A DNA stretch of 64,000 nucleotides from Heterodontus francisci (taxonomy: Eukaryota). The notes beneath the pieces are model-generated. The model saw nothing but the letters and a program-made list of their open reading frames with translations. It did not search any database and was not told the DNA's origin. Positions 1-64,000 of the stretch are shown here, piece by piece. Position numbers and translations under genes: made by a program. The stretch's first letter is position 1. Every line of letters starts with the position of its first letter. Where the stretch lies: contig NC_090404.1 of assembly GCF_036365525.1 (NCBI RefSeq), positions 3,348,001 through 3,412,000 of the forward strand. The letters run 5' to 3'.

Positions 1-258
1 AGGAAGGCGGATTTAAGATAAATGATCAGCCATGATCTTAATGAATGGGGAGCAGGCTCGAAGGGACGAACGGCCTACCGTTGCTCCGATTTATTATGTT
101 CCTCCCAAAATCCTCCTCCCAGCCCTCTTCATTTGTTCGGATCAACATGTCTTTCGGTACTTTCCTTCATTATGTGTTTATCTAGCTTCCACTTAAGTGT
201 ATTCATGCTATTGGCCACAGGTAAGACTTGTAATAGGAAGCTCCACATTCTTACACTC

Positions 259-420
259 AGTCGTTTGGTAGCACAGAACTTGAGTTTGCTGAAAACAGAG
301 ACGTTTTATCGAAGCTTCTCATCTTGCACTCGCAAGAACAATTCGTATGTTTGCGAAATCTCCTGATGATTGCGAGACGAAAAGCTTCGACAGAATGTCT
401 CTGTTTTCAGGAATACTCAA
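259..420. mobile_element. Penelope-like pseudo-LTR inverted-repeat insertion carrying degenerate hammerhead motifs
   Basis: Imperfect inverted repeat 280-340 vs 358-420. Flanking near-duplication ATTCTTACA(C/T)TC at 247-258 and 421-432 looks like a TSD. Confidence 0.6.
359..392 (+). ncRNA. Degenerate minimal type I hammerhead ribozyme motif (Penelope-type)
   Basis: TCTC-CTGATGA-TTGCGAGAC-GAAA-AGCT-TC-GACA: CUGANGA and GAAA cores, palindromic AAGCTT stem III, UC cleavage site. Stems I and II each have a mismatch. Confidence 0.55.
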
Positions 421-929
421 ATTCTTACATTCTTTCTGCAAATAATTTTGGCCTCATTTCCCAATTGGGTTTATTCGTGGCTATCTTATATTGAAAGCGC
501 CTAGTTTTGCTCTTCCCCACTAGTGGCAACATCTTCTCTACGTCTACCCGATCACAATCTAAAATGCCTCTACCTGTTCACCTCTCAGTCTTCTCTTTTC
601 TGTAGAGATGAGCCAGCCTGTTCACTGTTTCCTGATATGTGTACCCCCACAGTTCTGGTGGCATTATACTTGTAGAAAGGAATTTACAGTGGGAACAATA
701 ACACTGGAATGGAATGTATGACCAGGATATAAGAGCAGAATTACTCCCAAGCGGCCTGATAAAATTATGGACCAGCTTGTTGTCTCACTTCAACTGGACT
801 TTACCTTGATCATGCTTCGCCCTGTGCAATAATACAAGAGAGCTGAAGTGCTGCTAATTACTGTTCCTTTGTTCGCTTTTTTTTTTAGCAATCTCCAGTC
901 TCAGAAATGGGCGGAGTTTGAAATTCATT

Positions 930-1360
930 TCCTGTGCCTGAGTGGGTATTACTCCCGCCTCTGAGCTAACATAGTGTAGGTTCGAGACCCTCTCTAACAC
1001 TCCAAGTGGCACTTCTGAGGATGTTCTGCTTCGTCCGAAATCTTTTACTGTCGTTCACATGAGACTTTAAATCGTCTGCCCCCTCATATGGGCGGACGCT
1101 ACCCCATGGCACTATTGGAAGAGGAGCTGGGCAGGTCTACCGGTCCTGGCAAATAATTATCCCTCAACCAACAACGAAAAACAAGTTTTCTGGTCATTAT
1201 CACACTCTGGTTCGTGGGCTCTTGCTGTGCGTAGATTGGCAGTCTCTTACCCCGCATTTTTTAAGTGACTACACTTCAAAAAACAGTATCCGTTAGCTGA
1301 AAATCGCTTCGGAACATACTGAGCTCATGAAAAGCGGTTTATAAATGTAAATCTTTATTT
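930..1360 (+). mobile_element. DeuSINE (SacSINE1-like) degenerate copy
   Basis: tRNA-like head (GGTTCGAGACC B box), Deu-domain motifs (CCCATGGCACTATT-GAAGAGGAGC...GTCCTGGCAAATAATTATCCCTCAACCAAC) and a tail ending ATAAATGTAAATCTTT. Confidence 0.7.
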
Positions 1361-2140
1361 GCATTTGGGAAAAGGTTCTGACCAGGGCTGATGTAAGAAT
1401 GAATTGAATCACTTTTAAATCGGCGATTGAACGATGTGTTAAATGCTACAAATAGTGTCCACTGCTCCACTAAATTCATATTAAATAATAAAGGCACGTT
1501 ATATATGGATCCTGAATGATCCAGTAAATAAACATATATTTGCTTAATCCTGCGCTTTCTCTATGTAACTTTCATTGTAACAGTGACCTCACTAGATCAG
1601 CAAATCTTCCAATGGCGCGCTTTTCTTTTTCTGAATTCTGATTGGTTAGCTCACTCATCGGCCGCAACCATTCCGGTTGTGGTGTGTGATGACGATCTCT
1701 GTAATTGTGATTGGTCAGGTCACTGGGAAGTAGCATCGTGAGTCAAATGACTGTTTGGTGCATTTCATACTTTCGCATATAAACCTGATGCGGGTATTTG
1801 TTTGAGTGCAAGGGTTGAGAGACAGAGAAGCTGCGTTAACTCCCGAAATGTCGAATATTGTATGATATAAATGATGATGATACTGAAAATAAGACAATGT
1901 TAGCTCAGGACAAGGGCAATGATGAAGAGGAGGAAACAATCAAATAATGTTAATAATGATGATGACAAATCCAAATTCTTCAAAACAGAGAGGATTCCTG
2001 AACAGTTACCCTTAAATTGCTTACTTGTCAAGTGGCTGTTTTTGTATTACCATCTAATCCGACCTATTTAGTTTCCAAGCAAAAATTTCTGTATTTCAGT
2101 TTTGGATCGACTAACATCGCGCTTCAGCCTTCAAGTATGA

Positions 2141-3280
2141 ATCGTCGTTCAGTGCTGGCAGTCTCTGCCTCTAAGTCAGATGGTTGTGGATTAAAGTCCC
2201 ATTGAAGAGATCTGAGCACATACATTTTTTATTAATTCATGGGATGTGGGCGTAGCTGGCTAGGCAGCATTTATTGCCCATCCCTAATTGCCCTTGAGAA
2301 GGTGGTGGTGAGCTGCCTTCTTGAACCGCTGCAGTCCATGTGGGGCAGGTACACCCACAGTGATGTTAGGAAGGGAGTTCCAGGATTTTGACCCAGCCAT
2401 GGTGAAGAAACGGCGATATAGCTCCAAGTCAGGATGGTGTGTGACTTGGATGGGAACTTGCAGGTGCTGGTGTTCCCATGCATCTGCTCCCCTTGTCCTT
2501 CCAGTTGTTAGAGGTCGCAGGTTTGGAAGGTGCTGTCGAAGGACCCTTGGGGCGTTGCTGCAGTGCATCTTGTAGATGGTACACACTGCTGCCACTGTGC
2601 ATCGGTGTTGGAGGGAGTGAATGTTTGTGGATGGGGTGCCAATCAAGCGGGCTGCTTTGTCCTGGATGGTGTCGAGCTTCTTGAGTGCTGTGGAGCTGCA
2701 CCCATGCAGGCAAGTGGAGAGTATTCCATCACACCCCTGACTTGTGCCTTGTAGATGTTGGACAGGCTTTGGGGAGTCAGGAGGTGGGTTACTTGTCACA
2801 GGATTCCTCGCCTCTGACCTGCTCTTGTAGCCACAGTGTCTATGTGGCTACTCCAGTTCAGTTTCTGGTCAATGGCAACCCCCAGGATGTTGATAGTAGG
2901 GATTCAGTGATCGTAATGCCATTGAATGTCAACATCAGGATGACACTTCCAGCGCATTGCTGAGGGAGTACTGCACTTTCGCAGGGACAGTCTCTCTATT
3001 GTGATGCTAAGCCTCTCGGATGACGCAAAAGACCACACGGCACTTTCACAGAAGTCCAGGTAAGTTATCCTCGGTAGAGTACGGCCAATGTTTATCCCTC
3101 AATTCACAACGAAAACGGATGATTTGGTCATTAGCACATTGCAGTTTTAGTGAACTTGTTTTGATCAAATTGGCTGACATTTTTCCGGTATTGCAACAAT
3201 GACTCCGCTGCAAAAGGCTAGAAAACGCTTTGGGGATTCCTGAGGTCGTGAAACGCTCTGTATAAATGCAAATTTACCTG
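2141..3280 (+). mobile_element. DeuSINE copy split by a LINE insertion (head 2141-2222, body 2937-3280)
   Basis: Head ...GCCTCTAAGTCAGATGGTTGTGG...TGAGCACAT resumes as CAGGATGACACTTCCAGCGCATTGCTGAGGGAGTACTGCAC after the LINE. Confidence 0.7.
2225..2936 (-). mobile_element. 5'-truncated CR1-group (L2/Crack-like) non-LTR retrotransposon, 3' end
   Basis: ORF 2284-2799(-) LDTIQDKAARLIG...HRCTVAAVCTIYKMH... is the C-terminus of a LINE ORF2. The same family recurs at 37013-38645, 33630-35650, 57370-58560 and 63530-63790. Confidence 0.75.
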
Positions 3281-3429
3281 TCTTTCAGTTAGATGTCAAT
3301 CAGCAAGCGGCCAAGCAATCTCAGTGTACAATAAAGCAAATTCACATTGGAATGAAAAGCAACATTTCCTTATATCATAACTGGTCTCGTGATATTGAAA
3401 ATTTAATGATTTGCAAACAGTAATGCAGA

Positions 3430-4322
3430 TTCTCCTTCGCGAACAGCAGCTTACTCATATAATTCATTGTACTGCTCGATGTCTGTTAAAACAAGCACAT
3501 CCAATGCCCCGTGGATCTCTGTTGTATTTCAGTAACTCCGATTATTACATTCCAAAGATTCAACAACAAACACAGCAGTCTGTCTTATAAGGGATGAATT
3601 CAATCAGAATGAAGAGCTGGGTTCCTAACGTTGACAGGATATGACCACAGAACCATATTTCAACGGACTTGTAGGCCGCGGTCTAACGGTACATTCTGGC
3701 GACTGCGAAACAACTTCCTGGGCAGATGTTCATGCAGCTGTTGTGTCTTGAATAACTGTGCCTGAAAGAAGCACCAGGCGAAATGAACCACATCCTTAAA
3801 AAGAATCTCTCTCACGCACTGTTGTGAATAAATGGAATTTCACAATGGAGCAACGATTACCTCAGTAGCCACTGAAATGTTCTTCTGCCTTCAAATGGTC
3901 AGTATGGGTGAAGAGTACGTAATATGGTTGGATATCAGAACGTTGCAGAAGTTTGTACATAATTAGCTATCAGGAATAATTTTGGAAGGGCCCTATATCA
4001 AACCTTTCCTTGTACAGGCTGTCCTGGTACCCAGTCAAAACCAGCAGAATGGCTCCACACTTAATGATGAGTTAACTGATCTGAACTCCACTTGTTTGCG
4101 GGCCTACAACCGCCCTGTGTACCTTCAGTAAGGGGTAAATCAGGTGTAACCGCTGTTCTGGATAGTTGTCTGCTCATTCATTCTTCTAACGTGAACACTT
4201 GTGACTATGGGTGAAAGACAGGCTGTGCATAGTCTACCAGCTTGTCCATACTCACCTTGCCTTGCTCTGTCAATCCTCGGTACAAAGAGAGTGAACCAAA
4301 TGCACTTGTTACACAGTACCAT
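3430..4322 (-). pseudogene. Putative decayed Ig-superfamily gene relic: leader-like exon 4256-4322, 494 bp intron, exon starting at 3761
   Basis: ATG exon of 67 nt (phase 1) ending CAAG|GTGAGT, and acceptor CTTCTTTCAG. The spliced frame reads GTVIQ..EVVSQSPE..GSVVISC..F*..LTDIEQY with several stops. An inverted paralog lies at about 12310-13150. Confidence 0.3.
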
Positions 4323-4385
4323 ATTTGCATAGAGTTTACAGTAAAGAAGGAAGACATTCGGCATCAATGTGCTGTACCGGTGTTT

Positions 4386-4735
4386 TTAGATTAGAGATAC
4401 AGCACTGAAACAGGCCCTTCGGCCCACCGAGTCTGTGCCGAACATCAACCACCCATTTATACTAATCCTACACTAATCCCATATTCCTACCAAACATCCC
4501 CACCTGTCCCTATATTTCCCTACCACCTACCTATACTAGTGACAATTTATAATGGCCAATTTACCTATCAACCTGCAAGTCTTTTGGCTTGTGGGAGGAA
4601 ACCGGAGCACCCGGAGAAAACCCACGCAGACACAGGGAGAACTTGCAAACTCCACACAGGCAGTACCCGGAATCGAACCCGGGTCCCTGGAGCTGTGAGG
4701 CTGCGGTGCTAACCACTGCGCCACTGTGCCGCCCC
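4386..4735 (-). mobile_element. HE1-like tRNA-derived V-SINE, full length
   Basis: A box TGGCGCAGTGG, B box GGTTCGATTCC, V-domain GGGTGCTCCGGTTTCCTCCCAC, (TCTAA)n tail. Near-identical copy at 56809-57155. Confidence 0.9.
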
Positions 4736-5673
4736 AATGCTCTGCACTATCCTCCGTCCACTTCTCTTCATCGAACCCGATCAGCATATCATTTTTCTTT
4801 TTCCCTCGTGTCTATCTGGATCTGCCTTAAAAACATCTATACATTTTGCCGTAACCATTCCTTGTGCTAGCAAATTCCTCATTCCAACAAATCTCTGTGC
4901 CTTCTTCAACGCCATAATGCCTTTTTAAAATATATATCCGCTCGAAATATGGAGAGCAGAACTGTGCACAGCACTGCAAAAGCAGAGGAAGCAAGCTTCT
5001 ATGCAAGTTTGCATAACTTCTATGCCTGTCAAGTCTCTGTCTAGGAATGAACCTCTGCGGTTAGTTTGCGCTATCACAATGAAAGCAATTGAGCGAGAGA
5101 AATTCAGTCACGTGTCACCTTTGCTACTAATTGTCTTTATTTTATCAAGGATAATATTGTGCAGGACATTGTCGAAGTTCTTCCGCAATTCTAGGTACAC
5201 TGCGTTGCATGACTTTTTATTAGTTTTGGATCTGTTCTGCTCAAAATGTTCCTGAGTTTGTTCAGCATGACTGTAACTCTTCTAAAGCAATAGTCGGCTC
5301 CCTTTATGTTGAAATAGGTATTCATTGATATAACTTCTGATTGTTTCTTACAAACCAAAATTGCTATCACCGGAAATTCATCCAGATGGCATTCAAGACC
5401 GGAAATGTAACAGTCCCTGGAATATGTGCTTGGATGGTGGAGTGAAATTTTAGAGGTGAGACGGTGGCTGTCTGACTCAAGCTAATCTTGTTGCAACAAT
5501 GCTGCCGAGAGGATGGTTGGGAGCCTGAATAGTTACAGCCCATGGTTAGCAGAGGTGCTTCGATTTTGTTTGTATCTATCAAAAATATTGTGATGAAATT
5601 TAAATTAACTAATTACTGAATACCGGCAACCAACAGGAAGTTGCATTTTTGTGACAGGAAATAGTGCGCGAAC

Positions 5674-5677
<4 letters not shown>

Positions 5678-5716
<39 letters not shown>

Positions 5717-5741
5717 ATATATATACATATCGGCATATATA
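5678..5741 (+). repeat. (CT)n/(AT)n microsatellite
   Basis: Seen directly in the sequence. Confidence 0.9.
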
Positions 5742-7964
5742 TAATTGTAGCAACCAGTATGTGAAATGATGATCAGGACTTTCAGGAACGCAAGTGCCTT
5801 TCATTGGCGACGATTACTGCAGAAACACTTGAATGTCAAGTCCTACACATGATGAAATGGATTATTCAGACCTCAGACATCGTGAATAATTGTTGTTGTC
5901 CTTATTACTACTACGAGTCATAGTCTGTATTAATTATACAATTAGCAACAATAATAATTATTATAACAATTACTAACTGTACAGTAGATGTATTCTGAAA
6001 CAATTGTGCAAACGCTTAATAAATGACTTTGAACTGCAATTATTATTCTCAGACCAGAGCTCTGCAGCTGTTTATCATCCTGTCCTGCAGCAAATCCCGC
6101 TGGTCCATCATCCTCATGTTCACTGATTAAAATTTACAATTCCGGTATCTGTCATTAAACACCTCAATGATCTTGCCTTGGGATGTCAGAGTGGTTCAAT
6201 GGATAGCACGCTTCCATTCATGAGTGACATGATAATGGGTTCTAAACCCAATCCATGGATCTGAACAAACAGCCATCGAACATATAGTGCAAATATTAGG
6301 CCCTTTGGACTATCATGACTATGTCAGCTTTTTGCAGAACGATCTAGTTAGTCAAACACCTCTGCTCCATCTCCATATCCCTCCAATCTTTCCCCTTCAA
6401 GGAGTTATCCAATTCCCTTTTTGAGGGCATCTATTGCATATTTTCACCATCTTATCAGGTAGTGCATCGCCAACTGTAATCACTCGTTGCACATAAATAT
6501 GTTTCCTCTGGTATTTTGCTATTCCCCTTAAATCTGATGAAAGTTTATTCGACCCACTCTTTTTTGTCTGCACAGAGCTATGAGTATTTCCAGCACTTGA
6601 ATTTCGTAGCCACGATATCCAGCGTGCAAAGCACTTTGTTTCTTTGACTCTATGTCCTCAACATATCGACCCTTCAACCAATTGACAATTCCAATGTCTA
6701 ATTTGTGAGTGTTGCACCTTTGGTCTGTGCCAATTTCCAGTTAAGATGCTAAACTGAGTCCCGCCTTTTCTCTTAGCTGAATGTAAAAGGTTTTATGGCC
6801 ACTATTTTGAAAAAGAGAAGGGATTCGAAGTTCTCCCGGTGCTCTGGTGAAATATCTAGCTGTCAACGACCAAACAAGCACAAAGTTTCTGCCCTGATAC
6901 CTACATTACAAAGATAACTAAACTTCAAAGTGTTTTGAGGTGCCCTGAGATCCATAAACCGCTGTATAAATGCAAGTCTTTCCCCCCCCCCCCCTTTTCT
7001 GTAAGGTTCTTGTGATTGAAAACCATCTCTTCTCTGAACTCTCACTTCATCTGATTCTATCCTCTTCTGCACCCACTCCGCCTCGCTATTTCACGGTTGT
7101 AACTTCAACTATCTGGACCCACCCTCTGGAAATCCCGCCCTCCCGAAACCCTCCTGTTCTGCAATCGACCTCTTGCTTTTAGACGCTGCTTGAAACCCAT
7201 CTCTTTCGGCCAGGCTTTTGGTCACCTCTCCTAATCTCACCCCTTTTCCGTTTGGTGTCGGACCTCCCTGCGAAGCGAGTTTTGAAGGCAAAAGGCGCTA
7301 TCTGAATTTAAGGTGTTGTTGTTGTTGTTGTTGTTGTTGCTAAGTGGCGACCAACCTCAATTCTGCTCCAGTAACATCCCACTGGCAGCAATGAGTTGTT
7401 GGCCGCTAACATTTGTTGACACCTTTCGTTTAAGTGAATCTTCCGCCAGGACACTGAAGGAAAACGCCGATCCTCTCAGGATAGGACCACTTGATCTTGT
7501 CAGTATTCAGCAAACCCGCTGGAGCAGGCGGCCTAACTGACACACTTATCCACAGAGCACAGTCGGCAACTATTACTCACTGGTTCAATGTGAGGTGCAG
7601 AAGCACCAGTCTTGATTCTCATTGGGACACTGAAGTTCATTCTACGTGTTCATATCGCCACCTTTCGCATTAGATAATCACACAGACAGACTCGGCCCCT
7701 GAGGCTGAGTTTGACGCTAGCCCAATGGGAGGGTCAACTAACATAAATTGGAAAGGCATTTATTATGTCCGACCAGCTGCAGTGTGGAAGTAAACTATTA
7801 GGCATGACATGTTCAACCTTCACTGCAGAAATTATACTTTCTATACATACTGGCCCATCATAAATAGCACAATAGTGGGAGGGTACCGAAATTTCACACT
7901 CCAAGTTCGATGTCTCCTTAGATTGTGAGCATGCGGTTATTTTGTGCGGATACGTGTAAAGTGT

Positions 7965-10193
7965 TCTTTCTTTTTTTCTTTTGGGCCTCCTTATCTCGAG
8001 AGACAATGGATACGCGCCTGGAGGTGGTCAGTGGTTTGTGAAGCAGCGCCTGGAGTGGCTATAAAGGCCAATTCTGGAGTGACAGGCTCTTCCACAGGTG
8101 CTGCAGAGAAATTTGTTTGTTGGGGCTGTTGCACAGTTGGCTCTCCCCTTGCGCCTCTGTCTTTTTTCCTGCCAACTACTAAGTCTCTTCGACTCGCCAC
8201 AATTTAGCCCTGTCTTTATGGCTGCCCGCCAGCTCTGGCGAATGCTGGCAACTGACTCCCACGACTTGTGATCAATGTCACACGATTTCATGTCGCGTTT
8301 GCAGACGTCTTTATAACGGAGACATGGACGGCCGGTGGGTCTGATACCAGTGGCGAGCTCGCTGTACAATGTGTCTTTGGGGATCCTGCCATCTTCCATG
8401 CGGCTCACATGGCCAAGCCATCTCAAGCGCCGCTGACTCAGTAGTGTGTATAAGCTGGGGATGTTGGCCGCTTCAAGGACTTCTGTGTTGGAGATATAGT
8501 CCTGCCACCTGATGCCAAGTATTCTCCGAAGGCAGCGAAGATGGAATGAATTGAGACGTCGCTCTTGGCTGGCATACGTTGTCCAGGCCTCGCTGCCGTA
8601 GAGCAAGGTACTGAGGACACAGGCCTGATACACTCGGACTTTTGTGTTCCGTGTCAGTGCGCCATTTTCCCACACTCTCTTGGCCAGTCTGAACATAGCA
8701 GTGGAAGCCTTACCCATGCGCTTGTTGATTTCTGCATCTAGAGACAGGTTACTGGTGATAGTTGAGCCTAGGTAGGTGAACTCTTGAACCACTTCCAGAG
8801 CGTGGTCGCCAATATTGATGGATGGAGCATTTCTGACATCCTGCCCCATGATGTTCGTTTTCTTGAGGCTGATGGTTAGGCCAAATTCATTGCAGGCAGA
8901 CGCAAACCTGTCGATGAGACTCTGCAGGCATTCTTCAGTGTGAGATGTTAAAGCAGCATCGTCAGCAAAGAGGAGTTCTCTGATGAGGACTTTCCGTACT
9001 TTGGACTTCGCTCTTAGACGGGCAAGGTTGAACAACCTGCCCCCTGATCTTGTGTGGAGGAAAATTCCTTCTTCAGAGGATTTGAACGCATGTGAAAGCA
9101 GCAGGGAGAAGAAAATCCCAAAAAGTGTGGGTGCGAGAACACAGCCCTGTTTCACACCACTCAGGATAGGAAAGGGCTCTGATGAGGAGCCACCATGTTG
9201 AATTGTGCCTTTCATATTGTCATGGAATGAGGTGATGATACTTAGTAGCTTTGGTGGACATCCGATCTTTTCTAGTAGTCTGAAGAGACCACGTCTGCTG
9301 ACGAGGTCAAAGGCTTTGGTGAGATCAATGAAAGCAATGTAGAGGGGCATCTGTTGTTCACGGCATTTCTCCTGTATCTGACGAAGGGAGAACAGCATGT
9401 CAATAGTCGATCTCTCTGCACGAAAGCCACACTGTGCCTCAGGGTAGACGCGCTCGGCCAGCTTCTGGAGCCTGTTCAGAGCGACTCGAGCAAAGACTTT
9501 CCCCACTATGCTGAGCAGGGAGATTCCACGGTAGTTGTTGCAGTCACCGCGGTCACCTTTGTTTTTATAGAGGGTGATGATGTTGGCATCGCGCATGTCC
9601 TGGGGTACTGCTCCCTCGTCCCAGCACAGGCATAGCAGTTCATGTAGTGCTGAGAGTATAGCAGGCTTGGCACTCTTGATTATTTCAGGGGTAATGCTGT
9701 CCTTCCCAGGGGCTTTTCCGCTGGCTAGGGAATCAATGGCATCACTGAGTTCCGATTTGGTTGGCTGTATGTCCAGCTCATCCATGACTGGTAGAGGCTG
9801 GGCTGCATTGAGGGCAGTCTCAGTGACAGCATTCTCCCTGGAGTACAGTTCTAGGTAGTGCTCAACCCAGCGGTCCATCTGTTTGCGTTGGTCAGTGATT
9901 ATATCCCCCGATTTAGATTTGAGGGGGGTGATCTTCTTGATGGTTGGCCCAAGAGCTCTCTTCATGCCATCATACATTCCTCTGATGTTTCCGGTGTCTG
10001 AGGCCAGCTGAATATGGCTGCATAGGTGTTGCCAGTAGTCGTTTGCGCAACGCCTAGCTGTTCTTTGTGCAGTACTTCTGGCTGCTTTAAGTGCTGCGGA
10101 TGTTAAATCGCTGGGGGCTTTCTTGTAGTTCAAAAGTGCAATGCGCTTAGCGGCTATGACAGGTTCCAGCTCTTCATTATGAGATTGAAACCA
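7965..10193 (-). mobile_element. Young 5'-truncated RTE-clade LINE with uninterrupted ORF2 (RT plus C-terminal zinc finger)
   Basis: ORF 8028-10307(-): PEAQCGFR, FIDLTKAFD, GVKQGCVLAP, LFADD, CSTCGRACHSRIGLYSH. A-rich tail and a perfect 11 bp TSD GTGTAAAGTGT at 7954-7964 and 10194-10204. Confidence 0.93.
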
Positions 10194-10379
10194 GTGTAAA
10201 GTGTAATGACTAGATAAACGGGTAAAGTGACCGTTCAGTTTTAAAGTTACTCGCGTCTCCTCTCCCGCGCCTGGAGAACCAGCACTGCCATACCATCCAT
10301 AATACACTCGGCTTGGATTTCTTCGTTCTTGAGCCGATATACATACAACTGCATAAAGATTACCTGGAGGTGCACAGGA

Positions 10380-11170
10380 TTATAGCATAGGCAGAGGCCA
10401 TTTAACTCAACTGGTCAAAGGTCCTGTTTATTCTCCACATGAACCTCCTCCCCAACTTACATCATCGAACTCCATCAGCCCATCCATCCATTCTATTGTG
10501 TTTATCTTAAATTCAGCTATGCTGTTTGCCACAATTGCTCACTAGTGACGTGTAAAGGTTTAGCACGACATCCTTGTTTTTTACTCAATCTCCCCATTTG
10601 CGAAGTTCTGCATCCCATATGAATTCTTAATCACCTTTTCAATTTGCCCTGCCATCTACAGAGTCCTCCGTAATTCACCCCCTGGTCCCTCTAATCTGAG
10701 AAGCCCCTCAAAATAAAACCATGTAGATTATAGTGCCTCTTCACATGGTTATTCCCAAAAAGCATCTCTTCATACCAATTTGCATTAAATTGCATCTGCC
10801 CCGTGTCTGCCCTGTTCACCATTTTATATATGTTCTCCTGAAGTCTGCTACTATCCGCTCAATATGTACTACATTGTCCGGTTTTGTATCATACACAAAC
10901 ATCGAAATTGTTCTCCCTATATTCAAGTCCAGTTGATTTCTATTAAAGAAGTGCAATGGTCCTAATATCAGCTCCTGAGGTACCCCTCTGCATACTTCAG
11001 AAATGTGTCACTTTCTGCCTCCCATGCCTTGCCAATTATGTACCCATGCTAACACTGTTCCTTTCATCGAATGTGCTTCTGTTTTCTGAATACGTCCGTA
11101 ATCTGGGACGTCTGAACGTCCATATTTACAACATCTACTGCATTACTTTCATCAACCCTTCCTGCTAACT
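10380..11170 (-). mobile_element. Degenerate CR1 LINE fragment
   Basis: Decayed RT-region similarity (WQMQFN-type motifs on the minus strand) and a CR1-like 3' UTR. Confidence 0.55.
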
Positions 11171-11174
11171 CTTC

Positions 11175-12305
11175 AAAGTATGAATAGATCAATAGATCAT
11201 GATGAATAGTAATTGGTTACATGGAAAGCAAACAGGCTCGAGAACAGACAACAGAGGCTGAGGGTATCTACTCGAACTGTCAAAAGGTGGGAAGTAGTGT
11301 TCCAGAAGGGTTGGTGCTGGACTGTTGTTCACAATTGTTGTTAACAATTTCGACACGGAAATCTGGATTACAATTTCAAACTGTGAAGATGGCACAAAAT
11401 TTGGATGTACACTAAAAACTACGGAATGCGATGACAAATATTAAGATGATATGTATAAACTTGCCGAATGGGCACGTAATTGGCAAATTAATTTCAATAT
11501 TTAAAGAGTGTGAGGTGATGCATTTTGGTAGGCATAATCAGAAGGCCACATACTGCTTGGATAATAAGTGTCTAAATCTGGTAGAGCAACAGAGGGATCT
11601 ATGTTTACAGATCCACAAATGACTGAAAGCAGCGATACAGGTTACGAAAGTCATAGAAAAGAATATGAAGCACTGGGACTCATTTCTCGAGGGATAAAAT
11701 TGAAAAGCAGGGAAGTCATGTTGAACTTGTTGTGAAGCTTGGTTAAACCACACTTGTAGTGCTGTGCTTAATTCCATCTTATCAAAGAGGAATTGAAGGT
11801 GATGGAGAAAGTGCAAAAGGGTTGAGAAAGATAATACAAGAACTGAAAAGATATCCATATTGGAAAAGGCTGAGCATACTGGGGCTAACCTCTCTAGGAA
11901 AGAGATGGCTGAGAGGTGACCTGATAGACTTCTAGAAGACAATAAAAGGATTTGATATCGTTGAAGTGGCTAACCTGTTCCCAGATGAGGGTGAGTTCAA
12001 AACTGGGGGCCATAAATATAAGACAATCACAAGTAAATCCAATTAGGAGTTCAAAAGAAGCATCTTCAAACAGAAAGCAGCAAACATATGAAACTCGCCA
12101 TCACAAGGAAAATTGGAGGTAAATAGCATGGATGCATTTAAGTTGATGATAGGTAAACAGCCAAGGGAGCGATGAAGAGAATGATGTTCTGATAGGCTGA
12201 GGTGCCGAGGAATGGGGACGAGACTCGTGTGGATCATAATCACCAGTGCAGCCCAGATGAGCTGGTGGGCTGTTTCTGCACTGCAGACTTCCTGTAATTA
12301 TGTAA
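11175..12305 (+). mobile_element. Degenerate CR1 LINE 3' fragment
   Basis: ECEVMHFGRHNQ...EQQRDL motifs and a CR1 3' UTR. Confidence 0.7.
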
Positions 12306-13239
12306 CTGTGTACTAGGTGCATTCGGCCCACTGTGCTATCTCTTTGGCAGACCAAGACATTGTGATTATGAATAAGCGAAAAGACTGCTTTCTACGCAGC
12401 CTGTCTTTCACACATGTGAACGTTCTAAGAATGAGTCAACAGACAAGATCCCGGAACAGGGGTTACAGCTGATTCACCCCTACCCTTACCCGAGACACCT
12501 CGGGCTGCCCACAAATAGAACTCAACTAAATTATCTCATTACTAAATGTGGGGTCACTCTGCAGGTGATGACGCGGTCCCAGAGCAGCCTACACAGGAGC
12601 AATCCTGCTTTGTATAGCAACATTCCACAGTTTATTCAATCCAATTACATGTGTAAAAACAAGATAGACCCGTTCTGATGTCAAGCTCTGTGATGTGTTA
12701 TTCATTGACACTGACTATTGTGCACAGCAGTGCAGTTCAGTGCCTGTTGCGATAATAATACCTCCATTGAAAAGTAAGCACAGTTAGTCAGAAAGAAAAA
12801 CATCTGCATTAACATCTGTGCGGGAAGCTGCTGAAACTGTTCTGCAGTCACCAGAATGAACCGTTAGACCAAAGCTTGCAAATGCTTTCAAATATTGGGT
12901 CTGTGATCATATCCTGTCGACAATGGAAACCCAAACTCTGCATTCTGATGGGATCCCTTTCTAATAGGACGATGTGCGAAGGCTGCTGATGAATTCTTAC
13001 GCAAAATAAACACAGTTATTAAAAAAAATGCAACATTTATCCACTTGGAATTGCTATGCGATTGTTTTGTTAACAGATGATGGACAGTAAAATTAATGGT
13101 ATTTGTATATCACTGTATGAGAGAGAAAACATGAATTAGTGTCCGCAGGAAAACGCCAACTTGCGTTCATTGCAATGTTTATTTGTATTATTGTACACTG
13201 TGATTGCTTGGTTACTTGCTGATTGCAACTAATTGAAAG

Positions 13240-13640
13240 ACAGAAAGACTACCATTTATATAGGGGTTTCCACGACTTCAGGATGTGCGAAAGATCTTTA
13301 CAGACAAAGGAGTCTTTTTGAGGAGTCGTCATTGTTGTAATAACGGAAACTCGGCATTTAATCTACACACAGCAAGATCATTAAGACTTCAAGGTGCAAA
13401 TGACCAAATGACCTGTGATGTTGATTGGCTTCAGGACATCGGGACTAACGACCCTGTTTTTCTTTGTCAGTCCAATGCAATTTTTTGCATATTCCTGGGA
13501 AGTTTAGTTTCCCCTCCGGATGACCGCACCTCCGAAAGCGCAGAACTCCTTCATTACTGACATTGGGAGTCTGTTGAGGGCAACGCAAACCTACAGTGTT
13601 CTGCTTCAGAGGCGAGAGTGCTACCAACTGATCCACGGAA
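13240..13640 (-). mobile_element. DeuSINE degenerate copy
   Basis: Reverse complement matches the DeuSINE head, body and tail. It sits where the inverted counterpart of 2141-3280 would be. Confidence 0.65.
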
Positions 13641-14149
13641 AAGTGACGCATGGCAAAGACACATTTCTGAGACGAGAGATTGCTGAAAATTGCCAAAAGC
13701 AACACGAATACACGTGGCGTTTCATTGCACATGGCGACACATGATCTACTTCATGTTCAGGTAAATATGCTGTGGTCTATAAGTTGGACGGGAGAAATTC
13801 CGCAATCATATTAAGATCATGCATTCTATCCTATTGTTGCTATTCACACGATACACTACTTTTAATTAGGATAATGCCAGAATTATGAAGATGTAAACAT
13901 CAGGAAACACTGATCAAGTTGGGGCTATTTTCTCTAGAAAAGAGAAGACTGAGGAGTGACCACATAGATGTCATTGAGATTTTTCGAAGTGTTCAATAAA
14001 GTAGAGGTAGAGAAGGTGCTTCCAAACGAGGGATCAGAATTATCAGAGTGTCACTAAATCGATGTAACTAATTGAGGGTATGTTGTGGTGACCCGGTAAA
14101 GTTTACATCTTCAACTGCATCAGCCTACGCTGCCCTAACATGAAAGAAT

Positions 14150-14470
14150 GAAATACAGTCAATTTATAAACCACCTTTCACAACGTCAGGACAGCCTAAA
14201 ATGCTTGATAGCCAATCACGCAATTCGTCACTGCTGGTGCGTGGGTCATGCGATAACCAACAGGTGCTCAGCAAGCCGGCATGTGTTAATAACCAGATAA
14301 TTGACTTTTTTGCGATGTTGGTAATGGATAAATATTGGCCAAGTTGGCGGAAAAAATCCGCTGTTTTTCTTCCACCCGGGAAGGCAGAACAGGCCGTTGT
14401 TTAACATCTCAGCTGAAACACGACTTCTCCCACATTGCACCTCTTCCCCTTGCAGTACTGCACTGGAACT
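14150..14470 (-). mobile_element. DeuSINE degenerate copy
   Basis: GGATAAATATTGGCCAAG and related Deu-domain motifs on the minus strand. Confidence 0.6.
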
Positions 14471-14689
14471 CCCCTTCCTTTATTCTTTCATGGGATGGGC
14501 GCGTCGCTGGCTAGGCCAGCATTTGATGCCCATCCCTAATTGCCCTTGAACTGAATGGCTTCCTGGGCCAGTTCAGCGGGCAGCTAAGTGTCAACCGTAC
14601 TGCTGTGGGTCTGGAGTCGCATGTAGGTCAGACCAGGTAAGGACGGCAGATTTCCTTCCCTAAAGGACATTAGTGAACCCAAGTCCTGA

Positions 14690-15290
14690 TCTAATATAGT
14701 TGAACTTAATGTTGAGTTCCCAAAGCTGTCAAGTGCCTAATCGATAGATGAGGTGCTGTCCTTCGAGCTTAATCTGAGCTCCAGTGCAAGTAAGAGGACA
14801 AGTACCAGGAGCTCAGTGTGGGAGTGGGACGGAGAATTAAAATAACCCGAGTTTGGAGTCACGCTTGCCATTCTGGCGTTGACACCGGAAATGTATGACA
14901 CTGACCGGCCGATCCTGACATTGACCCTGGGAGTGTCTCTCCCTGACTCCTGGAATGTCTGACACTGACCCCGAAAGTGTTTGGCACTGACCCCTGGAGT
15001 ATTCAGCCATTCTGCCTTTGCTCAGTATTTCCGAATATTTGTATCCTTGTGTAAATTGAAAGAAGAACAAGTAAATCACTGTTTTACCTGGATAGAGCTT
15101 TGGATGGTGCGGAGGGAGGAGGTAAAACGGCAGGTGCGGCATCTCCTGTGCTTGACTGGGAAGTAACGAAGAGGGTGTGGGGAATGATTGTGGAGTGGAA
15201 CAGCGTGTCACAGCGGGAACGGTCCCTTCAGCATGTTGGAAGGGAGAGGGAGAGAAACATATGTTGTGGTGGCATGCTGTTCTGGGGGGA
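14690..15290 (-). mobile_element. Penelope-like element fragment (GIY-YIG region), interrupted by a short GACACTGACC repeat at about 14880-15005
   Basis: Minus-strand translation gives RRCRTCRF...FTCSSFNL and KLEGQHLIYRLGT*QLWELNIKFN, typical of the Penelope/Neptune C-terminus. Confidence 0.7.
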
Positions 15291-15713
15291 GGGGGAGGGG
15301 GGTGGTGGTGGCGGGGTTGAGGGGAATGGTGCAGCAATGTGAGAAAGGGAACAATAACCAGGCAACACAGATTTCATGAAATTGGCAAATGAATCAGACG
15401 TGACCTGAGGTTAAGAAAATCACACAGCGAGGTTTTATAATATGGAATACGCTGCCTGAAAGGCTGCCAGAGCGAGATTCAAGCATCATTTCTAAAGGGA
15501 GTTGGATAGATTCTTGAAAAGTAACGATATGTAGGCTATGAGGAATGTGTAGGGTAGTGAGAATAATTCAGTAGCTCTTTGAATGAGCCAGTGATAGGAT
15601 GATCGGCAGAATGGTCTCATTCTGTGCAGTATAATTCTATGATTGCACCAACTGCTATTAACAATGGTTCCGTTGGTGTTTGATGATGGCGGCAATTTCT
15701 ACATTTTCTGTTC

Positions 15714-16029
15714 TGCTTTTGTACCAGTCTATGTCTCGTCCTCTCAATGTGCTCTGTGCACAATGTCTTCCATTGTTAGTGTCCTGATAGTCAAAGCGAA
15801 GATATTGTTTGAAACGTCCTTGGAAGCAGTAACTCGATCTTTCACTTTTTGATTGTGCTGCTTGCCGTTTTCACTGTAATACGAAACGAGCCAATCTAAG
15901 TCCCTTCCCGGGACCTTGTCGGTACCAGTATATCTGCTGGCTCTCAAGGTTGAATCCCCTGGTTTTACAAGTCAGTCTCAGGGACTGTCCTGATCTCCGC
16001 GTCTCTGCTCCTGGTTGAGTCAACACCAT
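15714..16029 (-). pseudogene. V1: IgM-VH-like V pseudogene (leader and intron deleted, +1 frameshift in FR2, 13 bp deletion at SATYY, degenerate RSS 15714-15751)
   Basis: [21 protein letters not shown]...WYRQGPGKG / DWLVSYY...ASKDVSNNIFAL. RSS is CACATTG-22-ACAAAAGCA. Confidence 0.9.
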
Positions 16030-16970
16030 TGTTGGATCCCGATCCTCAATCACGGGGGTTTAGTGAAACCGGAAGAGGTGGAGGGGGTGTGGAGCGGGGG
16101 TGGGGGTGGGGGGGGGCGTGGGTGGGCGGGGGTGGTGGTCTGAAGACAGAAAATATTGGCTGCTGCGACCACATCAATTCAAACCGCGATTACAATGGCT
16201 CATTACTAAAGATGGTGAATTGAACAGTATTCCTCGTGATTTAGTTAATAACACTGTCTTTCCCGAAAATGTTATTTAGCATTCAATATTGGCGTTGTTT
16301 CTGGGAAATTGTTATTAAGATAAAATCATAAGATCATGCTGCACATTCGGACCAAACTGCTGTGCCGACCCTTTAAAAGAGCTATCCGATTAGTTGAACT
16401 GCCCTGCTCTTCCACAGAGCCCTTCCTTTTTCCGCTTTTCAACTGTGTATCAAATCCCTTTAGAAAGTTACTATTGAATCTGCTTCCAGCACCCACTTAG
16501 GCTGTGTCGTCCAGAACACTTCCGTGTAACAAAGAAAGTCTCCAGTTCGTTGGAGAGACTGGAGAAACTGGGGCTGCACTCCTGAGAGCAGAACAGATGA
16601 AGAGGATATTTGATAGACATTTCTGGGGCCGTACGAAGGAGGTGCTGGACTGGAGGAGATGCCTTTTTATGAATAAGCCGTTAACCCGAGGTCACTTCTG
16701 CCCTCTCAGATAGACGGTAAAGATCCCACATTATCTTTTTCGAGGAAGAGCAAACTTCCAATGTCTTCTCCAATATTTATCCCGATGCTCAACATCGGGA
16801 AAAGAGACACCTCGGTCATTCCTTTATTGCTCTTTGTGGGATAATGCTGTGATCAAATTGGCTTTCCGTTTCCTGCATTACACCAGCGACTACACTACCA
16901 AAGTGCAAAAGAATAATCTCGAGCGCCGCAGCTCCTGTTGAAGTGGCCAGATCTGACCCTCTCCAAGGGT

Positions 16971-17009
16971 CACAGTCTCGAGCCAGGGGTCCCAGGCTGC
17001 ACAAACCTG
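16971..17009 (+). other. Orphan 23-RSS-like element
   Basis: CACAGTC + exactly 23 bp + ACAAACCTG, with no intact V upstream. Confidence 0.45.
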
Positions 17010-17166
17010 GGCTCCTTAGCACGAAGCAGAGCCTGGAAATGCCGCCTGTACACCTGACAATGAATCTATGTGTCAAGGCTGCTGGATCGTGCTGCAAGCG
17101 TTTTGGCTTCATCCACTGCACGGGGAACCGGCGGCGGTGACGATGTTTGTGTTATGCAATTTCCGC

Positions 17167-17219
17167 CGTGTTTGTTCTGCGGTGTCAGTATTGTGATACA
17201 GAGAGTAATCTCCACGGCG
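17167..17219 (+). other. Degenerate D-like segment (17196-17212) with a 5' 12/13-RSS and a 3' heptamer
   Basis: CGTGTTTGT-13-TATTGTG-ATACAGAGAGTAATCTC-CACGGCG. No recognisable 3' nonamer. Confidence 0.3.
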
Positions 17220-17479
17220 TCGCTCTTGCTTCTCTCTGTAACCCCCTTTCAATCGAGAACCCTCCAATAATGGTCTCCGTTCAACGGTAGCCTCTTGCGC
17301 ATTTCGTACTTCCGTCACCCCACCATTACCGATTTGTCTTCAGGCGTCCAGGCCTTCTCTTTCCCTAAGTTGCTCCACCTCTCTACTTCTCTCTCCTCCT
17401 TTAAGAAGCAGCTTCAAACCTACCTGTTGGACCAAGCGTATGGCCAACTGCTGTAATCTCTGTGCCTCGGTGCAAATAC

Positions 17480-18775
17480 GGGCAGAGTCAACATGGTTTT
17501 GTGAAAGGGAAACCATGTTTAACCAATTTGCTGGAGTTCTTTGAAGAAGTTACATGTGCTGTGGATAAAGCAGAACCAGTGGATGTACTGTACTTAGATT
17601 TCCAGAAGGCTTTTGATAAGGTGCCACATAAAAGGCTATTGCAGAAAATAAAAGCTCATGATGTAGGGGTAACCTATTGGCATGGATAGAAGATTGGTTA
17701 GCTAACAGGAAACAGACAATAGGCATACATGGGTCATTATCTGTTTGGCAAGATGTAATGAGTGGTGTACCACAGGGATCAGTGCTGGGGACTCAACTTT
17801 TTACAATTTATATAAATGACTTAGATGAAGGAATCGAAGGTATAGTTGCAAAATTTGCTGATGACACAAAGATAGGTAGGAAAGTAAGTTGTGAAGAGGA
17901 CATAAGGAGACTACAAAGGGATATAGATAGGTTAAGTTAGTGGGCAAAGACCTGGCAAATGGAGTATAATGTGGGAAAGTGGGAAATTATCCACTTTGGT
18001 AGGAAAAATAAAAAAGAAGCATATTATGTAAATGCTGAGAGATTGCAGAGCTCTGAGATGCAGAGGGATCTGGGTGTCCTAGTGCATGAATCGCAAAAGG
18101 TTAGTATGCAGATACAGCAAGTAATTACAAAAACTAATAGAATGTTATTGTTTATCGCGAGGTGAATTGAATACAAAAGAAGGGAGGTTATGCTCCAGCT
18201 ATACAGGGTATTGGTGAGACCACATCCGGAGTCCCGTGAACAGTATTCGTATCCTTATTTAAGGAAGAATGTAAATACATTGGAGGCAGAGAAGGTTTAC
18301 TAGACTAATACCTGAAATGGGTGGGCTGTCTTACGAAGAAAGATTGGATTGGCTAGGCTTATATCCGCTGGAATTTAGAAGAATAATAGCTGACTTGTTT
18401 GAAACATATAAAATGTTGAGGGGCTTGACAGGGTGGATGTGGAAAGGATGTTTCCCCTTGTGGGAGAACCTCAAACTAGGGGTCGCTGTTTAAAAATAAG
18501 GAGTCGCCCATTTAAGACAGAGATGAGGAGAATTGTTTTCGCTCAGACAGTTGTGCGTCTTTGATATTCTCTTCCTCAAAAGGCAATGGAAGCAGAGTAT
18601 TTGAATATTTTTAAGGTAGAGGTAGATAAATTCTTGAATAGAAAGGTGGTGGAAGGTTATAGCGGGTAGGTGGAAATGTGGAGTAATCAGTTCAGCCATG
18701 AACTTATTGAATGGTGGAACAGACTCGCGGGATAGAGTGGCCTACTCCTGCTCCTAATTCGTATATTCGCATGTT
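17480..18775 (+). mobile_element. CR1 LINE 3' fragment (RT), with stops and frameshifts
   Basis: QHGFVKGKPCLTNLLEFF, YLDFQKAFDKVPH, GVPQGSVLG, KFADDTK. Confidence 0.9.
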
Positions 18776-19342
18776 GTTTTTTTTATAATGTTAACTGGTA
18801 CGTGTTCCTACATTGTCAGATTTTTGGCATAACCACTACCATGTGTTCTACATAAAGCAACATCCAAAAAACTAGGCTATGAATCTGCGTTTTCTTGGTA
18901 GTATTCATCATGGAAAACAGAATACGAAGGGAGATGAAGCTATTTGTTTATGCAGCAAGTTGTTATGATCTGGAGTACACTGCCTCAAATGGTGATGGAT
19001 GCAGATTAAGAATAGATTTGGAAGGGTAGTTGGATATATACTTGAAAAGCAAACGTTTGCAGGGCAATGAGGAAAGGGCAGAACTGTGATACGACTTGAA
19101 TAGCTCTCTGCGGAGCCGGAAGAAGTACGGTGGCCTCCTTCTGCACCATAAATTTCTATCAATCAATGAAGTCCGTTCAGCTCAGTGCATCTAAAAACAT
19201 AGTATCAGAAGCAGGCCATCCTACCCATTGTATCTAGAAACATAGACACAAATGTCGACCATGCATCAATGAACATCAAAAAGAGGACCTTCAATGGCCA
19301 TAACCATAACCAAATTCCGGACCGAATTTAGTGACAAATCTC

Positions 19343-20570
19343 AAAGAACAAAGAACAAAGAAAATTACAGCACAGGAACAGGCCCTTCGGCCCTCCAAGC
19401 CTACGCCGATCCAAATCCTCTATCTAAACCTGTCGCCTATTTTCTAAGGGTCTGTATCTCTTTACTTCCTGCCCATTCATGTATCTGTCTAGATACATCT
19501 TAAAAGATGCTATCGTGCCCGCGTCTACCACCTCCGCTGGCAATGCGTTCCAGGCACCCACCACCCTCTGCGTAAAGAACTTTACATGCATATTCCCCCT
19601 AAACTTTTCCCCTTTCACTTTGAACTCGTGTCCCCTTGTAATTGAATCCCCCACTCTGGGAAAAAGCTTCTTGCTATCCGCCCTGTCTATACCTCTCATG
19701 ATTTTGTACACCTCAATCAGGTCCCCCCCTCAACCTCCGTCTTTCTCATGAAAATAATCCTAATCTACTCAACCTCTCTTCATAGCTAGCGCCCTCCATA
19801 CCAGGCAACATCCTGGTGAACCTCCTCTGCACCCTCTCCAGAGCATCCACATCCTTTTGGTAATGTGGCGACCAGAACTGCACGCAGTATTCCAAATGTG
19901 GCCGAACCAAAGTCCTATACAACTGTAACATGACCTGCCAACTCTTGTACTCAATACCCCGTCCGATGAAGGAAAGCATGCCGTATGCCTTCTTGACCAC
20001 TCTATTGACCTGCGTTGCCACCTTCAGGGAACAATGGACCTGAACACCCAAATCTCTCTGTACATCAATTTTCCCCAGGACTTTTCCATTTACTGTATAG
20101 TTCACTCTTGAATTGGATCTTCCAAAATGCATCACCTCGCATTTGTCCTGATTGAACTCCATCTGCCATTTCTCTGCCCAACTCTCCAATCTATCTATAT
20201 TCTGCTGTATTCTCTGACAGTCCCCTTGACTATCTGCAACTCCACCAATCTTAGTGTCGTCTGCAAACTTGCTAATCAGACCACTTATACTTTCCTCCAA
20301 ATCATTTATGTATATCACAAATAACAGTGGTCCCAGCACGGATCCCTGTGGAACACCACTGGTCACACGTCTCCATTTTGAGAAACTCCCTTCCACTGCT
20401 ACTCTCTGTCTCCTGTTGCCCAGCCAGTTCTTTATCCATCTAGCTAGTACACCTTGGACCCCATGCGCCTTCACTTTCTCCATCAGCCTACCATGGGGGA
20501 ACCTTATCAAACGCCTTACTGAAGTCCATGTATGCGACATCTACAGCCCTTCCCTCATCAATCAACTTGG
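19343..20570 (-). mobile_element. CR1 (HER1-like) LINE 3' fragment
   Basis: ORF 19746-20540(-) GVPQGSVLGPLLF, KFADDTK, RPHLEYCVQFWSP, and a (TTCTTTG)n tail. Confidence 0.9.
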
Positions 20571-20796
20571 CTAAGGGAATTGGCTAAATAGTCAAAAGGA
20601 AAAGAAATGCAGGGTTGTGGGGAACGACCTCGGGCAGTGGGACGAATTGAATTGTTCTTTGACGGAGCCGGTACAGGTATGATGGGCTGAATGGCCTCGA
20701 TCTTCACCGCATAATTCTATGATTCTATTACCTGCTGTTAACGGTGGATTTATTTGTGTTTTATGAAGGTGGAAACTGCTGCATTTCCTTTTGTTC

Positions 20797-20835
20797 GGTT
20801 TTTGTACAGATCTGGCTCTGATCCATCTCACTGTG
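20797..20835 (-). other. V2 23-RSS
   Basis: CACAGTG-AGATGGATCAGAGCCAGATCTGT(23)-ACAAAAACC, perfect consensus heptamer and nonamer. Confidence 0.95.
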
Positions 20836-21303
20836 CCCACATGCGCAATAATAAGTAGCCGAATCTTCCATTTCCAACGTCATAATTTTTAAAGCGAAGA
20901 TATTGTTTGAAAGGTCTTTGGATGCAACAACTCGATCTCTAACCTCTTGATTGTACTGTTTGCTGTTTTCAGTATAGTACGAAACGAGCCAATCCAGGCC
21001 CTTCCCGGGACCTTGCCGGTACCAAAGCATCCAGTAGCTGCTGAGATCGAACCCGCTAGTTTTACAGGTCAGTTTCAGGGATTGCCCCTGACGCCACGTC
21101 TGTGCTTCTGGCTGAGTCAACACCACAGCCGACTGGACTCCTATAAAATTGAAAGAAAAACATTCATTCTGTTGAAGTGACTCTTGGTTGTGGAACACCC
21201 TCCGGGAGGGATTAACACCGAAACAGAAACAAGCTGGGGACAATTAGAGCTACGCACTGGATAGGAAAAGAAGCAATAAACCGAGCGATATTGGTGACAT
21301 CAT
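20836..21303 (-). CDS. V2: IgM-VH-like germline V segment, apparently functional (leader 21258-21303, V exon 20836-21140)
   Basis: [29 protein letters not shown]...C...WYRQ...[10 protein letters not shown]. 117 bp GT-AG intron, open frame, RSS present. Confidence 0.92.
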
Positions 21304-21384
21304 GCCTCTTGGCGCTTGGTTAAATTAGCCCCCTGTTCTTCCAGTCACTCACTGAGCGAAGCAGTTGTGCGATTGTTGGATTCC

Positions 21385-21480
21385 GATCCTCAGTCACGGG
21401 GGTTTATGCAACTGACAGAGAGGGCGGGTTCGAAGCCACAAACTATTGGTTGCATTCAATCTACGTCGACTGCAAACACT
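21385..21480 (-). promoter_or_regulatory. Conserved V promoter (CRE-like GACGT, CCAAT, GC box CCCGCCC, CATAAA TATA-like)
   Basis: The same ordered motifs occur upstream of V3 (~27825-27920), V5 (~39140-39225), V6 (~41425-41525), V7 (~43330-43430), V9 (~46755-46855) and V11 (61300-61385, plus strand). Confidence 0.7.
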
Positions 21481-22659
21481 TAACAGGATCCACATAAACA
21501 CGAACTGGGTGTTTAGAATGTCTCATTGTTAAATGTCGAATTGAGCAAAACTCCTTTTGATTTAATAAACAGCGTTGTGTTGAGCACAAATGATATTTAG
21601 TATTTTAGGTTAATGTTGTTTCTCGGAATGATTTAGCAAGATAAAATTATAGAATCACACAACACATTGGGACCAACTTGCTGTGCCGACTCTTTGAAAG
21701 ATCTATCCCTTTAGTCCCGCTCCCCTGCTCTTTCCACAGTGCCTTAGATTTTCCCGTTTGAACTGTCTATCCGATCACTTTTGAAATTATTATTGAATCT
21801 GCAGCCAACACCCATTCAGGCAGCGCATTCCATATCACAGCTGTGTAAAAGTATATTCCTTCAGTTATGTGGAGAGACTGGAGAAGCTGAGGTGGTTTTC
21901 CTTGCGGCAGAAAAGGTTAACAAGAAATCTGATAGAAATTCTTACCATCATGGATGGTTTTGACGGAGAAAATAAGGAGAGGCATTTGCATTGGCAGAAG
22001 GGCTGGTATCTGTATGTCCCAGATTTAATGCAATTTGCAAAAGAATTAGAAGTTTCACGAGGAAACTGTTTTGTTGTGATTTGGAATACATTGCCTGGAA
22101 GCAGATTCAATAGTAACTTTCAAAGGGGAGTGGTTATATACTTTAAATGTAAACATTTACAGGGCCAGGTGGCAAAAGTAGGTGGGGAGATTAGTTGAAT
22201 CGCTCTTTTCGGAGCCGGCAAAGGTATGGTAACCCAAAGGGCCTCTTTCTGTGCTGTGTCATTTCATGTTTCGCTGAAGAATATTCGAGGCATCTTGGAA
22301 CATAGGAAGAGAAGTCGACCATTCTGTACATTTAACCTATTAACATGGCTAAAGGCCTCGAGAATTCACCGCAATGTTTTATGAAAAAAGAGGAATCGGC
22401 CATTCATGCCAGTGTATCTAAAACATAGGAAACAAAAACTGATTAAGGACCGAAACGGTAACTTTCTAGTGGGGACTGGGAGCATGGCTGAGATACAAGA
22501 TGCACTGCAGCAGCTTGCCAAGGAATCATCGAAAGCATCTGCCAAATCCGCTGAATCCATCAACTAGAACGACAAGAATCGCAGGTGTTTAGGAACACCG
22601 CTATGATCAAATTCCTCCTTAAGGTACACACTATGCTGAATGATACAACCTTACTCAAA

Positions 22660-23770
22660 AAAGGGAAAAGCGATAAAGCCGGAAAATATAGCCAAGTCAG
22701 CCTAACGTTGGCTGTGGGGAACCTTTGAGAGTTATTAATGCGGGACAGAATTAATCGACACTTGGAGAAATATGGAATAATGTATGAAAGTCATCATGGA
22801 TTTGTTACCGACAAAAGGTGTTTGACTAAGTTGATTGAACTCTTTGATGAAGTAACTGAGATGCTGAACGAGGTTAGTGCAGGCATGCTGTGCAAATGGA
22901 TTTTCAAGTGGCGGTTGAGAAATTACCACATAATAGACTTGTGAGCCAAACTGAAGCCTATGGGATTCATGGGGAAGTGGCTGCAACGATACGAAATCAG
23001 TGAAGGGGCCTAATGCAGAGCAGTGGTGACCGGTTGTTTTTAGCCAGGACGGTCGCTGTTGGGACCATATATAATATATGTCTGTGTGTATATATATATA
23101 TATATATTTGACCTGAACTTGGGTATACAGGCAACATTTCCTGAATTGTCTGAATTACCTACTCCTGCTCCAAGTTCTTATGTTCTTATTTCAAAGTTTG
23201 CAGATGGTACAAAATGAGGAACTGTGGTCAACAGTGAGATCGTTCGTAACAGACTTCAGGGTGACTTGGACCGACACTTGGCAGATCAAATGCAATGCAA
23301 CGAAATGTGAAGTGATTAATTTTGGTAGGAACAGTTAATAGAGATAATGTAAGCTAAGTGGGATAATTCTGACAGGGGTTAAGTAACAAAGTGTACGTAC
23401 ATAAGTCTTTGAATGTCGCAGTAAACGTTGAGACGCTTGTTAAGAAGCAAAATTGTATCCATGGCTTTATCAATAAAGACAAAGAGTACAGAAACAGGGA
23501 AGTTCTGGCAGCCTTTCAGAAACCTCTGCCAATGCCCTAACTAGAGTACTCTGTTCAGTTCTGGGCACAACCATTCAGGGAGGATGTCAAGGTCTTGTAT
23601 AGGGTGAAGAAGATGGTAGCTGGAATGAAAGACTTCAGTTACGTGGAGACTTGAGAAACTGGAGCTGTTCTACTCAGAGCATTGAAGGTTAAGGGAAGAT
23701 TCAATTGAGGCTTTCGAAATCCTGGAGGCGTTTATACAGTAAATAAGAAGAAACAGAGTCTGGTCACAGC
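22660..23770 (+). mobile_element. Old degenerate CR1 fragment forming the 3' flank of the duplicated V cassette (continues at 26890-27180)
   Basis: HHGFVTDKRCLTKLIELFDEV. Homologous pieces flank V5, V7, V8, V9 and V11. Confidence 0.7.
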
Positions 23771-23779
23771 AAGGTGTTT

Positions 23780-26700
23780 GACATGAGGTAGAAAAGTAGC
23801 AAGCAAAATTAGAAGGCAGGCGAAACAAAGGCAAGCATCAATGAGGCTTAGAATGCAGAATAATCTCAAGAAAGCAAGGTCAAAGGCACTCTACCCGAAT
23901 GCACGCAGCATTCGCAAAAAGGTAGACGATTTAAATACACAAATAAAGGTAAAGGGGTATGATCTAATTGCCACTATGGAAACGCGGCTACAGGGTGACC
24001 AAGAATGGGAACTGAACATTCAAGGATATTAGACATTTAGGAAGGACAGAAAATAGGGAAAAGGAGGTGGTTTGCACTGATATTAAGGGATGGGATCAGT
24101 ACATTAGTAAGGGAGGATCTCAGATCGGAAGAGCAAAATGTGGAATCTGTTTGGGTGGAGCTAAGAAACAGCAAACATTGGTACGAGTTGTTTATATGCC
24201 ACCAAACTGTAGTGTTGGTGTGGGAAATGGTATGAATCAGGAGTTTAGAGAAGCATTTAGCATGGATAATACAGTAAATATGGGTGACTTCAATCTGCAT
24301 GTAGACAGGGTAAATCTACTGAGCACTAATGTTGTGGAGGACAAGTTTCTGGAGTGTGTTTGGGTTAGTTTTCTAGAACAGTATGTTGAGGAACCGACTG
24401 GAGAACAGACCATTTTAGATATAGTATTATGTAATGACAAAGGGCTAATTAATAATCTTGTTTTAAAAGAACCTTTAGGGATGAGTGATATAATATGATA
24501 GAATTTTATATTGTGTTTGAAAGTGAGGTAGTTAATCTGAAATTAGGGTGTTAAGTTTGAATGAAGGAAATTATGAAGTTATGTGGGGCAAATTGGATGA
24601 GATGGATTATGAAATACATTAAAAGGTCTGACAGTATATAGGCAATGGATAGTCTTTAAAGAAATATTACATAGTTTACAGCAACTATACATTCCTTCAA
24701 GGCACTAAACCCCCTACCTCCCCGCCCCCCACCAAAAAACGATAGTCAACCATGGATAACAAAGGAAGTTAACGATTGTATAAGATTAAAAGAAAAGGCC
24801 TTTAAAGTTGCCAGAAATAGTAAACCTGAGGATTAGGAAGATTTTGAAATACAGAAAATGAGGACCAAGAAACTGACACAGAAAGAGAATAGAATATGAA
24901 TGTCAACTAGCAATGACATAAAACTGGACTGCAAAAGCTTCATTAGGTACACAAAAAGGAAACGTTTGGCTAAGACAATTGTGGGTCCATTACAGGCACA
25001 TTCAGGAGAATTTATAATGGAGAATAGAGAAATGGCAGAGAAGCTAAATGATTATTTTTTGTGTCTGTTTTCACTGAGGAAAATACAAGAAATCCCCCCG
25101 AATTAGAATCCTGGGGACTGGAGAGAATGAGGAATTGAAGGAAATTAGTATCAGTAAGAAGGTTGCATTGGAGAAATTAATGCGGCTGAAGTTTGATATG
25201 TACCAGGAACCGGATATTTTACATCCCAGAGTGTTGAAAGAGGTATCTATGGAGATAGTGGATAGATTGGTGATCATCTTCCAAAATTCTATAGATTTTA
25301 AAAGGTAGCAAATGGCACCACACTATTTAGGAAGGGAGGGAAAGGGAAAACTGGGAAATACAGACCTGTTAGCCTTGCATCAGTAGTAGTGCAAAAGCTA
25401 GAATCTATTGGAAAGGATGTGCTAAATGGACATTTGGGATAATAATGATTATGATTGGGCAGAGTCCACATGGATTTATGAATGGGAAATCATGTTTGAC
25501 GAACCTGTTGGAGGTTTTGATTATGATTAGAGATACAGCACTGAAACAGGCCCTTCGGCCCACCGAGTCTGTGCCGACCATCAACCACCCATTTATACTA
25601 ATCCTACACTAATCCCATATTCCTACCAAACATCCCCACCTGTCCCTATATTTCCCTACCACCTACCTATACTAGTGACAATTTATAATGGCCAATTTAC
25701 CTATCAACCTGCAAGTCTTTTGGCTGATGTTGCTAACAGAATTGATAAAGGGAAGTTGGTGGATTTTCAGAAGGCTGTTGATAAACGTCCCCACAGGAGG
25801 TTGCTTTGCAAATGTAAGGCACATGGGATAGGAGGTAATGTACTGGCATGGATTGAGGATTGGTTAACAGGCAAAAGACAGAGTAGGAACAAACAGGTCA
25901 TTCTTGCATTGGCAGGCTGTGACTAGTGGGGTACTTCAAGAATCAATGCTTGCGCCCCAGCTGTTCACAATATGATTTGAATGTGGGGACCAAAAGTAAT
26001 ATTTCCAAGTTCACGGATGACACAAAACTAGGTGGGGATGTGTATTGTGAGGAAGATGCAAAGCGGCTTCAAGGGAATTTGGATAGACTTAGTGAGTGTG
26101 TAAGAACATGGCAAATGGAATACAATGTGGAGCAAATGTGGCGTTATCCACTTTTGTCAGAGAAATAAGTGTGAAGAGATTAGAAAGTGCAGAGGTACAA
26201 AGGGACCTGTCCTCCTTAATAAGTCACTGAAAGATAACATGCATGTGCAGCAAGCAATTAAGAAGGCTAATGGTATGTTAGCCTTTATGGCAAGGGAATT
26301 TGAATACAGGAGTAGTGAAGTCTTGCTTCAATTGTATAGAACCGTGGTTAGACTGCACTTGGAGTACTGTGTGCACTTTTGGTCCCCTTACCTTAAGAAG
26401 GATATTATTGTCATCGAGGGAGTGCAGCGAAGTTTCACAAGACTTGTTCCCGGGATGGTGGGACTGTCCTATGAAGAGAGATTGGTGAAATTGGGCCTGC
26501 ATTCTCTAGAGTTTCGAAGAATGAGAGATGATCTCATTGACACCTACAAAATACTTAAAGGGATAGACAGGGTAGATGCAGGTAAGATGTTTCCCTGGGA
26601 AATCAGTCTGGTTTAGATGCGGCAATAAAATGCCAGGAGACACAATTTCAAAATAAGGGGCAAGCCACTTAGAACCGAGATGAGGAAAAAACACTTTACT

Positions 26701-26885
26701 CAGAGGGTTGTGAATCTTTGGAATTCTCTACCCCAGAGGACTGTGGAAGTTCAATCACTGAGTTTGTATAAAATAGAGATTGACAGATTTCTAAATACTA
26801 ATGACATAAAGGGATATGGAGATTGGGTGGGAAAAGACATTGAAGTGGATGATCATCCATGATCGTATTGGTTCCTATGTTCTTA
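23780..26885 (+). mobile_element. CR1 LINE ORF2 (APE plus RT), disrupted, nested in the older CR1
   Basis: NARSIRKKVDDL...ETRL, VYMPPN, MGDFN, LDIVL (APE domain); DFQKAVDK, FTDDTK, LEYCVHFWSP (RT). Confidence 0.9.
25525..25722 (-). mobile_element. 5'-truncated HE1-like SINE nested in CR1
   Basis: Near-identical to the 3' half of 4386-4735. Confidence 0.9.
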
Positions 26886-27253
26886 ACCGGAGAACACAGA
26901 TTGAATATAATTGGTCAAAGAACCAGAGGCGACATGAAGATAAAAAAAGAATAAGCAGCAAATTGTTATGTTCGGGAATAAACTGCAGCAAGGCTGGTGG
27001 AGCCCAATTCAATAAGAACTTTCAAAAGGGAATTGGATAAATACTCAAAAGGGAAAAGAAACATCATTCCGGGTTCTTGGTAAGATTCGGATAATGGGAC
27101 TAATTGAATTGTTCTTTAAACAAGCCTGTACAGGCATGATGGACTGAATGGCCTCCTTTCGCGCGGTATAATTCTATGATTCTATGAGCTGCTGTCAACG
27201 GTAAATTTATTGGTGCTTGATGATGGAGGAAATAGCGGCATTTCCCTTTGTTC

Positions 27254-27292
27254 TGTTTTTGCACTGATCTGGGTCAGATCCTTTTCACTGTG
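27254..27292 (-). other. V3 23-RSS
   Basis: CACAGTG-23-GCAAAAACA. Confidence 0.93.
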
Positions 27293-27760
27293 CCGCATTG
27301 CACAATAATAAGTAGCGGAGTCTTCCATTGTCAAACTGCTGATAGCCAAAGTGAAGATATTGTTTGAAAGGTCTTTGGAAGCAATAACTCGATTTCTAAA
27401 CTCTTGACTGTACTGTTTGCTGTCTTCACTATAGTACGAGACTATCCAATCCAGGCCCTTCCCGGGATGTTGTCGGTACCAACACATCCAGTAGCTGCGG
27501 AGATCGAACCCGCTGGTTTTACAGGTCAGTGTCTGGGATTGTCCCGGACGCCGCGTTTCTACCTCTGGCTGAGTCAATATCACATCCGACTGGACACCTA
27601 TAAAACGAAAGAAGCATTGATTATGGTGAATTGACTCGTGGCACTGTAACACCTCGATGAGGGGTTCTCGGCGTAAGAGAAACATTAGAACAATTGGGAA
27701 TAATTCGAGCTACGCACGGGATAAAAAACCCAGCAACAGGCTGAGACATATTGGTGACAT
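27293..27760 (-). CDS. V3: IgM-VH-like germline V segment, apparently functional (leader 27718-27760, V exon 27293-27597)
   Basis: [29 protein letters not shown]...YWMCWYRQ...[14 protein letters not shown] intron and RSS present. Confidence 0.92.
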
Positions 27761-28806
27761 CTTGCGTCTTGGCAACTGGCTATGTTAGAGTCCGGTGGCT
27801 CCAGTCACTCACTGAGCAAATCAGTCACGGGAGTTTATGCAACCGGCAGAGGGGGCGGGTTTGAAGGCACAAACTATTGGTCACATGCAATTGACGATGA
27901 CAGGAAGCACATGACGGCATCCACATCAACAGACAGAGCGACTACAATGACACATTAACAAAGTTGACAATTTGAACAGTACTCCTTATGGTTTCAGTAT
28001 TGCCATTGTATGGAGCGCAAAAATATTATTTCGTGTTAAATGTTAATGTTTTTAGGACTGTGTTTAATATAGAATCCTAGAGCACAACCTGCTTCCCCGT
28101 CTCTTTGAATCTGCTTCCATCATCCATTCAGACAGTGCATCCAGATCACAACCTCTTGTGAGAGACTGGAAATGGATTCAACATTTTAAAATGAACTGAA
28201 TAAATAGTTGAAGGGAAAAGACGCTTACAGGGCTATGGGCAAGAAGCAGGGGAATGGGATTAATTGACCGACCCTACCAAAACAGCCCGCACAGACACTA
28301 ACAGGCGCTTTGTGCGCTGTATATTTGGATGATTCTATGAAATGTCACCCCACGTTATTTATAGGGAACTGAAGGGTTAAAGTACATAAAAGGAAATTGA
28401 ACATTAACGAGGAATTGTGCAATATGTTTGTTCTTGCATTCTGTGCGTTTTCAGGAGGTTTGAACAGGTGAGAGAACGCTATTATTCGAACCCCACATAA
28501 ACCTAACAATTGGGACCCTATAACCGACAAATGTGAAATTCACGTTCATGCATTTGTTTAACGGTTATGGCTTTAAACGATGTAACAAGTATTGGCTTGT
28601 CTTGGGCAACCATGAGCAGCTGGAGCGTGACTGGTGTCTTCCTTGGTAACATTGGCTAAAATGTCTTATGTTTCTGTGACCCTTCGAGTGTTAATGATGT
28701 CTCTCCCGGAAAGAGGGCTCGGCGGATTTTCTGTAAGATCTGATGGTTAAAGTGAGTGAAGGTGGACGGTGTTTTCTGCTGCCTTTTTCTGTATCTCTCC
28801 TGTCTG

Positions 28807-28845
28807 GGTTTTTGCACCAGCTCAGTCAGGCTTCCTCTGGCTGTG
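28807..28845 (-). other. V4 23-RSS
   Basis: CACAGCC-AGAGGAAGCCTGACTGAGCTGGT(23)-GCAAAAACC. Confidence 0.88.
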
Positions 28846-29696
28846 TGTTGGCTGCACAGTAATAAACGGCAGCATCCTCTGCCGCAATTCTGCTCATTCC
28901 TAATGAGAAGGTTGAGCTGGCGGCTGAAGCAGAGAATCGGTCTCCAAGCCCAGAAGCATAACTGATATCAGACGAGTCGTAATATCTGGCTACCCATTCC
29001 AGTTTCTTCCCTGGAAGCTGTCGATACCAGTACATAACGTAGTCATCAATGTCACCCCCAGACATTTCACATGAAAGCTGATGCGACCCCTCAATCTTTG
29101 CGATAGCCGAAGCTGACTGGCTCAACACGAGGTCAGAGCAGGCTTCTGTTGATAGGAAGAAAGAACAGGAGCATTTAGATTGAAGTAGAAAAATAATTTA
29201 ACTTACAATTTTCGCATACAGAATGTCCAGCTAAGAAATAGTCGATTCGGCTCATATAGTCTATTCCAGTATCCATGCTGCACACGCGAATCCTCCACTC
29301 TCTTTACCTCACATCTCCCAATTGACTTACCCTGCTATTCCCTTCTGCCTTGTGTATTTCCCTAGCTGCTTAAGCAGTGAGTTACGCATTCCCACCACAC
29401 TCTGAATAAAATGGTTTTCTGAATTCGCGATTGAATTTATTATTTATGTTATAAGTATGGTTCCTCGCCTTGGACTCCACCACATTCTCCACATCTTCTG
29501 GACGTCTACCCTCTCAATCCCTTTCAGAATTTTAAAGACCTCGATTCTGTCTTCCCTTTTTGTGAGAAAATAGCTCCAGCTCTTCAATATGTCCTGATCA
29601 TTGTTTTTCGCAATGTGCTATTGCCGTGAAAAACAGGAAACGAAACTCACGGGCAGCAATAGCTAGAATCACACCGAGACATGTGGCGATTTCCAT
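28846..29696 (-). CDS. V4: second-family (IgW-VH-like) germline V segment, open frame (leader 29651-29696, V exon 28846-29145)
   Basis: MEIATCLGVILAIAAQACS-DLVLSQSASAIAKIEGSHQLSCEMSGGDIDDYVMYWYRQLPGKKLEW...EDAAVYYCAA. Donor C|GTGAGT, acceptor TCAACAG, 505 bp intron. Confidence 0.88.
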
Positions 29697-29794
29697 GACA
29701 GGGGTCTTCTGAGACTGATTAGCTGCCCGGACTCCTGGTCGAATCTGGGGCAGCGGAACACGATTTTCGGCGTAACTAGTTCCATTTGCCACTG

Positions 29795-32260
29795 TTGCAC
29801 CCATCTGTCCAGTTCATTCATATGTTCCTTTGACTTGTAGTTTCTCCTTCATTATCAACCACACAGCCAATTTTTCTATTGTCTGCAAAATTCTTAATTG
29901 TACCCCTTACAGTCAAGCCCAAAACAGCAAGAAACCATTACTGACCCCTGTGGAACTCCACTGGAAACCGCCTTTCAGTCACAAAAAAGACCACTGACCA
30001 TTACACTTTGTTTCCTGCCTGTTATCCAATTTTGGATCCGTCATGCCACTTTGCCTTGGATTCCATGTGCTTTTACTTTCACGACCAGTCTCCCATATGG
30101 GACTTGCTAAAATCCAAATAGACTGCATAAAATGCACTACACTCATCAACCCTTCTTGTTATTGCCTCAAAACAATCAATCTTGTTAGTCAGACATGACC
30201 TTACCTTAAAAACTCCTTGCTGAATGTCTTTGATTGATCCGTGTCATTCTAAATGAAAATTTATCCTGTCCCTCAGATTTTTTCCCCAATAAGTTTCCCA
30301 CCAGCGTGGTTAGATAGTCGTTCTATCCATTTCTCCCTTTTTAAGTAATGATACAATTTTAGCTGTCCTCTGGCACAAGACCTAGAGGCAGACGTTATTG
30401 GAAAATGATGATCAGATCTTCTGCTATTTCTTCTGTTGCTTCCCTTAACAGCCTAGGATACAATTCATCTGGGCCTGGGGATTTATCCTCTTTCAAAGAT
30501 GCTAAACCCTTTAATACTTCTTCTCTCACTACTTAAATTTCTTCTAGTATTTCACACTCCTCCCTCCTGATTGCAATATCTGACTTGTCCCTCCCTTTTG
30601 TGGAAAGAAAAGCAAATTATTCATTCAGAACCATTATCAACGTCTTTCGCCTACACATGCAGATTACTCTTGTGGTCCGTAATTGGCTCTATTCTTTCTT
30701 TAGTTATCCTCTTGTTATTTATGCATTTATTTTAAAAAAATCATTGGGGTTTCCTTGATTTTACTTGTCAATATTTTTTTCATGCGCGCTCTTTGTTTTC
30801 CTAATTTCCTTTTTAATTTTATCCCTACACTGTTTATACTTTTCTAGGCTTTCTGCATCATTGAGCCCTTGGTACCTGTCATTTGTTTCTCCTTTTTCTC
30901 CTTTCCTTTAAGCCCCTGAACTTCCAGGGGGCTCTGTATGTGTTAGTCCCTCTCATTTTCTTTAAGGAAACATACTTTATTTTAACCCTTGCTATCTGTT
31001 ACTTGAATGCCTCCACTGATCTGGTACTGATGTAGCTTCTAAAAGCTGTTTCCAGTCCACTTTAGCTAACTCAAAACTCAGTTCAGTAAAATTAACTTTT
31101 CCCCAATTGACAACTTTCATTCTTGGTGTATCTTTGTTCATTTCCATAAATACCCCAAATCTAACTGAATTATGATGACTTCCACCAAAGTGGTCCCCAG
31201 CTAATACACCTTGCAACTGCCCAGCTTCATTCTCAAAACTAAGTCCAGAACTGTCTCTTGTTGGGCTTGCTACGCAGTGGCTAAAACATTTCCCTGAAGT
31301 GAATTTTAAGAATTCTGTACCCTCTGTGCCCTTCACACTAAATCTATCCCAGTCAATATTGGGATAATTGAAACCCCCACTATTACTGCCTCATTTTTTT
31401 TCACTTCACAGAGATTTTCCTACATATTTGCTCTTATATCTCTCTCCGACAGTTTGAGGGTCTGTGTTCTCAGCTATCTGCCCTGGACTCGAGACCTCTT
31501 GCTTTGTTTATACCATTTATCACTGCCAAACTCTCTTGTTGTCTGTTTCCCAGACTTTGTTTCCTTCGGTTTCCAAACAAGCTTACTAATTTTCTCCCTT
31601 CCATTTCCAATTTTTCTTCTCTTGCCTCTGAATCTTCTCTCGCTTTCCCATCCAGCTGCCATGTTAGTTTAAACGCGCCCCCTGCCAGAATATTGGTCCC
31701 CGACCTGTTGAGGTGCCGCCAGTCTGGCTTGTACAGGCCCCACCTCCCCCAGAAGCGGTCCCAATGCCTCAGGAATCAAAAGCCCTGTTTCCTGCACCAT
31801 CCGTCCAGCCACGTGCTCATCTGCTCAATCTTACTATTTCGTTACTCACAAGCACGTAGCACTGGAAGTAATATGGGGATGACTACCTTTGAGGTCTGAT
31901 TTTCAATCTGTCGCCGAGCTCCCTAAATCTTCCTGCAGGAATTTATCCCTCTTTTGGCTTTTGTCATTGGTGCTCAGATGAACCACAGCCTCTGGCTGTT
32001 CACCTTCTCCCCGCAGACTGTCCTTTAGCCGCTCAGTGACATCCATGCTCTGGCACCAGGGAGGAAACATAACCATCCTGGAGTCACGTCTGTGGCCGGA
32101 GAAGCTCCTGTTTCACCTCGTCATTATCGAATACCCTATTATTATTGCTCTTCCAGTCTTGTTCCCACTCCCCCCCAACCGCGTGCAGCTGACTCACCCA
32201 TGGTGTCATGGATTTAGCTCTGCGTCCACTTCCCGGAGAAACCATCACTCTCATTAATAT
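29795..32260 (-). mobile_element. Degenerate CR1 LINE inserted in the V4 promoter region
   Basis: Minus-strand APE/RT remnants (HFGGSHHNSVRF, NWGKVNF, GVPQGS-like) and CR1 ORF1 esterase-like remnants. Confidence 0.7.
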
Positions 32261-33629
32261 TCAATATTGTTTGGACGGGCATGGGTTCGAATCCCACCGT
32301 GGCAGATAATGAATTCAATTAATAAATCTGCAATCATGAAAAGCTAGTCTAATGGTGACCAAGAAACTACATACATCCTTCAGGGAAGGAAATCTGCCGT
32401 CCTTAGCTGGTCTGACCTACATGTGAATCCAAACCCACAGCAATGTGGTTGACTCTACATGCCTACTGGAATAGCCTAACAAGCCACTCAATTCAAGGGC
32501 AATTACGGATGGGCAATAAATGCGAGCGACGCCCATCCCAAGAACGAATAAAAACAAAGTTCATTGTTCCTCAAACTCTCGACTCTTGTGCATTCCCTAC
32601 CCCCCTTCCCCCGCCTCCTCATCGCAGCTTTGGCAGCGTGCCTTCAGGCATCTTGGCCCTGCCCTCTGGAATTTCCTCCATCATCTACCTCCCGACCTCT
32701 CTTTCACCTTTACGATGTTGCCTAAAAGCTACCTTTGTGATGAAACATTTAGCCACCGGGTCTAACATCTCCCTATAGGGCTGGGTGCCCAATTTTATTT
32801 TGGAATGCGCGCCCTGGAATATTTTTCTATGTTAAAGGGGCCAAGTGTATAAATGCAACAGTTGTTGTTGTTGCATTACATTGTAAGGTTTGGTGCATAA
32901 CCGACCCCGTAAATGTGACGCATAGCGCCATCTTATGCATATGATGCCTGCCAATGAATTTGTGTTTTCTTGCTGGTGTACATAATTAGCAATAAAACAA
33001 GAGGGAGCTGAAGATTTTCGTTATGGAACAATTTGAAATCATGTGGAATACACTGCCTGAAATTGTGGTGGAACAGAATCAATATTACCTTACAAATGCG
33101 AGTTGAACATATACTTGAAACGTGAGCAATTTCAGGGCTATGTTGCAAGAAACAGGAGTGGGATTAGTTGATTCGCTCATTTTAGGGTCGGGAGAGGTGC
33201 AGTGGCCCAAACAGCGTTTCTTTGCTGTATCACTCTATGTTTCTATAGATGCCCTACGTTCTTTGAGGAATTCAGTAACATCAGATGTGTCGACAATTCA
33301 GTCTTTTTTATCCTGGCATCCAGGAACAGGAGTCGGCCATTTAAATCATTGTATTTAATAACAAAGGCTCAGGCGTCCATCATTCAAAGCATAAATACCA
33401 AAAGGGTAATCCGCCATGCGACCCAGTGTATCTAAACCTTAGAAATAAAATTCAATTAGAGACCAACTCAGTGATATTCTTGTGGGGCAAGTGAGCATGG
33501 CCGAGGTACTAAATGCGTATTTTCCATTCATCTTCACGAAAAGGGAGGTTGCTGCCATTGCCACAGTCGAGAAGGGGAGAGTAGAGCAACTTTATAGCAT
33601 AAAATAAGTAATGACATCAAGGCAGCACT

Positions 33630-35650
33630 CGAGCGATTCTGACACCAAAGAGCCCGAGTGAAATAAAGTCATTGGGGATCAGGGCGGAAACCTACCACTG
33701 CCTGGAGTTATATCTGGTACAAGGGATAATCGTCGAGGTCGTTTGAGGCCAATCATCTCAGTCCTAGCGCAACACTGCAGGAGTTCCTCAGAGCAGGGTC
33801 CTAGGCCCAAACATCTACAGTTGCTCCATCAATGACCTTCCCTTCATTGTGAGATCAGTTTTGGGGGATTTGTTTCCTGAAGATTGCAGAATGTTCAGTT
33901 CCATTCGCAATTTCACAGATAATGAGGCATTCTGTGCCCACATGAATTCAGACTTGGACAACATCCAGAGTTGTGCTGGAAATTGTGAAAATCATTCGCA
34001 CCACGCGACTGTCAGAGAATCTTCAACAAGGGAGAGCCTAATCACGTCTCTTTGACATTGTACGACACAACGATCATCGAATCTACCATCATCAACATAT
34101 CAGCAGCGCGGTCGCAAGATTGAAAAGGCATTGGGGGAGCCAGATAAATACCACATAAATAATGTAGCGATAACAACAGGTCAGATGCTGTGAGTACTGT
34201 GGGGAGTGACTCAAGTCTTGACTCCCCAAAGCCTTTCCATCACCTACAGGGAAAAAATAAGGAGTATGATCGAATAACATTCAAACTCCTGACTTATACT
34301 TTGTGGGATGATTTGCATTTTCCTGAAAGAATGGAACTCCAACAACATTAAAGTGTCTTGTCACCATTCAGAACAAATAAAGCTGTATGAAAACCATTCC
34401 AACCATGTTAAACATTTGCTCCCTGCGCCACCATTGGGACATAGTTGCAGAGTGCAACGCAAACAAGATGCACGGCAGCAACTCGCCAATTCGTAATCGA
34501 ATGCATCTCCCAAAACTGCTTTATCCACCACCTAGAACGAAAAGAGCAGCATGATCCACTTGAAGTATTGTTATGGCCACGTCATAAGTGGTGTGGGTGA
34601 TTCTCGCTCCTGATAGCAGGAGGTGTCTTTGTTATCAGGTTTTAAACCCCTTTGTGTTTTATGAATGATTTATTGAGCAATACGCCTAATCCAGAAATTG
34701 GCACCACCGCACCCACTCACACAGTCACTTAAACTCTCTCTGTCACCCACACACACGCACAGGAAGAGACAGATAGAGAGGAAGAGGGGCACGTGGTTTG
34801 AAGTGAGGTAGCGTTTTGGGATTCATGGTAAAACTGTTGAATTCTCTCAGAGGTAAAGTTCTCTTTACTTGAAGGCCTGTGGTGTTTGTAGATTTCTCTG
34901 TTGGTTGAAAGTTCAGCTTGAGGACAGGGAATCACTTCCGATGCTCTGCTGCACACATTGAAATGTAGAATTCACAACAGGGAGTCTTCCTTTCTGACTT
35001 GCTGGATTTTCTCCCATCTCTCTAAGCTTTGGTGATGCTTTTCTCAGGCTCCCCCCCTCTCTTCTGAGAGCTGCCTTAAAAGCTAAACGTTTTTCACAGC
35101 TCGCCTCTGTTGGTAGACAGAGATTTTCTACCATGTGATGACCAACAATGTCCCAGGATGTGGCTACTTCACATCATCTTTGTTTCAGAAGAACCCATTC
35201 AATGCAAAATGTCTCTTGATAGATTCATGATGGGTGCGATTGACACCTCCAGCTTTGAATGTGTTCTTTCTCTTTGGCAGTCAGTGTGAATGTGAATATA
35301 AAAAGGCAATGACTTTGGCCCTTCGGCGGTAATGTTTGAAGCACATTGTGCGCTTTATTCCAAAGAAAAGTAAATTTTTATAACCCTTTCGGTTGAACTC
35401 CTGTAGTTTAAATCGCAGCACTTTGCGTGAGCGTCGGAGTACACAGCATCCTAATGCAGCAATATACCGGCGTTCCTTTATAGGCATAGGGTTAAAATCA
35501 TGGCAATCCCTCCATAAGAGCACTGCAGGTGTATCCTCACCACATGGACTGCAGCTGGTCAGGAAAATGGCTCGCCGTGAACTTCTCAAGCACAAATCAG
35601 CTTGAACAATAAATATTGCTGTTGTCGGTGACGTCCAAACCCCGTTATTT
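33630..35650 (+). mobile_element. Degenerate L2/Crack-like LINE interrupted by an ~850 bp unclassified insertion (about 34568-35415)
   Basis: GVPQ-VLGP and FPED (FADD) remnants. The LINE 3' end resumes after 35420. Confidence 0.55.
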
Positions 35651-35681
35651 AAATAACAATATAAAACATAAGAAATGCTCG

Positions 35682-35867
35682 TTCTTCGGAACTAGAAGCA
35701 GAGTTAACGTTTCGGGTCAGTGACCCTTCGAGATCCGAAGAAGGGTCACTGACCCGAAACATTAACTCTGCTTCTCTTTCCACAGATGCTGCCAGACCTG
35801 CTGAGTGGTTCCAGCATTTCTTGTTTTTATTTCAGATTTCCAGCATCCGCAGTATTTTGCTTTTATG
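35682..35867 (+). mobile_element. Penelope-derived short insertion with a hairpin (inverted pseudo-LTR piece)
   Basis: Perfect 13 bp TSD TAAGAAATGCTCG at 35669-35681 and 35868-35880. 36 bp inverted repeat at 35694-35729 / 35740-35775. Confidence 0.8.
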
Positions 35868-36931
35868 TAAGAAATGCTCGGTTGCAGAGGGAGGTGAGAA
35901 TGAAAATTACAAAGTTCTATGATCAATCATCTACATTTTTGGGATAAGGGTATGGTGCCACTGGACTGAAGGACTGCAGAAGTTATATATTTCCTCAAAT
36001 AGGGGAGAGCGATAAACCAGACATTGCAGGCGAGTCAGCCTAACATCAAGGGTGGGGAATGTTTGAGATTCATTAATGCGGGGCAGAATTAATTGGCACT
36101 TGGAGAAAGATGGATTAATAAATGAAAATCAGCATGTATTTGTTAGGCAAAAGGCAGTAACTTGATTGAACTCTTTATGTAACTGAGAGTATGGAGGAGG
36201 GCAGTGTGATTAATGTGTGTATATTGATCACCAGACGGTCTTTGATAAAGTACTGTGTAATTGACTTGGAAGCAAATTTTAAGCCCATGCAATTTATGGG
36301 GCAGTGGCCGTGGGTGTGTGATATTAGCTAAGGACTGGAAAGCTGAGTAGTGGTGAAAACTTTTACTTTTGGACGGGAAGGAATAGCGCAATAGTTATCG
36401 ACAGTGATCGGTGTTGGGATCATAATACCTCTTATTGTACATAAATGATCTGGACTTTGGGATACAGGCCAAAATTTGAAAGTTTTGTGATGACGCGAGA
36501 CACGGTAATTTAGTAAACAGTGAGGCCATGAGTAACAGACCTTAGGAAGACAAACATATAGACTATTTTGTAAATAGGCAGAAGCTTGGCAGATGACTTT
36601 TAATGCAGAGAAATGTAACGTGATTCAGTTTGACTGGAACAAAGCAGATAGATAATCTAAACTAAAAGGTACAATTCTAACAGGGGTGAAGGAACAGGTT
36701 GCATGTGCACACGTCTTTGAAAGCGGCAGGATAAGATGAGAAGTCTGTTAAGAAGCGAAATTGTATCCTTGATTGGGACTAATGAATATCACTTTGAAAA
36801 TGCTGGCAAAAGCACGTTGGGCCAAATGACCTCCTTCTTTGCTGTGTAGTTCTATTATTCCACGAAGTGCTGTCAACAGTGGATTTATTCCTGTTTGCTG
36901 ATGGCAGAAATTCCTCAGTTACATCTTCTTC

Positions 36932-39055
36932 TGTTTATGTGCAAGCCCGGGTCTGATTCATCTCACTGTGATCACGCGCACGATAATACCTACTGCTGTC
37001 TTTCACTGTCATTTTTTCAGTTCCTTCACGGGATGTGGATAGACCAGCATTTATTGCACATCCCTAATTGCCCTTGAGAAGGTGGTAGTGAGTTGCATCC
37101 TTGAACCGCTGCACTTCTTCGGGTGTAGCATCCACAGTGCTGTTCGGAAGGGAGTTCCAGTATTTTGACAGTGAAGGAGCGGCAATATAGTTCAAAGTCA
37201 GGATGGCGTGTGTCTTGGAGGGGAACTTGCAGGTGGTGGTGTTCCCATGCATCTGGTGCCCTTGTCTTTCTAGCTGGTAGAGGTTACGGGTTTGGACGGT
37301 GCTGTCTACGGAGCCTTGGTGCATTGCTGCAGTGCGTCTTGTAGATGGCATACACTGCTGCCGCTGTGCGTCGGTGGTAGAGGGAGTGAATGTTGAAGGT
37401 GGTGGATGGATTTCCAATCAAACTGGCTGCTTTGTCCTGGATCGTGTTGAACTTCTTGAGCGTTGTTGAAGCTGCAGCCATCCAGGAATGGGAGCGTATT
37501 CCATCGCAATCCTGCCTATGCCATATAGATGGTGAACAGGCATTAGGGAGACAGGAGGTGAGTCACCCGCTGCAGAATTCCCAGCCTCTGACCTGCTCTT
37601 GTAGTCACAGTATTTATGTGGTTGGACCAGATCAGTTTCTGGTCAATGGTAACCTCCAGGATGTTGATAGTGGGGGATTCAGCGATGCTAATGCCATGGA
37701 ACATCAAGGGTAGATGGTTAAATTCTCTCTTGTTGGAGATGGTTATGCCTGGCACGTGAATGGCACTTGCCACTAATCATCCCAAGCCTGGATGTTGTCC
37801 CAGTCTTGCTGCATCTGGACACTGGTGTTCTTCAATATCTGAGGAGTTGCAAATGGTGCTGAACATTAGGCAATCATCAGCAGACAGCGCACTTCTGACC
37901 AGATGGTTTAGGGATGGTTGATGAAGCAGCTGAAGGGAGTTGGGCCTAAGACACTAGCCTGAGGACCTCCTGCAATGATGTCCTTTGGCTGAGAGGATTG
38001 ACCTCCAACAACCACAACCATCTTCATTTGTGCTAGGTATGGCTTCAACTACCAGAGAGCTTTCCCACTGATTCCCATTGACTCCACTTTTACTAGGGCT
38101 CCTTGATGTCTCACTCGGTCAGCTTCTGCCTTGGTATCAAGGGCAGTCACTCTCACCTCACCTCTAGAGTTTAGCTCTTTTGCCCATCTTTGGACCAGGC
38201 TGTAATGAGGTCAGGAGCTGAGTGGCTCTGGAAGAACCCGAACTGAGTGGCAGTGGCCAGATAATTGCTGAGCAAGTGCTGCTTGATAGCACTATCAATG
38301 ACAACTTCCATCACTTTGCTGATGATCGAGAGTGGACTGTTGGGGTGGTAACTGGTCGGGTTGGCTGGTCCTGCGTTTTGTGAATAGGACATATATGGGC
38401 AATTTCCAGATTGTTGGGTAGATGTCAGTGTTGGTGCTGTACTGGAACAGCTTGGCTAGGGGGGACGGCTAGTTCTGGAGCACAAGTCTTCAGTACTTCT
38501 GCCAGAATGTTGTCAGGGCCCACAGCCTTTGCAGTATCCAGCACCTGCAGCCATTTCTTGATATCGCGAGGAATGCATTGGATTGACTGATGCTGGGGAC
38601 CTCAGGCGGAGGCCGAGATAGATCATCCACTTGACACTTCTGGCTCTCTCTTGATATCCAAAGTGAAGATATTGTTTGAAAGGTCTTTGGAAGCAGTAAC
38701 TTGTTCCCTCACCTCATTATTTTACAAATTTGTATCTTCAGTATGGTACCAAACTAACCAATCCAGACCGTTGCCAGGACCTTGCCAGTACCTGTACATC
38801 CGACAGCTTTCACGATTGACCCCATTGCTTTTACAAGTCAGTCTCAAGAACTGACGGGTCTCTGCCTCTGCTTGAGTTAACACAGCATTCAACTGGACAC
38901 CTATGAAAATTGAACTGCATTAAACATAGTGAAATGACTCCTGTCTCTTAACAGGCCCGGCAAGGTCCAAGATCGAAACAGAAATATTGGAAAAATTGGT
39001 GCTATGCACTGGATAGAAAAGCAAATAATAAACCGGGAGATGTTGGTGACATCAT
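36932..39055 (-). pseudogene. V5: IgM-VH-like V pseudogene split by a LINE (RSS 36932-36970, V 3' end 36971-37012, V 5' part ~38646-38900, leader 39010-39055)
   Basis: In-frame TAA, conserved W to R and YYC to YYR changes. RSS is CACAGTG-23-ACATAAACA. Confidence 0.88.
37013..38645 (-). mobile_element. L2/Crack-like LINE fragment inserted into V5 FR3
   Basis: QFGFFQSHSAPDLIT and IQDKAASLIG motifs. Same family as 2225-2936. Confidence 0.85.
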
Positions 39056-39592
39056 GCTTCTTTGCTCTCGGCTAAAGTTTGCAGCCGGCCGTCCAATCAC
39101 TCACCGAATAAACCAGTTGGCTGATTGTTGGATCACAATCCTCAGTCACGAGGGTTTACGCAACCGGGAGAGGGCGCGGGTCTGGCGACACAAACTATTG
39201 GCTGAATTCAATCTACGACGACAGCAAACATTTTACGCGATCGACAGCCTCATTATTAAAGGCAAATTGAAGAGAAATCCTTCTGCTTTAGTGAACAACA
39301 TTGTGTTAAAGCACGAATATTATTTAGTATTTAATATTTATATTGTTTCTCGGAATGTTTTAGCAAGATAGAATTATAGCATAACGCTGCACATGCGGAC
39401 CAAGCTGCTGTGCCGACGCTTTAAAAGATCTATCCATTTAGCCCCACTCCCCTGCTCCTTCCACAGTGCCATAGATGTTCCCGTTTGAACTGTAGCTTCA
39501 ATTCCCTTTTGAAATTACTATTGGATCTGCAGCCCACACCCATTCAAACAGTGCATTTCAGATCACAGCCGTGCAAAACTATATTCCTTCAG

Positions 39593-40206
39593 TAATAAAA
39601 ACAAGAAATGCTGGAACCACTCAGCAGGTCTGGCAGCATCTGTGAAAAGAGAAGCAGAGTTAACGTTTCGGGTCAGTGACCCTTCTTCGGATGTTTCGAA
39701 CCAGGACACCATACCAGGGTGTCGCGGAGGGAATGATCCCTTCGGAATGCTGACAGGGGAAGGGAGGGGAAGATGCATTTGGTAGTGGCATCACGCTGGA
39801 GGTGGTGGAAATGGCAGAGGATGATCCTTTGGATATGGAGGCTGATGGGGTGGAAAGTGAGGACATGGGGAACCCTGTCGCTGTTCTCGGAGGGAGGGGA
39901 ATGGGTGAATGTGGAGGTCCGGGAAATGAGCTGGACACGGTTGAGGGCCCTGTAAACCACAGTTGGGGCGGGGGGTGGAATCTTCGGTTGAGGAAAAAGG
40001 AAGACATATCAGAAGTGCTGTCATGGAATGTAGCATCGTCAGAGTAGATGCGTCAGAGATGGAGAAACTTGGAGAATAGAAAGGAGTCCTTACAGGAAGC
40101 AGGGTGTGAAGAATTGTAGTCGAGGTAGCTGTGGGAGTCGGTGGGTTTATAATGAATATTAGTAGGCAGCCTATCCCCAGAGATGGAGACAGAGAAGTCG
40201 AGGAAG
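39593..40206 (-). mobile_element. Penelope-like element fragment with pseudo-LTR
   Basis: RVPHVLTFHP...IFPSLPLSAFRRDHSLRDTLV linker motif. The pLTR contains CCGAAGAAGGGTCACTGACCCGAAACGTTAAC. Confidence 0.8.
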
Positions 40207-40828
40207 TCTATTGTATCTAGTAACAAAGGCACAGGCCTCGACCATTCAGCTTTTAGGAGCTTAAAAAGAGGAATCGGCCTTTCATCCCAGTGTATCTAAA
40301 GCAAGGGACCTAAAGGCGGATTACGGACCAAAGCGGTGACCTTCTTGTGGAGACAGAAAGCATGGCTGCGATACTATATGAGAATTTTGCTTTCAGCTTC
40401 ACTAAAGAACACGGTGCTTTCTTTTTAAAGCGAAGAGATAAGCACTAGAGCAACTCAGTAGCATTAAAATAGATAAAGAGGTAAGAGCTTGGAAGTGCTC
40501 AAAGTAGAGGCGACACAAATCCAGATGAGATGCATCCTGATATTTTGCCATCGATGCAGTATTCCAACGAAGTCGGACACCAAACCGCCCTAGTAAAATT
40601 GAGTTCAATGGGGATAAGTGCGAAATCTTTCCACTGACTGGAGGTATATCTGGCACAAAGGAAGATTGTTGCGGTTGTTAGAGGGCAGTCATCTCAGTTC
40701 CAGACAATCTACTAGTTCCAATCAAATTCTACTGCCTCATCAATCACTTTTCCTCCACCGTAAGGCCAGGAGTGGGGATGTTTGCTGATGATTGCACAGT
40801 GCGGAACCCGCTGCATTTCCGCCTGTTC

Positions 40829-40867
40829 GGTTTTTGGACAGATCTGGGTCTGATCTTTCTCACTGTG
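40829..40867 (-). other. V6 23-RSS
   Basis: CACAGTG-23-CCAAAAACC. Confidence 0.93.
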
Positions 40868-41339
40868 ATGCACTGCACAGTAATAAGTAGCGGAGTCTTC
40901 TATTGTCAAACTGCTGATAGCCAAAGTGAAGATATTGTTTGAAAGGTCTTTGGAAGCAATAACTCGATTTCTAAAGTCTTGATTATACTGTTTGTTGGCT
41001 TCATTATAGTACGAGACTATCCAATCCAGGCCCTTCCCGGGGCCCTGTCGGTACCAGAGCATCGTGTAGGTGCCGAGATCGAACCCGCTGGTTTTACAGG
41101 TCAGTATCAGGGATTGTCCCGGACGTCGCGTCTCTCCCTCTGGCTGAGTCAACACCACATCTGACTGAACACCTTTGAAAAAGAAAGAAGCATTAGTTAT
41201 GTGAAGTGACTCCTGGCTCTGAAGCACTCCCTGGAGGGATTCCCAGCCAAATGGAAATATTGGGAACAAGTGGGAAGTATTGTAGTGACGCACTGGATAG
41301 AACACCCAGCAAGAGGCTGAGAGATATTGTTGACCTCAT
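40868..41339 (-). CDS. V6: IgM-VH-like germline V segment, apparently functional (leader 41294-41339, V exon 40868-41172)
   Basis: [30 protein letters not shown]...WYRQ...[14 protein letters not shown] intron and RSS present. Confidence 0.92.
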
Positions 41340-41989
41340 GCTTCCTGGCGCTTCGTTCAATTATGCAGCCGTTCCTCCAGTCACTCGCCGAGCAAAGTAG
41401 TTGGCGGACTGTTTGATTCCGGTCCTTAGTCACGGGGTTTATGAAAGCAGCAGAGGGGGCGGGTTTGAAGGTAAAAACTATTGGTTGCTGCAACCGACGT
41501 CGAATTCAAAAACATGACGGCATCCACATCAACACAAACAGGGCGTTAATAATGGGACATTACTAAAGTTGACATATTGAACAGTACTCGTTATGATTTA
41601 AGTAGTAGCACTCCATAACGCGCAGCTATGTTATGTTGCAATAAATGCTGATGTTGGTTTGAGGACTGTATTTGGTAAAATAGAATTATAAAGTCATAGA
41701 ATGCAGAAGGCGATCATTGGTCACAAGCTGCTGCCCCGAATCTTTGAGTTGGCTTCCACAACCCATTCCGATAGTGCATCCAGATCACAGCGACCTGTAA
41801 ATGTCTTGGGAGCAGATTCAATAGTATAATTCAAAAGGCAATTGAATAAATATAAGGACGGGGAGGGAAGGACTATAGGGAAGAAAGCAGGGGAGTGGAA
41901 TTAACTGATTAACCCACCGACCACTCTGCACAGGCACCAATAGACGATGGCCTCTTTTTACGCTGTGTGCTTCGATGATTCTATGTATT

Positions 41990-42475
41990 ATAGAATCATA
42001 GAAGGTTTAAGGCTCAGAAAGAGGCCATTTGGCCCATCGTGTCTGTGCTGGCCGAAAAACGATACACCTATTCTAATCCCACATTCCAGTATTTGGTCTG
42101 TAGCACTGCAGATTACGGCAATTGAGATGCCTATCGATACTCCTTTTGAATCAGTTGAGGGTTTCTGCCTCATCTACCCTTTGAAGCAGTGAGTTCCAGA
42201 CCCCCATCACCCTCTAGGTGAAAAGGGTTTTCCTCATCTCCCCTATGATTTTTCTACCAATCACTTTAAATCTAGTCACTGACCTCTGCTATGGTGAATG
42301 CACCCTTCACCTCCACTCTATCCAGGCCCCTGAAAATTTTGTACATTTCAATCAGATCTCCCCTCAGCCTTCCCTGTTCCAAGGAGAACAACCCCAGCCT
42401 ATCCAATCTTTCCTCATAGCTGCATTTATCTAGTCTTGGCAACATCCTCGTAAATCTCCTCTCTACCCTCTCTAG
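41990..42475 (-). mobile_element. CR1 LINE 3' fragment
   Basis: LERVERRFTRMLP...YEERLDRLGLFSLE..RLRGDLIEMYKI. Confidence 0.85.
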
Positions 42476-42782
42476 TGGTTGAATAGCTTGGTTAGGTGTT
42501 TTGATGAAGTAACTCAGAGGGTGCATAAGGATGGGTCTGTTCATGCTGCGCATATGGATGTTCAAAAGGTGTTTGATAGACTGTCATATAAAATACTTTT
42601 TAGCAAAATTAAAGCCCACAGAATATATGGGGCAGCGGCTGCTTGGATACAATATTATCAGAATATTAGCCGAATGGGCTCCTCTTTCTTCTCTGTATAA
42701 TTCTATGATTCTGTGAACGGCTGTCCACGGTGGATTTATTGGTGTTTGATAATGACGGAAACTGCTGCATTTCTGCTTGTTC

Positions 42783-43257
42783 GGTTTCTGTACAGATCTG
42801 GGGCTGATCCGTCTCACTGTGATCCCGTGCACAATAGTATGTGGCGGAGTCTTCCAATGTCAATGTCCAGATATTCAAAACGAATATATTGTTTGAAAGA
42901 TCTTTGGAAGCAATAATTCGATCTCTAACCTCTTGATTGTACTGATTGCTGTATTCAGTATAATACGAAACGATACCAGGACATCCAATAGCTGCCGAGA
43001 TTGAACCCGCTGCTTTTACAGGTCAGTGACCGGGATTGTCCGCCACGCTGCGTCTCTGCCTTTGGCTGAGTCAACACCACATCCGACTGGACAGCCTTAA
43101 AATGAAAAAAAAAGGCATTATTTATGGTGAACTGACTCTTGAAACTGTATCACCCCGGGAGGGATTAACAACCAAACAGAAACATTGGGAAGAATTGGGA
43201 AGAATTCTTGTTACGCACTGGATAGGAAACCCAGCTGACAGATAATGGCGACCTCAT
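42783..43257 (-). pseudogene. V7: IgM-VH-like V pseudogene (32 bp FR2 deletion; leader 43219-43257, V exon 42822-43095, RSS 42783-42821)
   Basis: WYR is joined directly to the SYY region, giving a frameshift and stop. RSS is CACAGTG-23-ACAGAAACC. Confidence 0.9.
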
Positions 43258-44466
43258 ACTTCTTGGCCTTTGGCTAAATCATGCAGCTTCAGTCACTCAC
43301 TAAGCAAAGCGTATTGGTGGATCCGATCCTCAGTGACAGGGGTATATGAAACCGGCAGAAGGGGCGGTATTAACATCATTAATTATTGGTTGCATTCAAC
43401 CGACATCCAGAGGAAACACATGACAGCATCCACATCAACGCACACAGGGCGATTACAATGTCTCATTATTAAAGTTGGCAAATTGAACAGAATTCCTTCT
43501 GAGTTCAGTAATAACACTATAAAGTGCAAAGATGTTACTTAACATTAAATGCTAATGTTGTTTCCGGGGCTATCTTTATCAATATAAAATCATATAATTA
43601 TACAGCTCAGAAGGCGGCCATTCGGCAGACCGTGATGCTCCTACACTTTGAATCTGCTTCCAACACCCAGTCAGACAACTTCCTACAAGGTTCCTGGAAG
43701 AAGATTCAATAATAACATTCAAAAGAGAATTGGAGAAATGGTTGCGGGATAAAATACACAGGGCTACGGGGAAAGAATAGGCGAGTGGGATTATTTGACT
43801 AGCCCTACCAAATAACCCGCACAGGCACAATAGGCCGAATGACGTCCTTGTTTGCTGTAGAATCTAGGGGCTGGAGTTCATGCCCTCCCCCCAACCCCAC
43901 CCATCACCATAGGCCGGGTCGGAGGAGGTGGGACATCCCATAGAATAGCAACGGGTGCGGGGGATGGGGGGAGGGGGCAGGTGGATGGGTGGAAAGTCCA
44001 TCACCGCCCCTTTGCCAAACGATTTGCCCGGGATTGGGATAGGCCTACGACGGCCTTCCTGCCCAGAGGCCAATTGAGATTCTTAAGTGGCCTAATAACG
44101 GCCACATCGGGGCATCTTCCATCCGGCGCTGGATGTAAACAGCGGTGGGGGGTTTGGGAGGTGGGGTTCGTGCGGCGGTGTTGGGGGGTGCTCCGCCACG
44201 CGGGAAGGACGCTATGTAAAACGAGGCGCCCTCACTTTGGACTTGCGTGGGGTTGTGGGGTTCCCTCGTCTGTGGGCAATCTGTGGCCCACTGAGGGACC
44301 GGGCCAGGAAACAATCACCTCCCAGGAACCCCTCCCACTGGACAATAGAACCCCTCCCCCACGGCAACTGCACACCCCCCTCCCCCCCACCCCCCCCCCC
44401 CCCCCCCCCACCGGTGCCAGGGCCACCCACCCTGGCTATGGCAACCTCACATGATTTACCGGAGGT

Positions 44467-45750
44467 CAAAAAAGGAGAGAACAGTGAAACCAGAAATTAT
44501 AGGCGAGTCAGCCTAGGTCGGTGGTGGGAAAGTTTTAGTGTCATGAATGCGGGAGAATATTAAATTCTACTAGATCACAGATGGGTTAATAATTAAATGC
44601 CACCATGGCGTTTTACGCAAATTGTATTTGACTAACATGGTTGAGTTCTTTGATGCTGCAACGGACAGGCTGGATGAGGGTATTGCGTTTCATGCTGTAT
44701 GTAGACCTTCAAATGGTGTTTCAAAAAGTATACCCCATCATTAACTCACTAGAAAATTAACACCCATGTGATTTATGAGGCAGTGGCTGTCCCGATAGAA
44801 TGTTGCTAAGGGCGGAAAGGAGAGTCGTGGTGAACAGTTGCTTTACAGACCGGAAGAAATAACGCAGTGCTCTCCCCAGTGGCTGGTGTTGGGACCACAG
44901 CACTTCTTGACACATATGAATGACCTGGACTCGAGAATGAAAAGAAAAAGTAAAAGTTTGCAGCCGACACGAAAATCTTTAATGCAATACACTGTGAGGA
45001 GTATAGTAACAGACTGCAGAAGGGCGTAGGCAGTTTGGGGAAACAGGCAGACACTTGGCAGATGAAATTAAATGCAGAGAAGTGCCAAGTGATCAATTCT
45101 GCTCGGAAAAAGAGAGGTAACACAAACTGAAACGTACAATGTATATCGGGCAAAGGGTCAGAGTATCTTTGGAAGTGGCAGAAAAGGTTGACAAGGCCGT
45201 TAAGAAACAAAACTGGATCCTTAGCTTTAAAAATAAAGGCAAATTGTACAAAAGCAGGGAATTATGGTAACCGTTTAGAATACTCTGCGAATGGTTCAGC
45301 TGGAGTATAACACTTTATAGAGGATGTCAAGGTCTTATCGAGAGTGCAGAGGAGATTTCCTGCGATGGCAGCAGTAACGAAAAACTGTAGTTAGGTGTTG
45401 TTCTACCTCGAACAGTGAAGGTTAAGGGAAGATTCGATAGAATCCTTCGAATCCCTGGAGGCTTTGATAGAGTGTACAAGGAGAAAATGTGTCTGAGGGC
45501 AGAAGGGTAGTTAACCAGAGATCACAAATTGAATGTCATTGCCCTAAGACCCAGAGGTGACATGAGGATAAAAGGATTACACAGCAAGTTGTTATGAAAT
45601 GGAATAAACCACCTGGAAGGTTGGTTCAAATAAATTCAGCAATTGTTTTCAAAAGGGAATTGGCTAAATTCTCAAAAGGAAAAATAAATAGGATTACGAT
45701 TATGATGGGCTGAATGACCTCCTTCTTCTTTGTATAATTCTATGATTCGC
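44467..45750 (+). mobile_element. Old CR1 fragment (V cassette 3' flank), inverted paralog of 62040-63400
   Basis: Colinear similarity to the reverse complement of 62040-63400. Confidence 0.75.
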
Positions 45751-45821
45751 TGACCTGCTGTTAAAAGTGGATATATTTGTGTTTGATGATGGCAGGAACT
45801 ACTGCATTTCCGCTTGTTTGT

Positions 45822-45991
45822 TTTTTTTTCACAGATATGGGTCTGATCCGTCTCACTGTGTCCCGATGCACAATAATAAGTAACGCTGTCTTCCATTGTC
45901 AGTATCCTGATCTGCAAAGCGATGGTATTGCTTGAGAGCTCTTTGGAAGCAATAACTCGATCTCGAAAGTCTTGATTGCACTGACTGCTGC
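45822..45991 (-). pseudogene. V8: 5'-truncated V fragment (CDR2-FR3 plus RSS only)
   Basis: SSQCNQDFRDRVIASKELSSNTIALQIRILTMEDSVTYYCASG. CACAGTG-23 with a degenerate nonamer. Confidence 0.88.
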
Positions 45992-46174
45992 CACATAAAA
46001 GACTTTGTAGCAAAATTAAAGCCAATTGAATTCATGGGGTAGCGGCTGCTTGGATACAATATTATCGGAATAGTCACCGATTGGTCTCCATCGTCTTTGA
46101 TACTGTGAATTACTGTCCATGGTGCATTTTTTGGTGGTTGATCATGGCAGAAGTTGCTGCATTTGCTCCTGTTC

Positions 46175-46213
46175 GGATTTTGTACAGATCTGGGCCAGAT
46201 CCGTCTCACTGTG
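46175..46213 (-). other. V9 23-RSS
   Basis: CACAGTG-23-ACAAAATCC. Confidence 0.93.
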
Positions 46214-46681
46214 CTCCTTTGCACAATAATAAGTAGCGGAGTCTTCCATTGTCAATGTCATGATAAGTAAAGCGAAGATATTGTTTGAAAGGTCTTTGGA
46301 AGCAACAACGCGATCTCTAACCTCTTGATTGTACCGATTGCTGTTTGCACTATCGTATGAAACTAGCCATTCCAGGCCCTTCCCGGGACCTTGTCGGTAC
46401 CAATACATCCAGTACCTGCCGAGATTGAACCCGCTGGCTTTACAGGTCAGTGTCAGGGATTGTCCGGAACGCCGCGTCTCTGCCTCTGGTTGAGTCAATA
46501 CAACATCAGATTGGACACCTTTAAAATGAAAAAAAAACATGAATTATGGTGCAGTGACTCCTGGCTCTCTAACACATCCGTGAGGCATTCACAGCGAGAA
46601 ACGTGGGAACAATGTCAGGAACTGCAACTACGCACTGTATAGGAAACCCAGCAACAGGCTGAGATAGATTGGTAACGTCAT
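46214..46681 (-). CDS. V9: IgM-VH-like germline V segment, apparently functional (leader 46636-46681, V exon 46214-46518)
   Basis: [30 protein letters not shown]...[12 protein letters not shown]...[14 protein letters not shown] intron and RSS present. Confidence 0.92.
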
Positions 46682-47124
46682 GCTTCTTGACTCTTGTCTA
46701 AATTAGACATCCGTCCCTCCTGCCAAGCAGTTGGCTGATTGTTGGATCCCAATCCTTAGTCATGGGGATTTATGCAAACAGCAGAGGGGGCGGGTTTGAA
46801 GTCATAAACTATTGATTGCGTTCAACTGACGTAGAGAGCACGCACATGACGGCATCCTGTTTGTATTCGTTCATGGAATGTCTAATTGACCTTGAACTTA
46901 GTGCTTGCGAGGCCATTTAAGAGTCAACCACATTGCTGTGGGTCTGGAGTTACATGTAGGCCAGACCAGACGGCAGATTTCCATCCCTCAAGGACATTAG
47001 AGAACCAGAGGGGCTTTTGCAACAATCGCCATTAAACTAGCTTTTTAATTTCAGATTTATTAACTAAATTCAAATTTCACCATCTGCTGTGGTGGAATTC
47101 GAACCCAGGTTTCCCAAGCACTAG

Positions 47125-47263
47125 TTAAACCTTTGAAGGGTCACTGACCTGAAAAGGTAACTCTGCTTCTATCTCCCCGGATGCTGCTCGACTTGCGAAG
47201 TAATTCCAGCATTTCTTGTTTTTATTTCAGATTTCCAGTATCTGCAGTATTTTGCTTTTATTT
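47125..47263 (+). mobile_element. Penelope pseudo-LTR-derived short insertion
   Basis: TSD CCAAGCACTAG at 47114-47124 and 47264-47274. Similar to 35740-35867. Confidence 0.75.
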
Positions 47264-47640
47264 CCAAGCACTAGACCGGTGCTCTGCATTTCTAGTCCAG
47301 CGACATTGCCACTACGCCACAACCTCTCCCACATCAACGTAAACAGAGCAAATTGAAGAGTACACATGTCTTCATTTATCTCCTTAAATAGAGAATTCCT
47401 CATTCTCACTTCTCTCCAAGCAAACTAGCTTTCATGACTTCGTTGTCGAATTTATTACTTACCTTGCAGTTTTGGCTCTTAGATATGGTCTCCTCCACAA
47501 GTGGAAACATGTTTCTACCCTACGAATGCGTCTATTAGGTCACCGTTTTGTCTTTTTGTTTGGTGGAAATATCCACAGGCACTTGAATATTTCCTGATAA
47601 TTGTTTTTAGCAATGTCTAATTTTAGTACCAAAAAGGGGA

Positions 47641-47921
47641 ACCCTGGGAGTGTTTTATGGGACAGCGTAAAGAGAGCTTCAATCTGTATCTAACCCCTGT
47701 GCTGTACCTGCCCTGGGAGTGTTTGATGGGACATTATAGAGAGATCTTTACTCTATATCTAATCCCGAGCTTTACCTGTCCTGGGAATGTTTGAAGGGAC
47801 AATGTGGAGAGATTTTTACTCTGTATCTAACCCCATTTTTTTTGTTCCCCGTACTGTACCTGTCCTGGGAGTGTTTGATGGGGACAGTGTGGAGGGAGCT
47901 TTACTATGCATCTAACCCCCG
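47641..47921 (+). repeat. 68 bp satellite, about 4 units (left of Tx1)
   Basis: Unit GTGCTGTACCTGTCCTGGGAGTGTTTGATGGGACAGTGTAGAGGGAGCTTTACTCTGTATCTAACCCC. Confidence 0.9.
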
Positions 47922-50900
47922 TTTTTTTTTCTTTTTTTTCTTTTCTTTTCTTATATAAGGTGGCCTTTATACCCCAGGCCCCTTTTATATTTTTCACGTC
48001 GAGGGGGGCCTTTATTCCTCAGGCCCCCTTTATATACATATTTACATTTTTTAAATAACTTTATTAAAACCAGATAAATAAACAAAAAACTCAAATTAAA
48101 ATGCCATTCTCGGCGTCAACGATGCACTCCAGTCCCTGTGGTGCCCACCGGTTGTGGAAGGCCTCAAGCGTACCAGCAGACACTGCATGCTCCTTCTCCA
48201 GGGATACCCGGGCGCGAACATAACTGCAGAAGAGGGGCAGGCAAACGGGGAGGACGGACACCTCGATGGCCCGGAACCTGGACCTGTGAATTGCCACCTT
48301 GGCCAGGCCCAGGAGCAGACCGACGAGGAGATCCTCCTCCTGGCCCAAGCCCCTCTGCACCGGGCGCCCAAAGATCAGGAGTGTGGGACTGAAGTGCAGC
48401 CAGAATTTAAGGAGCAGCCCCTTCAGATACTCAAATAGGGGCTGCAACCTCGCACACTCCGTATAAACGTGGAACACGGACTCGTCCAGGCTGCAGAAAT
48501 TACAGATTGCCTGGGAGTCCGTGAACCTACTTAAAAGCCAATTGCACGGGACAGCTCTGTGCAGCACCCTCCATCCCAGGTCCCCGATGTAAAGGGGGAA
48601 GACTCCCGCATAGAGAGACCTCCATCGGGGTTTCCCCTTGCCGCCAGATGGCAACACGGACAGCCAGGGAGTGTCCAGCCAGCTGACGAGGGCGAGGAAG
48701 TGGAGAGTATGCAGGAGCAGCCCGTACAGGAAACCCCTCTGCGCCGATTGGAATGGCACGGAGGGCATTTCCGAGAGGTGGCTTGGGTTGTGCGGGACCG
48801 GCTCCCGAGGAGGTTTTCGGGGCCTGGGTTCGATGAGCAGTTCCGGCCGAGCGGGGCTCTGCACTCCCGAGCCCCCTCGCCACCTGCAGTGAGGGGCATA
48901 CCGGGGGTATCGGCTACTCCTCCGCCCGCCAGACCATCCCTGGAGTCGGCTGCCCGGACAGCCGAGGCGCTCTCCTTCGCCGGTGGGGGAGCGCCCTGAC
49001 TGGAGGCGACCATGTTCCAGACTCGGAATAGATCCCGGTAAAAGACAGGGAACTCCCTCAGAGAGGCGTGGCGAACGGACTCCACCGAGAGCTGCATGTC
49101 GTCTTGAAGGCAGTGACAATGGCGGAAAAAATACGTCACCAGCGCACACCATCTGGGAGGGCGCTCGACAGACAGGTATCTCTGCAGGGTTCGATGGCGG
49201 AGAGTTGCAGCCAGGGTGCGGACGCACACCAGCGACTGACCGCCCTCCTCAATCGGGAGACTCAGGACTGCAGCAGAGACCCGGTGTTTCCTCTTGCCCC
49301 AGAAGAAATCGACGTGTTTCTTCCGGATCTTGGTGGCAAATACAGGGGGCGGGGCCAAAGTGACCAACCGGTACCACAGCATGGAGGCCACCAGTTGGTT
49401 TATGACCAGTGCTCGGCCCCTGTAGGAAAGCACTCGGAGCAGTCCTGTCCAGCGCCCCAGCCGAGCGGTGACTTTCGCCTCCAACTCCTGCCAGTTTGCC
49501 GGCCAGGCTTCCTCAGCGGGGCTAAGGTGGACTCCCAGATAGAGGAGGTGCGTGGTGCTCCAGGCAAAAGGTGTCACCTCCTCCAGCAGGGAGTCCACCC
49601 ACCACAGACCCACCAGGAGTCCGGAACATTTCTCCCAATTGGTCCTTGCGGAGGACGCGGCAGAAAAGGTCTGCTGGCAGTTGCGCACACTACGCAAGTC
49701 AATGGGATCTGTGACCGTGAGGAGCACGTCCTCGGCGTAAGTCGAGAGGACGACCCGCATGGCCGGGTCAGGCAGAGCCAATCCCGTCAACCTCCTGTGA
49801 AGCAGGCACAGGAAGGGCTCCACGCAGATGGTATACAATTGGCCGGACATGGGGCATCCCTGAAGCACGCCTCTCCCAAAGCGAAGGGGCGCCGTCAACG
49901 ACACATTAACTTTGACTAGACACTCTGCGGCGGCGTATAAAAGTCGGACCCGGGCCACGAAATGCGGCCCGAGTCTGATCCACCCTGTCGAACGCCTTCT
50001 CCTGATCGAGGGAGAGAAAGGCGACCGACTGACCAGTCCTCTGGGAAAGATGGATCAGGTCCCGGACCAGGTGGATGTTGTCCTGGATGGACTGGCCCGG
50101 GACCATGTAGGACTGGTCGGGGTGGATCATTTGGCCCAGCACGGAGACCAGGTTGGTAGACATAGCCCGGGCAAAGATCTTATAATCCATGCTGAGGAGG
50201 GAGACTGGGCGCCAGTTTTTAAGCAGGCGGAGATCGCCCCTCTTCAGCAGCAGGACGATGACCGCCCTGCGCCATGTGAGGGGCATCACCCCGGTCGCCA
50301 GGCTTTCCCCCAGGACCCGCGCATAATCGTCCCCCAGGACGTCCCAGAACGCCATGAGGAACTCCACAGTCAACCCATCCAGCCCTGGGGATTTGCCCCT
50401 TGAGAGTTGGTGGAGGGCGCCAGTCAGCTCCGCCAACGTGAGCGGAGCCTACAATCCTTTGGCGCCCTCTGGGCTGACCTGCAGCTGGTCTTCCCACAAA
50501 ATTCTGCGCGCATCCTCACTGGACAGATCCGGAGAGAACAACGCACTGTAATAAGTACAGAGCAGGAGGCCCATTCCCTCTGGATCCGTGATGGAGGATC
50601 CATCGTCGGCCAGCAGCTCGACGAGCTGCTTACGGAACCGCCGCCATTTTTCCAGCGAGTAGAAGAAGGGTGAGGCGCGGTCCAAATCTTCCAGGATCTG
50701 GATCCGCTACCTCACGTACGCACGTCAGGATCCTATGAGCTGCAGGTCCCTCAGCGCGCCCATCTTCTCTTTGTATGCCTGCCACAGGGCCGGGTCCATG
50801 ACGGCATGACCGAGGCGGGACTCCAAGTTGAGCAACTCCCTCTCAACGAGTCTGATCTCGGCTTCCCGCCTCTTGGTCAACCCTTTCGCGTACTCCTGAC

Positions 50901-53900
50901 AGAAGACGCGGATGTGAGTTTTGCCCACATCCCACCGCAGCCTCAAGGAGGGGAAGCCCCCCTGCTTCCTTCTCCAGTCGGCCCAGAATCGACAGAACGA
51001 GTCTCGAAATCGCTCGACCTCCAGCAGCCGGTTGTTAAAGTGCCAGTACGTGGACCCCGCCCGCGTGCGGAGCTGAGTGAACTCCTCCCACACCAGGCGG
51101 TGGTCCGAGCACGGCACCAGCCGCATGGAGGCCGCCGAGAGGCGGGAGACGTACACCTGCGAAAAGTAGAGGCGGTCGATTCGCGACCCTCCTCCTCCAG
51201 ACCTCCACGTGAAGGCGCTGGATTCGGGATGGAGATTCCGCCAGACGTCCACCAAGTTAAGGGAGCTGATCAGTCCCCTCAACTTCTCCACCGACGCTTG
51301 GCCGCGCTGGGGACCGGAGCGATCCCCCACCTCGAGGGTGCAGTTAAAAACCCCCCGAGGATGATGCAGTCGGCGCTATCGATGTTGCTCAAGAGAGCAG
51401 ACACTACATCAAAGAAGCGCACTTGCAACGCGCCAGACCTGGGCGCATACCCGTTCACAAAGTGGAGCGGCACGCTACCCAGGCGAACGGTGAGGTGGAG
51501 CAAGCGGCCCGGCCCTTGCTCCTTGACCCCCAAGATCTGCGGCTGAAACGTCGGGGCCAACAAGATAGCCACCCCACTAGAAATAGGGGTGAGGTGACTC
51601 ATGTAGACCCCACCCTGCCACTCCAGGAGCCAGGCGGCTTAGTCTCCCGGAACGGTGAGGGTTTCCTGCAGAAAGCTCACCGTGTATCTCCCTTCCCTGA
51701 GGACTGAGAGATTGTGAAATCTGCGGTGAGCTGCTCCCGTTGATGTTGAGGCTGGCTATGTTTATCTTCATGTCAAAGGTACTTAAAACCCGTCACCAAC
51801 AGCTCACTGTGAGGAGGGAGTGGAAGTGCACCTGGCCTTCCACTCCCCCAGCAGCCCATTGAGGAACACATTAAAACAGCGCCTCTCAACCAGTTTCACG
51901 CCCGCGCACTTGCCCGCTTTCTTCAGTACGGCACGGACGGACTGTATGATCAGCGCCAGATTCGACCAACGGACGAGGGCCAGTTGAAATTTATCGTGGC
52001 AACCCCTGCAAGCCGTGTGGAAATCCCGGAGTTCTGTCGTGGGGATGAGAGGAGATTCGGTGGGAGGCACGAGGGACTCCACCACCTCATTGGTGATGGA
52101 ATCAAGATCATCCTCCGTGCCCCACACCGAATCCCCATCCTCCTCCGGGTCATCACCACCAGCGGCCAAAACATCCACCACACACTGTGGGGTGGACATC
52201 CCGGCCGCGCCAGCTGGTCCCGCCTCTGTCATGATCCCACCCCCAGGATCGATGGCGGAGGAGTCCTCTCTGGGTTCTATTGTAAAACTGGAGCCTGTGG
52301 GTACCAGCAGTCCAGGACCTCCCTCCACCTCCGTCCCCAGGCCAATGAGTGGTCCAGGAGAGACAGAAGTTCCCGACTCCGGAAATCCAGCCTGAGCTGA
52401 GACCGGAGGTGGAGAGAGGCGGCCATCTCCCGCTCCGCCAGCATCCACAGGCCCAGCAGATCGGGCAGCATTCTCGTTTATAACCGGGTCGGGTGTCTCT
52501 TGGTTGGTGGTGGACTCCGGCTGGGAGGGCCGACCAGTTGGGGCCCCGCCCTCCCCTCTACTCAGGACACCCCGATCAAGCGGCAGTGGCAGAATGGGCG
52601 GAGTCCCCAGGCTACCCCACAACAAGCAGGGCTCCACTGGCTTCCCCTGGAGGGGCCACACGTACAGGTGTCTCCCCCTCCACTCCATCCTGAGGAATAG
52701 GGAGCTCCTGCCCAGACTTTGCAGCCTTGATGTTGGTGGTGGTGGTAGGGGAAACCTGGGGACCTGAAACAGGAGTCAGCTCCCCTCCAACAGATGGACC
52801 TCGTGCCTCAGGGCCCCGTGTTACCTCGGTGGAGGGGTGCCTTCTCCTCTTTTTCCCAGTTGGGTGCAGAGGCCCAGAGATCTCCATGTCATCAGAGGCC
52901 TCCACCTCCGCACTCTCTTTTTTCTTATTCACCCTGGGCCTGAGCCCAGCCCTGGTGCAAGTAGACTCCCCGAGATCGGTCTTTGTGCTGAGTCAGACTC
53001 GGGTTGTGTCAATATGTCCAGGGGACGCGCCTCGTGACATTTATTTTTCCTCCGCGCCTTCCTTCCACTTGGACGGGCACCCTCTTCCCTGCCAGAGGCC
53101 GTGAAAACAATAGCCTCCGGTACCGACTGAATGGTATCTGATGGAGGTGTAGTGGGGGTGGGAGGAGGTGCAGCGGCGCCACCTTGGGCCGCCGAGTTGG
53201 AGTTGGCCGCCGGGAGGTTGGGGCAGTTCTTACCAACATGCCCTTACAGACATGGCACTGCACTCCATCCAAGGTCCAGAAGACGCAGTAGGCCATCCCC
53301 TGGAACTCTGTATTGAAGTGGCCCTCTGCAACCTCCTCCCATGCCAGCTGCATGAATAGATGGCGGCGGAAGGAGTACACGTGTCGGAGGCTGTTCTCCC
53401 GAAGGACGAGCGGGACTGGGGTGAGCCCCGTCTTTACCTCCCCCAGATGGTGCAGGTGGGGAAGGAGGAGCTCACCAGGAATGAAGGGCGGGTCGTTGGA
53501 TAAAATGACACTTTGCGCAGTGGCCTCCAGGGGGTCCACTGGCAGAAAGGTCCCGCCCACGGTGAGCCCCTTGTTCAGAGCCAGGGACAACGCCCGCTCG
53601 GTCTTCAGGAAAAACACTGCCCTCCCGTACATTTTAGAGGCTGCAACAATGGCCGAAGGGCCGACAACCTCGGCCATTGCTTTCACGCATGCCTCTATCG
53701 TCATGTTTGGGTGGACGTAACTCTTGACCCCATGCTTCGATGTTATTAATGCAAACGGTGACGGGGCAACAGGTGCAGCTGCAGCAGCCGCAGCAGCATA
53801 TGTACGGGAAGGCCCCGCCACCGGCGAAGGAGGGCTTGCCATGGGGTCTAAGAGCCATGTCCACCCCCAAGAAGCAAAGCAATTTTACACAATTGAAACA

Positions 53901-54526
53901 AAACAAACAAACTGTAATCAAAGTGGAGTGGGAGTACAGGAGGATAGGGGTAGGAAGGTAAAGGAAAAAGGGGGGATAGGTGACTGAGGCTACTGAGTGG
54001 AAGAAGGGAGAGAAAGGCTGAAAGGGATGTTTGATCGAACTGCCAGTTGGAGCATCTTTGTAACAATTAGTCCAAAACTTTTTGCTGTCTTCCAGTTTGG
54101 GGAGGCTTCTTCGCCCAGGATGGCTCGAGCCTCCCGGTACTCTCCTCCTCTGCTTTTAACAAGAAAGTCTTCACCCGGGCAACTCCAGCTGTCCCAAGCA
54201 GGCAGTTGGGGTGGGGAGGGAGCTCCCTGTGTGCAAGCACAAATACAAATACAGGGGCCCCCTACTGGATTTGGCAGTCCCACCCAAGTCTTCCGGCCTC
54301 TTCTCCCTCCCCCAAACAGTTCAAACTTAAGAGTCCTTCAGGTGCCCTGACACCCACCTCTTCAAAACAATTGCAGCCTTTCTTGATGGTTTCTCTCCAC
54401 TCTGCATTCACCTCTCTCCACTTTCTCCAATTACTGCAGTCTCCTCTCTCCAGTTGCTGCAGCACAGGTGCAGCTGCTCCCCCTGATTGCTGGCAGGAAG
54501 TGCTCCAAATTGCCCAGCCAATCCCA
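47922..54526 (-). mobile_element. Apparently full-length (~6.6 kb) Tx1-clade non-LTR retrotransposon with frameshifted ORFs (ORF1 53842 to ~51804, ORF2 51771 to 48091)
   Basis: ORF1 SKHGVK...IEACVKAMAEVVGPSAIVAASKMYGRAVFFL; APE ASLNING, SRIDRLY, SDH, WHFN; RT KSPGLDGL, NWRPVSLL, LDQEKAFD, QGCPMS, YAED; zinc finger CNFC..ESVFH...C; poly(A) tail. Confidence 0.92.
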
Positions 54527-54670
54527 GTGCTGTACCTGTCCTGGGAGTGTTTGATGGGACAGTGTTGGGGGAGCTTTACTCTGTATCTAACCCCGTGCCG
54601 TACCTGTCCTGGGAGTGTTTGATGGGACAGTGTAGAGAGATCTTTATCCTTTATCTAACCCTCGCTGTAT
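54527..54670 (+). repeat. 68 bp satellite, 2 units (right of Tx1)
   Basis: Same unit as 47641-47921, resuming at GTGCTGTACC. Confidence 0.9.
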
Positions 54671-54689
54671 CTTTTGCGTAGTTCTATTT

Positions 54690-54980
54690 CTCTTGGGTCT
54701 GTCTCAGTTATTAGTGCACTGCAGATGATCTCTGTTTATTTCACTAAAGTTAGTTATTACTGAACTAGACCATGTCTCTGTTTATATTGCACTAGGCCCT
54801 ATCCCAGTTAGTACTACACTAGAACATGTCTCTGTCTAAGTTAAACTAAGGACTATCTTGTTTATGACTAGACTAAGTCATGCCATTGCTTTTATTAAAC
54901 GAGACCCTTCCTCTTTATATCACGCTAGGCTCTAACTCAGTTAATGTTTCACAAGATCATATCTCTGTTTGCATTCAGTC
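54690..54980 (+). repeat. Degenerate 27 bp tandem repeat with 54 bp higher-order structure
   Basis: CTAGACCATGTCTCTGTTTATATTGCA / CTAGGCCCTATCCCAGTTAGTACTACA / CTAGAACATGTCTCTGTCTAAGTTAAA... Confidence 0.6.
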
Positions 54981-55854
54981 ATCCTAAAATACATCTTCAA
55001 TATCTGTGCAGTGAGACAGCGAGTTTAAAAGTACAGATGCATTTATCCGTCCTGACTGCAGGTCAGTGACTCTGTCTTCTCCTAATATAACAGAGGCTTG
55101 TCAGTCAAATGTCGCTCTGTCCAGTCCAGGCCAAGCAGCAACTGGTAACACCTTTCTGTCTCTTAGACCGTGCCACACAAGTTTGGAAGATTCCAAAAGG
55201 TGTGATTTGTGTCCAATGTGGTGATGGTGGTGATGGGACCGAGGTGGTTTCTACCATGTGTAGGTGTCCCAAACGGGTCCTTCCTGACTTGTGTGAAGAT
55301 GGATTATGAATTTAAGGCTGTTCCCTGGGGATCACCCTTTAACCATTGTGTACAGATAGTCCCTGAGCTGATCCATCAAGGGAACCCGCCCAGAGCCATT
55401 GAATTGTCCATCCATTCATTCAATAATTTGCATCGTTGTATTTCATATCCATAATTGTCTTATTTTAAAATGTTGTTTGCTTTTTTTCTATTATCTGTTT
55501 TTTTCAACCTCTCTTTTGAATGATTTTACCAGTTTATTCTGCTCGTCACTCCCCATTGCTCCCATTCCCTTGACAGTCCCTACACTTCCACCCATCCCAC
55601 TTTCCCTCGTGACACCGTACAATCTGTCGTCTGCATGTGTGTTACCAAATTTCAGTCAGCTTCAATCACTCTTCTCTTTGTCCCTTTGTTTCGCTTTACC
55701 TCCGTCAGGCTGTGTTTAATCACTCTTGTCCATCTGCATTACACGGAACTATGCCAATCCTCTAACCACATTGGACGGCACTAGGGGTCATTCCAAAGGG
55801 GGAATAGTGAGCACTGTTCACTTTCTGTGACTTTCACTGTGCAAATACACCGCT

Positions 55855-56290
55855 GGATTAATCTCTCTCTATTGGTGTCACTCGTTATCACTGTACTCCG
55901 TCACACATGTATCTCTCTCCCTCTGTTGGTGTCTCTGTATAACTGTACTCAGTCTCACCTTTATCTATCTCCCTCTGTTGGTGGCTCTCTGTATCACTCA
56001 CTGTACTTAGTCTCACATTTACTTATCTGCCTCTATTGGTGTCAATCTGTATCCCTGTACTCAGTCTCACATTTACCTATCTGCCTCTATTGGTGTCAAT
56101 CTGTATCACTGTACTCAGTCTCATATTTACCTATCTGCCTCTGTTGGTCTCAATCTGCATCACTGTACTTAGTCTCGCATTGCCTCTCTGTATCACTCAC
56201 TTAACTCAATCTACCTTTATCTATCTCCCCCTGTTGGTGTCTCTCTCTTTCACTGTCCATATTCACACCTTTATCTATCTTTCTGTTGGG
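55855..56290 (+). repeat. ~54 bp minisatellite, about 8 units
   Basis: ATCTGCCTCTATTGGTGTCAATCTGTATCACTGTACTCAGTCTCACATTTACCT repeated. Confidence 0.85.
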
Positions 56291-56808
56291 GAGCTCTTTA
56301 CATGTACAGAAAGGGGACAATGCTGATTTGTGAAGGGGGTGTCCCACTCACAAGCACTTCTCTATTGCTCAAACCTTTAACTATTGAGAGCAAGCAGGCA
56401 CTGAGATGATGCACCGGGGGATCTTCAATCACCCAACTGCACAGGAGAATCATAGAGTACAGACATGTTCTGCGCAGATTCACTGTGGCGGGCCTCACAC
56501 ATCCGTACAGGTACCTTGCTACGATCTCCATTTCGTTCAATCACTTGCATTGTTCTAGTTCATAAATATAGTTGTGCTGATTTAATCTCCTGCTGGTTTT
56601 CCTATTGTCTGTCTGTTTATACATGTGTTAATTCAAAACCGTTCTGCTTTCCATTTGCTCGCTTTTCCCCATGTCTCCATGTTATAATGTTGAATAACCA
56701 AGTTATTCAAACACATTTTCCCTTTAACAAATCCATACTGAATTACGCTTCCAACCCATATTTGTCCACGTGTCAAATAATTCTATGAGACAGTTGCCTG
56801 GGAAAAGA

Positions 56809-57155
56809 CACAGTGGCGCAGTGGTTAGCACCACAGCCTCACAGCTCCAGGGACCCGGGTTCGATTCTGGGTACTGCCTGTGTGGAGTTTGCAAGTTCTC
56901 CCTGTGTCTGCTTGTGTTTTCTCCCGGTGCTCCGGTTTCCTCCCACAAGCCAAAAGACTTGCAAGTTGATAGGTAAATTGGCCATTATAAATTGTCACTA
57001 GTATAGGTAGGTGGTAGGGAAATATAGGAACAGGTGGGGATGTTTGGTAGGAATATGGGATTAGTGTAGGATTAGTATAAATGGGTGGTTGATGTTCGGC
57101 ACAGACTCGGTGGGCCGAAGGGCCTGTTTCAGTGCTGTATCTCTAATCTAATCTA
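56809..57155 (+). mobile_element. HE1-like V-SINE
   Basis: A and B boxes, V-domain and (TCTAA)n tail. Near-identical to 4386-4735. Confidence 0.9.
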
Positions 57156-57369
57156 GTGACTCTAAACATTTCCCCACCACCGACGTTATGCTGCCTCGCC
57201 AACAATTTCCGAGATAATTACTGTCTTCTTTAATGAACAAGAATGCAACATTTGCAATCCTTCAGTTCTTTTGGCAACCCACCCGTATTCCCAGAGGTGG
57301 AAGATTGAGCTTAGAGCCCCACAATTTTCATCGTTATTTCCTCGGCGAACCAGGATTTCTTATGTTTTA

Positions 57370-58560
57370 TTTTGTTATTTATATAACGAAGTGTGGGCGA
57401 TGCTGGAAAGATGAACATTAGTTGTCCAACACTAATTGTCCTTGGGAAGTTCCTCGTGAGCCGCTATGTGGGACTGTTAATGTCTGCGTGTTCAAGATAC
57501 ACACACAGCGTGGTGTTAGGAGTGGTGTTCCAGAATTTTGACCGAGCAGCGAAGAACGAGCGGCCAATATATTTCTAGATCAGGATGGTATAGACTTTAA
57601 ACACGACGTTGAAGCTAAAGGCTCTCCCATACGCATGCTAGTCTTGTCGTTCGAGGTGGTGAACACAGCGGGTTTGAGAAATTCTGAATTCTTGGCGAGT
57701 TGCTACAGAGCATCTTGTACATAGTACACACTGCATCTATGTTACGCTGCTTGTGCAGGGATGAGTGTTTTATCTAGTTGTTTTGTCATGGATGGTGTCA
57801 ATGTTATTGAGTGTTGTTGGAGCTCCATTCATTCAGGCAAAATGAAATTATTCCGAAGGCATAAGGCAAGAGTGTGAGTGTCATTCCATCAGCCTCCTTG
57901 CTGACGGCCTGTAGATAATGGAAAGGCTTTGGAGAGTCAAGAGTTTAGTTATTTCCCATAGTAGGCATAACCTCTGATCTGCTGCTGTAGCCACTGTATT
58001 TTTGTGGTACTTATGTGAATTTTTAAGTTTCTTGTCAACCGCAACACAGCCACAGACATGTTTACATTTGTCAATTTGGTGAAGATAATACCATTGAATA
58101 TGAAGGGGAGGTGATTCGACTCTCCTGTTGAAGATAATCTGACAGTCGTGTGTTTCCAATGTTATTTGTCTCGTCACAGCCCAAGTGTTGATGGGGTCCG
58201 TGCCTGATGTCATGTGACAAGGTGTGCCTCAGTATCTGGAATTGCCAATGCAAGTCAATACTTTGCAGTCATTAGGAAACATGCTCACTTTTGATCTCAC
58301 AATGGAGAGAAGGTCAGTGATGCAGCAGCTGAAGATGTTTGGTCCTAGGTCACAGCCCTGAGAAACTCCTGCAGTGCTGTCTTGGAGCTGAGAGGATTGA
58401 CCTCCAACAACCACAACCTTATTCCTTTGTACTTGGTATGACTCCAGCCAAGTATGTTTTCGATCTGATCCCCAGTGATTTCGATTCTACTCGGGCTGCC
58501 AGCTGTCCGACTCGCTTGAGTGCTGCATTGATGTCACAATGTCAGGATGTATCCCAACTG
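57370..58560 (-). mobile_element. Degenerate L2/Crack-like LINE, inverted paralog of 33630-35650
   Basis: VVGGQSS...TAGVSQGCDLGPNIFSC...MFPND. Confidence 0.65.
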
Positions 58561-59547
58561 AACCGGGTACGTTTCCACTTTGAGCCAATCTTTCAAGTAT
58601 ATTCTCTTTATCTGCTTTAATCCTCTACTAATGCTCTACTGCCTCCTCCTTGGCAGTAGCAATGACAACATCCTCTTTCTTTATAAAGACAAATTAAAAA
58701 CGCATAAAGTACCTCAGTCACTCTGTCTGTCCCCACGAGAAGATCATCATGCTGGTGCCTAAACTGATAAAGTTCCTCTCTTTTAGAGACCTGAGCATCT
58801 TCATGTCTGATGCCATTGTATTATTCATAGATCCATTCCGGTGAATGGTCGACGCAGGTGGCTATGTAAATAGATTCAGGGGACTGAATGTCCAACTTTT
58901 GTCCCATATTACAAGATATAATAGGATGAATTGTCGATATCTCTTCTGATGTTGCTTGAAGCCGCGAGTAATGCAGGCCATCTATGAATAGCCTTCTTGG
59001 AATCATAGAATGATCCGGCGATCGTACCTTTCCCAGTTCTGAATCGAGCCAATCAACTCATTCCACTCCCTTGCCTTTTCACATAGCCCTACCCATGTTT
59101 ACGTTTCAAGGCTATATCCAACTCCCGTTTGAAAGTTACCTTTGAATCTGCTTCCACCACTCTTTCAGGTAGTGTATACTAGATCATAACAATTCGGTGC
59201 GTAAAACGACATCCTCATCTCCCATTTGTTTCATTGTCTATCCTATTTACTACCAAGAAATTATAGATCCATATTCCTGAGATGTTGCAATGTTTAACCT
59301 ATAGACGGGGACGGTTATGCACGCAACCTTACTATGCAATACAACAGTATCTATTGCATTTATACAACGAGAGTCTTTAACGTGGCAATGAGCGATATGG
59401 GCGGGAGGAGCGATCTGGTCTACGCTTACGCATCCTCGCTCGCAGTCAGGAACCTAGTTACGCCGGAAATTCTGTTTCGTTGCCTCTGATTCAATCAGGA
59501 GACCTGAGGTCGTTACGTCAGCCAATCCGTCTCAGAAGACCCAGGCC

Positions 59548-60443
59548 ATGGAAATCACCACAAGCATTTGTGTGATTCTGGCTCACGTGGCCCGTGAGTT
59601 TCACTTCCCCTTTTTGACTGAAATAAAACATTGTGAGAAAGAATGATCAAGAAACGTTGCAAAACCTGGGCTCCCCCACCACCCCCCATAGAATTGAAAG
59701 GTGAGATGTGACCTAATAGATGTGTTTAGAATTTCGAAAGCGATTGATAAGCTCGACTGAGAGAACACGTTTCCAATCGTGGGAGACCAAGACGAAAAGC
59801 TACAAATGTAGAATAAATAATAAATTCAATAGAGAATTCGGGAAACTATTTTACTGAGAGAGAGGCGAGAATGTGGAATTCCCCATATAAGGAACTGGGT
59901 AAATACATGAGGCAGCAAGGGATAACTCAATTGGGAGAGATGATTGAAATGGAGCAACGTGGATTTTCTTGTGAAGCGAAAACTGGGGAATAGGCTATTT
60001 TGGCAGAACAGCCTCTCTCTGTGCTTTAAATACTATGTAAATCGTCGAAAATTGCGAAAATCTACTTCAACCTAAATGCTCCTGTCTTTTTTTTCCTATC
60101 CATTGCATCCAGTCCTGACCTCGTGCTGACCCAGTCTGTTTCGGCTATCACAAATACTGAGGGGCCACATCAACTATCATGTAAAATGTCTGGGAGTGGC
60201 GGGGGCCATTGATGACTACACGATATACTGGTACCTACAGCTTCCAGGAAAGAATCTGGAACGGGTAGCCAGATATTATAATTCCACTACTATCAATTAT
60301 GCTTCTAGGCTTGGAGTCAGCTTTAACCGACAGCCTGGACTTCACTTTGGGCATGACATACATTGCGGCAGAGGATGCTGCTGTGTATGACTGTGCAGCC
60401 AGCACACAGCCAAAGGAACCCCCGCTAAACCGGTGCAAAAACC
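59548..60443 (+). pseudogene. V10: second-family (IgW-VH-like) V pseudogene (leader 59548-59593, V exon ~60106-60404, RSS 60405-60443)
   Basis: Paralog of V4. Acceptor AG changed to TG, frameshifts, YYC to YDC. RSS CACAGCC-23-GCAAAAACC is intact. Confidence 0.9.
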
Positions 60444-61468
60444 CAGACAGGGGAGAGGAAGAAAAAGAGAGCAGAAAACGCCGTCCAACTTCCCTCACTT
60501 TCATCATCAGATCTTACAGAAGATCCGCCAAGCCCTCTTTCCAGAAGAGACATCATTAACCCCGGCGAGGTTACAGAAAACATCAAACACCCTCCGACCA
60601 ATTTCAGGAAATAACTGCCAGGACTTTCTGACAGACTGTTGCAAAACTACCACGCATGCTCCAGGAGCTCATGTTTGCGCAAGACAGGCATCGCGTATCG
60701 CGTTCAAAAACCGATCACCATTAAACAGTTGCACTATCGTCGATTTCACAGTTGTCGATTAGAGCCTCTCAATTGCTCCGTGTGTGTAAGGTTGGATCAA
60801 CTGTTTACACACGAGTTCACACCTCGTTGGGTGCACTGAACAAATGTATTAAATAAATCCCCTTTCATATTCAATTAATCTTTGTGCACCGAAGAATATA
60901 AGAAATAGGAACAGGATTGCCCTGCATTTCCCCATTGCCCTGTATTGGTCTTGCTTCAAATATCTAGCCAATTGTGTTTTAAATGTTAGTTTTGAAATTG
61001 CTTTCAGGACCCTTCAGGTCACGGCGATCTGGAAGTACTGCCTGAATGGGTGTTGGAGGCAGATTCAAAGAGTCAAAGCAGCAGGTTGGCCCAAATGCCC
61101 GCTTTCTGTGCGGTATGATTGTATGATTCAATATCGATAAACACAGTCCAGGGAACAACTTTTATTGCTAAATAATATCTTTGTGCTTCACGCAGTCTTA
61201 TTACTGGAATCATGAGGAGTACTGTTCAGTTTGCCAAATTTAATAATGTACCATTATAACCGCGTTGTTTATGTTGATTTGGATGTTGTCGTGTGGTTGC
61301 AAACGACGTCGATTGGATGTAACCAACAGCCTGTGTCTTCAAACACGCCCCCTCTGCCGGTTACATAAAACCCTGTGACTGAGGATTGGGATCCAACAGA
61401 CCAACAATTGTTTTACTCAGTCAGGGACTGGAGGAACAGCTGCAAAACTGAGCCAAGCGCCAAGAAGC

Positions 61469-61932
61469 ATGAGGTCAAGAATATCTTTCAGCCTGTTGTT
61501 CGGTTTCCTATCCGGTACGTAGCAAGAATTTTTCCAAATGTGTCTCATTCGCTGTTATTTCCCCCCGGAAGGTGTTCAAAAACCAGGAGCCACTTCACCA
61601 TAACGAATGCTTTTTTTCATTTTAAAGTTGTCCAGTCGGATGTGGTGCTAACTCAGCCAGAGGCAGAGGCGCGGCGACCCTGGCAAGCCCTGACACTGAC
61701 CTGTAAAACCAGCGGGTTCGATCTCCGCAGCTACTGGATGTGTTGGTACCGACAACATCCCGGGAAGGGCCTGGATTGGATAGTCTCGTACTATAGTGAA
61801 GACAGCAAACAGTACAGTCAAGAGTTTAGAAATAGAGTTATTGCTTCCAAAGACCTTTCAGCCAAGATATTCGTTTTACGCATCAGGACATTGACAATGG
61901 AAGACTCCGCTACTTATTATTGTGCACAGAGG
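61469..61932 (+). CDS. V11: IgM-VH-like germline V segment, apparently functional, inverted orientation (leader 61469-61514, V exon 61628-61932)
   Basis: [30 protein letters not shown]...YWMCWYRQ...[14 protein letters not shown] intron. Confidence 0.92.
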
Positions 61933-61971
61933 CACAGTGAGACGGATCAGACCCAGATCTGTACAAAAAAC
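61933..61971 (+). other. V11 23-RSS
   Basis: CACAGTG-AGACGGATCAGACCCAGATCTGT(23)-ACAAAAAAC. Confidence 0.93.
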
Positions 61972-62039
61972 AGAAGAGGAAATGCAGCAGTTTCCGCCAT
62001 TATCAAACGCCAATAAGTCCAGTGTTAACAGCATGCCAT

Positions 62040-63400
62040 AGAAATATACGGAGAAGAAGGAGGCCATTCAGCCCATCATGCCTGTACCAGCTCCTTCAAA
62101 GAACAATTCAATTGGCCCCCAGCCCGAGTCTTTCAGCGTAATCCTTCATGTTTTTATTTTCCTTTTGAGTATTTAGCCAATTTGAAAGTTATTACTGAAT
62201 TTGGTTGCACCAGTCTTTCGGGCAGTTTATTCCCGATCATAACAACTCGCAGTGTAATCCTTTTATCCTCACGTCGCCTCTAGTTCTTTGGTCAATGACA
62301 TTCAATCTGCGTTTTCTGATTAACCACCCTCCTGCCCCCAGACACAGTTTCTCCTTTTTTACTCTATCAAAGTCTCCAGGGATTTGAAAACCTCTATCGA
62401 ATCTTCCCCTAACCTTCACTGTTCCAAGGAAAAGTAAACCAATTTCTCGAGAGTCTCCACCTAATTGCAGTCTGTTGTTCCTGCTGCCATGCCAATAAAT
62501 CTCCTCTGCACTCCCTACAAGACCTTGACATCCTTCGTAAAATGCTCTACTCCAGTAGCAACCAAACCACAGTATTCTAAATGGTTACCAGGACATCTCT
62601 GCTTTTGTACTCATTGCCTTCATTTATAAAGCCACGGGTCTAATTTTGTTTCTTAACGGCCTTGTCAAATTGATCTGCCACTTTCAAAGACACGAGTATG
62701 TAAAATCTGCCCTGTTTACATTGTACGTTTTAGTTTTAGTGCCTCTCTTCCTTTTTCTGACCAAAATGGATCACTTGACATTTCCCTGCATTTAATTTCA
62801 TCTGCCAACTGTCAGCCTATTCCAAAAAACCGCCTACATCTTTCTACAATCTGTTACAATCCTCCTCACTGTGTATTGCATTAAAGAGATTTGCGTCATC
62901 TGCAAACGTTGATTTTATTTTATTCTCGAGTCCAAGTCATAAATATATATAAACAAAAAATGCTGTGGTCCTAACACCGACCACTGGGGACACCACTACG
63001 CCATTCCTTCCGGTCTGAAAGACAACTGTTTACCACGACACTCCTTTCCGCCCCTTACCAACATTGCATTGGGACAGCAACTGTCCCATAAATCACATGG
63101 GTGATAATTTTCCAGTAAATTATTGATGCGGTACTTTTTGAAACACCATTTGAAGGTCTATACACAACAGCAAACGCAATACCCTCATCCAACCTCTTAG
63201 TTACTGCGTCAAAGAACTCAATCATGTTAGTCGAATACGATTTTCCTAAAACACCATGGTGACTTTTAATTATTATTAACCCATCTGTGTTCTGGTGGGA
63301 TTTAATTTCCCCCCGGATTCATGGCACTAAAACCTTCCCGATACCGACCTAGGCTGACTCACCGATAATTTCTGGTTTCACTATTCTCTCCTTTTTTTGC
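62040..63400 (-). mobile_element. Old CR1 fragment (V cassette 3' flank)
   Basis: Inverted paralog of 44467-45750 and 22660-23770. Confidence 0.75.
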
Positions 63401-64000
63401 ACAGGAGTAGATAAGGTTCTCTTCCACCACGACCTTATCTCAAAAGGTAAAATATTGTTCATTAAGCCTCTGAGTTTAAACCCTTAGTACCCTCCACAAC
63501 CTTGGATGTTTTATGTTTTATTTTGTCGTTTGTTCATTGACGGGATGTCGGCGTCGCTGGTGACGAGAGAACAATTTCCGAACCGGAATTGCTCTTCACG
63601 AGCTCGTGCTATGCCGCCTTTATGGGCCACTGCGGTGAAGGTAATGGCTCAGTGCTCCCAATTAGGAATTTTCAGGATTTTGACCCAGCGACGATGAACT
63701 TATTAATGTATCTTTTCCAATTACGATGTTGTGAGCATTAGAGAGGGAATTGAAGGTAGTGGCTTTCCCAAACGCCTGCTACCATTACTCTTCCCGTCCG
63801 CCCAGCCACGGGAAATAACCTCTCAGTGGCTAACCTGAATCAGAATCTTATATGTTTCAATGAGATCACCTCTCATTCTTCCAAACTTCAGAGAATACAG
63901 GTCCAATTTAATCAGCCCTTCTACTCCTCTATACATGGTGTAGAGGTCACAGTTCATCAAAACATAGGGCTGGATTTTGTGCAGGAGGCAGGGGTTCCCG

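Follow-up and report, generated by a model that had tools for sequence, protein, structure and literature searches.

A near-identical CDR1-CDR2 patch in two V genes from the TCR delta locus of a shark, most likely a product of recent germline gene conversion

V genes between two delta cassettes

The window, i.e. the whole stretch of DNA analysed (64,000 nucleotides of contig NC_090404.1 of Heterodontus francisci), lies in a locus with two back-to-back D-J-C delta cassettes, one of them inverted, and IgH-like V genes between them. The locus comprises D segments with 12/23 RSS, J arrays and C exons carrying CLxxxFxP, the published signature of delta C (PMC10322711), with a J alpha array beyond. 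Protein searches with the C exon gave no identity, and PDB, Pfam and Atlas returned only C1-set, so the delta identity of C is assigned from the architecture and the published signature. The second, inverted cassette is apparently intact; our literature search, whose coverage lay outside the main shark TCR delta papers, found no paper on such a cassette in sharks.

The V genes were 55-59% identical to 19 VH-like loci of the same genome (L012-L030) and grouped with a V of the basking shark (100/98) in a clade that falls within the VH sequences. In the basking shark, the orthologous V is joined to a J and a C of delta type in a gene model only, with no V-D-J-C read seen. Judged from their sequence, V3 and V11 are IgM-VH-related V segments of the shark TCR delta locus and TAILV-like, while the protein searches gave no match bearing the TAILV name. 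As in the shark TAILV arrangement, an IgH-like V is followed by the D-J-C of TCR delta and then by the J alpha array; in the catshark the tabulated order is IgM, TAILV, IgW-V/TCRD and TCRA. The likeness is one of architecture, and the present locus differs in having at least 12 V genes and remnants between two delta cassettes.

An old duplication in inverted orientation places V3 and V11 34 kb apart, one on each arm; the arms average ~78% identity, and their non-coding DNA is still alignable. The initial annotation described the two genes as inverted, which is right for their strands; V11, however, faces the second D-J-C delta cassette 33-52 kb downstream and, with respect to this D-J-C, its closest, is not inverted. 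The features of the two genes and of the patches discussed below are as follows (window coordinates).

27254..27292, minus strand: V3 23-spacer RSS, canonical heptamer, nonamer 7/9
27293..27597, minus strand: V3 V exon, open frame, V-set domain, FR1 Gln replacing family Leu
27718..27760, minus strand: V3 leader exon, ATG, then GT donor
27365..27533, minus strand: shared 169-nt patch, V3 copy, 168/169 identity, permutation P=0.0002
27327..27400, minus strand: second patch, V3 copy, 74 nt of FR3 identical to V7, permutation P=0.0002
40902..40975, minus strand: second patch, V7 copy, identity to V3 FR3
61469..61514, plus strand: V11 leader exon, ATG, then GT donor
61628..61932, plus strand: V11 V exon, open frame, V-set domain, FR1 Trp replacing family Gly
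61692..61860, plus strand: shared 169-nt patch, V11 copy, private silent change at 61834, read contigs crossing both ends
61933..61971, plus strand: V11 23-spacer RSS, canonical heptamer, nonamer 8/9

Outside the patch the leader, splice sites, frame and RSS are all intact in both genes, and the pseudogene rescue proposed earlier finds no support; possibly a lesion once lay inside the patch and was erased by the conversion.

The shared patch and the homogenisation of its silent sites

The shared patch runs from the first Cys through CDR1, FR2 and CDR2 into the beginning of FR3. Its only mismatch (A at 61834 in V11 against C at 27391 in V3) is silent in an Arg codon, so that no amino acid differs across 56 codons, and the two genes have the same CDR1 and CDR2 peptide as well as a common additional Cys ahead of the conserved Trp. 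On recounting, the earlier figures were exact: 14 mismatches over the 64 nt that precede the patch, 13 over the 30 nt that follow, and diverged flanks (upstream 44/197, leader and intron 55/185, downstream 33/128 sites). Only two copies at least 99% identical to the patch were found in the genome (G000), among 40 scored of 51 candidates. Both ends fall in blocks conserved across the family (mean identity of V2, V7 and V10 0.91-0.93 at 61690-61719 and 0.91-1.0 at 61840-61869), and the true ends are therefore less sharp than the exact counts had suggested. Four sites (61726, 61742, 61756 and 61757) are common to V3 and V11 alone. A reversal of the usual contrast between variable CDRs and conserved frameworks was also claimed; it is weaker than supposed, as V2, V7 and V10, which are likewise intact, differ from one another in the patch interval (19-30/169 sites, 11-18%) no more than in FR1 (10-14/65) or in the part after the interval (14-23/72).

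A Sawyer-type permutation over seven genes (334 variable among 595 gap-free columns, 5000 shuffles, 21 pairs) gave a global P of 0.0002 for V11-V3 and likewise for V3-V7, the next-best pair reaching 0.14. At the lowest paralogue rate (18/169), the probability of one difference or none in the patch is 1e-7. The phylogeny of the patch conflicts with that of the downstream flank, where V3 groups with V13 (95/96) and V11 with V9 (86/84) rather than with each other; the upstream flank tree resolved no grouping among its five genes. A collinear chain across the arms can be drawn with either V11 or V13 as the partner of V3, and V3 and V11 as a mirror pair of the duplication are disfavoured by the flank trees, which pair V3 with V13.

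Purifying selection for a conserved ligand might have held CDR1-CDR2 equal in two old duplicates, as the identical 56 codons would allow. Silent sites are, however, homogenised as well, with 1/33 differing between V3 and V11 inside the patch vs 10/30 outside, and 3-10.5/~35 differing over the same interval in the other 14 gene pairs. The silent divergence of the whole family is low in this interval (mean 0.20 vs 0.35 outside), a point in favour of selection, and the V3/V11 contrast is for that reason partly a regional property. Both genes also carry non-conservative changes in FR1, and we regard maintenance by selection as extremely unlikely, although selection could have helped to retain a converted allele.

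Short near-identical patches of 50-170 nt recur between the two arms of the locus. The second of the two permutation-supported patches, between V3 and V7, overlaps the V3/V11 patch by 36 nt, and both of these, the strongest non-repeat patches among the V genes, lie inside V exons. Near-identical stretches at 4.4, 25.5 and 57 kb were rejected as inter-arm conversion and belong to a young dispersed repeat found on many contigs, for which 1398 candidates were listed and the 40 scored matches had 97-100% identity. Breaks made by AID or RAG in germ cells could in principle steer conversion to V exons, in keeping with the position of the two strongest patches, the family-wide depression of the silent rate in the exon core and the somatic AID targeting of shark T-cell receptor loci described in PMC5931798. 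Comparable inter-arm patches nevertheless occur outside V exons (a 103-nt exact run and several windows of 96-98%), exons are simply the best-conserved templates, and AID hotspot motifs are scattered through the region, so that those near the patch ends are uninformative. Such targeting is thus very unlikely. The proposal that a whole CDR1+CDR2 cassette was moved by a special transfer is not supported, as the ends lie in family-conserved blocks and further patches are located in FR3 or away from V exons.

Read support and the probable course of the conversion

Reads were drawn from one sample, probably the assembled individual, and the junction evidence covers the V11 copy. The V11 upstream read contig continues into the patch, and a V11-specific contig (61804-61916) crosses its 3' end with no other letters, both at full flank depth. 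The shared contig of 139 nt had a depth of 19.1 in X1 and 14.1 in X3 against flank means of 10.7 and 8.5, i.e. 1.7-1.8x the single-copy flank, from which the second copy is inferred. This value is more than three haploid copies would give and less than four (2.07x being expected for four plus the words shared with V7), and the patch may therefore be missing from one allele. An artefact of assembly or polishing, in which one copy was overwritten with reads from the other gene, could draw on this shortfall and on a direct read check made at the V11 junctions rather than at V3. It is nonetheless very unlikely, as both V11 junctions stand in independently built contigs, a single holder would give one-copy depth, and the flanks are too diverged for reads to be misplaced. 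Somatic AID-driven conversion of the bird and rabbit type was also rejected, V3 and V11 being unrearranged with RSS and open frames, and the V11 contigs at full depth.

The patch is accordingly taken as a real two-copy sequence, very probably produced by recent germline interlocus gene conversion between V3 and V11, and the permutation, the homogenised silent sites, the V11 junctions and the read depth bear out the initial annotation on this point. A break in or near V3 or V11 would have been repaired from the other gene. Strand exchange would have had both its start and its end in the conserved framework blocks that border CDR1 and CDR2, so that both loops would have travelled together. V3 and V11, which point to different D-J-C delta cassettes, would thereby have come to encode identical CDR1 and CDR2 peptides. 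V3 is somewhat favoured as the donor and V11 as the recipient, a direction suggested by two patch-internal sites matching V13, the flank sister of V3, against one matching V9, that of V11; counts of private changes per region made no call between the two.

A broader reading is that V genes between the two delta cassettes trade CDR-bearing patches by ongoing germline, and perhaps somatic, conversion, so that both delta C would be offered a single paratope scaffold whose additional Cys resembles that of VNAR type I. A V7/V3 hybrid contig present in run X5 would then be a further real product. We consider this unlikely. Run X5, which is RNA only by guess, leaves the V11 leader, the start of FR1 and the V11-specific FR3 letters uncovered and says nothing on expression.

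Comparison with known systems and implications

That V genes undergo conversion in the germline is well established and long known in mammals, and the patch is a clean example of it rather than a discovery. Germline conversion occurs among the mouse T15 VH genes (PMC2189069), and the shark case resembles it in the inherited exchange among germline V paralogues over a short evolutionary time scale; it differs in that the genes involved are V segments of TCR delta, which lie on opposite strands and diverge by 20-30% outside the patch. Interlocus conversion between V-bearing arms of an inverted duplication has a parallel in the proximal and distal human IGK, where bioRxiv 10.1101/006866 gives arms >98% identical and a tract of ~16.7 kb, vs ~78% and 50-170 nt in the shark. 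A templated transfer spanning the CDRs in a locus with inversions also recalls somatic Ig conversion in birds and rabbits and the avian IGH inversions (bioRxiv 10.64898/2026.09.05.749481); there, rearranged V genes in B cells draw on pseudogene donors, whereas here two unrearranged open genes share the patch near whole-tissue depth.

For VH-delta in frogs and birds, PMC3457774 describes two D-J-C delta clusters, inverted in amphibians, and PMC12698447 describes adjacent inverted TRD genes in the newt. The shark locus shares with that of the frog a pair of C delta clusters, of which one is inverted, and VH-like V genes. It is unlike those of frog, bird and newt in that the non-coding DNA of its two arms can still be aligned, at 78%, and the inverted duplication is on this ground likely to be lineage-specific and convergent.

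The conversion event lowers germline CDR diversity, as V3 and V11 now share CDR1 and CDR2, contrary to the route for repertoire shuffling envisaged earlier. Even where their flanks have diverged by 20-30%, IgH-like TCR delta V genes of the shark evolve as mosaics, and trees of V genes as well as allele calls made from shark repertoire data are misled by this. The larger result is the pair of back-to-back D-J-C delta cassettes, which would parallel those of frogs and newts and which raises the question of whether the two delta constant regions use different sets of V genes.

A near-identical patch shared by V3 and V11

The initial annotation had described a nearly identical CDR1-CDR2 interval in V3 and V11, two IgM-VH-related V segments of the TCR delta locus, and the recount agrees: 168 of 169 nt are identical between 27365-27533 (minus) and 61692-61860 (plus), while the 64 nt before hold 14 differences and the 30 nt after hold 13. 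Outside the patch the genes differ at 44/197 upstream, 55/185 leader and intron and 33/128 downstream sites. The sole patch difference (61834) is silent, and of the 12 genes and remnants aligned only V11 carries it. Sites common to V3 and V11 alone are confined to 61726, 61742, 61756 and 61757. Silent differences number 1/33 within the patch against 10/30 outside. Even at the lowest rate among other paralogues over the same interval (18/169), one difference or none would be expected with a probability of 1e-7. A Sawyer-type permutation (21 pairs from 7 genes, 5000 shuffles over 334 variable columns; V1, V6, V8, V9 and V13 excluded for gaps) gave, among the top ten pairs, a global P=0.0002 for V11-V3 and likewise for V3-V7, the next pair standing at P=0.14. 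V3 and V11 are mosaic genes whose common patch is homogenised at silent sites as well. One difference in 169 has a Poisson interval of 0.015-3.3%, against 22-30% in the flanks, which makes the event, most likely a germline conversion, young compared with the duplication.

Across the family (13 pairs), mean silent divergence over 61693-61860 was 0.20 against 0.35 in FR1 plus FR3, and replacement divergence was similar in both; either repeated conversion or codon constraint may account for the low silent value.

Read support at V11

Four read runs of one sample, probably the assembled one, were examined at V11 as contigs rather than raw reads; the X3 and X4 figures are almost equal and may represent one data set. 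The upstream flank is spanned by a 2576-nt contig ending within the patch at 61721, 61695-61833 by a 139-nt contig, and 61804-61916 by a V11-specific contig with no other letters; the V11 junctions are real. In X1 the shared contig reached a depth of 19.1, the mean of four flank contigs being 10.7 (1.8 times); in X3 the values were 14.1 and 8.5 (1.7 times). The initial annotation had named polishing as a possible source of the identity, but an overwritten copy would leave one-copy depth, and in this sample the V11 junctions and the 1.7-1.8-fold depth speak against it. Judging by depth, a second patch copy is probably present, the junction evidence being that of V11. Only two copies of at least 99% identity occurred among the 40 of 51 candidates scored in the source assembly, and patch depth would suit either three haploid copies or four. 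In X3 and X4, one or two letters of the upstream contigs differ (61563, 61687), probably reflecting the second allele, so the single patch difference is comparable in size to what separates alleles.

Apart from these, a contig with V2 letters (20836-21140) had a depth of 5.98 in X1, about half that of single-copy flanks; V2 may exist on one haplotype only or be strongly heterozygous.

In X5, RNA by our guess, a 222-nt contig (record 29, 61699-61920, depth 71) carries V7 letters at 61741-43 and 61755-58, followed by the V3/V11 CDR2 and V3 FR3. A V7-5'/V3-3' hybrid would show as many departures (11+1+10) as this contig does with its 22 other letters and 2 gaps; four of these sites were inferred rather than listed. 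At the junction V7 and V3 are identical over 37 nt, which exceeds the word length of 31 letters, so an assembly chimera is likeliest, a hybrid allele or somatic conversion being possible.

Inverted delta cassettes and other patches

V genes are numbered by position along the locus, V3 and V11 agreeing with their earlier labels. Coordinates below 1 and above 64000 continue into neighbouring DNA of the contig (assembly position = window + 3348000), where the two cassettes lie.

Features of the locus
-4282, minus: left D with 12/23 signals, below the window
below the window, minus: left J, 18 J-motif matches
-44057 to -44380, minus: left C1 exon
-46138, minus: left TM exon
from about -76 kb, minus: long J array, below the window
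95365, plus: right D, above the window
above the window, plus: right J, 11 J-motif matches
112183-112470, plus: right C1, 57% amino-acid identity to left C1
113837, plus: right TM
28850-29137, 60117-60400, 67552-67838: second VH-like family, just upstream of V3, V11 and V13
-52193 to -51403 and 119306-118493: arm-to-arm block
-20338 to -18841 and 104685-103283: arm-to-arm block
16125-17222 and 77529-76456: arm-to-arm block
4386-4728, 25519-25725, 56809-57151: young 343-nt dispersed repeat, copies 97-98% identical, on many contigs

The region from -52 kb to +119 kb (loci L035-L046) is an old inverted V-D-J-C delta duplication with back-to-back cassettes, its arms collinear over 35 kb aligned at 78% identity, V1-V10 facing the left cassette and V11-V15 the right one. 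In the right cassette frames are open and splice sites present in the checked exons (C1 and TM), the two TM exons are nearly identical, and C1 and TM look intact on both sides. Both C1 exons, the only two among 15 candidates genome-wide, carry CLxxxFxP, described as a mark of the delta constant region in PMC10322711, and the order of C delta then J array is compatible with this assignment. The nearest proteins to the V family are from cartilaginous fish; the family shares 55-59% identity with 19 VH-like loci farther along the contig, and a basking-shark V joins it in a clade (100/98) that falls within the VH rows. By position and affinity these V genes look TAILV-like (PMC12227049).

Of the three members of the second VH-like family, which diverges strongly from the main one (37-40% identity), one is an open gene and two are broken. 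A 783-codon open frame (8031-10379, minus) resembling a LINE reverse transcriptase lies between V1 and the left D.

The V3/V11 patch is not a single event in the locus. A second, conversion-like patch in FR3 is identical over 74 nt between V3 (27327-27400) and V7 (40902-40975; global P=0.0002) and overlaps the first by 36 nt. With tandem and dispersed repeats set aside, the longest exact match in 264 kb is the V3/V11 run of 142 nt; others are an arm-to-arm run (103 nt, around -51.6 kb) and shorter ones of 51-63 nt, some close to J segments and some upstream of V1/V15. Several arm alignments contain 100-column windows at 96-100%, that of the TM exon perhaps owing to selection. On a fixed 169-column grid along the arms, out of register with the V3/V11 patch, 3/185 windows reach 160 and 0/185 reach 165. 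The three arm-to-arm blocks (85-91%, above the arm mean, exact runs 57-103 nt) are likely further conversion patches.

Mechanism, direction and consequences

In homologous repair, exchange between diverged copies tends to begin and stop in high-identity stretches. Each end of the patch sits in a block conserved throughout the family, one around the first Cys and one where FR3 begins, and strand exchange would have started and stopped in these framework blocks flanking CDR1-CDR2; the tidy span would follow from the position of both ends and needs no targeting. The flank sisters are V13 for V3 and V9 for V11. Where both keep the interval, the patch and V13 have two derived sites in common and differ at 5, and for V9 the figures are one and 7; in V3 the patch continues unbroken into a V7- and V13-like FR3. 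The alignments lean modestly towards V3 as donor.

V3 and V11 encode the same 56 codons and have no breaks outside the patch; in FR1, a conserved Gly is replaced by Trp in V11 and a conserved Leu by Gln in V3. As V1, V6 and V8 are broken inside the CDR1-CDR2 interval, a lesion may have been erased within the patch. V3 and V11 alone have an extra Cys immediately ahead of the conserved Trp and 13 residues past the first Cys. In type I VNAR the first and the extra Cys stand at 21 and 34, and the extra one is described as paired with CDR3 (PMC6312525); the offset is the same, a resemblance only. Forward frames of the two D segments hold no Cys codon, so a CDR3 partner would need N nucleotides.

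A literature search outside the key papers turned up no description of conversion tracts among the delta V genes of sharks, nor of a shark with two delta constant regions. Germline V-gene conversion is published for mouse VH (PMC2189069) and the inverted human IGK arms (10.1101/006866), and for the same gene complex of sharks there is a report of conversion among UrIg2 exons (PMC12227049). The V3/V11 patch is real, well supported and ordinary in kind. Two delta clusters, one inverted, are described in frogs (PMC3457774) and newts (PMC12698447), and the duplicated inverted delta cassette of this shark merits separate attention.
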